Position numbers and translations under genes: made by a program. The notes under the pieces are model-generated. The model did no database searches. It saw nothing but the letters and a program-made list of their open reading frames with translations, and was not told where the DNA came from. From contig JBLWGC010000140.1 in NCBI GenBank assembly GCA_048772705.1, positions 282,143 through 346,142 on the forward strand: a stretch of 64,000 nucleotides of DNA, written 5' to 3'. The DNA comes from Leidyana gryllorum EB-2025a (lineage: Eukaryota; Protista; Apicomplexa). Positions 1 through 64,000 of the stretch are shown piece after piece (position 1 is the first letter of the stretch; each line of letters starts with the position of its first letter).

Positions 1-709
1 CGGACAAACGTCAGTTCCACAGCCGGCAGCCGCGAGCCCCGATGGGGCACCTCAATCATTAGCCGCCCGAGTGGATCAGATCGAGCGCGAGAGACGACGT
101 GAAATCGAGCGCGAGTTACGATTGGAGGTAGGTCTTCATACAAGTTCCAGAACAAATCATTTGTTGTTGTCACAGCGGGCTGGCCGGAAGGGTAGAAAGC
201 TCCGTATGGATGCAGATCGAGACATTTCTGAGCGAGTGGCATTGGGTCAAGCCCAGCCGACCTCGCAAGACGCCTTGTATGACACGCGACTGTTCAGTCG
301 TGATACTGGCGGGCCGGATATTGTAAGTGTTGCATGTCAAATGCATTGGCGTTATCCGACAGTACCCACAACACTTGCCACACACGTGTGTGGCATGGTC
401 TTGATTTGGGCAATATTTGCACTTGTTTGCCATGATCACATCTCTTCTTCTCAGACCCGGGCTGACGACGATGAGTATGCAATGTACGATCGGCCACTGT
501 TCGGCGGGGACCGCGTAAGCGGTGCTCGCGGGATTTACCACATGGATCGGGATCGCATACGCAGAAACGTTGGGTAAGTGGATCAATTGCAATTCAGGCT
601 GCGCGCTCACTACTTTTTCCTCAATTACATTAGGCGGAGTCAAGTAGCAGAGATCGGTGATGTTGTGGATCCATCTAAGGACCGCGGGCCGGTGCAATTC
701 GAGAAGTAG
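1..709 (+). CDS. SNW1: SNW1/SKIP (Prp45) splicing coactivator, 3' part (5' end outside window)
   Basis: Motifs DRDISERVALG, YDTRLF, DDEYAMYDRPLF and terminal RGPVQFEK match the SKIP C-terminus. Introns at about 128-175, 323-454 and 574-633 give a continuous frame ending at TAG 707-709. Confidence 0.88.
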
Positions 710-741
710 AAAGAGTTTTCTTGCGTGTGATCGGTCGTATA

Positions 742-2501
742 ATGGGGGCCACGGACGGGAAATTCTACGTGTTGGTGGCTATATCCCTGCTGCTGCTGAT
801 TCAATTTGGTTCGGCAACAAGGCGCGTTTTGGCGGAGCTGAATACCCTCCCCGATGGCATCCGGGGGAGTTCCTCCTGGTCTATGTGGCGGTATGAAGAC
901 GTGAGCGACTTTCAGTGGTTTGGATTCCGGGATGCATTGGGTTCAACGGTGATAATAGCTATTGCCCACATAGCTATAACCCACGTTGTTGAACATTTCA
1001 CTCCGACAAGCCGAGGGATTCGTGCATTCGTCCAGGCGTTCATGGGAGTGGCAGCATCGGTATATCTGCATGGACAGGACAGCCTCATAGTATTGGCGAT
1101 TGTATTGGTCTTCTACTGCATAAGCAATTTAACAAAGAACGAGTCTACGCGAATATTCGGAATATCGTTGACTTGGGGTTTGAGCATTGTGATACTGGTT
1201 ATCAATACAGCAGTGATGGAGATGCCTGGTGTCGCATATGGCGTCAAAAAGGTGTTTGGAATGGAATCTGACGACGAAACTGGTCTCAGTGAAGACACCT
1301 TTTATCCCGTCCGCCGATCAATCAACATTCTATTACTTAAGCTCATCAGCTTCAACATAGATCGTTCCAATCGCTGTCAGAGTACCACACCTGTTCCTCC
1401 CCCCTCCCCCTGTGAAGAGCGGACAACGACCACAAAGGAGTACGAGCAAATGATCTCGCGGCCTCGACCAGCCAACGATTATAACCTGCTCTTCTTGTTA
1501 GCTTATGCCTACTTCATGCCCCTATACGTCGCTGGTCCCATCTTGAATTTCAATGCTTTCTGCCATGCACTTAGTGTCCGCACTACAGTTAAGCGTCGTT
1601 GGCTCTTGAAGGTGAGTGAATATTGTCACCCTTGAACCCGCTCTTCTCAATACCACCTACTCTTCACACTCGATCAATCCCAACTCTCTTTTGCAGGCGT
1701 TGATTCGATGGATAGCTCTCTTTCTGGTGACCGAAGTGCTCTTCACCCGGCTGCTCCTGATATCCGCTTTGGGAGTGGAGAACATTGACTTCAACCTTTG
1801 GGACCGCTTCAGGTTGTTCGAGTTGGTCACCATGGGAGGCCTGATTCTACTGTACACCTGGTGCAAGTTCGTCGTCTTGTGGTCTGGCTTTCGGATTTGG
1901 TCGATAAGCTCGGGAGTGTATTGCACGGCCAATCTCACCAGATTCCTTTACGACTACTACAGGTAAAGACCCCTGACAACGCTTTTCCAATTTGTCCCTC
2001 TAATGCAGTTGCCAAAAGTTCTGGAAAGATTGGCACGCGTCATATCATAAGTGGATGTTGCAATATATGTACTTCCCCTTGGGTGGTAGTGCGCACAAGC
2101 TACGAGCGACGATCCTGATATTCGCATTCGCGGCGATCTGGCACAAAGCCAACATTCGTTTCGCAGGATGGGCCGCGATAACGATTATGACCTTCGTGAT
2201 CGAGTTGACCGCCGAACGAGTCCTTCGAGTGAACTTTGGTCGCAAGGCACTCATTATTCCCCCGGACAAGAGACTGTCCGCCATCATTGTGGGAGAGATA
2301 GTGGCGACGCTGCTGATTGTGGCGAATCTCGCTGGTTTTGGATGTGGATTGAGGGGACTTTTATACATAGTTAGAAGATCGTACGCCCATCCAGACGAGT
2401 TTCTCATATCCACTGCCTTCTTCACCCTTCTTGGATATGTACATGTGCGCTATCTAATGGAAAGAGATATGCGCAAATCGCAAAGTGTTAGGAATGAGTG
2501 A
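742..2501 (+). CDS. Membrane-bound O-acyltransferase (MBOAT), GUP1/HHAT-like
   Basis: Multiple TM segments; LKLISFNID; YFMPLYVAGPILNFNAF; after splicing FWKDWHASYHKWMLQYMYFPLGG; catalytic His in FAAIWHKA. Introns at about 1612-1696 and 1963-2008. Confidence 0.85.
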
Positions 2502-2573
2502 TGTCCAGACTTCTTGCAAAGTCAGTCAGCCAGCCAGCCAGTCAATGCCAAAATGACCATCTGGAGGAGTATC

Positions 2574-5500
2574 TTAAGATCCCAGTCGCCTCGAGATTCT
2601 AACAAATAGGTTCCTTTGATTTGAAGAATATCCTTCGATGGGGCCCTGAACACAGCTGTCAAGAGAGAAGCCTATCCACTTGTATATACTCACGGATGTG
2701 AATGCCGGCCAAGTGATCAGTCGTCCTTTCCGCAACGTGCTCAACGCAATTGTCGTCATCACGGAAGTTGTCTCGGTAGCATAAGAGGGCAGAGAAGCCG
2801 AAGAGTATGTGGATGACGAACTCCGGCTTAGAGAGTCCGTGAAATAACCCATAACAGTTGGCGATATTCGTGGTGTACTTTCTGTCCATTGTTTCTGCTC
2901 AGCAAGTTTCCCATAAACACATATTTCCAGTATATCTGTCCCTTTCCAACACTTGTCAGAAGTACTCTTCTCATTGACCGCTGCGGTTGTCTCCTCCACC
3001 CCACGCAACAGGGAGAGTTCCAGCTCTCCCGTCGGCGCAGAACGCAAAATGAGGGTCTGCGAAATTGAGTCACACTCGAACTCCGCGCACAGCCTCAGCG
3101 CCGGGTGAATGTGAAAGACTCACCAAAAACAATGTCTTGCCTTCACCATCCAGAAGGCAAAAACCTCGAGTGACCTCGAAGCCGCTTTATCATTGTATAA
3201 TTCCGTGCGGTGATAGGCTCACACCTACCTCAAAAGATCTTCAATGAGAATCTTGCAGAAAGCAGCAGTCCCGTTTGGGAGGGCCACTACCGAGGTGTCA
3301 CATGGTTCAATACGATTAGCGCAACATATCAGATGCGCTTTGGGGTCCCGGGATAAACTGTACAGCTCATATTGTCATCAAAAAGTGACGTTCAACCATG
3401 AGGTGGTCGGTAACACCACGGAGACACCGGGTTACCACACACACGCACACACGCAGGACCCAAGGAGACCAATGGGTGTCAGAGGTTGGAATTGCGTGTC
3501 GCCAGAAGCTTCCACTCTGGACGATCACTGGGGTGTCTTAAAAGCTTACATGTCATTCAGAATGTGCTCAGATCGATCTGTCCAGGCGGACAGACGCTTG
3601 AGCCATATGTTCGCTTTGAGGAACACACAGTGCAATGTTTTGGAGGTGTATTCAAGTGAGTGTAGAGTATCTGTGTTGCAGAGGTCCGCAAGGCCTGTAT
3701 TGAGAGCAAGTTGCCAGCGCACAAAGTTCATGATATGTTTTCCTTTGGTGAGGAAGAAAATTGGTTTGCACTGGATCATCTATATCGAGCAAGGGTCTTA
3801 GGGGTGTCTAAGTGCTTCTACCAGGAGGGTCCACGCGAGGCACTCGGCTTCAGCGGAGCAATTTCTGCGGGGCTGATTGATGAGCAGATGAACCTCTTTG
3901 AGCATCGACGCCACGGGGGAGGCATCAGTAGCTCTGATGTCGCCAGGGACAGATCGACTAGTGATTTCCATGTGGACGACGAGAAGATCGATGGTTCGTT
4001 CGATTTCTCGGGAGGTATCACCGCGTTCTTTCGCTTTCTGAAGTCTGCGATGTTGACGTTTGAGTATTAATCCGGAAGCCTTTTCCAACTGTGCCCTGAC
4101 GGCCTTGTTGATGAACTTATCTTCGAGGAAGCGTTCCAGAGCGGCTCGTCCCCGGGGTCCCGTCTCATTACCGCCTTTGGCACCGCCCGCGACTACTTGT
4201 TCCGTGCGGCGTCGTTGGGACTCGGTGTTATAGAGGCAAGCGCGCACCAATTCTGCGGCGCTTTCCTCGTCTTCTTCGGTATGGCGCTCGAATCCGGGGA
4301 GCAGACCACTGAGCAGATCGCTGGGGATACTATTGCTGGAATGATGGACAAAGTGTCCCGTGTTGACGTTGGCAGGAGGTGTGTCAAGACTGGCGCCCAC
4401 ATCTCCGCCGCCAATAGAGTCGTTCCACTGAGGAGTTGGTAATTGCTGATGGTCAGAAGACGACAGAGGGAGCGGCTTTATCAGTTCGGTAGTTAGTTGT
4501 TGATGGTGATTATGCGAAGAAGATTCTTGTGGTCTCCCTTGATCTCCTCCGGCTGGGCGATGCTCAGCTGTGCACTCGCTGTCGCCTCGGCTGCTGCTGT
4601 CCTCTTCGTCTTCTGGGTGCTGAGTGGCTTCCGGAGTGACTTCAGTGACGAAACTGTTCGCAACGGAAAGATTGTGGTGAGCGTTTAATTGAATCGGTAG
4701 CCGGCCGGGGGTCGAGGCTTCGGTCATCGTCGTATTGGGATGATAGTTGATTTCGAGTTGAGATAGCGGGAGTGAACCCACACTGCCTCCGATGGCAAAG
4801 TGTTGAGGACCGCCACGAGATGACATTGGGGTGGACTCCACATGTAAGGCGTGGTGTGACGATATCTGGTGATGCGACGATATTTGGTGATGCGACGATA
4901 ACTGGTGATGCGACGATAGTTGGTGCTGAGAGTGATGGCTTTGATGGTGATGAGAGGAGAATCTTTCACTGTGTTGATATAGCGCTGAGGACTGTTCAGT
5001 CACTTTCCGTTGTTGATTTGATGATCGTCTCCGGCGGCCGTAGTCTTCCGCACCAAATTGTTCTGCTTCTGAAGTGGAGCCAATCTGGAACTCATTATTT
5101 GTCCCACTGACAGCTGTGGCCGTCCTCTGTTCACTCAGTGACACGAGTCGCTCGTCACCCTTAGCACTGACATCGTCACGGTCACCACTATTGATGCCAC
5201 TTTCACTCGAGCTCCTGCTCTCCTCGGGTCTCCCCTCATCCTCGTCTACGCCACCGCTGGGACAGTCGGCAAGTTGTTCGGACCTTTCAGCCGCCGGGCT
5301 GGTGCTGTCTTCAGCGCTGTCGTCGCCAGTAATGCGTTGGGTGTTCTGAGTCTCAGATTCACTGCTGGGCTCCTCTGCCGGTCGCTCGACCACGGGTGAT
5401 AGTCCCATGGGCCGCGGTGGACCAGTCTGATTGCCATACAGATGGGCTGCCAGAGCACTAAGCGGGACGTTGTGTCCACGTAGGTTGATGGGAGTGCTCA

Positions 5501-6998
5501 TGGGTCGGGCAGGAGTGATAGGGCCTCCGACCAAACTTGGAGGCAAAGAAGTCAACGGCATTGAGGGCGGTGCCACAACGGAGGTGTGATTGAGAGGAGG
5601 ATACGACAAGTGTCCCATACCCAAGGGCATCGAGGGTGGTGCCGCCATGTGGTACGTGGGCGCCTCCACTCGTTGCTGAATGGGCAATACCCCGCCGATA
5701 GACTGCGGAATTGGCATCGTGGCTGCCGCCGGGCGGATAGGAAACGACTGAGGGGCCATAGGAAGCGGCACCGATTGTGGAGGCAGCAGCTGGGGCAACG
5801 GAACTGACGCTGGAGGCGGGTTGGAGGAGTTTGTCCACGGGGTGCCACCGCTCATCACCAGCGGGACGGAGGGCGGGGGAGTGCGCACAGGCGTCGGAGT
5901 TGATGAGGATACAACATCGGTAGCGACGGTCATCGGATTGTATATAATGGGGGTGGTAGCCGGAGGTGCTGGTCGTGCCTCCTCCAACCGGGGATGCAAG
6001 GGTACAGACTGGGGCGGGCCAACCGCGGGAGAGGTGGCAGCGTGCTGAATAAGAGATCCATTGGCCCCAATACCAACTCCAGCAGAGAGGGGAGGGAGGA
6101 TGAAGGGTGAATCGTCAGCGGTATCCGTTGTTTGTGGCGGGAAGATCGACGTTGACTGGGGAGGAATGGGAAAGGATGGAGGGGCAATGGTCATAGGCAA
6201 AGGCATTGTGGCTGGACCACGATGTGCTGCTGCCGGCGCGGAAGCAATGAGATGCGCGTTGTATATCGGTGTCGTGGACGGGGGAGGCGCATTGATGAAC
6301 CGCTGAGGGGAATACCCGCCATCAGTGCTGTTGTCATCGGCGTCCAAGTCACCGCGATTGGACTCTTTTTCAGCCATGGCCGTTGCAGCTGACGGTGAAG
6401 CGTCAATGGTAACGACTGGATCGTGATGGCTGGGAGTGTAACCGCCATCCGACTCATTCAGGCCTCCGTCCCCTTGATTCATCTTGAGAAAGTCGACTGA
6501 TAAAGGTACCGTAGCCGGGGGAGCAATGGCCGACACTCCCAAAGATCCTCGCGCTGAATCGAGAGCTGCGGGCGGCGGCTGGAGCGGCATTGTAGCGGGA
6601 GCGGTCTTCAAGAGAACTGCGGCCTCTGGAGACGAATGAGTAGCCTTGATACGCAAAAAATCGGCTTCACTTAAGTAACCTTCATCAAACCGACGCAGCA
6701 TCTCTAGCAGAACAGAGTATACTTCCACACGTCCTTGAGCTGTGCTGCCTTCCAGCGTTGGAGAAGGCGGGCGGGTCAGATCACTCAGGAGGTAACAAAC
6801 GTAAGGACGCTTCAAGCCTGAAGCTTGCACCAAATCGTCCTCTGTCAGACCGAACGGGCTAATCCACTCGGTATTGATCCGTTCGATCAGAGCCCTCAGT
6901 TCCTGCTCACTTGGATCTGCCCATTCCCGTACTTGAGTATACTCTATCAAGTCCCCGCGAGCACCCAAAGAGATTCCCAGCTCTTCTGCCAACGGCAT
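2574..6998 (-). CDS. Large Pro/Ser/His-rich, mostly disordered hypothetical protein; long first exon 6998 to ~3820, probable further exons at ~3546-3779 and ~2574-3047
   Basis: 1066-codon ORF with recurring PxSxPL/PATMP motifs. A GT..AG intron near 3821-3780 links it in frame to ORF 3546-3779. The 3' exon model is tentative. Confidence 0.6.
4850..4950 (-). repeat. 18-bp coding tandem repeat encoding HHQ(L/I)SS
   Basis: Repeated tggtgatgcgacgata units; protein reads HQLSSHHQLSSHHQISSHHQISSHH. Confidence 0.8.
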
Positions 6999-7077
6999 TC
7001 ACAGTATATACTCAAAAACAAACCAACGAATCTTCCTTCTGGCACAAACTAATTTTTACAAATACACCCCGGAGAAC

Positions 7078-9628
7078 ATGGCACATGCTTCGGTACTGAA
7101 CCACTGCCTTTACACAACCCCAATCACACACATAGGATATTCAATGGCCTCCTGGCATCGTACCTGAACATCGACTCCCCGCTAAACACACGCTCGGCCG
7201 CGTATGGAGAGTACGCTGTGATGCACTATTGCAGGCCGCAAGCTTAGAGATCGAAAAGTAAAGTCGGAACACGCCTATCCGTTCCTCGTGTGTGTGTGTG
7301 TGTGTGGGGGGGGGGTGTGTGTGTGTGTCTGTCTGTGCCGTTAGCCCACTATCTCTCTCCGTCGTCTTCTCTCTCTGTCTCCCTGCAGTCCACTTTTACC
7401 CGACATTGTCGGGGCCTGAGCTTTCAAAGTAGACTGTGTGAATGACTCAACAGACGTCGTCTCCTTGAAAGGGAAATCGAGCTCTCCAAGTATTTAAATG
7501 GCCTCAAAGGGGCTCTTGAAGACTTCGAAAGGAATCAGGCAGCCAAAGCGCTCGTAGAAGCTGACAGCGAAGGTGTGTTGTTGATCAATCATCTCGACGA
7601 GGAGAGCACGTCTCATCAAGTCGTTGAGACAGTGGTCGCCATCTGCTCGCCTCATTGGATCTATTCCCACCGACTCCCTCTGACTGCACTTCTGCTGCCC
7701 CGTTTGTCTCCCCAAACTGAGCTCTCTGTGTGTGTGTGTGTGTGTGTGTGTGTTTGTACCCACCATATTTGGCCTGGTGTGATGGTTGTCTCGCGACGAC
7801 GCGGCAGAAGAGGAAGATGAACAGGATCAGTTGACTGAGCAGGACATTCAGGCCTGTCACGAAGAATATGGCGCCAGAGAGGGAGAACATGCTGCATTGA
7901 TGGAAGAGATCGACGAGTTGGACCGTCGGATACGAGAAGAGAGAGAGGCTGTTGTCATCTTCAAGTGGGGGCCTCGGCATGTTCACCCCAATATCGCACG
8001 GCTCGACGCGCCACTCGATATGCGTGGCGCCGCCCGCGACAACCGAGACGACAAACTGACGGCTCAGGAGCTCACACGGAAGATTCAAGAGGAAATTCAA
8101 ACAATGCCCGAACCGCGGTCGCCTGATGCCTCTCCCAAAATTCCGGATCTGCCTGTTGAACATCGAGGAGTCAAATCAACACTGCACAGGCTGTTTACCA
8201 AGGCGCCCAAACCTCGCAGATTTGAAAATGACGAGTGTGCCAGAGTCGATCTGATCGTAGCCGACGACGAAGAGGCCTTCGCTGCTTATCTGGAGGCTTT
8301 GAGCGAAATTGATCAGGCTGAAATACCACAGACGGACATCACCTTCGCCGCAAAGATTGTGAGTCTCGGGCCATCTGTGAGGGACACAGCACCATCAGTA
8401 CTCGCCGCTTGCGGCAGTCGCGGGACGTGAAGGAGGCACCATCACCAACCCAAAGTACCGACAGAGCCCCGCGTCCTGTATGGACATCCTTCGCGACGGC
8501 GAGACCTTGATGACGGCGCAAGCCAAGGCAGTGTACTCTCATTCAGATTGGCGTAAGTCTGGGATCCTTCCCACAGTGCGGTGTGGTATTGTAAAGATCG
8601 TTGAGGAAGAGCGCCCCGCCGATTACGCGCTCGCTGTCTATACGTAAGGAAGGACCTGTCCCGTCTGACAAGCGTGTCTGATAGCCCCTTCGCCACCAAC
8701 GGGAGTATCCAGAATGCACTCCGACACATATCTGGCGCCAAGTCTGAACATTGGTACGGTGACGACCTGTTGTTGCGAAACTTGCAGCAACACATTCAAT
8801 CGTAAGATGTCGAAAGTGGTCCGCCGTACGAAATGTCGCTTCATCTGGGCTCAGGATGGCCGTTCTGGAGAATTATGGCGTGGTCCACGGGAACATAAAG
8901 ACAAGCAACATATATATAAGTGCCGATGGAGCGTCGCTGCTCCTATCGGATTTCGTACCTCGCAGTAAGTCGTTCAGGAGGGGTGTTCTTGCCATCCTGG
9001 ACACTTGAAAGGCCAAATAATCCGTGAATGGTGTCTCATTGGTCGGCGCGAACACACAAGACACACTCACTTTATGAGCCCGGAAGTGTACAAGGCCATC
9101 CGTGATCAGGTTGACACTGAGATCCAGTATGAAAATGAGATGGAGTTGTCTAAACACGACGTCTTCACACTGGGAATGGTCTATTACCATCTCTTGACTC
9201 GTACGGACCAAGATCAGGTATGTGATGCGGGGTACCCAGTGGTAAACGTGTGCGAGTGATTATTGGCGCGCAGTTGGAGGGATTGTTCAAATCGAAAACG
9301 AAACACGACGAGTTGGTCCGACGTATGGTGACTCCAACTCGAGGTGAGTATTGAGAATTGTGGTTGCTCGTGACAATCTTGATAGAATTAGGCGACCTCA
9401 TTCGAGCAATGCTGACATGGAATCCCAAGAATCGTCCGCTCTTCCGGGAATTGACGGTGAGTCACGGACAAAGTGGAAGTGCAACTCGAGTGTCAGACAA
9501 TGACCATTTTGGCTGACGATGATATGTCAGCCCCGGCACCTGAAGCTGCGGCGGGGGCAGGCTGGGGAGCAACATTCAAGAAGGTGGTTGATTTCTTCTG
9601 GGAAGGCGAAGGAGAGCAGGGGGAGTGA
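7078..9628 (+). CDS. Multi-exon protein kinase-like protein, probable pseudokinase (5' structure uncertain)
   Basis: Exon fragments YTPFATNGSIQNAL (V), VVHGNIKTSNIYI (VIb, 8886), LLSDFVP (VII), HFMSPEV (VIII), HDVFTLGMVYYHLLT (IX), LIRAMLTWNPKNRP (XI). Stop at 9626-9628 after the last intron. Confidence 0.72.
7288..7330. repeat. (TG)n microsatellite interrupted by a G run
   Basis: Directly visible; lies in a probable intron. Confidence 0.9.
7727..7752. repeat. (TG)n microsatellite
   Basis: Directly visible; probably intronic. Confidence 0.9.
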
Positions 9629-9744
9629 AAAAGGAGCGTCGAGTTGCGATGAAAAGATGGGGTCGCAGATACATAATGATCGCTCGGCGTTGTGTTGTTG
9701 GGTAGCGTAATTTGAAAAGCTCTCTTTCTTGTTGATAGTGATGG

Positions 9745-10606
<862 letters not shown>

Positions 10607-10674
10607 CTCTGCTGGCTCGAAGAATAGAAATTTACCCTCCACAAATTCCAGCTTTCTCTGCTTCTCCTTCTTCA
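10607..10674. promoter_or_regulatory. Putative 68-bp bidirectional promoter/UTR region between Rab6 and aconitase
   Basis: Divergent ATGs at 10606 (-) and 10675 (+); pyrimidine-rich spacer. Confidence 0.5.
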
Positions 10675-13662
10675 ATGACCTCCCCTCATCAATTTGAGCA
10701 TCTCATTCGTGATATCGATGGTCACCAGTACTTCAGCCTGGCTGACCTCGATGCCGATACTTTGAGTGAGTCAACTGCGCCCCACCCCGCCCCCTCCCAC
10801 TGCTATGGTAGAAACGATGCCTTATTGTATGCGTATTCTCCTGGAATCCGCTGTCCGTAACTGCGACGGCTTTGAGGTCACTAAGCAGGATGTGGATCGT
10901 CTGTTGAACTGGAAAGACAGTGCAGCCAACGGCTCTGAGATTGCCTTCAAACCCGCCCGCGTCTTGCTGCAAGACTTCACCGGTGTACCGTGCATCGTCG
11001 ACTTGGCCGCTATGCGCAACGCCATGATGAGCCTGCAAGGAGACCCCAAACTCGTCAACCCACTCATACCCACGGATTTGGTCATTGACCATAGTGTTGT
11101 AGTCGACTCCGCCGGAAACCCGGAATCCCTCACTGTAAATGAGGACTTGGAATTCGACCGCAACCACGAACGATTCGCATTCTTAAAGTGGGGCCAAAAA
11201 GCCTTTCACAACATGTCAGTCGTACCCCCGGGATCTGGCATTGTTCATCAAGTCAACCTTGAGTACTTAGCCCGTGTCGTCTTCACTCAAAACTACCTCT
11301 ACCCAGATTCTGTCGTTGGCACTGACTCTCACACCACAATGATTGACGGACTGGGAGTACTTGGATGGGGAGTGGGTGGTATTGAAGCTGAAGCTACCAT
11401 GCTCGGTCAACCCATCTATATGGTCGTACCCGAAGTTGTTGGCTTCAAACTCGTCGGCGAACTCCCTCCAACCTGTACCACTACCGATCTTGTCTTGCGT
11501 GTAGCACAAATGCTCCGTGCCTATGGTGTTGTTGGCAAGTTGGTCGAATTCTATGGTCACGGGGTCGAAACTCTCACTGTCGCTGATCGTGCTACAATCA
11601 GCAACATGTCTCCAGGTGTGTTCAGCGAAACGTGTTCAGCAATTGTGCTGTGTGAGCATCACTTAATACTGATCCATCTGTGTCGGCTGTGTGTGCGTGC
11701 GCGCGTGTGTGTGCTGTTTGTCCATTCGCCGTCTCCGTCTCCCGATGACTTCTTTTGTCCCTAGAGTTCGGCGCCACGGCTGCTTTCTTCCCATGTGATG
11801 ACAAGACGATGAAGTACCTGGCCATGACAGGCCGCGATCCAGCACGACTGGAGTTGTGCCGACAGTATCTGCAAGCCAACAGGTTGTACCGTGAGTATGG
11901 TCCTGATGACAAGTTGATCAAGTACATGGGCCCCGGTTTGAAACTGGATATGAGCACGCTGGTCCCGGCTGTAGCAGGTCCGAAGAGGCCGCATGACTTT
12001 TGTCCTCTGGCTGATTTGAAGGCTCACTTCAATAAGTGGCTGCAAGCTCCAGTTGGATTCAAGGGGTATGGTTTGGATGGGGCTTCGGCCACCAAACCAC
12101 CGACCCAGCTGGAGTTCGAGGGTGAGTCCCGAGCTTTCGGGCACGGAGCAGTTGTTATCGCGGCTATTACGTCTTGTACTAACACTTCGAATCCGACTGT
12201 GATGATGTGGGCGGGCATGTTGGCTCGGAACGCTGTGGCAAAAGGGTTGTGTCCCCCCAAGTATGTCAGATGCAGTTTGTCCCCGGGAAGTCATGTGGTT
12301 CACGAGTACCTGAAGAAGGCTGACTTGTTGACATCGCTGGAGAAGATTGGCTTCTATCTGACCGGATTTGGGTGTCAGACTTGTATTGGCAACAGTGGTG
12401 ATATCGAACCAGAAGTTGCGGACAAGATCACCAAAGAAGATCTGGTAGCCTGCGCTGTTCTGAGTGGCAATCGGAACTTTGAGGGGAGAATTCATCCTTT
12501 GACTCGTGCGAATTTCCTAATGTCGCCTCCTCTCGTGATTGCCTTTGCCCTGGCCGGGAGAATCGACATCGACTTCGAGACGGAGCCAATTGGCCGGGGA
12601 GCGGATGGCAAAGATGGTGAGTATATTACATAGGGGGGGCTGGCAGTGGACAGAGGCGTGCGCGTTGGCCGCATAAGTTGTGTGTTTCTGCGGTGTAATG
12701 TCTCTTCAGTTATGCTACGGGACATCTGGCCATCTCGTGCTGAGGTGGACGAGGTTGCGAACACCAGCATCACGCCAGAGTTGTTCAAGAAGACGTACGC
12801 GAACATCCGGACGGGTAACAAGCGGTGGGAGGAGACTCAAGTTCCGGAGGAGGAGATATATCAGTGGGACCCGAAGTCGACATATGTTCACCATCCCCCC
12901 TTCTTTGACCAAATGAAGATGGAGCCAGAGGAGCCGCAGCGTGTGGAGAAGGCCTATTGTTTATTGCTCTTGGGCGACTCTATCACGACTGATCACATCT
13001 CTCCAGCTGGCAAAATAGCACTGGATTCTCCGGCTGCGAGGTTTCTGCAGAGTCGGGGTGTCGCTCCGCGTGACTTCAACTCTTACGGCAGTCGGAGAGG
13101 CAACGATGAAGTGATGGTTCGTGGTACCTTCGCTAATGTTCGACTGGTAAACAAGTTGGTGGATCGAGTTGGACCGATCACCAAACACTGGCCCACTGGA
13201 GAAGAGCTGAGTGTGTACGACGCGGCGATGAAATACAAGAGAGACGGCAAACAGACGATTATATTGGCAGGTGCAGAGTACGGTTCCGGTTCGAGTCGGG
13301 ACTGGGCGGCTAAGGGTCCCCTGATGCAAGGCGTTCGAGCTGTAATCGCTCGGAGTTTCGAGCGGATCCATCGAAGCAATCTCATTGGAATGGGAGTTAT
13401 CCCACTTCAGTTCCTGGACGGCCAGTGTCCTGAGACATTGGGTTTGAATGGTTCTGAAGTCTTCTCGATTGATGTGGCGAACGCCAAAGTCCAGGGTGAA
13501 GTCGAGGTGAACGTCGAGACCCCCGAAGGAGCCTTCATTCGGAAGTTCCTGACGAAGGCAAGGATTGATACTCCGGTGGAACTCGAATACTATCACAACG
13601 GCGGTATTCTCCACTACGTACTGCGTAAAATGGCCCGCAACCATTCTGTCCAACAACAATGA
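10675..13662 (+). CDS. ACO1: Aconitate hydratase, AcnA/IRP1 type (~899 aa, 4 exons)
   Basis: [37 protein letters not shown], Fe-S ligands in SCTNTSNP and [29 protein letters not shown]. Exons 10675-10765, 10812-11615, 11765-12616, 12710-13662 total 2700 nt. Confidence 0.96.
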
Positions 13663-14107
13663 AGTTGTCGACAATGGCCAGAATTCTCCATCAATCAGTA
13701 GTTGTAGTAGTTAATTTTCACTTTAATATGTATAAACGCGACCCGTAGATAATATAAATAGACTCATTATTTCGTTTCTTTCCTCAAGTGTAAAGAGAGA
13801 GGAAGCGAGACTCAGATTAGAGACTCTGATACATGGGGAGCGAGAGAGAACCGTGAAGAAACTCTACTGAATGAAGATCGGAATGTATCCTGCATTGAAG
13901 AACGACACGTAAGATAGTGTCGCTCAGAAGATTTGAGATGAGATTGAGAGAGGTTTCGGAACAATCGCTACTCGAACTCGAAAATCTGTCTTTTAAGGAA
14001 TCAGGTGGGTGTCGTTGGGACACAAACACTCACTAAATTTCCCAAGGGTACGGCATCGAACAGGTGTGGGAGAAAATTTGCACACTTTTTTTGATCTCAG
14101 TCCCACG

Positions 14108-14936
14108 ATGGTTGAAGTCTCTGCACAACGTCAGCTCGGCCGCGTTAAGTGGTTTGATGCCCAGAAGGGTTGGGGGTTCATTCAGCCTGCTGACGGTTCG
14201 GACGATGTCTTCGTTCACCAGGAGTCCATCCAGGCTGAAGGCTTCCGGTCACTCGACGACGGCGAAGACGTGAGTAATTAACAATCCCACATAACAACTT
14301 CCGCTCTATCTGTCTGTAATCATCCGCTCGCTTGAGTACCCTCCCCAAACTCTCTCGAATGCTTGACTACTACAGCTCTGTGTGTGTCATATTTCAATCA
14401 ATGTCGACTCGCTCGTGTTGGACTGTACAAATTCCCTCTTCTCTTTCAAAGGCCGTTTCTTATCGAAAGTTTGTACTGTTTAGGTTGAATATGAGACGGC
14501 CACGGACTCGACTGGCCGCAAACGCGCTATCAATGTGAGTGGCCCAGGAGGAGCTCCTGTGAAAGGCACTTCACGCCACACTGGCTTCGGCGGCGGACGC
14601 GGACGTGGCGGAAACTACGGCGGTGGCCAACGTTACGGTGGTGGCAACCGCTACGAGGACCGGGGTGGAGCTCGCGATTACTATCAAGACCGTCAGGGTG
14701 GCGGCAACTACCAAGGTGGGTATCGCGCTGACTATCGCAACGACCACCAAGGAGGAGGCTATCGCAATGAGGGCGGATTCCGCGGAGAGCAGGGCGGAAA
14801 CGGAGGCGGCAGCTACAATGGCGGTGGCAACGGCGGTCAACAATACCGCGGCGAACAGTATCGTGACTCATACCGGGACCAGAATGGTTACCGTGGTGGG
14901 GACCAGGGTCGTTATCAAGAACGTCAACAATACTGA
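14108..14936 (+). CDS. Cold-shock-domain protein with Gly/Arg/Tyr-rich low-complexity tail
   Basis: [15 protein letters not shown] and [17 protein letters not shown] (RNP1/RNP2); intron 14270-14483; then [18 protein letters not shown] and RGG/YxGG repeats. Confidence 0.92.
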
Positions 14937-15330
14937 ATGTCTTCCTTTCGCTTCTAAGTATCTCTCTATCGCTGAGGACCTCTCTCTACTGTCTTGACTG
15001 AATAGGCGATTCTTATTGCACCCAGAAGAAGACTTGTTAGATGACTGAATCCGCTCCTGAGATATATTAGATGATACGATTGTCTGGAATGATTAAAACT
15101 TCTGTGTTGTTCTCCTCTGCTGTTAAGTTACCAATCCGTCACCATGCCAATTCCTTTTGCTGCAGTTGGCATTGCAAGGTAGACTACTGTGTGTGCGGAA
15201 GTGTGCACGCATTACCAAACCGCCGGCAAATGCCGACTCTTTGTGACAACTATTCAGTCAGATCATCTAAATAACCTTATACCTCCCGACCTTCCGACAC
15301 ACTCTTATTACTCACCCCCAGCACATGTCC

Positions 15331-15872
15331 TCTTCACACGCCCTCACCGCACACTCGATAGCAGAGTTCACACATTTCCCACACATTCTCTTCACACGCC
15401 CTCACCGCACACTCGATAGCAGAGTTCACACGCCCTCACCGCACACTCGATAGCAGAGTTCACACGCCCTCACCGCACACTCGATAGCAGAGTTCACACA
15501 TTTCCCACACATTCTCTTCACACGCCCTCACCGCACACTCGATAGCAGAGTTCACACATTGCCCACACATTCTCTTCACACACCCTCACCGCACACTCGA
15601 TAGCAGAGTTCACACATTTCCCACACATTCTCTTCACACGCCCTCACCGCACACTCGATAGCAGAGTTCACACATTGCCCACACATTCTCTTCACACACC
15701 CTCACCGCACACTCGATAGCAGAGTTCACACATTTCCCACACATTCTCTTCACACGCCCTCACCGCACACTCGATAGCAGAGTTCACACGCCCTCACCGC
15801 ACACTCGATAGCAGAGTTCACACATTTCCCACACATTCTCTTCACACACCCTCACCGCACACTCGATAGCAG
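15331..15872. repeat. Minisatellite: 11 copies of a 34-bp core, with or without a 24-bp extension (58-bp and 34-bp units)
   Basis: Core cacacgccctcaccgcacactcgatagcagagtt; extension cacacatttcccacacattctctt. Confidence 0.95.
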
Positions 15873-16139
15873 CGTCCACACAACTCCCACACACACCCCG
15901 GCCCACTTATCCATGCACCATGCAACATATACTCGTTGTCAAATATCGGAAGGGTAGACTGAGAGACACACACATATATGAATGTTGACATGTTAAAGGA
16001 TCGCATAAGGGTCCATGAGTGTAGTATGTTCGCAAGATGTCGGGATGTCTCTCTCAGTGGCACATTAGGGTAGAGAATTATTGTTGTATCATTGGGAGAG
16101 TTTGGTTGGTTTCTTGGGTTCGTGGTGACAAAATCGCGC

Positions 16140-18237
16140 TCAGAGGAGAGGGTACTCGTTGTGCTCAAGGAGCAATGGAAGGGTTTCTTCATAACTAGGT
16201 GAGGGTGCTGTATCTGTGAGGCCAGAGAGCTGGCTGGCAGCAGACATTTCAATGAATGATCCACGTTGAGTAACAAGAGTGCTTTTTCCGGTCTTATGTA
16301 ATTCGCCTTGTTTCCAGTCTGGCAGTAGGACGAAGGAGAGGGGTAAGACCAGTAATGGCAGACAGGTGTGGACCCATAGTATGAGGCTGGGGAGAGCGTC
16401 AAAGTTGCAGTTGTGCCCCTGTATTGCAGAATGGGAGCACTACTCCGCCGCAGCGAGCAGAGGCTTACTTTACTGGTGATTCCCACGAGCTCAATGAGAC
16501 GGTAGCCGAGCACTTTGGAGACTTGTTGTCCAAAGTTCATAAAGCCCGCTATGACAGCATATGTGCAGCTTTCGACGTCTTTGGGGCAGAGCTGAGCGGT
16601 CAGTAGAGCGGTGGGCATGAAGTTCAACATTGCCATCATGGGCATCAGCACGGCGTCTCCAAATAGGTAGAAAGAGGCATCAGAGATGCCCAACAGTCGA
16701 GTGTTCCACCGTCGTACTAAGACGTAATCGAACAGGGAGCCGCAACTTTTGAGAACTGTGCTCAATATAAAGACTCTCCGAACCGTCCAATGACAGAAAA
16801 TCCGACGGAACAACCAGATGCCAACCGCCCCAGCAACGAGACCGACTATAGACAGTCAGTCCATCGACCGGTCTTCAAGATGAGACAATCAATACTCACC
16901 AGTGTTAGTGTAACTTTGGTAATAGGTGTAGCTAAAGTGAGGCCCATCGGGGACGCACAGAGCGTCGGCGGTGTACCAGCGGTCAAGGGCCCCCGAGATC
17001 GAGAGATAGCAGATCTCTGTCCCGAAGAAGAGATCAAATATCACATTTGCGGGACCACCAAAGACCGGCCCACCTTGAAGGAACAGGAAGAGGTTGCAGC
17101 AAGCCAACATTCTGTCGAAACAGAAGAACTGAGCTACGCTCAATGCGCCGCCCGTCAGAACCACATATAACACCAGAGCATTTGGCCAATCGATTAGGGC
17201 TGACGATGGGATCGAAATGCCCTCAATCAGAAGCAAGAGTGAGAAGCTCACCCAGAATCACCAATCCCACTGCCACTGCCGCCATAGCCAGCGATAAAAG
17301 TACAACACGACGGTGCTCCATCAGGACCGCCCTCTGACGTACACGAAGATGAGGCGTGACACCCACATAATCCTTTGGCATCCAATTTAGGTACACTGGA
17401 ATGACCGCCAACATCATGGGACAGACCACCAACTCGAATATGATACCCGGCCCAAATGTATCGACCAAGAAACCAACACTCAATGCAGCCACCATCGCTC
17501 CAGCTGTGACGCACCACCACACGAACGATACGAGTTTGGCGCTATTGGAGACGTGGATGTGTCTTGGGGGCTGACTCGCACTCTCACCCGGTATCAGCGG
17601 CGTCGGACGACTGCGGATCATTGACACGCCGCAACTGCATCTGCAGCTCATTCTCCTGTCTGATCAGCTCTGCGATGGGAGACATACGCAATGTCGGTCG
17701 AGCTCCCGCTGAGAGTGACACTCAGCCGCCTTACCCGAGTACTTCCCCTGACAGAGCAAGTCGAATGTTGCGACCTGCAGGTGGCAGAAGATCATCAGAA
17801 CGGCAGCCTTTCGGGGATCAATTCCTGAAGCAGACAACTGAATTCGGCGGGCCGCGGGGGGACAGACTCAAGAGACTTACGGTCAGAGCTGAAGCCGAGC
17901 ACCAGCGCGGCTGTGCATCCCATTGTACCAGTGATCAGCATATAGTAGCTGTGCTGCCGACAAGAGTGATCGGCGGATAGATCCGATTAGGGGCGATTCA
18001 CCTCTTCTTGTATCCATTGATCGGGAATATATCACTGAGAGCACCCAGCAGCCCTTTGGCAGCCCATGGCACAGTGCTGATGGTTGAGAGGAGTTGGAGT
18101 TGGGCCGCATTTACACCTTTGGCCACATAGTAGGGTAGTTGCACTTGTTGTAGGAAGGTGTGGGTGGTGCCTTTGAGGCCGATATAGACTACTGCTAGAA
18201 GGAGTGCGAATGTGGTTGGGACGGGAAGCCCCAACAT
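16140..18237 (-). CDS. BT1-family folate/biopterin transporter (multi-exon)
   Basis: PWAAKGLLGALSDIFPINGYKKR and AQLCPKDVESCTYAVIAGFMNFG are BT1/FBT signatures. Many TM segments; last exon NFDALPSLILWVH... ends at TGA 16140. Confidence 0.88.
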
Positions 18238-18282
18238 TGAGTTTGAGCGCTGATTTCACGCACTAAAAAGGGATGAATGATA

Positions 18283-19902
18283 TCACATCTTGACACAGAG
18301 GCCATTCTTGAGTTTGTACTTTCTGGGGCACTCGAGTTTGGCCTCGAGAATTTCAGTGCGTTGACACTGTCCATCGGTACCGATGAAGCCCTTGGGGCAC
18401 TCGGCGAGGGCTGGAATGACAGTTGCGATTTCGCATTCATCTCCGACTACATGGCCTTCATCACAGTAATAGACACCTAGAACAGAACTAATTCTTGAAC
18501 ACTCATTGTTGAGCTTATTCAGTGAGAATCCGGGCGGGCATTCTTGACGGGGAAGACGAGTTTCGACCTTGCGGCATCGTCCATCGGGACTCGGCAGACT
18601 TCCATCCTCACAGATGTTGAGGGCCGCGGCAATCTCGGAGGCTTCACACATGCCGGAGCGAGCGATGAAACCGGTGGGGCAAATAACCTCCGGAACGACT
18701 GCGACGATCATCTCACACTCATCTCTGTAGGTGGGTTTGTATCCGCGAGGGCAGCGCTCGAGGGGAGACTTGGTGCTCGACTGGACACAGACTCCCTTGT
18801 CGAGGGTGAAGCCGCGAGCACACGCTGGCTCGGCCATGCTGGTGGTGGTGACAACGCAGTTTCCGTTCTTGGTGAGAGTGCCCTCGGGACAAGCGACATC
18901 GGCCTTCTGCGTGAAGACGCGAACACATTGGTCTCCCTCCAACTTGAATCCAACGTCACAGACCGCTTGGAGAGCCTGCTCGAGGACTTTGACACATCTG
19001 TTCTCGCTCCTCTCGAATCCTGTGGGACAGACATACTTGGCGGGCTGAGTGAGAGTGAACTCGCAGAGTTTGCCCTTGGATTCTCCCTGGCCACAGCGAT
19101 GGATAGGTTTCAAGATGGTCTCCTGGTAGCAGACATCTTCGCTCTGTTGAGCCTTGAGTCCCTTAGAACACTGGAAGATGGGCTGTTGCTTGGTCTCCCG
19201 GACACAGACATCGTTGACGAGCACGTAACCGGCAGCACACTCCTTAATCGGCTTCTCGTAGACCCAAGACTCACATCTCTTGCCAACAAGTTCAAAGTTG
19301 TGCGGGCATCGAAGGTCGGCATTGATACGAGTAACAGCCATGCAGCCGCTACGAGTCTGTTTGTAGCCATCAGGACACACGGTCTTGGCGTGAACGGCAC
19401 CCAATTTGACACAGACTCCGTCCTCCAAGACCCAGCCAGAGTCACAGGCTCCAATTGAGGGTAGAACGTCCAACGCTTCACACTTCGATCCTTTCATGAT
19501 GGTACCTTCCGGGCAGCTCAGCTTGGCTGCCTTGCGTTTTCGTTGGGAACAGCGCAAACTGCCATCCTCGATGTTGAAGGAGTCAGGACAGAATGAGGTC
19601 TGTTCAGCGTAGATCACACGTACACACGCGCGGCCCTGCTGTTCATACCCTTCTGGGCAGATTAAATTTGGCGATACAGTTTCTGGGTAAACACGTTCGG
19701 GGCCACCCTTCACAACTCCGTGAAGGAGCGATCCACGTTCTCCCAAAGGCGTTATAGCCACTTTGGTCGGTTCGGAATATCCATTCGGAGTGCCTTGATA
19801 GATGCGCTGGCCATCACAGTCATATCCGTGACATTCCGCCGTCTGTTGTGAGTCTTCTGCAGTTACCAATGATACGATGCCAATAACGAATTGCCACTTC
19901 AT
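18283..19902 (-). CDS. Oocyst wall protein (COWP/OWP-like Cys-repeat protein)
   Basis: Signal-peptide-like MKWQFVIGIVSLVTA; dozens of Cys spaced about 10-12 aa apart in CPxG(F/Y)xxxxxxC units; single exon. Confidence 0.85.
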   Translation of the reverse strand: MKWQFVIGIVSLVTAEDSQQTAECHGYDCDGQRIYQGTPNGYSEPTKVAITPLGERGSLLHGVVKGGPERVYPETVSPNLICPEGYEQQGRACVRVIYAEQTSFCPDSFNIEDGSLRCSQRKRKAAKLSCPEGTIMKGSKCEALDVLPSIGACDSGWVLEDGVCVKLGAVHAKTVCPDGYKQTRSGCMAVTRINADLRCPHNFELVGKRCESWVYEKPIKECAAGYVLVNDVCVRETKQQPIFQCSKGLKAQQSEDVCYQETILKPIHRCGQGESKGKLCEFTLTQPAKYVCPTGFERSENRCVKVLEQALQAVCDVGFKLEGDQCVRVFTQKADVACPEGTLTKNGNCVVTTTSMAEPACARGFTLDKGVCVQSSTKSPLERCPRGYKPTYRDECEMIVAVVPEVICPTGFIARSGMCEASEIAAALNICEDGSLPSPDGRCRKVETRLPRQECPPGFSLNKLNNECSRISSVLGVYYCDEGHVVGDECEIATVIPALAECPKGFIGTDGQCQRTEILEAKLECPRKYKLKNGLCVKM

Positions 19903-20113
19903 GTTGTCCACTGAACGATTTGATATTCAACGTTGCTCACACTCGACTCGTTCCTCTTGCGAGCGCGCACGCCTGTTTGTTTGCCCTCACTTCCACACAT
20001 CATCCAGGAAAACTCACAACTTCAATACACGTCAATTCTATCGATACACTTGTGCTCAAAAACAAATTTAGGCCCCCTTACCCTGACCACACTGTTTAAA
20101 TCGTGTGACGGCC

Positions 20114-22693
20114 ATGTTCTACGCACCTAATGCACCTGTTCCCGTAATAGAGCTCGTTGATCCCAATGGCATCTACAATCGTCAATTCGAGGGCTACCTA
20201 CAAAGGCTGGCCCCCCAGTACGAATCGCGCCAACTACAGCTCCTTGAAAAAGAAGCTAAGGTCAATAACAATAAGCCGCACTGCCAGAACCTAACCTCCT
20301 CGGCAACAATAACACGTAACACGGACTCAGATCGGACAGAATCCGAAGATGATGTCGATAGTGACCAGTCCGGCGGTGTCAGCCGGCCCAGATCAGCCAC
20401 ACAGTCTGAAGAGATCTCGGACACCGAACAACAACACAGCTCTTCCTCTGTCTCGGAAGAAGAGGAGGACGAAGAAGATGAGCTGGAGTCCGCTAGCGAG
20501 GATGATCGAGAGTCCAGCTGCAGTGATGACGACGACAGTGAGGAGAGCGAGGTCGCTCTCAGTCATTATAGTGACGACGCCCGCGAGGATAGTGCATCGC
20601 CTCCCAACGAAGTGAAGACTCCTCCGGAAGAGGAAGAGACTTCTTTGTGCAGCAATGATGGGAGCAATCTCGTGCCTAAGGTATTGGAGGCCCGTGATCA
20701 GGCACCAGAGGACGGTTCGGGTGGTGTATTGAGGCCGATGGATGACGAGGAGAACAGTATGGCAAACAAAGCTAAAAGGCTTTCAGTTCTCCAAAGCCCT
20801 CGAGCGGAGCTCGAGGATCAACCCTTCAATGTCTTTACCGTGGTGGGCCCGCCGAGGAGTGGTGTCAGTGAGTCGGACATCGTGGAGACGTGTATGTTTG
20901 AGTCATTCCTCCAGGTCACCTGATGAATCTGATGTTCAATTGCTCCTTCAATACAGCGGTGCACGCGGCTGACGACACCAGGAGTGAGGACGGGGATCGA
21001 GACGGCACCCGGACCACTCTTGGGCTCTGGGCGGCCAAACTGCGACACACCGGAGGCCGGCACATGGTTCTGCTGGAAGTCGGAGGCTTCAAGGGAGACT
21101 CGGACGAGCAGAAAGTGAGTGATCACCTGCCGTCTCCCATCGCATTCAATCTTGACAGAGACTCTGGGAGCAGTCACTGACATTCACTTTGGCGGTTTCT
21201 GACGCAATTGGGGTCAATGTCTATGCCCGAGACCTCAAGAAGTATTCCGACGAAAACTACCCGGAATGGCTCCTAGAGACTCTTAAGCAAATCGTCACCA
21301 TTCAAACCAATCTCCAACATCTCAGAGATCGGTGAGGAGACGCCGATTGGTATCGTGTGAGACGAAAACACTCTCCCCCCCCCATTAGGCACCTTCCGAA
21401 GGCTCGGTATATTCTCTATTTCTTCGTGAGAGACTGGGATGGGGATATTGAGGACCTCGAGAGAATCGAGGACGAAGTTGTTACTGAGATGATGGAAACC
21501 GTTTGGAAAGCCGCGAGCCTGCCGCCGCACCTCGTAAACTTGGATTACGAAGAGTTCTATGAGCCCTCCGTCATTGCTGTCCCTTGTCTCCTGAAACCCC
21601 GAGCCAAGGAAGTGGCCAGGTTTCTTGCTGATACCCCAGAACAGTAAGTCTTACGTCTAATGGTTTGGGGGAACCGCATCCGTTGTTTCCGTCATCTATT
21701 GTGTCGATCATGTCGAGCCGTCTCCCTCCTCAGGATCTTCGGCGACATGCCAACGGCATATGGTGGAGACGTCAGTATCTGCGAGTTTGCGCCTTTCTGT
21801 GAGCAGGTTTGGGAGGAAGTTCGCTGTGGATTGCCTCCGCCATATTGGCGACGGGTGGGCGAGTTGTTGATGATGGCTCGGTGAGATGCACACATCGTTC
21901 TCTGCCCACTGAATGTCGACATAGATGTGTTGTGTTGAAGGAGCGAATAGCATTTGAATTGGTCGAGCGGGTCCGAGCTGAACAATACGCCGACTTTAAC
22001 GCTTATTGGGATAAATGTCATCCCAGACGGATGGTGAGAGTGGCATACGGAGAATTCCGTCTCTATGCCGGCGGCTACCCGACACGCATTACCAAACCGG
22101 TGGCCTATACCCTCTACGAAGCGTGAGTCGCTCGTTCGAGTCCCTCTGACACCAAATCGGGGTCTCTTCTTTAGAGTCTGCGCCGCGTACGATCCCATTG
22201 TCCAGGAGGCCGCTGGGAGACTGCTGACGATTATTCTTGAAAAGATTCTGGGGCTGCGAGAGAAGATGGTGCGGAAGAATCGCTTGTCGGACCAAATCAA
22301 GTGAGTCTCGTATTCCAGACACAATCGTGGGATGGAATATCGTCGTTGCTTCAGAGGGATAAATCGCGGCCGAATGTTGCGGAATTTCGATACTTTCATC
22401 GACGGCACCGATATGAATGTCACTCTGGATGACGGAACCCGAGTCACATACAATTTCTACTTGAACGAAATGCGAGAGTGGCTGGTCACGGCCATCAACA
22501 GGATCTTTGACCAACCGATCAACGTGCACGTAACGGAAGCACCCGTCCCGCCGGACTTTGTGAAGGCTGTGAGTGTATGCTCTCTCAGTCAGCAGAATCA
22601 GTATTTACTTGTGGGTTGCAGGGTAAAGCCTCGAGCGCTCCGCGGTTCGAAATACAGATAGTGGACAGGCGCCGATCTACAAGCGACGATTGA
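20114..22693 (+). CDS. Degenerate RHD3/SEY1-like GTPase-fold protein with acidic N-terminal region (multi-exon)
   Basis: Spliced FNVFTVVGPPRSGVSHLMNLMFNCSF (G1-like), RTTLGLW (G2-like), VLLEVGG (G3-like), TLAVSDAIGVNVY, LYFFVRDW (G4 RD) and VWKAASLP follow the RHD3/Sey1 motif order. 3' end is tentative. Confidence 0.62.
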
Positions 22694-24133
22694 CCTTCCT
22701 GAGAGACCGATGGGCTTCTGGTACTGCTGGTTCTTCCTCGGTTGACAGACTGGGAGGGGGTGTCGGTTTTGCGTCACCGTCGTCCAGGTCGACGAGGATG
22801 GACGGGCGGTTGATCCGCTTCCAACTGATATGGCTCCCCTGCGTTATTCCTTCCATAGCGAGACGTAAAGCTGCAATCTGTGGGTCCTCCTCGCCCCCGG
22901 TCTCAACGGTCGAGTTACTGCTCGACGCGGAATCCAGAGACGTGTGAGACCTGCCCGATAGCGGTGACACTCTTGCCAACCCCACAGAGCGCTTCACGCG
23001 GTACACAATGTTCTGAGTAATGAACCCGATCATAGAAATCAGAATCAATGTCAGAACCAACTTGCAGCAAAAGTTCAGACCATTTCCACTCGACTGCAGA
23101 CATCACAAAGGCTGTACGATCAGTAATTCTTTAAACTCACCACGAGAGCTTTCAGCTTCTCATTGACCTCAATGACCTCCGCATTGGCCTCATCAGCTTG
23201 TCGACTTAACTCCAGCGCCATGCGCCCCTGCTCTTCGGCCTTGTTACCTATCTCTGTGGCGATAATGTTCAGTCGATCCACTACTTTGCCGACTTCCAAC
23301 AATTGTTTATCCTGAAACGAACCTTTGCGTTCAGCCTTTGCAGCGCGGGGGTGCAGAAAGGGTCGACAAAACCGAAGCGGGGAGGCGGTGAGAGGGTGGG
23401 ACTTACGAAGTCTTTGTCTCGAGCATCCCATCTATTCATGACCGCCTGCTCCTCGGCTGTGGGCTCCCGCCATTGCCCTCCCGCCCCATTGTCGAACTCG
23501 GGAGGAGGCGCTACTCCAGCCTCTTCCATCTGAGATCTGAAGCGGAGGACGTTATTGTTAAGTCAGGCGAGTCGCCTCCGAGGGAGCGGGAAGAGACTTG
23601 GGATTGGAACTCACATAAAGTCGGTGAGAGTGATGATTTCAGACTCCGTAAAGTCGGTTCCGCGTTTGGCTAATTCTCGGCAATCTTCAATCTGGCGTTT
23701 GATGACTTGCATCTCTTTGAACCGAATATCCAGTTCATCTGCGGAGATGCCTTTATTGGCCTTCTTGCTTTGTTTCTTGAAGATCTCCTTCAGAGTGACA
23801 AAGTTTTTGTTCAGTTCGTCCAGATTCTTGCTGATCTGCGTTCGTCGTTGAATAGCCTCCACGGTATTCCCGCTTTGAGACTGAATCTCGTACTTCTCCC
23901 GAATGAATTGCTTGGTAGAAAAGAGCATAGCGTACATTGACTTCTTCAATCTGCATCAAGCTATAGATATCCGATTCGACCAATACACTCACGTCACGAA
24001 TTCGTCAGTGGTCGCGGCTTGTTCATCTTCTGTACCCAAACACGCGTTCTCGATCCGGATCACTTTGAGCAATAACTCTTCCAATTCTGGAACGACCTCA
24101 CACAAGACAGCAGCCCTCACTCACGCTTCCCAT
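22677..24133 (-). CDS. Qc-SNARE, SYP7-like (multi-exon)
   Basis: N-terminal helical domain; SNARE coil DKQLLEVGKVVDRLNIIATEIGNKAEEQ with zero-layer Q; then NFCCKLVLTLILISMIGFI TM, resembling the SYP7 NFCID motif. Confidence 0.7.
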
Positions 24134-25226
24134 AAAAGTTGAGGGGGGGAGGTAACTTTCTGTTAGCGGGACTGGCTATCGACCCTTGCCGGTCCGGGTT
24201 CTCCGCCCCCACCACAGTCGGGTCTGTTTGGGGAGGGTTGGGCTCCTCCTTCTTGGCCGAACGCCACATCACTAGCCCACACCAATTTTTGCCACACTAT
24301 ACCACACAGTCTCTCATCAAAGCCCCACCCCTAACTAATACCCTCGAGAGCGAACCTCTGAGTGCTCGACACCCGGTACGCCCTCAATCTACACTCGTCA
24401 CTCCACACACACACTGTGTGAAAGACATAACAGGACCAACATTTAAAAACTAAATTCGCTTTAATTTTTATCCTTGCTCAGGGGCATTAGTATTATCAAT
24501 GACGCTCAGCGGACGATATACTAGTTGCTTGATTGAAAACTGACGCACCACTTCCCGTCGTTACGCACCTCTGCGTATCGCAATTTCTGCAGGGCCTCTG
24601 GCCTGACAAAGACCCGATGTGGTTTATCTCTTCGGGTCTCGATTCTTTCTGCAATATGCAGGTTATAATGGGGACGACTCTGAAATGGGGATTTCCGGCG
24701 ACACGACACCCCTTCTTGACGAGAATGCAACTGTGGTAAGCTTCACGACTCCTCTGGAGCGAAGCGGAGACGAGGGGCGCATCAAGAAAACAAGTCGATG
24801 CTGTGAAGAGAGGACACTCGACTCGGGTGGTCATTCTAGACAGAATCAGTCTTTTCTCGTGTGGGCTGCGAGTTGGTGAGAGGAACAATTTGTTAGCAGA
24901 GGGAGTATTGAAGACGAATACTCGCTATAGCTCCGGGGTGAGAGATCCATCACCCCTCCAAGTTCGAGCTGGGAGGCCTCGACGGGCGTTGGAGACCCCG
25001 CAATAGGGACCGAAAAGAGACGCCTTGAACCAGCAAGCGCTTTCCGAGGCCAGACTCTCTCCCATCGTTACTGACCCCGTCTCGCCCAGCTCCCTTCCGA
25101 GGGGTCCACAACGGTTTCCCATTTGGTTAGCAGCCGTTAGGCTCAGTTAGATTTGTCTGTGGCATTCCTTCTCTTAGTATCCACTTTGGCGCAAATACCC
25201 TTCCAAGTATTCGTGATAGCTAAAAC

Positions 25227-27116
25227 ATGTTGCTGTCGGCTGGGGAAGCCCCGAATATCGTAGCCACCCCTTGGGGCGAGCTTTCCTTAGCTAATGGCCC
25301 AGCCACAACTTTGTGGTTCAGTCCGTGTACCGATCATAAATGGCTGCAGCTTGAGGAGGATGGGGCCTATAAGTTGTATTTGGAGGTCAGTGGCCCATTA
25401 GAGATCGCTGATATTGCTGAGCTGACCGAGACGCTGAAGAGGAGTCCTGTGGAGCGAGGAGGGCGTCTCACCATTGTAGTCGCGGCTGATGAGTGGACTT
25501 GGACAAAGCCTTCACATTTTCACCTGGAGACTGTCATCTTCAGACGCACTACGCTGCGGAAGTATCATGGAGAGGACGAGGAGTTTTTGGGTTGTGTGGA
25601 GCATTTGAGGGTGACTGAGGTCGATCGATGTCAGCGTCAGGTGGTCAAGTTCCGATGTGCCCGCGCCGCCGGGACACCAGGGATAAAGATACTGAGTGCA
25701 TTGAGTCGACTGATACAGGTTGACCGCGAAAGTCATCTCTGTTCCTTGGAGGTTTACTGCACGAGTATCAGTCGCCAAGCGCTCACTTCTAACTTTGACC
25801 GCGACCTCACCCTGTTTGGAGAAGAAGAGACGTGGAAACTGACTTTCGATGAGAAGAAGCCAAGTCGGGAACTGGAGGTGCACTGGAGTGACTGGGCTGC
25901 ACTGACTCCGAGTCGATGGGGTAGTGAATACCTAAGACTCTTATCGCGCTGTGCGTCAGAGTCGCGCATCAGAGCAGTGCGGTTCATCGCTCCTCACTTC
26001 ACTTGGGCTACGTCACAAGATCCAATTGAAGTGATGATGCCTCTGAGTCTTATTGCCACTGGAAGCGGGAACAACTCATTCGAGGGTCACATAATACTTC
26101 GAGACAAGTTTGAATGGGTGGCTGCCAAAGGGTCTATTGATGTGATGGGCTCCCTCGAAGGTTCCGATATCAGCTTGTGTACAGCAAACGACAGTGTTTC
26201 CAACTGTTTGCCGGCCAACCCATTGATCATTGAAACCCCAAGTAATCGGCCTGGATGGACGATTGAACCACACCGCATTAAGAACCACATCGATGGAGTC
26301 AGGAGTACAGTTGGGACCGGACAAGTGTCTTTAACAACGACGCGGGACGACTCTGTAGTCGACGAGATTGACGGTCTAGCATCCCTGGTGGCTTTCGAAG
26401 ACAGTGTGCAAGAAATGTTGAATGAATGTGTCTCCAAAAGGTGGGTGAAGAACGGCCCTACAAATTACGAACTGCGTCTTGAACACCCTGGCGGTGTTCA
26501 ACTGGAAGATATTGCGACTCTAACCCGTAACCTGCGCGACGCATTGCCGGATGAGGAAAGCGCCAGCGTTTTCATCACCACTCCAAGCTGCCACCGGTCC
26601 AGCAATCTTCGCTTCCACTTGCCAGTACGGGGATTGCACCGGGAGACTTTGAAGTGCCGCGGACGGGCTGGTCGAGAACCCTTGGGCCCCACCACCGCTC
26701 AGGGAGCTGAGACGGTTTCCTTCGCTGCCAATATTGAGACGGAGTTGTTGCGAAATGAATTGGAGATTGCCCGGGAATCGGTCGCGGACGTTTCGAGAGA
26801 CCTGTCCCAGATGACAGAGTCGTTAGCACAATCGAGACTGAAAGCTTCCGAAACGGCGGTGAAAGAGCTGAACCGCGTCGACGAGGTGAGTTTCAAATAC
26901 GATGATGAAATATCTTTGGTGTATCAGCTTCGATCATTGGTGACACAATATGGGGATTGGATAGCTAATAGTGAGACGAGATACGCGGAGATGCAGAAAG
27001 CTATGACGCAAGCGATGGAAGCTCATCAAGCCCAAATCAATACTCTCCTCGACTGTGTGCACACGGCTGCCTCCAACACACCCACTGATTGGGAAAAGTA
27101 TCGCACTTACTGCTGA
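25227..27116 (+). CDS. Array family copy A (divergent, opposite strand), 629 aa with short coiled coil
   Basis: IADIAELT..ADEWTWTKPSHFHL, LIQVDRESHLCSL, LEDIATLTRNLRDALP and NIETELLRN align with the other copies; intronless. Confidence 0.8.
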   Translation: MLLSAGEAPNIVATPWGELSLANGPATTLWFSPCTDHKWLQLEEDGAYKLYLEVSGPLEIADIAELTETLKRSPVERGGRLTIVVAADEWTWTKPSHFHLETVIFRRTTLRKYHGEDEEFLGCVEHLRVTEVDRCQRQVVKFRCARAAGTPGIKILSALSRLIQVDRESHLCSLEVYCTSISRQALTSNFDRDLTLFGEEETWKLTFDEKKPSRELEVHWSDWAALTPSRWGSEYLRLLSRCASESRIRAVRFIAPHFTWATSQDPIEVMMPLSLIATGSGNNSFEGHIILRDKFEWVAAKGSIDVMGSLEGSDISLCTANDSVSNCLPANPLIIETPSNRPGWTIEPHRIKNHIDGVRSTVGTGQVSLTTTRDDSVVDEIDGLASLVAFEDSVQEMLNECVSKRWVKNGPTNYELRLEHPGGVQLEDIATLTRNLRDALPDEESASVFITTPSCHRSSNLRFHLPVRGLHRETLKCRGRAGREPLGPTTAQGAETVSFAANIETELLRNELEIARESVADVSRDLSQMTESLAQSRLKASETAVKELNRVDEVSFKYDDEISLVYQLRSLVTQYGDWIANSETRYAEMQKAMTQAMEAHQAQINTLLDCVHTAASNTPTDWEKYRTYC

Positions 27117-27529
27117 TGCTCAAGTAAGAGTGCTGGGAGTATTGTCGGGCGAGCGGGAGAAGCGTAAGTACACAAATGGGATTCGAGTAGAGTACAAAGC
27201 TTCATGTTGAACATAGTGACGCTCAACAAATCCACTATATGGCCCTCAAGACCAAATTCGAGCCGGCGGGCCACTGGTCCTCTCCACCAATAACATGTGT
27301 CACTCGCCATCGGGACGCACATATTGTCACATCCTCCCGCAGCGATGGCTGCGGTGACATATGCCGCACCTCTGTTGTAAAGAGTTCCCGGAAGGGGCAT
27401 ATGTAAGCGACTGAAAGGAGGGATCCAAGGTATCTGGCATTGCATCTCGCGTCATCAAAGATGAATCGTCGACCTGAGATTCAGAGTGTCAGTGCTCTGC
27501 GCAGCATTCGTCTGCTACTTCCCCTGTCG

Positions 27530-29548
27530 TTAAGACTGTGGGCTCGGCTTTGGTGTGTTCTCAATGTCTGATGTCTCCCCACAGGTGCGATCATGCGTCT
27601 CCGTTTGGTCCAGCTGTACACCCACAACGCGTATGGGGAGATCGGTGTAATCCAACAAGTGCGCGTTTGGCCCAAAAAGGTAGAACAATGCGTTTGTACC
27701 TTCGGGGAGGTGTGACTGTGTGCTCTCGACCAATTCTGCAACGCCTTTTGGATCGATCATCCCAACATGGAATAGTTCCAGGAAATACTTTGTGGGAGAC
27801 AGTGTCAACCATCGATATTGAGAACAATTCTGGAGCAATTTTATGGCGTTGGGTCCTGGATCAAATCGGGTGGGGCAGTGATCGAGTTTCAGGGATGGCA
27901 CTTCGAACACTTTATTCACAATGCGACGGGCAGCCACTTTGATTCCTTTGTCGGCCGAGCTGAATGGTACGAAGACGTTTGAGAGACAGTAATTTGTGAG
28001 TTTGCCTAATGGGCACCACAAAGTGATGTCGTCACCTCTCAGATGTGACAGGATGTGGATGGATCCATTGTCGGCCCAAAGGGTGAAGGGCTTCAGGAAC
28101 GTGAGGCTGCGACGAATAGTCACCCGCGACTTACCCCGTGCACGAAGGGAAAAGGGAACTGTGATCACAAGTGGAGAGGTGTTGGGCTTTGTATCCATCC
28201 AGACAACGTTGAGGGTAAAGTATCTCACAAGCTGAATTTTGTTGGCCCACTGATGGGAGCAGAGTTTGGTGAGCAGGTCTCCGCCCCATTCGCATGGGTG
28301 GAGTTTGGCTGTGTGATTGCTGTCTAGAAGCGTCAAGCATCTTTTGTTATCTTTGGTTGTTGTTAGAGTTATCAGTGTTTTGTAACGTGGACGGCTTATT
28401 GCAAGATTGTTCGCAAAGTGAGTGTCCAGAAATCCCCGGATGTGGTAGTCCCACTCGACAATGAACTCACATTTGTTATGTGATTCTTCCCCTTCAAACC
28501 AGTGCGTGATCGCTCGCAGATCCGCCAAGCTCGGCTGCTCGTACTGGATAGCATCAGGAGAGGGAATGAAAAGCACAGTCTGACGGCTACCGCCTTTTGG
28601 GGCAGAGATGATCAAACGGTCCACGTTGCTCATGAAGTCATCACGAGACTCCATGCCAATGACTCTCCCAATACGCGCTCTGCTGATCAATGTGTGCAAA
28701 TGAAACTCTGCGGGGCCATTGAGTTCCCAACCCCAGCATTTAACGACAAGGCGAACCTCGAGAGCCACTTTCTTCGCATCCAATTGAGAGCGGATTTGTT
28801 GGGTCAGCTGCGCCACGTCTCCTAACGCCATCAGGCCTTGAACGAGTAGTCGAAGTTCGTACCAATCTTTCTCAGCCCTGTAGATCACTTGGCGAGCCGC
28901 ACAGTACCTCAGAAAGTTAGCACAATAGGCGCACACCCGCAGGGTTATGTCTTCCGTCAGTACGATGGATGCACTGATGATCGCTTCGTCGGTGCGCAGT
29001 CTCACCATCGGTATTCTGGGTCCATCGGTATCATCACCCTGCTGATCCACGTCGGAAGAGACCTCAATCATTCCGTCAGCCTCGGTCGAGGTGAGAAAGC
29101 CCTCCGCAGTCGCGTAGCTGCACGACTGGGCTGAAGTTTCGGCTGGCCTCACACCCTTTCCTACCGATTTTCTTCTGCGCGACCCGGATGCCTCGTCGGC
29201 AGCAGAATGCCGTATAGCCACCACCCGTCCACTCAGATCATAGAATATGTGAATCAGCGGTCCTCGGTGGTCCTCCATCCTGGTGGCCTTTCCTTCCTCG
29301 GCTCGCTCGCGAACGACGGCTTGTCCTTCCCTAAATCGTGTCAAACATAGACTTCTCCACCGCGAGATGTTCAGCATAGTGCGCGAAGAGTGATAACAAG
29401 AAGTTCCTTTGCCTCCACCTACAACAAATGCCACCAATGATATAGTGCGTCTGAATGACATTTCTGGAGAAAAGCTGTTGGCCTTCCCAGCGATGACCCT
29501 CGGCGTTTCGCACACAACATACCTCGACATCACGAGGCGGTATTTCAT
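27530..29548 (-). CDS. Array family copy B (divergent; N-terminal extension, no coiled-coil stalk; start uncertain)
   Basis: FLRYC..YELRL..VAQLT..WELNGPAEFHL, GKLTNYCLSNV, VAARRIVNKVF, FDPGPNAIKLLQNC. Confidence 0.75.
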   Translation of the reverse strand: MKYRLVMSRYVVCETPRVIAGKANSFSPEMSFRRTISLVAFVVGGGKGTSCYHSSRTMLNISRWRSLCLTRFREGQAVVRERAEEGKATRMEDHRGPLIHIFYDLSGRVVAIRHSAADEASGSRRRKSVGKGVRPAETSAQSCSYATAEGFLTSTEADGMIEVSSDVDQQGDDTDGPRIPMVRLRTDEAIISASIVLTEDITLRVCAYCANFLRYCAARQVIYRAEKDWYELRLLVQGLMALGDVAQLTQQIRSQLDAKKVALEVRLVVKCWGWELNGPAEFHLHTLISRARIGRVIGMESRDDFMSNVDRLIISAPKGGSRQTVLFIPSPDAIQYEQPSLADLRAITHWFEGEESHNKCEFIVEWDYHIRGFLDTHFANNLAISRPRYKTLITLTTTKDNKRCLTLLDSNHTAKLHPCEWGGDLLTKLCSHQWANKIQLVRYFTLNVVWMDTKPNTSPLVITVPFSLRARGKSRVTIRRSLTFLKPFTLWADNGSIHILSHLRGDDITLWCPLGKLTNYCLSNVFVPFSSADKGIKVAARRIVNKVFEVPSLKLDHCPTRFDPGPNAIKLLQNCSQYRWLTLSPTKYFLELFHVGMIDPKGVAELVESTQSHLPEGTNALFYLFGPNAHLLDYTDLPIRVVGVQLDQTETHDRTCGETSDIENTPKPSPQS

Positions 29549-29609
29549 TCATGGGGACAGCAGAAGCTCGTCAACTATACTGATGAAGTGTTCGTCCTCA
29601 AAACTCGTC

Positions 29610-32600
29610 GTCTACCGAGTTGTCGCCCTCTGATCAATTGAGCGATCTCCTCAATCAGCTGTCTGCATCCGTTGTCGAGCTCCCATATTCTTGAGCGATC
29701 AGCTGTCTGCATCAGTTATCGCCCTTCCCCATTCATTCGCACTGAGTTGTCGCAGGGCGATTAATTGAGTGTTCGGACGGCTCGAATAGCCGCCTGGGGT
29801 GTCAACACTTGAGTGTGAGCTAGACGTTCTGGCCAAGTCGTCGCCTGTGGACAGCATTGCTCATTTCGAGGGGTATTGCGCTGCCGCATTCACCAATTAT
29901 AGGCCTATTGCCGCAATCCGGGTGGCCAACTGGGCCAAGGCTCTCGTCTAATTCGGCTTCAATGTGTCATTGTGAGTATCAGTCTCTGTTTGCGCCCCCC
30001 TTCGTGCACTAAACAACTCAATCCGGGCTTTTAATCGGCAATCTCATCCGCCCGAGTCGCCAGTTGTCGCTCCAACGCGTCCATCCAGCCGGTACTCCCA
30101 GCAGCAATCCTCCCTGGCGTAGACACCCACACCAGGTGGAGCGTCCACCAGCTTCCTCACTTCAACGAGGAGATCGCTCTCGGTAACCATGAAGTCTTCG
30201 AAATTTGTGGTTAGGTGGGCCACGCTGTGGTTCTGAGTCGCGACTCGCCCTCGCGATCGTCACGTGGAATCAATCCAAGAAGGTTCACTGGGGGTCGCCG
30301 TGGCGCTTCGATAGGGTTGAGGTACGATGTCAGGTGCTGTGGACCCTTGTCGCCTCAACTGCACGATAGGATCAGTCACAGCCATTTCATTTGCGGTCAA
30401 AGTGGCGATCTGCCTCAATTTGGCGGCGTCTGTTCTTCGCAGTCCGAGACCATTCTCGCGTAACTCTGCGATCTGCGTTTCGTATTCGCGCTCACAAATC
30501 TCTGCACCGTTCTCCAATATCTCAACCTCAGCATTGTTGACTTGTGAGTGGAGGCGACTGGGAAAGCGGTCGTCGTTAGACGGATACGGGCTCGACGTAC
30601 ACTGCTCGCCCGTCACTTTCAGAGCGGAGGTCAGCGGGTCCTGCCTTGTGTACGCCGCAATGTGAACGGTGGCGATTATCCTTCCGTCTGTCGGCAACTC
30701 GACGTGGATCTTTCGGCTTAGTTCGGCCGGATCCTCCAAGCTCACATGGACGTTTCTCCGGATGTTCGAGACATACAAATTTGTCGGCGGCCCCTTGAAA
30801 CCATTCGAGTGGTTCCAATTGTTCCAGGAATCTGGTCACCCGATCCCCGGGATCGATCCATTTGAACTCTTCGGCATCGGTATTCAAGATTGGGAGCACT
30901 TTGTTGTCATTTGGGCAGAAGTGACAATCACTCCGCGGCTTCTGAAGCCTCTGAGACGATTCTGATATGGGATGGAACCACACATCTCCCATCTAACCCG
31001 CCGTCACAGTCACTGATGCGGCTTCAGACTGACAGAGAGATCTCCCTTCGCAAAACAACGGACAATCAACGACATCCCACGTCTGGTAGCACAAAGGCTC
31101 CGCGCTGAATCGATTCTCAAAGATGAGTGTTCAGGCGCCAATGTTTTCATCAATGCAAAAGGGCAGCACTGAAAGACTTTGGGTTATAGCGTTGAGAGCT
31201 CCTTAGGATGCTGCGCATGACGCGGCGTGCCCCGCGTGTGACAAAGTCTACCTCGTCCTGAGTAGGTGTCCTATAGTTGTGCCTGCCCTCGAGTCTAGTT
31301 GGGAGTTCCGGGTTGGGAGGGGTGCGCTATGTTTGACTCGCCATAAGTCCTCGTGAGTTCGCCCGATTGGTGATAACGGGCCAACCTCGAGGCTCACTGA
31401 TCGCCAGTGTCAGAGTTCCGTCCTTGCGCATCCCCTGCCGTTCGCTGACGAACGCCACGGTTCTTAGGACAAATGCACGGGCGCCCCTGCCAGGAACGCG
31501 AAGTGTTGAGCGCAAGATCTACCGTTCCAAAAAAAGAACTTTCTCAAGCTCCGAAATGCGAGAGTGATTCGTCAAACCCCTGTGTGACACGGAGTGTTAG
31601 GGTACTATAGCCCTAGATTAGTGAACCCCCTTTTGCATCTTTTATTTGTTTATATTTTATGTGTGGTGATCTATATGACATATTGGGGCCGGCTGACACG
31701 AAGACACGGGCATCCAAACACGCCTGTGCTCGCCACAAACTGAACTGGTTGGACTAATCAAACTACGTGATGGCGAAGGACGGATTAAGGAGCAAGGCGG
31801 CAAGCAACCAAGAGGAAGATCAAAACCCTACGGTCGACCTTACGGCAGTTCCGAACGCTGATCGGCCTACAGAACCGATCACGAATTAGAGAGCTATTGA
31901 GAGTTTTGGGTTCACTGCTCAGAAGAAGAGATCTTCCAACGGTCCTGTTGACTGGACTCACCTGACTTGTTTTCGGTGCTGAGGGCCGCCGTCCTAGCGA
32001 TCGCGCGATTCCTTCCACTCATTCAGCCTCATTTGACATCAGGTCACTTCCTTCTTTGATAAGTGACAGAGTTGCGACTTGGGGAGGCGAATTCTCTTTA
32101 TTTGACCGTCACGGCCTGGCGGGCACGGAGAATAAAGCCCGTAATGAGACGCGCATGTGTCTTCGCCACGGATAGTACCGACCGACGGATAACGAGAAAT
32201 CCAGAATGGCTGAAACAGACTGACAAGCAAATCAAAGTCTCTCGCGGCAAGTCCTCGACGCTTCCATCGAGCGGAGGACAAGCTGGAAGATCACTAAGCA
32301 GTACAGTGGGCCCCAAATCACACACGTGTCTGTGTGCTGCCTGGCCCTTGACCGACATCCTACCTAACTATAACGCGGGTGGTTATCCGCGCTCAATATG
32401 CAATTTGAAGGCTCTATACTAACATATCAGTCCGCCACACACACGTGCTCTGCGCTCATAAGTCTGACATATTGATCGAGTGAATTCTGATCAAAACTAA
32501 GAGTCGAGGATAGCCTTCACCGAACACCAAACGGACGAAGATGCACTCCTCCAGTCTGGTGCTTATCTCGACAATGATCTGCATCGTCTGCCGCCCCTCG

Positions 32601-33170
32601 GTGCCATGAATTGTCAGTGGCATTTGTTTCCCTCTGAATGATGAGTTCACCAAATTGTCTGAGATCCGGGTGTTTGTGAGTGTTCGCATCGGCAGAACAT
32701 TGAAAGCTCATAGTTTGACCGCCGTCGAAATCGGGCGCAGTGAGTGTTATTCTGACGATACAGTCGAGAAAGTTTGCGCGACTTCGGTCCGGGGCTCTTT
32801 CGGCGGGCACCGCTCAACGGTCAGCGGGATTCTCGAATGTCCAGTCGACGGCTTTGACAGCGACAGAGCATTCGCGATTGATCAAAGTGGACTTCAAGCG
32901 TAAGTCTTTCGTGAGTTCGGTCAATTCGTGGAAGTCGAGTGGTCTTTCAGATCCGCAATTCCACCGCTGCAGTTGCCTGATAAAGGTACCATTGGGCTGA
33001 ATGGCAGCCATTGAGTCAAGCAGTTGTGGCGGGTGAAAATCTGATGGGCGACTCTGATAGATCTGTGGATTCGCTGAGTTTGCAGTGGTGTGTTCAGAAC
33101 CACTGCCCAATGCCGACAAAGGATCGTCCCCACCCTTTCATTGGTCCGGTCAGATTGATGACAGAGGACC
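29610..33170 (-). pseudogene. Array family copy C: frameshifted, split by a ~1.2-kb insertion, start segment inverted
   Basis: Fragments LDFHELTELTKDL, FLDCIVRITLTAPD, IDPGDRVTRFLEQ, LEDPAELSRKIH and NAEVEILEN lie in different frames. Confidence 0.8.
31218..32450. mobile_element. ~1.2-kb non-family insertion in copy C containing an LTR-like TGTTAG...CTAACA segment (31595-32424)
   Basis: Family homology stops at ~31200 and resumes at ~32456. 6-bp terminal inverted repeat on the inner segment, but no matching target-site duplication. Confidence 0.4.
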
Positions 33171-33427
33171 CAAAAGCAGAATGTCGTTTGGGCATTCTGA
33201 GTACAATTAAAGACGGAGAATCACAACAATTTCCAACTGCGGACGGACATCACGGACTCAAGTAGTTCGATTTTGCACCGCCCGCTCATTCGCCGTTTTG
33301 TCTCACTGCTCAAAACCTGCTCTCGTTCCTCACAAACTCATTATTGCCTCATACTGACTGATTCGAGATTCCACCCGCTCTATTCCATCGCCTCAATCAA
33401 CACGTCACTTCTGAGCGGTCAGGCGTA

Positions 33428-35232
33428 TTACCGCCTCCCGAAATAGCTCGTTGAGTCACCGGCATTCGCTGAGGACAATGTAGAACGCGGGACTCGCCGA
33501 ACTCCTTGGATAGTGTTGGTCCAGTTGTTGAGTGCTGTCCCCTGACCACTCAGTCGGGCCGTAGTATCCTCCAGCGTTGCCACCCTTTGACTCAACGCTA
33601 AGTTCGCCTCACTGAGCGCCTCGATCCAATCCCTTTGAAGGCCATTGGAGTCTTGCAGCAGGAGACACCGTTCGCGCACCCTCTCCATCTTCGCCTCACA
33701 TTCCCGTTGTAGCAGTTCAAGAGCGTTCTTCAGAAGTTCGATTTCGACGTCACCGACAGCTCTGCCGCGGGGTGTCGCTGTCGCTGTCGAATCACTCGTC
33801 GCCGCCGTCGTCCTCGTCAAGCCGCAACTGGGGATAGCGTAGGGAGGCGGCCACTGCTTTCCGGTGACTGGAAGAGCGAAGCTCACAGTGCCCTTTCGCT
33901 CGCAGTCGGGCGCCTGAAGGTGAAGAGAGACGTTGACGTTCGCCTCTTTCGGTACCGCTTCGTGAATCCTTCGCGTCAATTCTGCCAAATCTTCGAACAT
34001 CGCTTTCCCTTTGTGTCGGAGATTTAAGACGTAATGATTGTCGGTGGCACCTTTGGACCAATTGAAAGATTCACATTGGCGCAGGAAGTGGATCCCGCGA
34101 TCTCCGGGATCGATCAGTCGGGGCTCTTCAGTACCCATTCGCATCATCGGGAACACTCTATTGCGAATTCGTCCGGCAGTGACGGTGATTCCGCACTTTC
34201 CTGAGGCTTCCGAGACGATCACATTCTCGAGACAGTAATTAGTAAAAGTTCCGCTGCCGCACTGAAACGTCATGTCGCCCGTCAAAGGCGCCTTCAGTTC
34301 CACCGATCCCGTCTCTGAACGGAAGAAGAACCGCCCTGCGCATTGCAGTGGACAGTCAAAGGTCGACAGTTCAGCTTCTGTCGAATGCAGCGTTATGTCA
34401 CAATCGATCTTCAAAGGGGACTCCTCGATGGCCGCTGGTTTCTCCCATTCGAACGAAGGGGCTTCCAATGTCATTAGGTGAATTCCGTTGACAGCTTTGG
34501 ATTTCATAATTTCTCTGATGTTTGCCGGATTGAATGCACTCTGTGAAATTAACATCGGTCCTCGACATTCCCAAATGTAATGTCGTTCATTGGGCCGTTC
34601 TCCAAGCGACAAAGTCACCGTATCCAATCCACGATTGAGGATCATTTCGCGGTCGAATCGACTCTCAAATGGATAGTAGACGTCTGTGCGCTGGCCTAAG
34701 TGGAGGGCCAATGTGCAAAGGTTCGAGTCTCTCTCCACTTGAATCAATTTACTCAGCTCACTGAAGTGTCTGATATCCGGTTGGCAGTAGGCGTTTGCGT
34801 CGGCAGAACAGTAAAAGCTCATTGTTTGGCGTCGATTGTCGTCGGGCGCAGTGAGTGTAATGTCGTCGATAGAATCGAGAAAAGTCGCGCGCCTTCGACC
34901 GCGGGGCTTCTTGGATTCACATCGCTCGATCGTCAGTGGGAGCCAAAAGTGTGAGGGTTTGTCAAATGTCCATTCGCGCGCTTCAATACCAACAGAGCAT
35001 TGGACGTTGAGATCACTCATTTTCAACCGTAAATCCTTCGTGACATCGCGAGTGCCCTCCCATTGCTTTCGATCAGTAGTCTGACAACCCCGCTCTCCTC
35101 ACACCGGAACCAGTCGGCGGTCGAGTCGCAGTCATTGAGGAACGCTCTGGTGGCTGATGACAATAGTACGGGCGCCTCTTCAATCAATCTGACAGGTCCA
35201 ATGAAAGGGTGGGGAGGGTCTTCAATCGACAT
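33428..35232 (-). pseudogene. Array family copy D: frameshifting deletion near 35050, otherwise open
   Basis: MSIEDPPHPFIGPVRL..FLNDCDS start is out of frame with the 532-aa ORF; the conserved DFHxLA codons are missing at the junction. Confidence 0.75.
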
Positions 35233-35508
35233 TGGCGCACCCGACTCGAACAGAGAGCACTTTAGTGTCACCGAATCGGGGAATGCGAAACGGAGAGTGT
35301 TTAAGCGCCAAATGTGACACTTCCACCACACATTTTAAAGTTCGGTGCCGGTTTCTTTCTTCGACCACTGACGAAATATGGGATTCAACTCGGTTCATCT
35401 GAGAAGCAACTGGCCGCATACTGTCTCTTTGTCTGATGCTGGGTGGCTGTGCTCCTCTCGGAGAATACTTTCTACAGAGTTCCGACTCATACTTTATTTC
35501 CTCGCTCG

Positions 35509-38258
35509 TCATTTGAGAGAAAGCTTCATTCCGAGTTGTCGCTGGGCCATTGCCTCAACTTTTGTAGTCAATTGGGCGATGCTTTCTTTCTGTGTCTCCG
35601 ACTGCTCCTCCACCGTTTGGAGCTTATCGGTCAGCTGAGTTATCATTACATTGTCAGCGGCGCCCCGTAGCTTCAATTCCTCAATCTCAGCGGTCAGACC
35701 AGCGTTGATTTTCTTCTGTGTCTCTTGTTGTAGTTCGTGTTTGCCGGATGGTCAACTTCCTATCGGGTGGCCAGATTCGACTTGGTGAAATTTCCAATCG
35801 AATTAACAACCATCTGGATACTTCCCTACATATTTGGCACTTATATAGGGGCATGTATAAGATGGTGAAAGGCATTATTAACGAACGTAAAGCAACTACT
35901 ACTAAAGCGTAAAGGCAAATGCACCCTAGTGGTCTGAGCTCTCTGCGACAGTGTAACTGTGCAGACACTCACATGAATGATCAGAGTGTGGTGTCGGGGA
36001 GAACTACCGTGTGTGTCCAGCGCGAGGCTCCGCAAGAGTGCGAGCGACTGGCACATGGGTAGAGTGAGAGAGACACCAGAGCGAGAGGCACACGCAAGCA
36101 AAGTTGGCTAAGTCAGAGTTGGACTAGGCAAGAGGCGGCCTAAGATAACTTTTGCACTTGGTACAACAAGTCGTAGTTCTTGTTTTGCGCCGTCGTGTGC
36201 GACATATTCGTGGTAGACTTGTCGGCAAAAATACTAACTTGGTTCTAAGTCTGACTTGTGGTCGAAAGTACGCAGAGATGAGAACTGGGCCTCGTTCCCC
36301 TTGAGTAGCGACTTGGGGTTACAACATCTCTGATTCCCCCTCCACCGTTTGGAGCTTATCGGTCAGCTGAGTTATCATTACATTGTCAGCGGCGCCCCGT
36401 AGCTTCAATTCCTCAATCTCAGCGGTCAGACCAGCGTTGACTTTCTTCTGTGTCTCCGATTGTTGCTGCCACTTATGAGTCTGGGCGACCAATAGACTTT
36501 TTAATTCGGCGATAAGACCATCCTGCATAGTCCGTCGCTCTTCCAGAGCCGCAGTGTGGGCGATCAATTCAGCCTCGACGTCGGTTTGAGTGGCCACTCG
36601 TTGTCTCAATTGGTCTACGGCGTTATCGATCCGAATCAATTGGGCGTCGTTCTCCTCCCGCAGCTTGGAACATCGCTCATTCAGTTCAATTACCATCGTT
36701 TCGCATCCGCGCTGACGAATTTCTGTAGCATTCTTCAGGAGCTCAATCCCAATGTTATTGACCACTGAGCCGCTGCGACGGGGAGAGGAGTCGTCCGATG
36801 TTGTCGTTGAGGTGCTCCCGGTCGTCGGCGTCGAGTCGGCGTCAAGTTGATGACTGTTTGACGAACACTGCTCGCCCGTGACTTCCAGAGCGAAGGTCAC
36901 GGGACCCTCCCGTTCACAGTCGGGAGCCACAATGTGAACGGCGGCGGTTAGCAGTCGGTCTCTCGGTAATGCATCGCGGATCTCTTTGGTCAATTCGGCC
37001 AAATCTTCCAGTTTCACTTTGCCTTTGTGTCGGAGATGCAGGACGTAATGATTGTCGGCGTCGCTTTTGCACCATTTGAAGGATTCACATTGTCGTAGTA
37101 ATCGGATCGCGTGATCTCCGGATCAATCAATCTGGATTCTTGGGTATCAGTGGTCATCATTGGGAACACTTTATTCTCAATTTGGGCCGCAGAGACGATC
37201 ACCCCGCCTCTTCCTGAGGTCTCGGAGACAATCACATTGTCGAGACAGTAATTAGTAACAGTTCCGCGCCCACACTGAAACCTCACGTCTCCCACCAGAG
37301 GCGCTTTCAATTCCACCGACCCGGTCTCAGACTGGAAGAGAAACGACTCGTTGCATTTCAATGGACAGTCAAAGGTCGACGTCCCGTTTCCAATGGCAAA
37401 AAAGTTCACCGGAACATCGATCTTCAAAGAGGAATCTTCCGTGGGCGATGGTGCCTCCCAATGGAAGGAAGGAGCTTTGAATGTCGTTCGAATTACGCAA
37501 TTGCACTCTTTGTATCGCATTATCGATTTGATGTCGGCCACCTTTGAGGGATTCTGGGTGATCAACATTTCATCGCAGTCTTCATAGATGTGATGTCGCT
37601 CTTCAGCCTGTCCTCCGAGGGACAGAGCGATTGATTTTCGTTCCCAAAAGACGACCACTTCTCGGTCAAAGTGACTCGAGCACACACCAATAGCTTTGGT
37701 GTTTCCTCCTGGGAAGAGAGCCAATGTACACAATTTGGGGTCTCTCTCCATTTGAATGAGTTTACTCAAGTCACTGAAGTGTCTGATATTCGGTTGGAGA
37801 AGGAAGCCTGCGTCAGCGGCACACAGGAAACTCATTGTTTGGCGTCCATTGGCGTCGAGCGCAGTGAGTGTAAATTCGTCAATGGCGTCGAGAAAACTCA
37901 CCCGACTTCGTTTGCGGGGCTCCGGAGGTTCACATCGCTGAACTGTCAGAGGGAGCCAAAAGTGTGCGGGTTTGTCGAACGTCCATTCGAAGGCTTGGAC
38001 AAACGCGGAGCATTGGACGTTGAGATCACTGAACTTCAAGCGTACATCCTTCGTGGCTTCGGCCAATCTGTGTAAGTTGAGTGATCCTTGAGTCTTTCTG
38101 ATCATGAATCCCACAGCTCCGGTCTCCTCATATTGGAACCAGTTGGCTGAGTCGCAGTCATTGAGGAACGCTCGTGTGGCCGATGACAATAGTACGGGCG
38201 CCTTTTCGATCAATCTGACAGGTCCAATGAAAGGGTGGGGAGGAGTATCAGTGGACAT
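35509..38258 (-). pseudogene. Array family copy E: chimeric, 1-bp frameshift at ~37119, solo-LTR-like insertion in the stalk
   Basis: ORFs 37014-38258 and 36319-37017, plus a tail beyond the insertion ending QRQLGMKLSLK*. Confidence 0.85.
35726..36326. mobile_element. 601-bp solo-LTR-like insertion
   Basis: Termini TGTTGTA...TACAACA (7-bp inverted repeat, TG..CA); 5-bp direct repeat TCTCT at 35721-35725 and 36327-36331; the empty site tgtgtctctgattcccc is present in copy I. Confidence 0.85.
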
Positions 38259-38631
38259 TGGGGCAATTACGTGAAAGATTTACCGCTTAAAAAAGCAGTG
38301 AGCCGTTGGCCGCCACACGGTACCGATACAGAATGCTCGTACAAAGAAACGGAGAGTGATCCAGCGCCAAAATGAGACGCTTTCACCACATTACGTATTT
38401 TGGCCTCCAGTGTTCTTCCGACAGCACAGAGACTGAAGAGATCCAATCTAAAGCTTCCAAAGTTGGGGTCTCTCCTCCTTCGATGAGTATTGCTGCTCAA
38501 AAAATGATCTTCCCCGCAGGTCCATCTGAAAAGTGATTCCTTCTTTGTTCTTTGGTGCTGGCTGACCTCAAGAGAGCTGTGGATCCGATTCGAGATCGAT
38601 CTCACCTCCTCCCATCGCCTTCATCCGCTCG

Positions 38632-39450
38632 TTAGTCGAGAGAGAGTTTCATTCCGAACAGTCGCTGCGTCTATACCTCAATCTTCGTGGTCAATTGGGC
38701 GGTGGTCGCTCTCGGTGTCTCCGACTGTTCCTTCGATGCATCAGCCTGCCCGACCACTGGACTCTTTGACTCGGTGATGAGAGCATTTTGACTTGTCATC
38801 CTCGGTTCGAGGATTGTGGTGAAAGCCGTCTTATTGGCGCTCAGAGTATCGATCCGGATCAATTGGGCGGCGCCCTCTCCTTTTAGCTCGAAATGTGGCT
38901 CATCCAGTTCTGCGATCACCGCTTCGCATCCCCGCTTCTCTGTAGGCCAAGTCTGTTGAGTTCACCTTCGTCTTGTGTTGGAGCTTCGAGATGTGATGAC
39001 CTTCGGCATCGACTTTGAAACACTCGAAAGATTCGCTCCCTCGCAGTGTTGTGTCTCCGAGAGGTGTTTGGGTCGACAGAACAGTCAAAGCTCATTGTTT
39101 GGCGTCCAACGACGCCGGCGAGTGTGCTTCTTCCGACGGAGTTGAAGAATTCTCGCCCGTGTTCGATCGTGGGGCTCTGCGGGTTCACACCGCTCAATCG
39201 TCAGTAGGACCCAAAAGTGTGAGGGACAGTCGATATGTCCATTCGAATGCGTCGACAAGAGCTGAACGTTTGATGCTCAGGACACTCAGATGGAAGCCCA
39301 GATCCTCCGTGGCTTCGGCCGATTGGTGATGGTATAGTGATCTTCCAATCTTTCGACTCCGTATTTGATGACTTTTGTGTTTCCTAACTACGTAACCATT
39401 CGGCCGAGCGCAGTCTCCGAAAAACAACACTGTGCCCGGAATCTTCACGT
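38632..39450 (-). pseudogene. Array family copy F: internally deleted remnant
   Basis: AEATEDL..VDAFEWT, GRQTMSFDCS, AQLIRIDTL and terminal RLFGMKLSLD* in broken frames. Confidence 0.75.
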
Positions 39451-39697
39451 ACCGGGTGGGCAGGAGATAGTTGACAAAGGCAAATCGGCAGCAAAGGGCG
39501 TCAGGAAATAGTCAGCCACTCCGCTGTATCGTAAAAGAGTGGTAGGAAAAGCAAGTGGGTCTATGAATAACGCCGAATGACAGAAAGGCACTCAGCCAAA
39601 CCCACCCTGGCCTTTGGTCGAGTGACACGAAACCGCCGTCGAGTCTTCTGCCTGGCGGTGGCCCCCTCCTCGAATACTTAATAACTATCTCATTACT

Positions 39698-42085
39698 TTA
39701 TCGTACCCAAAAGATTGCGAGTAGTGAGGCAATCATTATCAAAGCAGTGCTCAGATACAATGGTATGGCGTAGTCTTGAGCCACCGGTCGCTCCTTCATC
39801 TCCTCTCGTCGGCGTATTTGGTCCTTCAGAAGACTAATGAAGTCAAGTTGAGTGGCGGCCGATTTTTCCTTCTCCCTGATCTGGGCGATCAGTTGGCTAA
39901 TAGTTTCGTCTCGAAGGGCTACTTGTTTCTCCAAGCGCTCCTTCAGGCTGATCAGAGTGGCTTCCTGATTTGTCAGACGGGCGATACTTTCTTGTTGGGT
40001 AGTTTGATGACGTTTCAGAGTGTCAGTCTGGCCGGTCAAGTCCATAACATTTTGGCGACACGTAGCTTTCTCGTCCTCCAATTTGGCTTCCAGTTCAGTG
40101 ACTTGGGCATTCAGTTGAGCGATGGTAGCTTGCTGACTCGCTGCTCGTTCTTTCATCGCTTTGGCCTCGATACTTAGTTTGAGAATGTGGGCATTCTGTT
40201 CGTCCACTTGATGTTTCAAACTCTCATTCAACTCAGTCAGGACTTCTTCACTTGATGTCCACCGAGTGATAGTCTCATCCTGAGTCACCACTCGCTGCCT
40301 CAGAACGTCGACCTCTTTCTCCAGTTCAATTATAGTCTCATCCCGAGTCGTAACTTGTTCCCTCAGTCTCTCGATCTCATTAGCTGATTGGGCGATCTTC
40401 GCCTCCTGAGTCGTCAGTTGTTGCCTGAGTCTCGCATTCCCTTCAGCCAAACTGCTTCGTTGTGTGACCAAATTCTCGATTGTACTCCCTTGAGCACGAC
40501 TCTCATTTTTAAACTTTAACCACCTTTCCTGCAATTCTCGCATCTCTGCTTCGTGATCTCTCTGTAGCACTTCCATCGAATTCTTCAACAGTTCGATCTC
40601 AATGTTCCCTGCCAGAGACATTGTGGGATTGGGAGCCGAACTTCGATCCGACTCGAAGTCGTTGGAAAAAAGCTGCTCTCCCGTGACCTCGAGAGCAAAG
40701 TTCACAGTCTCTCTCCTCTCGCAGTCCGGCGCTACAACGTGGATAGCGGCGCTGATGTCCCCGTCTCGCGGCAACTCATCGTGAATTCTTTCTGTCAAGT
40801 CGACCAAATAATCGAACATAACTTTGCCTTTGTGCCTCAGATTTAGTACGTAATGATTGTCGGCCGCCCCTGCAGTCCATCCAAAAACTTCACACTTCCG
40901 CAACAATCGGGTTCCGCGAAGGCCAGGATCAATCATTTTGGGCTCCTCTGTACCCCTGGTCATCATCGGGAAGACTTTATTTTCAATACGGGCTGCAGTC
41001 ACAACGATACCCAGGTCCCCTGAGCACTCCGAGACGATCACATTCTCGAGACAGTAATTGCTTAAGGTGCCGCTCCCACATCGAAACTCTATGTCTCCGC
41101 TCCAAGGCGCCTTCAGAGCGACCGACCCCTCTGCAGATTGGAACAAGACACGCTCTTTGCACCACAGTGGACATTCGAAAGTTGATATCTCCTTTTCGGT
41201 CGCAACAAGAGTCATCGGAACTTCAATCAGATAAGGCGGGTTTTGGGTGAGTGAGGCTCTTCCCCACTCGAAGTATGGAGCTTTGTACATAATTCTGGTT
41301 ATCCGGTTAAGAGCCCTCGAGTCCATTATGCTTATTATCTCTGACAGCCCAAAGGCGTGCTGCGTAAGGCACATCCTCTCTCGGCACTCATAGCCAAAAT
41401 GTCTCTCGTCGGGCCGTTCCCCAAGTGATAGTGTCAGTCTATGTGGGGGCCAATAAATAACAATCTCGCGATCAAACACACATGAAATCCATTCATGCAG
41501 GTTGCTGCCTTCCTCCAGGTGGAGGGCCAGTTTACACAGGTCAGGACGTCTCTCCATTTGGATATAAGTGCTCAATTTGCAGAATTCTCCGATGTCTGGC
41601 TGTTGATAATGAACTGCATCCGTCGAGCAGTGGAAGCTCATGATTTGATGTCCATTGGCGTCGGGTGCAGTCAGTGTGATCTTTTCGATCGAGTCCAGGA
41701 ACGTTGAGCGAGTACGGTCTCGATGATCTTCACGGTCACATCTACTGATGCTCAGTGGAAGATGGAAGTGTGATGCTTCAACGAATCTCCATTCGAAGGC
41801 TTCGACTGCGAGGGAGCATTTTTTACTGGCACTGCTGAAACTCAAACACAAATCCTTTGTCACTTCAGCCAAATGGTGGAAGTCGAGCGGTAGCTGAGTC
41901 TTCTTAATCCGCAGTTGAAACGTCTTTGTTTCCTCATAACGGAACCACTCGGCTGAGTCGCAGGCATTCAGGAACGCACTGACGGCGGGCGACAATGGAA
42001 CGGGCACCTTTAACATCGAACCACCAGATCTCATGCTGGAGCAGGGGGGATCCTCCATTGGGAAGGGGGGGCCCTCCAACCACAT
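39698..42085 (-). CDS. Array family copy G, 795 aa, long coiled coil with C-terminal transmembrane anchor
   Basis: Intact ORF; ends YAIPLYLSTALIMIASLLAIFWVR. Confidence 0.88.
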   Translation of the reverse strand: MWLEGPPFPMEDPPCSSMRSGGSMLKVPVPLSPAVSAFLNACDSAEWFRYEETKTFQLRIKKTQLPLDFHHLAEVTKDLCLSFSSASKKCSLAVEAFEWRFVEASHFHLPLSISRCDREDHRDRTRSTFLDSIEKITLTAPDANGHQIMSFHCSTDAVHYQQPDIGEFCKLSTYIQMERRPDLCKLALHLEEGSNLHEWISCVFDREIVIYWPPHRLTLSLGERPDERHFGYECRERMCLTQHAFGLSEIISIMDSRALNRITRIMYKAPYFEWGRASLTQNPPYLIEVPMTLVATEKEISTFECPLWCKERVLFQSAEGSVALKAPWSGDIEFRCGSGTLSNYCLENVIVSECSGDLGIVVTAARIENKVFPMMTRGTEEPKMIDPGLRGTRLLRKCEVFGWTAGAADNHYVLNLRHKGKVMFDYLVDLTERIHDELPRDGDISAAIHVVAPDCERRETVNFALEVTGEQLFSNDFESDRSSAPNPTMSLAGNIEIELLKNSMEVLQRDHEAEMRELQERWLKFKNESRAQGSTIENLVTQRSSLAEGNARLRQQLTTQEAKIAQSANEIERLREQVTTRDETIIELEKEVDVLRQRVVTQDETITRWTSSEEVLTELNESLKHQVDEQNAHILKLSIEAKAMKERAASQQATIAQLNAQVTELEAKLEDEKATCRQNVMDLTGQTDTLKRHQTTQQESIARLTNQEATLISLKERLEKQVALRDETISQLIAQIREKEKSAATQLDFISLLKDQIRRREEMKERPVAQDYAIPLYLSTALIMIASLLAIFWVR

Positions 42086-42599
42086 CTGTCACACTGAATC
42101 GATATTGGAGAGGCGCCAGCGAATAGTCAGCGGCCCGGATTGAGCGCTGGATGACGGCAGTTTGGGAAGTAAGTCGCAATACACTATGGGATGTCTTTGA
42201 GGCGTACTGGGCTGAGAGAGAGTGGTTGCGACGCACCGTGAGTGCATTACCGCCACATGACAAAGTCCGCTCACCCTGAGTTTCGCTTTTGAGGCTTTGT
42301 GTAGGACGATTAATGACGAGTGTTCTGTTCACATCCACCACACCCCACTTCGACGAGGTAACCCTCGATCTATACACACAAAAAACATGCTGAGTCCTGA
42401 GGCATGATTAAGCAACGACAGAAGTCCGACATTTCAGCAGGTGTGCAGTTGAGATGCCCGTACTTTGTGTCATCGCTTGGCCAAACCTCAGTCCCAAAAC
42501 TCGATTGAGCACTCCGGAAAGCTTCACTTCGAAAGGGAACATTTGGAGATCGCCTCGGGCGCTCCTTTTGAGGTTCGGAACAGCCCCTCATCACGTATG

Positions 42600-43830
42600 C
42601 GCTCCGCAATGCGGAAGCTCTCTCTCCGTGTCATCGCCTCCATCTTACCACCGAATTCACTGATAGTCTCCCTCTCTGCGTCCCCTTGAGCGGCAACCTG
42701 CTTCCAGCAGGCGTCGTCATCGCTCAACGCGACGCCTCTCCCCTCGGTTTGATTGAGCAGTGACAAACTCAAGAGTATTTCTCCAGAGCTCTTTGTGGAC
42801 AGTGTTCTCCATTCCGTCTTGTGACGCCACTGAGTTACTCGTCGTTATGGGTGTCACGTTGCAGCCAGACTGATAACTGGTCGACGATCACTGCTCGCCT
42901 TTGACCGCCAAAGCGAAAGGCACGGGGCCATGAGGTGAACAGACGCGGTAGTGCTTCCGTCTTCGGGTAACTTTCTGTCTTCGAATGATTCATTGTGTAT
43001 CTCTTCGGAGTCAATTCGGCAAGTCCTCCAATCTTACTTTGTCTATGTAACACAAACGCGATGCGTAATGCGGCACCTTCCGACCAGTTGGAAGATACAC
43101 ACTCCTCCAACAATCGGGTTCCCTCTCTCTGCAGGATTCGATGTCACCAAGGCCCAAGAAAAGAATGCACTTCAGACTTTTCTCACAGAATACCCGAAGT
43201 TACATCGCTCTCCAAATGGGAGGCCACTGACGAATACCCCCTGATAATCGACATACCGCTCAGCGTGCGGCCACCACGGACGGCATATCGACCTCGGGAC
43301 AAAGACCACAGCGGGATGATTGTCCTACCGCTCGAGCTTATGATAAAGGGTTCTCACCGATGAAGAGGACGATAGCAGAGCGCAGATCGATTGAATGAAT
43401 TCTGTGAACCAAATCTTCCATCCCAATCTTCGAAAATATAATGTCATGCTCCCGAACCATAGAGTGAGTGAGAATCACTTCGGCATCGGAGCGACTCTCA
43501 CTCAAATCGAATCGTCAACACCTTCGACGTCTCCCGGCTGGAGCGCCAATGTACAAAATTGGGAGTCTCTCCTTCAAGGGAATTCGAGCAAATCATTGAA
43601 GTATCTGGTATCCGGTTGGTCGCAGGTGGTCGAGTCGGCGGAAGAGTAAACGCTCACGACTTGGTTGCCATCGCCCTCGGGTGCATTGAGTGTATTTCTG
43701 CCGATGGGGTCGAAGAACTTTGCACGACTTGGATCCCAGGCCTCTGTGGTGATCTCAAATCTTTCTATAGTCATGAAGACCCAAGAGTATGGGAGTTTGT
43801 CCAATCTGCATATGACGCTTCGACTGCGAG
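42600..43830 (-). pseudogene. Array family copy H: decayed, with an internal inverted segment
   Basis: SRAKFFDPI..APEGDGNQ..QPDTRYFNDL and ECVSSNWSEGAA..LAELT on the minus strand; KWEATDEYPLIIDIPL on the plus strand. Boundaries approximate. Confidence 0.7.
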
Positions 43831-43967
43831 GCACCATTTGCTGCTGCCGCCGTTGTACCACAATCACAATCATAAGTACTGTTCGATACTGAGCGCGACG
43901 GTGGCGAATAAGTAATCCGTTTAGCCCAAGAACCAACTCACTCTGTTCCAATGCCTAAATCAGCTCA

Positions 43968-46900
43968 TCAGTCCAGAGAGAGTTTCGTTCCGAGTAATCG
44001 CTGTGTCAGTGCCTCGATCTTTGTCGTCAACTGCACAATAGTCTCCTCCATTGCCTCAACTTTTCTGGTCGATTGAGCGACGATCTCTTTCTGTGACTGC
44101 GATTGCTCCTCCATTGCCTCAACCTTTGTGGTCAGCCGAGCGATGGTCTCTCTCTGTGTCTCCGATTGCTCCTCCATTGCTTCAGTCTTCGCTGTCAACT
44201 GGGCAGTTGTCTCCTCCAATGCCTCAATCTTTGTGGTCAGCTGAGCGATGGTCTCTTTCTGTGTCTCCGATTGCTCCTCTATTGCCTCATTATTTGTGGT
44301 TGATTGGGTGAGGATTCCTTTCTGGATCTCCGGTTGCGCCTCAATAACCTCAGTCCTCGTGGTCAGCTGAGCAATGGTCTCAATTATGTCTTTGATTGTT
44401 CCTCCATTACCTCAATCGTTCTCGTCAGCCAAGCGATAGTCGCTTTTTGTGTCTCCGATTGCTCCTCCATTGCTTGAGTCTTCGCTGTCAACTGGGCAGT
44501 TGTCTCCTCCAATGCATCAACCTTTGTGGTCAGCCGAGCGATGGTCTCTTTCTGTGTCTTCGATTGCTCCTCCATTGCCTTCATGTCTGTGGTCAGCTGA
44601 GCAACGCTTCGTTGCTGCAGTTCTACCATGTGAGCGGTCCAAGCAGCGATGGTCTCTTCCTGAGTCTCTGATTGTGCCTCCATTGCCTCGAACTTTGTGT
44701 TCAGCCGGCCTATAGTCTCCTTTTGCGTCTCCATGGCCTCAATTGTTGTAGTCAGATGAGCAATGGCCTCCTCCAGTGCCTTGAACTCTTTGGTCGATTG
44801 GACAATAGTCCTTTTCTGTATCTCCTGATGCGTCTCAATTTCCTCGGACTTTGTGATCAGGTGAGCAATGGTCTCCTCTATCGCCTCCAAGTTTTTGGTC
44901 GATCGAGCGACGGTCTCCTGTTGCGTCTCCACTGCCTCAATCTTTGTGGTCGATTGGGCGATGGTCTCTTTCTGTGTCTCCTGTTCCGTCTTCACTGTCT
45001 CAACCTCTGTGATCAGCTGAGCAGCCTTTCGTTGCTTCAACTCCTCAATCTCAGCGGTCACATCAGCGTTGATTTTCTTCTGTGTCTCTGATTCCCCCTC
45101 CACCGTTTGGAGCTTATTGGTCAGCTGAGTAATCATTGCATTGTCAGCGGCGCCCCGTAGCTTCAATTCCTCAATCTCAGCGGTCACATCAGCGTTGATT
45201 TTCTTCTGTGTCTCCGACTGCTCCTCCACCGTTTGGAGCTTATTGGTCAGTTGAGTAATCATTGCATTGTCAGCGGCGCCCCGTAGCTTCAATTCCTCAA
45301 TCTCAGCGGTCAGACCAGCGTTGATTTTCTTCTGTGTCTCTGATTCCCCCTCCACCGTTTGGAGCTTATCGGTCAGCTGAGTTATCATTGCATTGTCAGC
45401 GGCGCCCCGTTGCTTCAATTCCTCAATCTCAGCGGTCACATCAGCGTTGATTTTCTTCTGTGTCTCCGACTGCTCCTCCACCGTTTGGAGCTTATTGGTC
45501 AGTTGAGTAATCATTGCATTGTCAGCGGCGCCCCGTAGCTTCAATTCCTCAATCTCAGCGGTCACATCAGCGTTGATTTTCTTCTGTGTCTCCGACTGCT
45601 CCTCCACCGTTTGGAGCTTATTGGTCAGTTGAGTAATCATTGCATTGTCAGCGGCGCCCCGTTGCTTCAATTCCTCAATCTCAGCGGTCACATCAGCGTT
45701 GATTTTCTTCTGTGTCTCCGATTGTTGCTGCCACTTATGAGTCTGGGCGACCAATAGACTTCTTAATTCGGCGATAAGACCATCCTGCATAGTCCGTCGC
45801 TCTTCCAGAGCCGCAGTGTGGGCGATCAATTCAGCCTCGACGTCGGTTTGAGTGGCCACTCGTTGTCTCAATTGGTCTACGGCGTTATCGATCCGAATCA
45901 ATTGGGCGTCGTTCTCCTCCCGCAGCTTGGAACATCGCTCATTCAGTTCAATTACCATCGTTTCGCATCCGCGCTGACGAATTTCTGTAGCATTCTTCAG
46001 GAGCTCAATCCCAATGTTATTGACCACTGAGCCGCTGCGACGGGGAGAGGAGTCGTCCGATGTTGTCTTTGAGGTGCTCCCGGTCGTCGGCGTCGAGTCG
46101 GCGTCAAGTTGATGACTGTTTGACGAACACTGGTCGCCTGTGACTTCCAGAGCGAAGGTCACGGGACCCTCCCGTTCACAGTCGGGAGCCACAATGTGAA
46201 CGGCGGCGGTTAGCAGTCGGTCTCTCGGTAATGCATCGCGGATCTCTTTGGTCAATTCGGCCAAATCTTCCAGTTTCACTTTGCCTTTGTGTCGGAGATG
46301 CAGGACGTAATGATTGTCGGCGTCGCTTTTGCACCATTTGAAGGATTCACATTGTCGTAGTAATTGGATCGCGTGATCTCCGGGATCAATCAATCTGGAT
46401 TCTTGGGTATCGGTGGTCATCATTGGGAACACTTTATTCTCAATTCGGGCCGCAGAGACGATCACCCCGCCTCTTCCTGAGGTCTCGGAGACAATCACAT
46501 TGTCGAGACAGTAATTAGTAAAAGTTCCACGCCCACACTGAAACCTCACGTCTCCCACCAGAGGCGCTTTCAATTCCACCGACCCGGTCTCAGACTGGAA
46601 GAGAAACGACTCGTTGCATTTCAATGGACAGTCAAAGGTCGACGTCCGATTCCCGGTGGCACAAAGGGTCAGCGGGGTATCAATTTTCAAAGAAGAGTCC
46701 TCCGTGGCCGCTGGTTTCTTCCATTTGAAAAAAGGGGCTTTGAATGTCATTCGGGTGATTCCGTTGAGAGCTTTGTTCCGTGAGATGGATCTGAAGTTCA
46801 CCAGACTAGATGCTCTTTGTGAGATTGGCATCCCTCCTCGGAACTCATACATATAATGGCGTTCTCCGGGCTCTTCTGTGAGAGACAAAGTGATGGTGCT

Positions 46901-47494
46901 CAATCCCCAATTGAGGGTCATTTCGCGATCGAAGTGACTCCCCCCCAAGGAGTAGATACTCGTGACTTCTTCCGGATATAGCGCCAGTGTGCACAGCATC
47001 GGATCCCTCTCCCTTTGAATGAGTCCACTCAATTCACTGAACTCTCTCAAGTCCGGTTGTTCGTCACAGTTCGCATCAGAAGAACAGTAGAAGCTCATTG
47101 CTTGACGTTCATTGAGGCCGGGCGCGGTGAGAGAGATTTTGTCGATGAAGTCGAGGAATGTGATTCGAGTCCGATCGCGGGGTTCGGAGGGGTCACATCG
47201 CTGAATGGTGAGTGGAACCCAAAAGTGTGAGGGACTGTCGAATGTCCATTCGAACGCTTCGACGACGAGACAGCATGTATCCTCGCGACTGCTAAACCGC
47301 GAGTTTAAATCCTTGGTGACTTCAGCCAACGTGTGGAAGTCGAGTGACCCTTGAGTCTTTTTGAGCCGTAATTCCATAGTCTTGCTGTGCGCATATCGAG
47401 TCCATTGGGCCGAGTCGCAGTCGTCCAAGAACGCCTGCGTGGTCGCTGCCAGAGTAACGGGTGGCTCGGAAGTAGTTGTAGCGGCGTTTCCCAT
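43968..47494 (-). CDS. Array family copy I (MGNAAT start; long repetitive stalk; stop plus frameshift at ~44384 before the terminal motif)
   Basis: About 1036 codons open from the first ATG; the remainder 43968-44383 continues the stalk repeats in another frame and ends QRLLGTKLSLD*. Confidence 0.82.
45040..45722 (-). repeat. 126-bp (42-aa, six-heptad) coding tandem repeat, 5 full copies plus a partial
   Basis: SETQKKINADVTAEIEELKQRGAADNAMITQLTNKLQTVEEQ. Confidence 0.92.
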
Positions 47495-48286
47495 GAGATA
47501 TTGCGAGCGAGCCGCCAGCGACCGGTTCGCCCTCAATACGGAGTGAAGCCGCTGGAGGGCTTCGGCCGTCTCCGACTAAATTGTTTCGTTCCGATCGTTG
47601 CAGAGTGGTAGTGTCGAGAAAAAGTGGCTGACCTCCACATCCACATTTTTCGGGATCGATGCACACAGCGGATCGAACCGCAAGCCACAGCCACCATTTT
47701 CAGGTTTCCACTTGACCATCGCAGAATCACAGTGATACCGCACTTCGCTCGTATTCAGAGATCTCCACTTGTTTGTTCGGAAGAGTGGACCTCAGCATCC
47801 AACTATCTATCAATCACTACTCTCAGTGGAGATAGACATGTGTTGACCAATCACAATTTTCTGCTGATCCTCGATGATTTCTGTATCCGCTGTCGTGTGA
47901 GCCACCGCATCCTAACACGATGTCCCCTTGGCACCTTATTCTTCCTCCTTGACAGGCACATCCTGGAACCTTTGACATTGAGGCGCCCTCGCTCTTGCGC
48001 CCCTCACATCCAGACTGTGTCTCCGCGTCCGTAATCCCTCACCTCGCAGCCAAGTGGCTCGCCCCCTAAGCGGAGACGTCGGCCCTCCCATGGCTCTCGC
48101 TGGTGAGAGCTTTGAGTTCGTTTGGCTTTCACTTCATCTGATGGATCACCGAACACCTCTCTCCCACGGTGACAGAATGGACAATCACTTTGCGGTCAAC
48201 CCAACCATCCGTCACTGTGGGACAATCCACACCTCTAAGAAGAGAGGACTCGATTTGCACAGTTTACGTCAACCCTTCGTGCGAGC

Positions 48287-49249
48287 TCACCCAGCGCACA
48301 GAACTGGTGGACTCAGAACTGGCTGGAAACCTTCGATTTCCCTTGACATTGGGCGCGGTGCGCGTAACGTCGATTGATCACTGGCACAAAGAGTCAGTGG
48401 TGTGTCGACCCTCAGAAGAGAGTCGTCTTCAGCGGTCATCTCCTTCTCCCATTTGAAGAGCGGAGCCCGGAAGGTAATTTGAGATATTCCATTGAGAGCT
48501 TTGAATTTCGTCGCGCTTCTGATCTGCGACAGATGGAACGGACACTGTGTCATTGACATCGGCTCTCGACATTCAAATTCATAGTGGCGCTCCCCCGGAC
48601 GATCCTCAAGAGAGAGAGTTACAGTGCTCGATTTCCACTGCAGGATGAGATTGCGATCCAACCGACTCTCACATAAACAAAAAACCTCTTCGACTTCCTC
48701 GAGCTCGAGGGCCAAAGTACACAGCTCACAGTCTCTGTCCGGTTGAATTAATTTAGTCATCGCGCTGACTTCAATGATGTTTGGTTGTTTGTAAGTGTTC
48801 GCGTCAGAGGAGCAGTGAAAGCTCATTGTTTGATGCCCTTTGCCGTCGGGCGCAGTGAGTGTAATGTGATCAATCAAGTCGAGGAACGTCGTCCGCCTCC
48901 GATTGCGGGGCTCGTTGGATTCACATCGCCCAATAGTAAGTGGAAGCCAGAAGTGTGAAGGTTTGTCGAATGCCCACTCGGAGGCTTCGACAGCGACAAC
49001 GCATTTGAAGTTGGAACTGACGAAATCCAAACATAGTTTCACGGTGACTTCGGCCAATTTGTGAAAATCGAGCGATCCCTCAGTCTTTTTGATCCGCAAT
49101 TGATAGATTCTGGATTCCTCATAGAGGAACCATTCTGCGGAGTCGCAGTCATTGAGGAACACAGTCACGGCGGGGGACAGTGACATAGGCATCTCGGTGA
49201 TCGAACCACCGAACTTCATGGTCGGGTAGGGGGAAGTCTGAGTCGACAT
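48287..49249 (-). pseudogene. Array family copy J: truncated head, nearly identical to copy L over ~800 bp
   Basis: 48382-49181 matches 54536-55335; homology is lost after TPLTLCA. Confidence 0.8.
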
Positions 49250-49501
49250 TGGAAGCACCAAGTTACAGAAATGAAAGAGACCACAGAAAGTTTGCACAAC
49301 GCCACCTCAACACCTCACCTTTCTCTCTCAACTCTCACTGCTTTGCCGGAAGGAGTCATCCTCCATTCCTACCTTCTCCGATGTTTCTCAATCACAGTTG
49401 GCGAAGAACACTCAAGCCCTCAGGCAAGGGAAATGCGGTCACTGTATCCTGTGTTATCTTGTGGTTTTGAGGTCGAGACGCCCTAAGGTCTCTGTGTGAG
49501 C

Positions 49502-51841
49502 TCAGTGTAGAGACATTTTCAGTCCGAATAGTCGCTGTTCCACTGCCTCCGTCTTTGTGGTCAACGCAGCGATAGTCTCCTCTTGGGTCCCCACTCGTCG
49601 CTGGAATATCTCAATCTCACCACGCAACTGAAGAATCGTCTCTTCTCGAGTTCGAACCTGTTGCTCCAATTGTCCGTTTTCGACCTGTAAAACGGCCTCT
49701 CGTTCATCCAGTTCCGCAATCCTCCTCTCCCTAATCGTTAGTTGTTGCTGCAACTCCCCATTCCTGGCATTCCAGTCGGCTTCTTTCTGTATCAGTTGAC
49801 CAATAAGTTCATCCTGACCTATCCTTTCTGTTTCTAGTACCCGGAGTCGAGCGGTCAATTGAGTGATAATTTCCCGCTGATTCGCCAGTTGGCTCTTCCA
49901 GTGCTCATTCTCCCCTCTGGGAAGCCTCTCACTCGTGGCAGAGTCTGCGATGTGTTGCTTCTGAGCCGCTTGATCCTTGAACGCCGTAGTCTGATCTGTT
50001 AACAGCATAACAGTCGCATTTTGGTCAGCCAGTTGTTGTTTCAGCAATTCAATCTGAGTGGTCAATTGAGCCAGGGTTTCATCTCTGGCGGCTACTTGAA
50101 TTTCCATGGTCTTGATCTTAGTGGTCAATGATGCACTCCTCGCCTCCGTCGACGCACGATCCTCCATTTCCTCAATTTCCGCTGTCATTTGGACGTCTTC
50201 CGACTCTCCATTCGCAAAGGGCGAAGCCGTCTCACGTTGGGTCACACTCTCGTAGTGGTCCTCCACTCGTCCAGCCAGTGTGTCGCCATCGATGATCTGC
50301 GCGCTCTCGTCTACTGCGATGGAATTTTTCGGTACTTCGATTGTGACATCCGTCGGCATCCGCTGGCCAGATCGCCACAGAAGGCCTCCGTCTTCGGTAG
50401 ATGTCGACCCGCTCGTAGTCGTCGGAAGGGAAAAGCAGTCCGACAGGGGAGCAGTTGAAGAGCAATGCTGCGGAAGGACCTCCAAGGCGACCTTCAAAGC
50501 GAAAGTCACAGGGCCACGTTGTACAAAGCCGCGGGCTACAACGTGGACAGAAGCGGTAATCTTCCCATCGTTGCGTAACTCATCGTGAAGTTCATGGGTG
50601 AATTCCGACAAATCCTCGAAAGCCACTTCACCTTTGTGTTTCAATCTCAAGACGTAATGATTGTCGGTGAAGTTTCCGGCCCAACCAAAAGACTCACACT
50701 CACGCAGTAATCGGCTTGTGTTCTCTCCGAGGTGAATGAGTTTTGGCTCGATCGCGCCCGTTGCCATCATTGGGAACACTTTGTTGCGAATTTGGGCAGC
50801 GGTGACAATGAGCCCGCGCCTTCTTGGAGATTTCGAGATTATCACATTCTCGAGACAGTAATTGGTAAAAATGCCACTGCCACACCGAAACTCCACGTCT
50901 CCCACCAGAGGCGCTTTCAGTTCCACCGACCCCGTTTCGGATTGGAAGAGAAACCGCCCTTTGCATTCCAGTGGACACTGAAACGTGGAACTCCCAACTC
51001 CGGTGGCACAAAGCGTCAGCGGTATGTCAATCTTCAACAGAGTGTCTTCACACGTCGTTGGCGTCTCCCATCTGAAGGAAGGGGCTTCGAACGTCACCTG
51101 GGAGATCCCGTTCAGATGCTTGGATCGTGTCATGCTTCCGATGTCCCCCAGATCGAGTGCATCCCGAGAGATGCACATCTCTCCGAAACGTTTCCAAATA
51201 TAATGTCGTTCTCCCAACCGTCCTCCGAAAGACAGAGAAACAGTGTTCAATCCGCTGTCCACAATCATTTCGCGGTCGAATCGAGTCTCAAGCAAACCAT
51301 AGATATGCTGGTGCCCTCCTGTACAAAGCTTCAATCTGCACAACTTGGAGTCTCTCTCGGTTTGAAGGAATTTGCTCAGGTCGTTGAAGTGTCTGATATC
51401 TGGTTGGCGGTAGGTGTTCGCGTCGTCGGACGCGTGAAAGCTCATCATTTGAGCTCCATCGCCCTCGGGTGCAGAGAGTGTAATTTTGTCGATGGAGTCA
51501 AGGAATTTCGCACGACTTCGATCGCGGGCCACTCTGGGTGTAACTCTCTCTATCGACAATGGAACCCAAAAGTGTGAGGGTTCGTCTGATGTCCATTCGA
51601 ATGCTTCAATAACAATAGAACACTGCACGTTAAGACCAATGGACCCGGAGTGTAAATCTTCTGTGACTCCAGCCAATGTGTGGAACTCGAGCGATCTTTG
51701 AGTCTTTCTGAGCCGTAATTCGATGTCGCCGTTGGCCTCATGACGGAACCACTCGGCCGTGTCGCAGTCGTCCAAGAAGGCCTTCGTGGCCGATGTCAAA
51801 GTAACGGGCGGCTCGAGTAACCTTGTAACAGCATTCCCCAT
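49502..51841 (-). CDS. Array family copy K, 779 aa (MGNAVT start; ends QRLFGLKMSLH)
   Basis: Intact intronless ORF with head, linker and coiled coil. Confidence 0.88.
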   Translation of the reverse strand: MGNAVTRLLEPPVTLTSATKAFLDDCDTAEWFRHEANGDIELRLRKTQRSLEFHTLAGVTEDLHSGSIGLNVQCSIVIEAFEWTSDEPSHFWVPLSIERVTPRVARDRSRAKFLDSIDKITLSAPEGDGAQMMSFHASDDANTYRQPDIRHFNDLSKFLQTERDSKLCRLKLCTGGHQHIYGLLETRFDREMIVDSGLNTVSLSFGGRLGERHYIWKRFGEMCISRDALDLGDIGSMTRSKHLNGISQVTFEAPSFRWETPTTCEDTLLKIDIPLTLCATGVGSSTFQCPLECKGRFLFQSETGSVELKAPLVGDVEFRCGSGIFTNYCLENVIISKSPRRRGLIVTAAQIRNKVFPMMATGAIEPKLIHLGENTSRLLRECESFGWAGNFTDNHYVLRLKHKGEVAFEDLSEFTHELHDELRNDGKITASVHVVARGFVQRGPVTFALKVALEVLPQHCSSTAPLSDCFSLPTTTSGSTSTEDGGLLWRSGQRMPTDVTIEVPKNSIAVDESAQIIDGDTLAGRVEDHYESVTQRETASPFANGESEDVQMTAEIEEMEDRASTEARSASLTTKIKTMEIQVAARDETLAQLTTQIELLKQQLADQNATVMLLTDQTTAFKDQAAQKQHIADSATSERLPRGENEHWKSQLANQREIITQLTARLRVLETERIGQDELIGQLIQKEADWNARNGELQQQLTIRERRIAELDEREAVLQVENGQLEQQVRTREETILQLRGEIEIFQRRVGTQEETIAALTTKTEAVEQRLFGLKMSLH

Positions 51842-52172
51842 GGATTACTGCGAGAGGGCGTCGAGCGACAGGCTCGCGCTCGAATTGAATTAGAGCGAAT
51901 AAAGAGTGTTCAGCCGTCTCGGACTGAATGATGCACTTCCGGTCGTTGCAGAGTATCACTGTCGGCGAAAGTACTCTCGCAGAATCTGATACAAGTCAGA
52001 GATCTTCATTTATTTGTTTGAAAATGAGCCTCCAACTATCTGTCACTATGTTCACTCTTCTCGGTTCTTCTCAATCGACGAAAACCAATGACTGAAGTCT
52101 CTCATTGGTCGACTTGAGTGGAATTGATCATCTTTCCAGCCCCTCCATCACATATCCCGAACACTTCCCACT

Positions 52173-55100
52173 TCACTTGGAAGACGTGAAGATCCGGCGT
52201 AATCGTTGCCTGAAACGCCCACTCTCCGCTTCAGCCAGTGACTCCTCCAAAAGCGTTAATTCACGTTTTATAGTCGCATTTTCACTCTCCAAATTGCTAC
52301 GACAGCTTCTCACACAGTTCAATTCACGGGTCAACTGATCAATGGTGAGTCTCCGCGTGCTCGCCACATCAAGCCATGATTCGGAAGCCTTTCTGTGAGT
52401 CTCCACTTCTCGCTTCAGCTCGGCATTCTCGCCAGTCAATCGACTGACAGAGTTTCTGTTATATGCCACTTCTCGCTTCAGCTCGGCATTCTCGTCAGTC
52501 AATCGACTGACAGAGTTTCTGTGATTCCCCACTTCTCGTTTCAGCTCGATATTCTCGTCAGTCAATTGAGTAACAGAGTTTCTTTGAGTCTCCACTTCTC
52601 GTTTCAGCTCGATATTCTCGTCAGTCAATTGAGTAGCAGAGTTTCTTTGAGTCTCCACTTCTCGCATCAGCTCGGCATTCTCGTCAGTCAATCGACTGAC
52701 AGAGTTTCTGTGATTCCCCACTTCTCGTTTCAGCTCGATATTCTCGTCAGTCAATTGAGTAACAGAGTTTCTTTGAGTCTCCACTTCTCGCTTCAGCTCG
52801 ATATTCTCGTCAGTCAATTGAGTAACAGAGTTTCTTTGAGTCTCCACTTCTCGTTTCAGCTCGGCATTCTCGTCAGTCAATCGACTGACAGAGTTTCTGT
52901 GATTCCCCACTTCTCGCTTCAGCTCGATATTCTCGTCAGTCAATTGAGTAACAGAGTTTCTTTGAGTCTCCACTTCTCGCATCAGCTCCTCATAATCGTC
53001 AGCCAATTGAGTAAAAGTGTTTTCCTGAGTCTCCACTTCTCGCTTCAGCTCGATATTCTCGTCAGTCAATTGAGTAACAGAGTTTCTTTGAGTCTCCAAT
53101 TCTCGCTTCAGCTCGATATTCTCGTCAGCCAATTGAGTAACAGAGTTTCTCTGATTCCCCACTTCTCGCGTCAGCTGCTCATAATCGTCAGTCAATTGAG
53201 TAAAAGAGTTTCTCTGAGTCTCCACTTCTCGCTTCAGCTCGGCATTCTCGTCAGCCAATTGAGTAACAGAGTTTCTCTGATTCCCCACTTCTCGCTTCAG
53301 CTCGGCATTCTCGTCAGCCAATTGAGTAACAGAGTTTCTCTGATTCCCCACTTCTCGCGTCAGCTGCTCATAATCGTCAGTCAATTGAGTAAAAGAGTTT
53401 CTCTGAGTCTCCACTTCTCGCTTCAGCTCGGCATTCTCGTCAGTCAATCGACTGACAGAGTTTCTCTGATTCCCCACTTCTCGTTTCAGCTCGATATTCT
53501 CGTCAGTCAATTGAGTAACAGAGTTTCTCTGAGTCTCCACTTCTCGCTTCAGCTGCTCATAATCGTCAGTCAATTGAGTAACAGAGTTTCTTTGAGCCGC
53601 CGCTTTTCGCCCCATCGTCCCAAGCTGACCTTTCAAGTGATTGATAGTGTTCCTCTGAGTCCTCGCACGTCCTTTCACAATCATATTCTCGTGCGTCAAC
53701 CGAGTGATGGTTTGTCTCTGAGCCCACGCTTGGTCCTTCATTTGTCCGCCCGCTTTGATCAAAGTGTCGATTGTGAGCAGTTGAGCCGCACTCGCTTCCA
53801 GCAGCCAACGCCATCGCTCACTCGCTTCCTCCCTCTCCGAGTTCATTGAGCATTGACAAAGTTCGAGAGTATTTCTCCACAGCTCTACTTGGACATTGTT
53901 CTCCACTTCGTCGGAAACGTCTTGAAGACACGCGTCTTGTGGCGCCACTGAATTACTCGTCGCTGTGGATGTCAAGTCGCAGTCAGACTGATGACTGGTC
54001 GACAACCACTGCTCGCCTGTGACCGCCAAAGCGAAAGGCACGAGACCTTTTCGTTCACAGTCGGACGCCAGAAGGTGAAGAGAAGCAGTAACAGTTCCGT
54101 CTTTGGGTAACTCATCGTGTATCCTTTGAGCTAATTCGGCCAAATCCTCCAAATTCGCTTTGCCTCTGTGCCACAAATGCAATACGTAATGATGGTCGGC
54201 GGCACCTTCCGACCAGTTGTACGAAACACACTGCCCCAAGAAGTGGGTCCCCCTCTCTCCGGGATCGATGAGTTGGGGTTCTTCGCTTCCCCGTCTCATC
54301 AGGGGGAACACTTTGTTCTCAATTCGAGCCGCAGTGACTTCCATTCCACGACTTCCTGACGACTCTGAGACGACCACATTCTGGAGACAATAATTGGTAA
54401 AAGTTCCGTTGTGACACCGAAATTTCACGTCTCCCACCACCGGGGCCTTCACTTCCACCGATCCCCTCTCGGACACGAAGAGTAATCTCGCGTTGCACTG
54501 CAGTGGAGCCGCAAAGGTCGATCTCCCGGTTCCGGTGGCACAAAGAGTCAGTGGTGTGTCGACCCTCAGAAGGGAGTCGTCTTCAGCGGTCATCTCCTTC
54601 TCCCATTTGAAGAGCGGAGCCCGGAAGGTAATTTGAGATATTCCATTGAGAGCTTTGAATTTCGTCGCGCTTCTGATCTGCGACAGATGGAACGGACACT
54701 GTGTCATTGACATCGGCTCTCGACATTCAAATTCATAGTGGCGCTCCCCCGGACGATCCTCAAGAGAGAGAGTTACAGTGCTCGATTTCCACTGCAGGAT
54801 GAGATTGCGATCCAACCGACTCTCACATAAACAAAAAACCTCTTCGACTTCCTCGAGCTCGAGGGCCAAAGTACACAGCTCACAGTCTCTGTCCGGTTGA
54901 ATTAATTTAGTCATCGCGCTGACTTCAATGATGTTTGGTTGTTTGTAAGTGTTCGCGTCAGAGGAGCAGTGAAAGCTCATTGTTTGATGCCCTTTGCCGT
55001 CGGGCGCAGTGAGTGTAATGTGATCAATCAAGTCGAGGAACGTCGTCCGCCTCCGATTGCGGGGCTCGTTGGATTCACATCGCCCAATAGTAAGTGGAAG

Positions 55101-55403
55101 CCAGAAGTGTGAAGGTTTGTCGAATGCCCACTCGGAGGCTTCGACAGCGACAACGCATTTGAAGTTGGAACTGACGAAATCCAAACATAGTTTCACGGTG
55201 ACTTCGGCCAATTTGTGAAAATCGAGCGATCCCTCAGTCTTTTTGATCCGCAATTGATAGATTCTGGATTCCTCATAGAGGAACCATTCTGCGGAGTCGC
55301 AGTCATTGAGGAACACACTTACGGCGGGGGACAGTGTAACTGGCGCGTCGGTCATCGATTCATTAGATATGATCAACGGAGAGAGAAGACTTCCTGCCGG
55401 CAT
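52173..55403 (-). CDS. Array family copy L, 1076 aa with a 19-unit stalk repeat
   Basis: Intact intronless ORF. Confidence 0.88.
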   Translation of the reverse strand: MPAGSLLSPLIISNESMTDAPVTLSPAVSVFLNDCDSAEWFLYEESRIYQLRIKKTEGSLDFHKLAEVTVKLCLDFVSSNFKCVVAVEASEWAFDKPSHFWLPLTIGRCESNEPRNRRRTTFLDLIDHITLTAPDGKGHQTMSFHCSSDANTYKQPNIIEVSAMTKLIQPDRDCELCTLALELEEVEEVFCLCESRLDRNLILQWKSSTVTLSLEDRPGERHYEFECREPMSMTQCPFHLSQIRSATKFKALNGISQITFRAPLFKWEKEMTAEDDSLLRVDTPLTLCATGTGRSTFAAPLQCNARLLFVSERGSVEVKAPVVGDVKFRCHNGTFTNYCLQNVVVSESSGSRGMEVTAARIENKVFPLMRRGSEEPQLIDPGERGTHFLGQCVSYNWSEGAADHHYVLHLWHRGKANLEDLAELAQRIHDELPKDGTVTASLHLLASDCERKGLVPFALAVTGEQWLSTSHQSDCDLTSTATSNSVAPQDACLQDVSDEVENNVQVELWRNTLELCQCSMNSEREEASERWRWLLEASAAQLLTIDTLIKAGGQMKDQAWAQRQTITRLTHENMIVKGRARTQRNTINHLKGQLGTMGRKAAAQRNSVTQLTDDYEQLKREVETQRNSVTQLTDENIELKREVGNQRNSVSRLTDENAELKREVETQRNSFTQLTDDYEQLTREVGNQRNSVTQLADENAELKREVGNQRNSVTQLADENAELKREVETQRNSFTQLTDDYEQLTREVGNQRNSVTQLADENIELKRELETQRNSVTQLTDENIELKREVETQENTFTQLADDYEELMREVETQRNSVTQLTDENIELKREVGNHRNSVSRLTDENAELKREVETQRNSVTQLTDENIELKREVETQRNSVTQLTDENIELKREVGNHRNSVSRLTDENAELMREVETQRNSATQLTDENIELKREVETQRNSVTQLTDENIELKREVGNHRNSVSRLTDENAELKREVAYNRNSVSRLTGENAELKREVETHRKASESWLDVASTRRLTIDQLTRELNCVRSCRSNLESENATIKRELTLLEESLAEAESGRFRQRLRRIFTSSK
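52393..53592 (-). repeat. 63-bp (21-aa, three-heptad) coding tandem repeat, 19 copies
   Basis: NSVTQLTDENIELKREVETQR and variants. Confidence 0.95.
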
Positions 55404-56286
55404 CGAGAACGTACTACGTTTTCAGATCGAAGAGACGGCTAAAACGACAGATCGTGAATTTACAGTCAGCTTATCCTCAAGTCTCTCTCATTTGCCAGGC
55501 GACGTCTGTCTCGTGTGAAGGCACGCAATGACGAAGTTTGGCTGTATTGTCTGTTCTAAGGATGAGGCCGGAGGCAATCGTGAGTGAGCTCATTGGAGGG
55601 TAACAAATTCAGTGCAAGTTGCTACCATCCGCGGAGGGTGGAGCGAAGCCCCTCCGGTGGCACTGTGGTAATGGGGGTTGAACGGGTGTGGTCCAAGTCT
55701 CGAATCGTCCATTGGATTTGTCGCTCTCGCCTCTCTCCGGTCGCTCATCACCTGGAGTTAGGGCTTCTCGGTAGATGGCCAGAGCGCCCCCCGTCTGCCG
55801 TCGCTAGTAGTCGTCGTCAAGTGCAGTCTGACGAGGAATAGTCGGAGAGCTACGCTTTGCAGCGAACATCGAGTTGAAGGTCACAGGGCCACTTTGTGCA
55901 AAAATCGAGCTCCAGTCATTTGGGGCGGATGCAACTAGTAGTGTCACCGGAGATTGGGGACGACTGCACCCGGTCAGGGTCTGCTTGATTGACATATAAT
56001 GGACGGACAGGCGACCCTGGGTATCAGGAAGTATCCACCCGAGATGGCATAGATCAGTGAGCACAAACAGATCCTTTAGGGCGAAGTCTGCTGCAGACCG
56101 GATACCAGTCGCTCCCGATGCGACGTCGAAGTGTGAAAGTGAAGTCTCCTTCCCACACAATAAAGTCTTTTAGACTGCCCGCTGTGAGAGCACCTGTGTT
56201 CCTCCTCTGCCCTTCCCAGAGACTGCTAAGCAGTAATAAGTGACTGGTCGTGTTTTAACTGATCTCAATCTCAGGTATTTGCAATA

Positions 56287-58041
56287 TCAAATTTCTGACA
56301 CGACAGGTGTCTGAGACTCGTCCCGAGCCGAGGCACCGATTGACTTGATCTGAGCGGCCAGCTGAGCGATACTCTCATCCTGAGTCGCAATGCGCGACAA
56401 CAAGCGTTCCTCGAGATCACGCAGGCTCCTCACAGTCTCACTCAAAGTCTTGAGCTGACTGGCTTTGGCCGCATCCGCTGCTTCCAGTCGAGTACATCTG
56501 TTCTCCAAATCTCTGAATTGTGCTTCGTGTCTGCGTTGTTGAGCTTCGGCAGCATTTTTAGACAATTCAATCTCAATGTTCCCGACCACTGAGTCGCATG
56601 TCTCCTGGGGAGACAGATCGTCTCTTGGCGTCGAAGGTCTCGTGCTGATTCGCATTATCTCGTCTCCAAACTTGTACGAGGTGGGTGGGCACTGTTTGCC
56701 CGTCACTTCCAGAGCAAACGTAACAGGGCCCATCCGGTCACAGTCGGGCGCCACAACGTGAACGGAAGCGGTGATCTTTCCATCTTTGGGTAACTCATCG
56801 TGAATTCTCTGTGTCAGTTTGGCCAAATCTTCGAACATCACTTTGCTTTTGTGTCTCAGATTTAAGACGTAATGATTGTCGGTAATGCCTTTGGACCACT
56901 TAACGGACTCACAGTCACGCAGTAATTGGATCGCCTGCTCGCCGGGGTCGATCATTTTTGGCTCTTCGAGGCCCATCTTCATCATCGGGAAGACCTTGTG
57001 CTCAATTCTGGCGGCGGTGACCTTTATCCGCGGTTTCGTGCCATTCATTGCAATCACATTCTCGAGACAGTGATTGGTGAAGGTGCCGTTGCCACAATAG
57101 AATTCCACATCTCCCGTGAACGGCGCCTTCAACTCTACCGATCCTCTGTCGGACTTGAAGAGGAAACGTTCGTTGCACTCCAATGGACACTCAAATGTCG
57201 ATGTCCTCCTCTCTGTGGCGTAGAGGGTCACCGGCAAGTCGATGGTCAAAGGTGAGTCCTCTGAGCCCAGTGTCTTCTCCCATTTGAAAGAGTGCGCTTT
57301 GTAGATCACCTTCGTCACCCCTTCTGGAGTCTCCGAGTGCATCCTCGTCCTCATCAAAGCCATGTTGCAGATGTTCTCAGTGATCACCTTTTCTTCTCGA
57401 TGCTCGTGTATGTAGAGACGTTCTCCAGGTCGCTCTCCAAGGGATAAGGTGAGGGTACTTTTGGGTCGCTGGATGACCATCTCGCGGTCGAAACGACAAT
57501 CCACCAAACCATACACGGATATGGCGTCTCCCACGCCGAGCGCCAATGCACACAGCGCGATATCTCGCTCCACTTGGATATTCTCACTCAGTTCGCAAAA
57601 CTCTCGGATATTAGGTTGTGAGTACAAGTTGGCATCACCAGAAGAGTAGAACCGCATCGTCTGTCGTCCATTCAAGTCGGGCACACTGAGTGTTATCTTG
57701 TCAATAGAGTCGAGGAATCTGGTGCGACTTCGCTCGCGGGGCTCTCTGGGCTCATATCTCTTTATGGTGAGGGGGAGATAAAAGTGTGAGGGTTCATCGA
57801 ATGTCCATTCGAACGCTTCGACAGCGATAGAGCACTTGGCATTGACCATGGATAAACTCAAACATAAATCCTTCGTTATCTCTGCCAATTTGTGGAAGTC
57901 GAGCGACCCTCGCGTTTTTATCAGCCGTAACTGAAAACCTCTGGTCTCCTCGTCACTTAACCATTGTGACGAATCGCAGTCCTCGAGGAATTCAAGCGAG
58001 CGCCGCGACAGTACTACGGGAGGTTTAGTCATCACCGCCAT
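56287..58041 (-). CDS. Array family copy M, 584 aa, short stalk
   Basis: Intact ORF; shares NIEIELSKNAAE and the stalk type with copy N. Confidence 0.88.
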   Translation of the reverse strand: MAVMTKPPVVLSRRSLEFLEDCDSSQWLSDEETRGFQLRLIKTRGSLDFHKLAEITKDLCLSLSMVNAKCSIAVEAFEWTFDEPSHFYLPLTIKRYEPREPRERSRTRFLDSIDKITLSVPDLNGRQTMRFYSSGDANLYSQPNIREFCELSENIQVERDIALCALALGVGDAISVYGLVDCRFDREMVIQRPKSTLTLSLGERPGERLYIHEHREEKVITENICNMALMRTRMHSETPEGVTKVIYKAHSFKWEKTLGSEDSPLTIDLPVTLYATERRTSTFECPLECNERFLFKSDRGSVELKAPFTGDVEFYCGNGTFTNHCLENVIAMNGTKPRIKVTAARIEHKVFPMMKMGLEEPKMIDPGEQAIQLLRDCESVKWSKGITDNHYVLNLRHKSKVMFEDLAKLTQRIHDELPKDGKITASVHVVAPDCDRMGPVTFALEVTGKQCPPTSYKFGDEIMRISTRPSTPRDDLSPQETCDSVVGNIEIELSKNAAEAQQRRHEAQFRDLENRCTRLEAADAAKASQLKTLSETVRSLRDLEERLLSRIATQDESIAQLAAQIKSIGASARDESQTPVVSEI

Positions 58042-58486
58042 TGATTAATTCGGAGATAATTCTCAGCAAAGTAGAGTGTGACACGCAAAAATAGATCGAA
58101 GTGTGTTAGAGTGGTAGAACCGATCCCGAGAAGGAGAGTACACAATTTGGAGCTGCAGATCAGTGAAATTTTAGTGTCCCAAAGGGTTGTCCAATCTCTG
58201 CCGCGACTTCACACATCGTCGCACACAAGCAACATCGAGACACGGGACCAGCGCTGAAATCGGCAATCTAACCGCGATAAATCAAACAATCTTCGGTGAG
58301 GGAGGTGTGTTGCTCCACTACGATCTCTCACACTCCACTAAACCGTCCCCCGTATTTGTTGCCATGTCAGCTGTGGCCCCTCATTCGGTTCTGAAATGAC
58401 TGCACACAAACACTGTTGTTTGAGAATGGGGATTTGGTTGATCAATTGGGCTTTGACTGCAGCTCGGAGGCACTGATTCGGTGACT

Positions 58487-60334
58487 TCACAATCGTAGTT
58501 TACGGCTCGGTTCGCAAGCAGTCAGAATTGCCCTAGGCGCTGGAGAAGGGCCGGTCGGTCGCTTTTCTGGTGGCCCGCGCAACGCCGCTCTACGGCTTAT
58601 CACCTGCACTTGAGCGGCCAACCGACCGAGGGTTTCATTTTGAGCTGCGATGCGCAGCAGCAACCGATCCTCGATCTCACGCAGATCTCTCAACTTGTTG
58701 TTCAGACTTCTGAGCTGAGCATCTTTGACGGCATCTGCTTCTTCGAGCCGAGAGCATTTGGCCTTCACATCTCTGATCTTTGCGTCGTGTTCGCGTTCTT
58801 GAACTTCAGCTGCATTCTTGGACAGCTCGATCTCAATGTTCTCGAACACTGTGTCGCACGGCTCCGCGAGGGAAAGGTCGTCATTTGGCGTCGACGGTCT
58901 CGTTCTCATCATTTCGTCTTCGACGTTGTGAAAAGTTGGTGGGCACTGTTTGCCTGTCACTTTCAGAGCGAAAGTCACGGGGCCTTTCCGTTCACAGTCG
59001 GGCGCCACAACATGAACAGAAGCGGTGACATTGCCAACTTTTGGGAGTTCATCGCGAATTCTTCGAATTAATTTGGCCAAATCCTCAAAGGATACTTTCC
59101 CATTGTGTCTCAGGTTTAAGACGTAATAATTGTCGGTCACCCCTTTAGACCATTTGAATGACTCGTACTCACGCAACAGTCTGTTTCCCTCCTCTCCGAG
59201 GTCGACCATCTTGGGCTCACCTGTGCCCGTCTCCATCATTGGGAACACTTTATTCACAATCTTGGCCGCAGTAACCTTAATTCCCGGCTGTGAGCCGTTC
59301 ATTGAGATGACATTCTCGGGACAGTAATTGGTGAAGGTGCCGTTCCTACACTGAAACGCCACGTCTCCGATAAAAGGCGCCTTCAGTTCCACTGATCCCC
59401 TCTCAGATCTGAAGAGAAATCGTTTGTTGCACTCCAATGGACACTCAAAAATCGATGTTCGCTCTTCAGTGGCGAGAAGAGTCACCGGAAGGTTAAGGGA
59501 GAGGGGGGAACCGTCAGTGAGTGATGGATTCTCAGACTTGAAGAATTGGGCTTTGAGTGTCAGTGATGTTATTCCATTCAGCGAGCGGTATTTCATTATC
59601 GGATCGATGATAGCGGGATTCAAAATATCTGGTGTCATGAGCATTCCACGGGGATACTCATGGATGCAATGCCGTTCTTCAGGTCCCTCTCCGAGACATA
59701 GTCTCACCTTAATTGGGCGGTAATGGGCAATCAATTCTCGGTCAAAACGGGCTTCAGTAAGGCCATATACGACCTTGTCATCATCCACAGTGAGCGACAG
59801 TGTACACAACGCGCAGTCTCTGTCTGTTTGGATGAGGTCACTCAGTTGGCTGAGATCTCTCATATTCGGTTGGGCGTAAACGTTTGCATCGGCGGCACAC
59901 TGAAAGCTCATTGTTTGGCGCCCCGTGGTGTCGGGTGCAGTGAGCGTAATTTTGTCCACAGAGTCGAGGAGCGTCAAGCGGCTTCGATCACGGGGTTTCT
60001 CGGGTTCGTACCTCCTTATGGTTAGCGGAAGATAAAAGTGTGAGGGTTTGTCGAATATCCATTCGAACGCTTCCACAGCGATGAAGCACTGCAGGTTGAT
60101 GACGGCCAAACTCAAGCATAAGTCTTTCGTGACTTCGGCCAATGTGTGAAAGTCGAGTGGTCCGTCGATCTTTCTGATCCGCAATTGCACAGCTTTTGTT
60201 CCCCCAGGGCGGAGCCATTCGACAGAGTCGCAGTCCTCGAGGAATGCCTTTGCGGACTTGGTCAAGACAACGGGTGCTTTTGTCATCGGTGTTGCAGATC
60301 CATTGGAAGTATAAAAAGGATTCTCAGTCGACAT
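58487..60334 (-). CDS. Array family copy N, 615 aa, short stalk
   Basis: Intact ORF. Confidence 0.88.
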   Translation of the reverse strand: MSTENPFYTSNGSATPMTKAPVVLTKSAKAFLEDCDSVEWLRPGGTKAVQLRIRKIDGPLDFHTLAEVTKDLCLSLAVINLQCFIAVEAFEWIFDKPSHFYLPLTIRRYEPEKPRDRSRLTLLDSVDKITLTAPDTTGRQTMSFQCAADANVYAQPNMRDLSQLSDLIQTDRDCALCTLSLTVDDDKVVYGLTEARFDRELIAHYRPIKVRLCLGEGPEERHCIHEYPRGMLMTPDILNPAIIDPIMKYRSLNGITSLTLKAQFFKSENPSLTDGSPLSLNLPVTLLATEERTSIFECPLECNKRFLFRSERGSVELKAPFIGDVAFQCRNGTFTNYCPENVISMNGSQPGIKVTAAKIVNKVFPMMETGTGEPKMVDLGEEGNRLLREYESFKWSKGVTDNYYVLNLRHNGKVSFEDLAKLIRRIRDELPKVGNVTASVHVVAPDCERKGPVTFALKVTGKQCPPTFHNVEDEMMRTRPSTPNDDLSLAEPCDTVFENIEIELSKNAAEVQEREHDAKIRDVKAKCSRLEEADAVKDAQLRSLNNKLRDLREIEDRLLLRIAAQNETLGRLAAQVQVISRRAALRGPPEKRPTGPSPAPRAILTACEPSRKLRL

Positions 60335-60694
60335 CGTGGACGATGGAAAATGGAGAAAAACAGATCAGAGATCAGTGAAGGTAGAGCACTTCCACCTCAG
60401 TGCCTTCACAGGTACATCACACGATTTTGCTCCGGAAAAAGTGGAAAGCGTTTGCGAGTCACAGCCTCGAACCTGAAAGGAAGAGGAGGTGAAAAGGCAG
60501 CAATGTCACCATACGTCGCTCACCCGATCTTCGACTGTTTGACTTTTGTACATACAAAAGTATGGGAGAGAGTGTCGAGTGTTCTGACGTTTGCTCTGAA
60601 CTCCTCTTTGTGTCGTTCTTTGGCCCTCTCACTACTGAAAAAGGAGGCGCGAGCCTAATATGAAATTCAGTTGAGGCCACAATCACCAAAGGAC

Positions 60695-62770
60695 TTAGTC
60701 GTCCAATGATAGTTCCATTGCGAGTTGCCGGAGCTTCATCGCCTCCGTCTTAGTGGTCAACTTAGCGATGGTCTCAACCTGAGTGTCCGCCCATTGTTTC
60801 ATTAGTTTCTTCTGCGCTGTCAATTGGCGGCTCAACTCACGGATGAGGGCATCTTGAGTGACCGCTCGCTGTTCCATCGCCTCACTCTTAGTGGTCAACT
60901 TAGCGATGGTCTCAACCTGAGTGTCCGCCCATTGTTTCATCAGTTTCTTCTGCGCTGTCAATTGGCGGCTCAACTCACGGATGAGGGCATCTTGAGTGAC
61001 CGCTCGCTGTTCCATCGCCTCAGTCTTAGTGGTCAAGTGAAGGAGAAGTTCCTCCTGATGTGCTGCTTGTTGCCTCCTTGCCTCAATCTCGGCGGTCAAT
61101 CTGGCATCTCGCTGTTCCGCTCGGGCCTTCACCTCAGTCAAAAACTTTATCTGTACCGATTGACTGGCCTTCACTTCCTGTAACTCACGGAACCGTCCAT
61201 ACAACTCCCCCAAGCTAGCTTCGCATTCACGCTGACACAGATCGGTAGCGTTCCTCGCGAGCTCGATTCCAATGTTGCCAACCGCTGAGCCACAACGTCG
61301 CTCTGGAGAGTCCTGTTGCATTTCTGGCAAATCTCGTGGAGTGGTACTGGCAGCATTGTAACCCGACTGTGAGTCTGGCGGTGGACACTTCTCGCCTGTG
61401 ACTTCCAAAGCGAACGTCACCGGGCCTCTCCTTTCGCAGTCGGGAGCAACAGCGTGAAGGGCGGCGGTAACCTCCCCGTATTTCGGTAACTCATCATGGA
61501 TTTTTCGCGTGAGTTCGGCCAGATCCTCCAATTTCACTTTCCCTTTGTGTCGGAGACTTAAGACGTAATGATTTGCGGCAGCATCTTTGAACCATTTGAA
61601 AGATTCACAATCTCGCAATAATTGGATCGTGCGATCTCCGGGATCGATCAATCGAGGCTCTTCTATTCCGGTTGTCATCATTGGAAACACTCGATTTTCA
61701 ATTCGGGCCGCATTGACTCTCACTCCGCAATTGCCTGAGGCCTCTGGCAATATTACGTTGTCGAGACAGTAATTAGTGAAGGTTCCGCTGCCGCACTGCA
61801 GACTCATATCTCCCCTAAGGTGGGCCTTCACTTCTAGCGATCCCGCTTCGGATTGGAAGACAAACGGCTGAATGCACTCCAACGGACACTCGAAGGTCGA
61901 CGTCTGATTATCAGTGGCGCAAAGGGTCAGCGGTATCTCAATCTTCAGATGAGAATCTTCGATGCTCTTTGGTCTCTCCCACTCGAAGGAGGGGGCTTTG
62001 CACGTCAGTTGGGTTATTCCGCTGAGAGCTCTGGATTCCATTATCTCTCTGATGTCCACCAGACTGGATGGATTCTGTGATATCAACATTCGTTCTCGAC
62101 GTTCGTAGATATAATGGCGTTCTTGGGGTCCATCTCCAAGAGACATAGTGACTATGATGGATTTCCAATCGAAGATCATTTCGCGGTCAAAGCAACTCTT
62201 ACACCAACCGTAGACACCTTCGACTTCTCCCGGATGGAGAGTCAATGAGCAAAGGTTCGAGTCTCTCTCCACTTGAATCAATTTACTCAACTCACAGAAC
62301 TCTCCGATATCCGGTTGTTTGTAGGCGTTTGCGTCGGCAGAACAGTGAAATCTCATTGTTTGGCGCCCATTGGAGTCGGGCGCAGTGAGTGTAATCTTAT
62401 CGATGGAGTCGAGAAACGTCGCACGACTTCGACCGCGGGGCTTCTTGGGTTCACATCGCTCGATCGTCAGTGGGAGCCAAAAGTGTGAGGGTTTGTTGTA
62501 CGTCCACTCGAACGCTTGGACCGCAATAGAGCATTGGACATTGAGGTTGACAAAATGGAAACACAAACTCTTAATTACGTCGGCCAATTTGTGGAGGTCG
62601 AGTGACCCTTCAGTCTTTCGGATCCGCAGTTGCACAGCATTGGTCTCTTCATAATGGAACCATTCAGCTGAGTCGCAGTCTCTCAGAAATGCAGTGGTGG
62701 TCGAAGACAATGTAATGGGTGCCTGTGCCATCGGTACTACAGCTCCACTAGAAGGGGGCAGGGAGGGCAT
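60695..62770 (-). CDS. Array family copy O, ~690 aa with a 126-bp (42-aa) stalk duplication; ends RQLAMELSLDD
   Basis: Intact ORF; first ATG at 62770; EAMEQRAVTQDALIRELSRQLTAQKKLMKQWADTQVETIAKLTTK occurs twice. Confidence 0.88.
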   Translation of the reverse strand: MPSLPPSSGAVVPMAQAPITLSSTTTAFLRDCDSAEWFHYEETNAVQLRIRKTEGSLDLHKLADVIKSLCFHFVNLNVQCSIAVQAFEWTYNKPSHFWLPLTIERCEPKKPRGRSRATFLDSIDKITLTAPDSNGRQTMRFHCSADANAYKQPDIGEFCELSKLIQVERDSNLCSLTLHPGEVEGVYGWCKSCFDREMIFDWKSIIVTMSLGDGPQERHYIYERRERMLISQNPSSLVDIREIMESRALSGITQLTCKAPSFEWERPKSIEDSHLKIEIPLTLCATDNQTSTFECPLECIQPFVFQSEAGSLEVKAHLRGDMSLQCGSGTFTNYCLDNVILPEASGNCGVRVNAARIENRVFPMMTTGIEEPRLIDPGDRTIQLLRDCESFKWFKDAAANHYVLSLRHKGKVKLEDLAELTRKIHDELPKYGEVTAALHAVAPDCERRGPVTFALEVTGEKCPPPDSQSGYNAASTTPRDLPEMQQDSPERRCGSAVGNIGIELARNATDLCQRECEASLGELYGRFRELQEVKASQSVQIKFLTEVKARAEQRDARLTAEIEARRQQAAHQEELLLHLTTKTEAMEQRAVTQDALIRELSRQLTAQKKLMKQWADTQVETIAKLTTKSEAMEQRAVTQDALIRELSRQLTAQKKLMKQWADTQVETIAKLTTKTEAMKLRQLAMELSLDD

Positions 62771-63104
62771 TGTTAACCACGAGACTCGAAGCAAAAAGGT
62801 GTCAAAGGATAAAAAGTGGGTCAAATCCGATCACATCAGATCTCTCCGAATGGGAAATGTGGACAGTGCCGTCGAGTTCCACACAACAGCGCACGTGAAG
62901 ATTAACGCCGCATCACAACACTCACGCGTTCGGATTGGATTCCCTTTGAATGTTCTCTCTGGGAACCTCGAATACCACAGGGTTTTGGTTATTTGATGCG
63001 ACCTATCAAAAAGTCAACCCGCGAGCCCTTCATTTGAAGGGACCGAATTTGCTATGTCTCCATTCGAGCAACGATTACGAATACCGACTTACCAATACTG
63101 ATGC

Positions 63105-64000
63105 TCAACTTAGCAGCAACATTTTCATTCCGAGTTGCCGCTGTTCCAACGCCTCAGTTTTGGTGGTCAACAGAGCGATATTCTCCAGCTGAGCTGCGCT
63201 CTGTCGCTCCATCATTTCAACCTGAGCCCTCAAGCTGGCGATGATGGCATCTTGAATCATCTCTCGTTCCTTTAACTGCTGATTTTCACGAATTAAAGTG
63301 GCCTCTCTCGCAGTCAAATCGGCGATAGTTGCAGCAGTGTCAGAGGTCAGCTGAGCAATAATCTCTGCCCGAGTCGCCAGAGTCTTGTCTTGCGCCGTCA
63401 GACGACTCTTCAGTTCCCCAATCGTTGCATCGTGGGACTCCTTCCACTGCATCGCCTGATTAAGTGTCAGATTGAGAGCTTTCAAGGCAGCCAACAGTGC
63501 TTCACTGAAAGTGAATTGGGCCATAGCTGTCTCCCGCATCCGATCCCACTCTTCTGTGGAGTCTCCAGTGCCCCCTCCAATGTGGAGTGACAGATTTCAA
63601 CGACTTTCCTCAGAGGCTCAATCTGGATGTCTCCTGACAGTGTACCAGCATCCCCTCCAAGCGTCTCGTCTGCGGTTCCCGTCGCACCGCTCCGGCGTCG
63701 TCGGTGTCATGCCGCCGCCGTCAGTCCCACAATCTGGCGGCAGCTACTTTTCTCCAGACATGTCCAAAGCAAAAAGAAGCGGAGCAGTACCGTTCACAGT
63801 CGCGTGCCTGAGGGTGACCGGAGGCGGTGACCTCTCCGGTCATCGGCAGCTCATCGTGAATTCTTTGTGTCAAATCGGCCGAATGATATTTCGATCTCAC
63901 TCTCCCTCTATGTTTCAGCTCCGAGACGTAATGATTTTCCAAAGATTCACACGCCGCAATAATTGGATCGCGCGATCTCCGCGATTATCTATTGGGCCGG
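63105..64000 (-). pseudogene. Array family copy P: 3' part, frameshifted, runs off the window edge
   Basis: NHYVSELKHRG..ADLTQRIHDELP and a stalk ending QRQLGMKMLLLS in separate ORFs. Confidence 0.75.

Follow-up and report, generated by a model that had tools for sequence, protein, structure and literature searches.

The 64,000-nt stretch of DNA that was analysed (the window) holds, from position 25227 to its end at 64000, a 39-kb tandem array of 16 copies of one protein family, which we delimited by tblastn with copy N and by a whole-assembly profile search. All copies listed in a preliminary description of this DNA, A to P, were recovered by these searches. The counts given there also held: 15 of the 16 copies lie on the minus strand, eight are intact (A, B, G, K, L, M, N and O), one (I) carries a late lesion and seven are decayed. 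The array had further been said to go on past the window edge. Contig C140 itself stops at this edge, so a continuation beyond it could not be read directly; further copies do exist, however, at the end of contig C204, where two near-full copies and one fragment of the array family were found. Telomere repeats were present at neither the C140 nor the C204 end, and the two ends did not overlap. In total the family comprises approximately 19 stalked copies and five long forms.

The sole plus-strand copy, A (25227..27116), is intact and divergent. It encodes 629 aa with a head, a linker, the neck NIETELLRN and a 128-aa stalk (periodicity z 5.3), and showed 26% identity to N over N residues 11–556 (tblastn, E 2.8e-38). 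All the following copies are on the minus strand. Copy B (27530..29548), an intact ORF of 672 aa, is the most divergent of all (23% identity to N over residues 31–467, tblastn E 1e-22) and consists of a long N-terminal extension, the head and a short Ser/Thr/Pro tail, with no stalk. Copy C (30260..33075) is decayed, with TGA and TAG stops within the matches; its C-terminal head part and stalk (30260–31076) are separated from its N-terminal part (32628–33075) by about 1.5 kb of unmatched DNA. Copy D (33428..35232) retains an ORF of 532 aa with a broken N-terminus and no proper start, and its head residues 1–60 are found upstream in a different frame (35050–35232). In copy E (35576..38258) a frameshift near 37017 splits the head ORF (37014–38258) from an ORF at 36319–37017 that encodes the C-terminal module and the stalk; a remnant of stalk repeats at 35576–35730 is parted from this stalk by about 600 bp of unrelated DNA (35731–36326). 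Copy F (39142..39436) is a short head fragment covering profile positions 27–124.

Next to it, copy G (39698..42085) is intact and encodes 795 aa with a 302-aa stalk (periodicity z 15.7), and copy H (42735..43804) is decayed, with several TGA stops and matches to profile positions 101–191 and 403–521. The ORF of copy I (44043..47494) runs from 44384 to 47494; counted from its first ATG the protein has 1036 aa and begins with MGNAATT. Its stalk of at least 544 aa is made of 42-aa and 21-aa repeats, and the late lesion of this copy is seen in the continuation of these repeats beyond the stop codon, as far as 44043. Copy J (48287..49249) is a truncated head of 320 aa. Copy K (49502..51841) is intact, starts with MGNAVTR and has 779 aa, including a 282-aa stalk. 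The longest intact copy, L (52173..55403, 1076 aa), has a 574-aa stalk with a periodicity z of 62, composed of approximately 19 tandem 21-aa units (63 nt) with a higher-order period of 189 nt. Copies M (56287..58041, 584 aa, 97-aa stalk) and N (58487..60334, 615 aa) are both intact sisters with 60% identity, and N served as the reference for the structure model. Copy O (60695..62770), also intact, encodes 691 aa from the first ATG and has a 193-aa stalk with 46-aa tandem repeats (138 nt). The last copy, P (63766..64000), consists of a decayed C-terminal module of the head and breaks off where contig C140 ends.

The family proved to be real and its coding sequence intronless, as had been proposed. 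In every intact copy an in-frame ATG lies 10–25 codons ahead of the conserved domain, and an in-frame stop lies 1–27 codons 5' of this start with no further ATG upstream, which supports the single-exon reading; genes neighbouring the array family do carry introns. Upstream regions of the copies could not be aligned with each other, except for some leader sequence common to I and K, and they give no grounds for claiming a shared promoter motif.

Pairwise Nei–Gojobori comparison of the intact heads gave dN/dS values of 0.17–0.47 with dS mostly around 0.8–2, and none of the 30-codon windows had a pN/pS above 0.82. The intact heads are thus kept under purifying selection. A dN/dS near 1 had been named beforehand as a sign of a dead repeat cluster, and the values obtained were well below it. 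A dead or selfish repeat cluster with no function for the organism, which the seven decayed copies and the location at a contig end would fit, is on these grounds very improbable: eight to nine ORFs of 584–1076 aa stay open despite synonymous divergence of mostly about 1 or more, the neck motif is kept even in copy A, and transposon domains are absent. The birth-and-death evolution with recombination that had been suggested was borne out by exchange tracts between E and I and between L and J. Copy E is a chimera, with 55–74% identity to I over the first ~880 nt and 98–100% thereafter. The L/J exchange consists of an 823-bp tract (48382–49204 in J) that is 98.7% identical to L, and the dS between L and J is 0.15. 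These two sharp tracts point to ongoing recombination. Local duplication, gene conversion or unequal exchange, frameshifts and insertions account for the growth and decay of the array.

The head that the copies have in common was confirmed, with a length of about 450–470 aa instead of the ~430 aa first given. In an AlphaFold2 model of N residues 1–530 (pLDDT 80.6, pTM 0.66) the head is confidently predicted to consist of two homologous beta-beta-alpha-beta-beta modules around an alpha/beta region and a short right-handed beta-helix. On copy N, module 1 maps to residues 14–108, the beta-helix to approximately 201–363 and module 2 to 380–463, followed by a disordered linker (468–496) and a helix from residue 500. 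The homology of the N- and C-terminal modules was detected with hhalign (probability 97%, E 3.8e-11). When residues 201–363 of N were aligned to known structures with VIA-align, the matches were beta-helices, among them EtpA (Z 8.2) and the TPS domain of FHA (Z 7.9); other fold matches were ice-binding proteins and bactofilin (Z 5.5–5.6, within the range for any beta-helix). The head had been described as having no recognisable domain, a statement that has to be replaced by that of a predicted right-handed beta-helix flanked by a duplicated module. A Foldseek search of the head model against the PDB returned nothing significant; weak rows for clostridial toxins and for the central domain of acetyl-CoA carboxylase (TM 0.1–0.16) were discarded.

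The Ser/Thr-rich linker, the neck motif and the stalk of variable length were all found as described. Directly after the head comes a disordered Ser/Thr/Pro linker of 20–40 aa, and then the neck motif N[IV]xIEL[LS][KR]N, which is conserved even in copy A with its 26% identity. The stalk is an alpha-helical heptad coiled coil of 97–574 residues depending on the copy, and the longest stalks are largely made of tandem units of 14, 21, 42, 46 or 63 aa; tandem repeats of 42, 63, 126 and 189 nt were seen in the stalk-coding DNA. A hydrophobic periodicity of 3.5 residues was detected in all stalks (z 2.8–62), in agreement with the earlier view of fibrous proteins. The sole database matches of the stalks were coiled-coil families (SMC, Rad50 and KASH_CCD, for example). 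A dimer prediction with two copies of N residues 490–600 gave a score of 0.19, which is no verdict either way.

The same head core is carried by five dispersed long-form genes elsewhere in the genome, in which the beta-helix is extended. The array family is thus part of a wider superfamily that includes these five long forms. The structure model of a long form was poor (mean pLDDT 52), and its beta-helix part alone was used for alignment with VIA-align, which gave HxuA (Z 19.8), HMW1 (Z 19.3), EtpA (Z 18.9) and FHA (Z 16.6), with other beta-helices at 11–15. At the level of the fold only, the modelled extended beta-helix appears most like the secretion domains of bacterial TpsA/FHA proteins. 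A single aligner gave this similarity, the model has the low overall pLDDT just given, and Foldseek of the long-form model against the PDB returned nothing significant.

Such a fold could have come from a bacterial TpsA/filamentous-haemagglutinin-type beta-helix gene by horizontal transfer, with later loss of the secretion signals and gain of the coiled-coil tail in the array, an origin that would be compatible with any role. TPS-domain beta-helices lead the fold list of the long forms, 4–7 Z units ahead of other beta-helices, and are also at the top for the array head, the array genes are intronless while their neighbours have introns, and segments of the type NxGxIxxxGxIxxxA can be seen by eye in the long forms. 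However, no sequence-level match to bacterial proteins was obtained, Pfam detected no TPS or haemagglutinin-repeat match in the array and long-form proteins at E values up to 1, and NCBIfam detected no TPS-domain or haemagglutinin match. The base composition of the array did not differ from that of its flanks, and the long-form model is of low confidence, with Foldseek silent. We consider an origin by such a transfer quite unlikely.

Similar negative results were obtained when relatives of the family were searched for more widely. No match was found among approximately 15 billion public proteins. A profile built from 14 heads had no match in 1.84 billion representative proteins; since the same profile scores a very divergent long form at 176 bits for a database of that size, an equally distant relative would have shown up. 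Word-indexed searches with copy N and a long form as queries against 5.8 billion proteins, searches of Pfam and of the PDB sequences, the ESM Atlas searched by features and by shape, and a pattern scan of metagenome DNA yielded no relative, and we found no description of such a family in the literature that was searched. The expectation that no characterised family or transposon protein would match was thus upheld in Pfam, NCBIfam, the PDB and the sequence searches, and reverse transcriptase, integrase, transposase and capsid domains were detected in neither Pfam nor NCBIfam. Judged from these searches, the protein family appears so far to be confined to this eugregarine genome, for which Blabericola migrator is the nearest match with a name. 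Poorly sampled gregarine genomes hold many orphan genes, so the missing homologues are less surprising here than they would be in a well-sampled group.

None of the intact copies has an N-terminal hydrophobic segment, which agrees with the previous statement that a signal peptide is absent. The membrane-attachment signals that are present are predicted to be of the cytosolic kind, as would be expected of the cytosol-facing proteins proposed earlier. The C-terminus of copy G has a hydrophobic segment at 772–792 (Kyte–Doolittle above 1.8) followed by three residues, resembling a tail anchor, and copies I and K start with MGNAxT, for which myristoylation is predicted from the motif alone. A membrane-attachment signal was thus present in three of the nine stalk-bearing ORFs that have no internal frameshift (A, D, G, I, K, L, M, N and O).

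These observations bear on the possibility that the proteins are exposed adhesins which take a pathway so far unrecognised to the parasite surface or the host and serve in attachment to the host epithelium or in recognition during gamont pairing (syzygy), where stalk length and head variants would tune reach and specificity. Extracellular adhesins typically carry a beta-helix head on a coiled-coil stalk, and with this layout the family suits export better than a part in the cytoskeleton. In the fold comparisons both the head and the long forms matched secreted adhesins best (EtpA, FHA, HMW1, HxuA and Fap2), the Ser/Thr-rich linker resembles O-glycosylated spacers, the order of head, neck, stalk and anchor is that of bacterial fibrous adhesins, and copy-number turnover and exchange tracts would also suit such a role. 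However, the start codons are well defined and no copy has a signal peptide, the anchors found (the tail anchor and the MG start) would place the protein in the cytosol, and the selection is purifying with no hypervariable window. An adhesin role is unlikely in our judgement.

A cytosolic topology would also suit an intracellular sensor or defence family, whose heads recognise a foreign ligand (for example of hyperparasitic microsporidia or gregarine viruses), whose coiled coils drive assembly and whose birth-and-death turnover is like that of immune gene clusters. The tandem arrangement with decay of 7 of 16 copies, gene conversion and chimeras, and the restriction to one lineage, are in line with this proposal. 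It is nevertheless improbable, to about the degree given for the adhesins: we found no effector, nucleotide-binding or death-like domain, and the output of PADLOC, NCBIfam and Pfam was coiled-coil noise, PADLOC reporting no more than weak hits of PbeC, LmuB and JetC (E 1e-3 to 2e-3), all to the coiled coil of copy G. Moreover, dN/dS was 0.17–0.47 with no window above 1, and the paralogues are old (dS mostly around 1 or more), which argues against rapid recent diversification.

The best explanation, which we hold tentatively and at somewhat less than even odds, is that the array encodes cytosolic head–stalk proteins, most likely tethers or spacers of the gregarine cortex or endomembranes. Facing the cytosol, the proteins would assemble into parallel coiled-coil oligomers, in which the stalk would hold the beta-helix binding head at a fixed distance, approximately 14–85 nm depending on the paralogue, from an attachment at the other end. 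Copy G would be held in place by its C-terminal tail anchor, and copies I and K by myristoylation of the N-terminus. In its likeliest role, as a tether or spacer of the unusually elaborate cortex (pellicle, epicytic folds) or of endomembranes, the family would be analogous and not homologous to golgins or GAP45. Counted against the tether reading were the presence of a membrane-attachment signal in only three of the nine stalk-bearing ORFs and the stalkless copy B. Heavy pseudogenisation and exchange tracts are commoner in contingency, immune or antigen families than among structural proteins, and the exchange tracts and the pseudogenisation of seven of the 16 copies were likewise counted against it.

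Gregarines are the least studied large apicomplexan branch, and to our knowledge there is almost no molecular parts list for their cortex, with its epicytic folds, gliding apparatus and syzygy junctions. Purifying selection and a predicted beta-helix head on a stalk of about 14–85 nm mark the family out as a concrete source of candidate cortex or tether components. A broader and more speculative proposal, to which we give only a small chance, is a gregarine-specific superfamily in which a beta-helix resembling that of haemagglutinins, together with a duplicated cap module that is new, would have been re-used intracellularly, either as 'molecular rulers' or tethers of variable length that give the eugregarine pellicle and epicytic folds their organisation, or as a cytosolic recognition system against gregarine hyperparasites. 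The family offers a clean natural series for how repeat number sets stalk length, and it presents a eukaryotic case in which what is predicted to be a beta-helix of the bacterial-adhesin type is joined to a coiled coil and a new module.

Several known systems resemble the family in part. Bactofilins share a small right-handed beta-helix, which they use in a cytoskeletal manner, but the fold Z of 5.5–5.6 is within the range for any beta-helix, Pfam gave no bactofilin match and the flanking domains differ. Apicomplexan multigene families (SRS, var/rif, Theileria SVSP, Cryptosporidium MEDLE/SKSR) are, like the array family, restricted to a species or genus, clustered, subject to gene conversion, accompanied by pseudogenes and sited at repeat regions that break assemblies. 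These families consist of secreted or surface proteins with signal peptides, and none has such a head, neck and stalk or any sequence or profile similarity. TpsA proteins (FHA, HMW1, HxuA, EtpA) have a right-handed beta-helix and their TPS-domain structures are the best fold matches in VIA-align, whereas the array family has no sequence similarity to them, no Pfam TPS or haemagglutinin-repeat match and no signal peptide, no ORF for a TpsB (Omp85-type) transporter was noticed next to the array or the long forms, and the array family is eukaryotic and apparently cytosolic and has a short predicted beta-helix (~160 aa) with a flanking duplicated module that has no counterpart in TpsA.

Golgins and GAP45 are long cytosolic coiled coils that are anchored at one end and, having a defined length, serve as spacers or tethers, with a tail anchor in giantin, golgin-84 and CASP and N-terminal acylation in GAP45. 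The likeness would lie in a coiled coil fixed at one end; a coiled coil is present in all stalked copies and a tail anchor in G alone. In contrast to them, the array family has no GRIP, GRAB or GAP45 domains (Pfam) and no sequence similarity, its head is a predicted beta-helix, most paralogues are anchorless, and its genes are amplified in tandem, with part of the copies decayed. Trimeric autotransporter adhesins (YadA, BadA, UspA1) differ in that the anchor of copy G is a single hydrophobic helix and not a beta-barrel, and in that the array family has neither a signal peptide nor the YadA-type head, neck and anchor domains (Pfam). They share with it a globular beta-rich head, a short conserved neck, a stalk whose length is set by repeats and a C-terminal membrane anchor, here in copy G. 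This order of head, neck and coiled coil occurs in the array family as an architectural analogy only; if the ruler, tether or recognition proposal is true, the family would be the eukaryotic equivalent, turned towards the cell interior, of the bacterial head–neck–stalk–anchor adhesins.

The copies of the head-linker-neck-stalk family were defined by tblastn with copy N and by searching the assembly (237 contigs totalling 15.5 Mb, approximately 52% G+C) with a profile. These searches placed 16 copies (A–P) between 25227 and 64000, with copy A the only one on the plus strand. Eight copies (A, B, G, K, L, M, N and O) are intact. Copy I has stalk repeats that extend past its stop codon, and the remaining seven (C, D, E, F, H, J and P) carry frameshifts, are truncated or survive as fragments. 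The counts in the preliminary description were right (16 copies, 15 co-oriented, eight intact, one with a late lesion and seven decayed). The stalk repeats of copy E are interrupted by about 600 bp unlike the family (35731–36326), and both flanks of this interruption (35576–35730 and 36327–36472) align with the 126-nt repeat found in copy I. A 484-aa plus-strand ORF antisense to the copy L stalk (52395–53849) was rejected as a gene, as it arises from the 63-nt tandem repeat in which it lies. The window covers positions 282143–346142 of its contig, C140, and its right edge is the contig end; the end of a second contig, C204, carries one frameshifted copy, one intact copy of 634 aa and one decayed fragment. 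Both contigs terminate within decayed family copies (63766–64000 of the window and 9346–9884 of the C204 locus, L004). Neither telomere repeats at these two ends nor an overlap between them were found; by orientation and residue ranges, the two terminal pieces would be compatible with a single pseudogene interrupted by a gap of roughly 375 nt in the assembly. An 886-aa minus-strand ORF with a proline-rich centre (L004 6276–8936), for which Pfam gave no match, separates the family copies on C204 from the terminal fragment.

The genes on the left side of the array have introns. The aconitase/IRP-like gene (10766–13662, plus strand; Pfam Aconitase and Aconitase_C) is split over at least three ORFs, which indicates that the neighbouring genes are intron-bearing and those of the array are not. 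In every intact copy the first in-frame ATG lies 10–25 codons upstream of the conserved domain and an in-frame stop lies 1–27 codons further upstream, an arrangement that argues for single-exon genes starting at this ATG rather than for a hidden signal-peptide exon. The absence of a signal peptide, already reported from the first inspection, was borne out, as an N-terminal hydrophobic segment was looked for in the family copies and found in none. Judged from their sequences, the proteins lack a secretion signal and carry occasional anchors of a cytosolic kind; copies I and K start with MGNAxT, and copy G has a hydrophobic helix that stops three residues short of its C-terminus. That they act as exported adhesins is unlikely. 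Elsewhere in the window, a single-exon Cys-rich protein of 542 aa (18283–19911, minus strand), whose start resembles a signal peptide and which contains some 20 CPxG[FY]...C repeats, showed 66% identity to a transcript of the eugregarine Blabericola migrator, 75% and 64% to unnamed Logan contigs and 25% to Cryptosporidium oocyst wall protein 4, and is probably an oocyst-wall protein. Its matches were the best indication that the parasite is a eugregarine, one absent from the protein collections themselves. A Pro/Ser/His-rich minus-strand ORF of 1066 aa (3798–6998) with repeated 'SSHHQ' and 'P..S[MV]PL' motifs had no match in Pfam. By eye, plus-strand ORFs at 721–2501 look like putative exons of an MBOAT-like membrane-bound O-acyltransferase, with the conserved His in 'AAIWHK'.

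The alignment gave the order of parts as a head of 451–472 aa, a Ser/Thr/Pro-rich linker of 21–41 aa, a neck motif and a tail of 97–574 aa; copy B is without a stalk. The neck motif, N[IV]xIEL[LS][KR]N, is retained even by copy A, which is 26% identical to copy N. The tails have the properties of coiled coils: a strong hydrophobic periodicity of 3.5 residues (z 2.8–62 against shuffles), tandem repeats of 42, 63, 126, 138 and 189 nt, and database matches to coiled-coil families only. Taking 0.1485 nm for each residue, the predicted stalk length is approximately 14–85 nm. An AlphaFold2 model of copy N (residues 1–530, with an alignment of 14 paralogues) was confident (pLDDT 80.6) and showed a beta-beta-alpha-beta-beta module at 14–108 followed by an alpha/beta region, an all-beta segment at about 201–363, a second module at 380–463, a disordered linker (468–496) and a helix beginning at residue 500. 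Comparison by hhalign showed the two modules to be homologous (probability 97%, E 3.8e-11). Foldseek against the PDB, the structure search proposed beforehand, and an Atlas shape search both returned no match to this head. Exhaustive structural alignment matched residues 201–363 to right-handed beta-helices, best to EtpA (Z 8.2, rmsd 3.5 Å, 121 aligned) and then to the FHA secretion domain (Z 7.9), values as expected for a common fold and not for a family; ice-binding proteins, tailspikes and bactofilin ranked lower.

The dN/dS comparison suggested at the outset gave pairwise values of 0.17–0.47 for the intact heads, with dS mostly at least 0.8, and it is very improbable that the array is a dead cluster. 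A sliding window over the heads revealed no segment with pN/pS above 0.82, the most variable portions being the N-terminal leader, residues 170–275 and the linker; a sensor or defence role is improbable. The tree has a star-like core clade, A and B are placed on long branches, and neighbouring pairs cluster (N–M, L–J, I–E, and Q1–Q2, two copies beyond the A–P lettering). Two sharp exchange tracts bore out the recombination proposed earlier: copies E and I are 55–74% identical over the first ~880 nt of E and 98–100% thereafter, and 823 bp of L are found again in J at 98.7% identity. These comparisons point to a family that is old, functional and still undergoing reshuffling.

No relatives were found in protein word-index and profile searches, in the ESM Atlas or in metagenome DNA pattern searches. 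As a control, with the database size set to that of the whole library, the head profile gave a score of 176 bits (E 6.6e-47) for the relative in this genome that has diverged most. The collections searched include the transcriptome of a fairly close gregarine, so the family is absent there, silent in the stage that was sampled or confined to a narrower lineage.

The array holds an orphan tandem family, selected and recombining, whose proteins combine a beta-helix head with a linker, a neck and a coiled coil. The family is real and well delimited, new at the sequence level and assembled from known structural elements. We infer that the proteins would form parallel coiled-coil oligomers and keep a binding head away from a membrane or filament by a distance that depends on the paralogue. 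The gregarine cortex or endomembranes would be the most plausible site; such a tether or spacer role is proposed tentatively. With its roles putative, the family is moderately to highly interesting for protist cell biology, an interest lessened by how sparsely gregarines have been sampled.

The head profile, a search recommended in the preliminary description, found relatives within the assembly only, namely five long ORFs of 1117–1501 aa, four on contig C104 and one on C208 (L003 2944–7446 and L005 4284–7634, plus strand; L006 4105–7926, L007 1102–4572 and L008 4146–7547, minus strand). Three of these long forms are clustered at C104:1114–1125 kb. All five have the head core (profile positions ~20–337), followed by a common module of about 640 aa, and the 1501-aa form has two tandem head units. 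A modelled, extended haemagglutinin-like beta-helix and a conserved C-terminal region containing invariant Cys/His positions are also common to them. Neither a Pfam domain nor a homologue was found for them. Their model was poor overall (pLDDT 52), with a beta-helix part at pLDDT 70–89 that aligned to the TPS domains of HxuA, HMW1, EtpA and FHA at Z 16.6–19.8 and to other beta-helices at Z 11–15; Foldseek did not bear out the TPS-like match. That the beta-helix was acquired by horizontal transfer from TpsA-type genes of bacteria, a separate hypothesis compatible with the other readings, is rather doubtful. No sequence model of TpsA proteins matched the long forms, and we treat 'haemagglutinin-like beta-helix' as a description of the modelled fold and a lead on its origin, not as membership.
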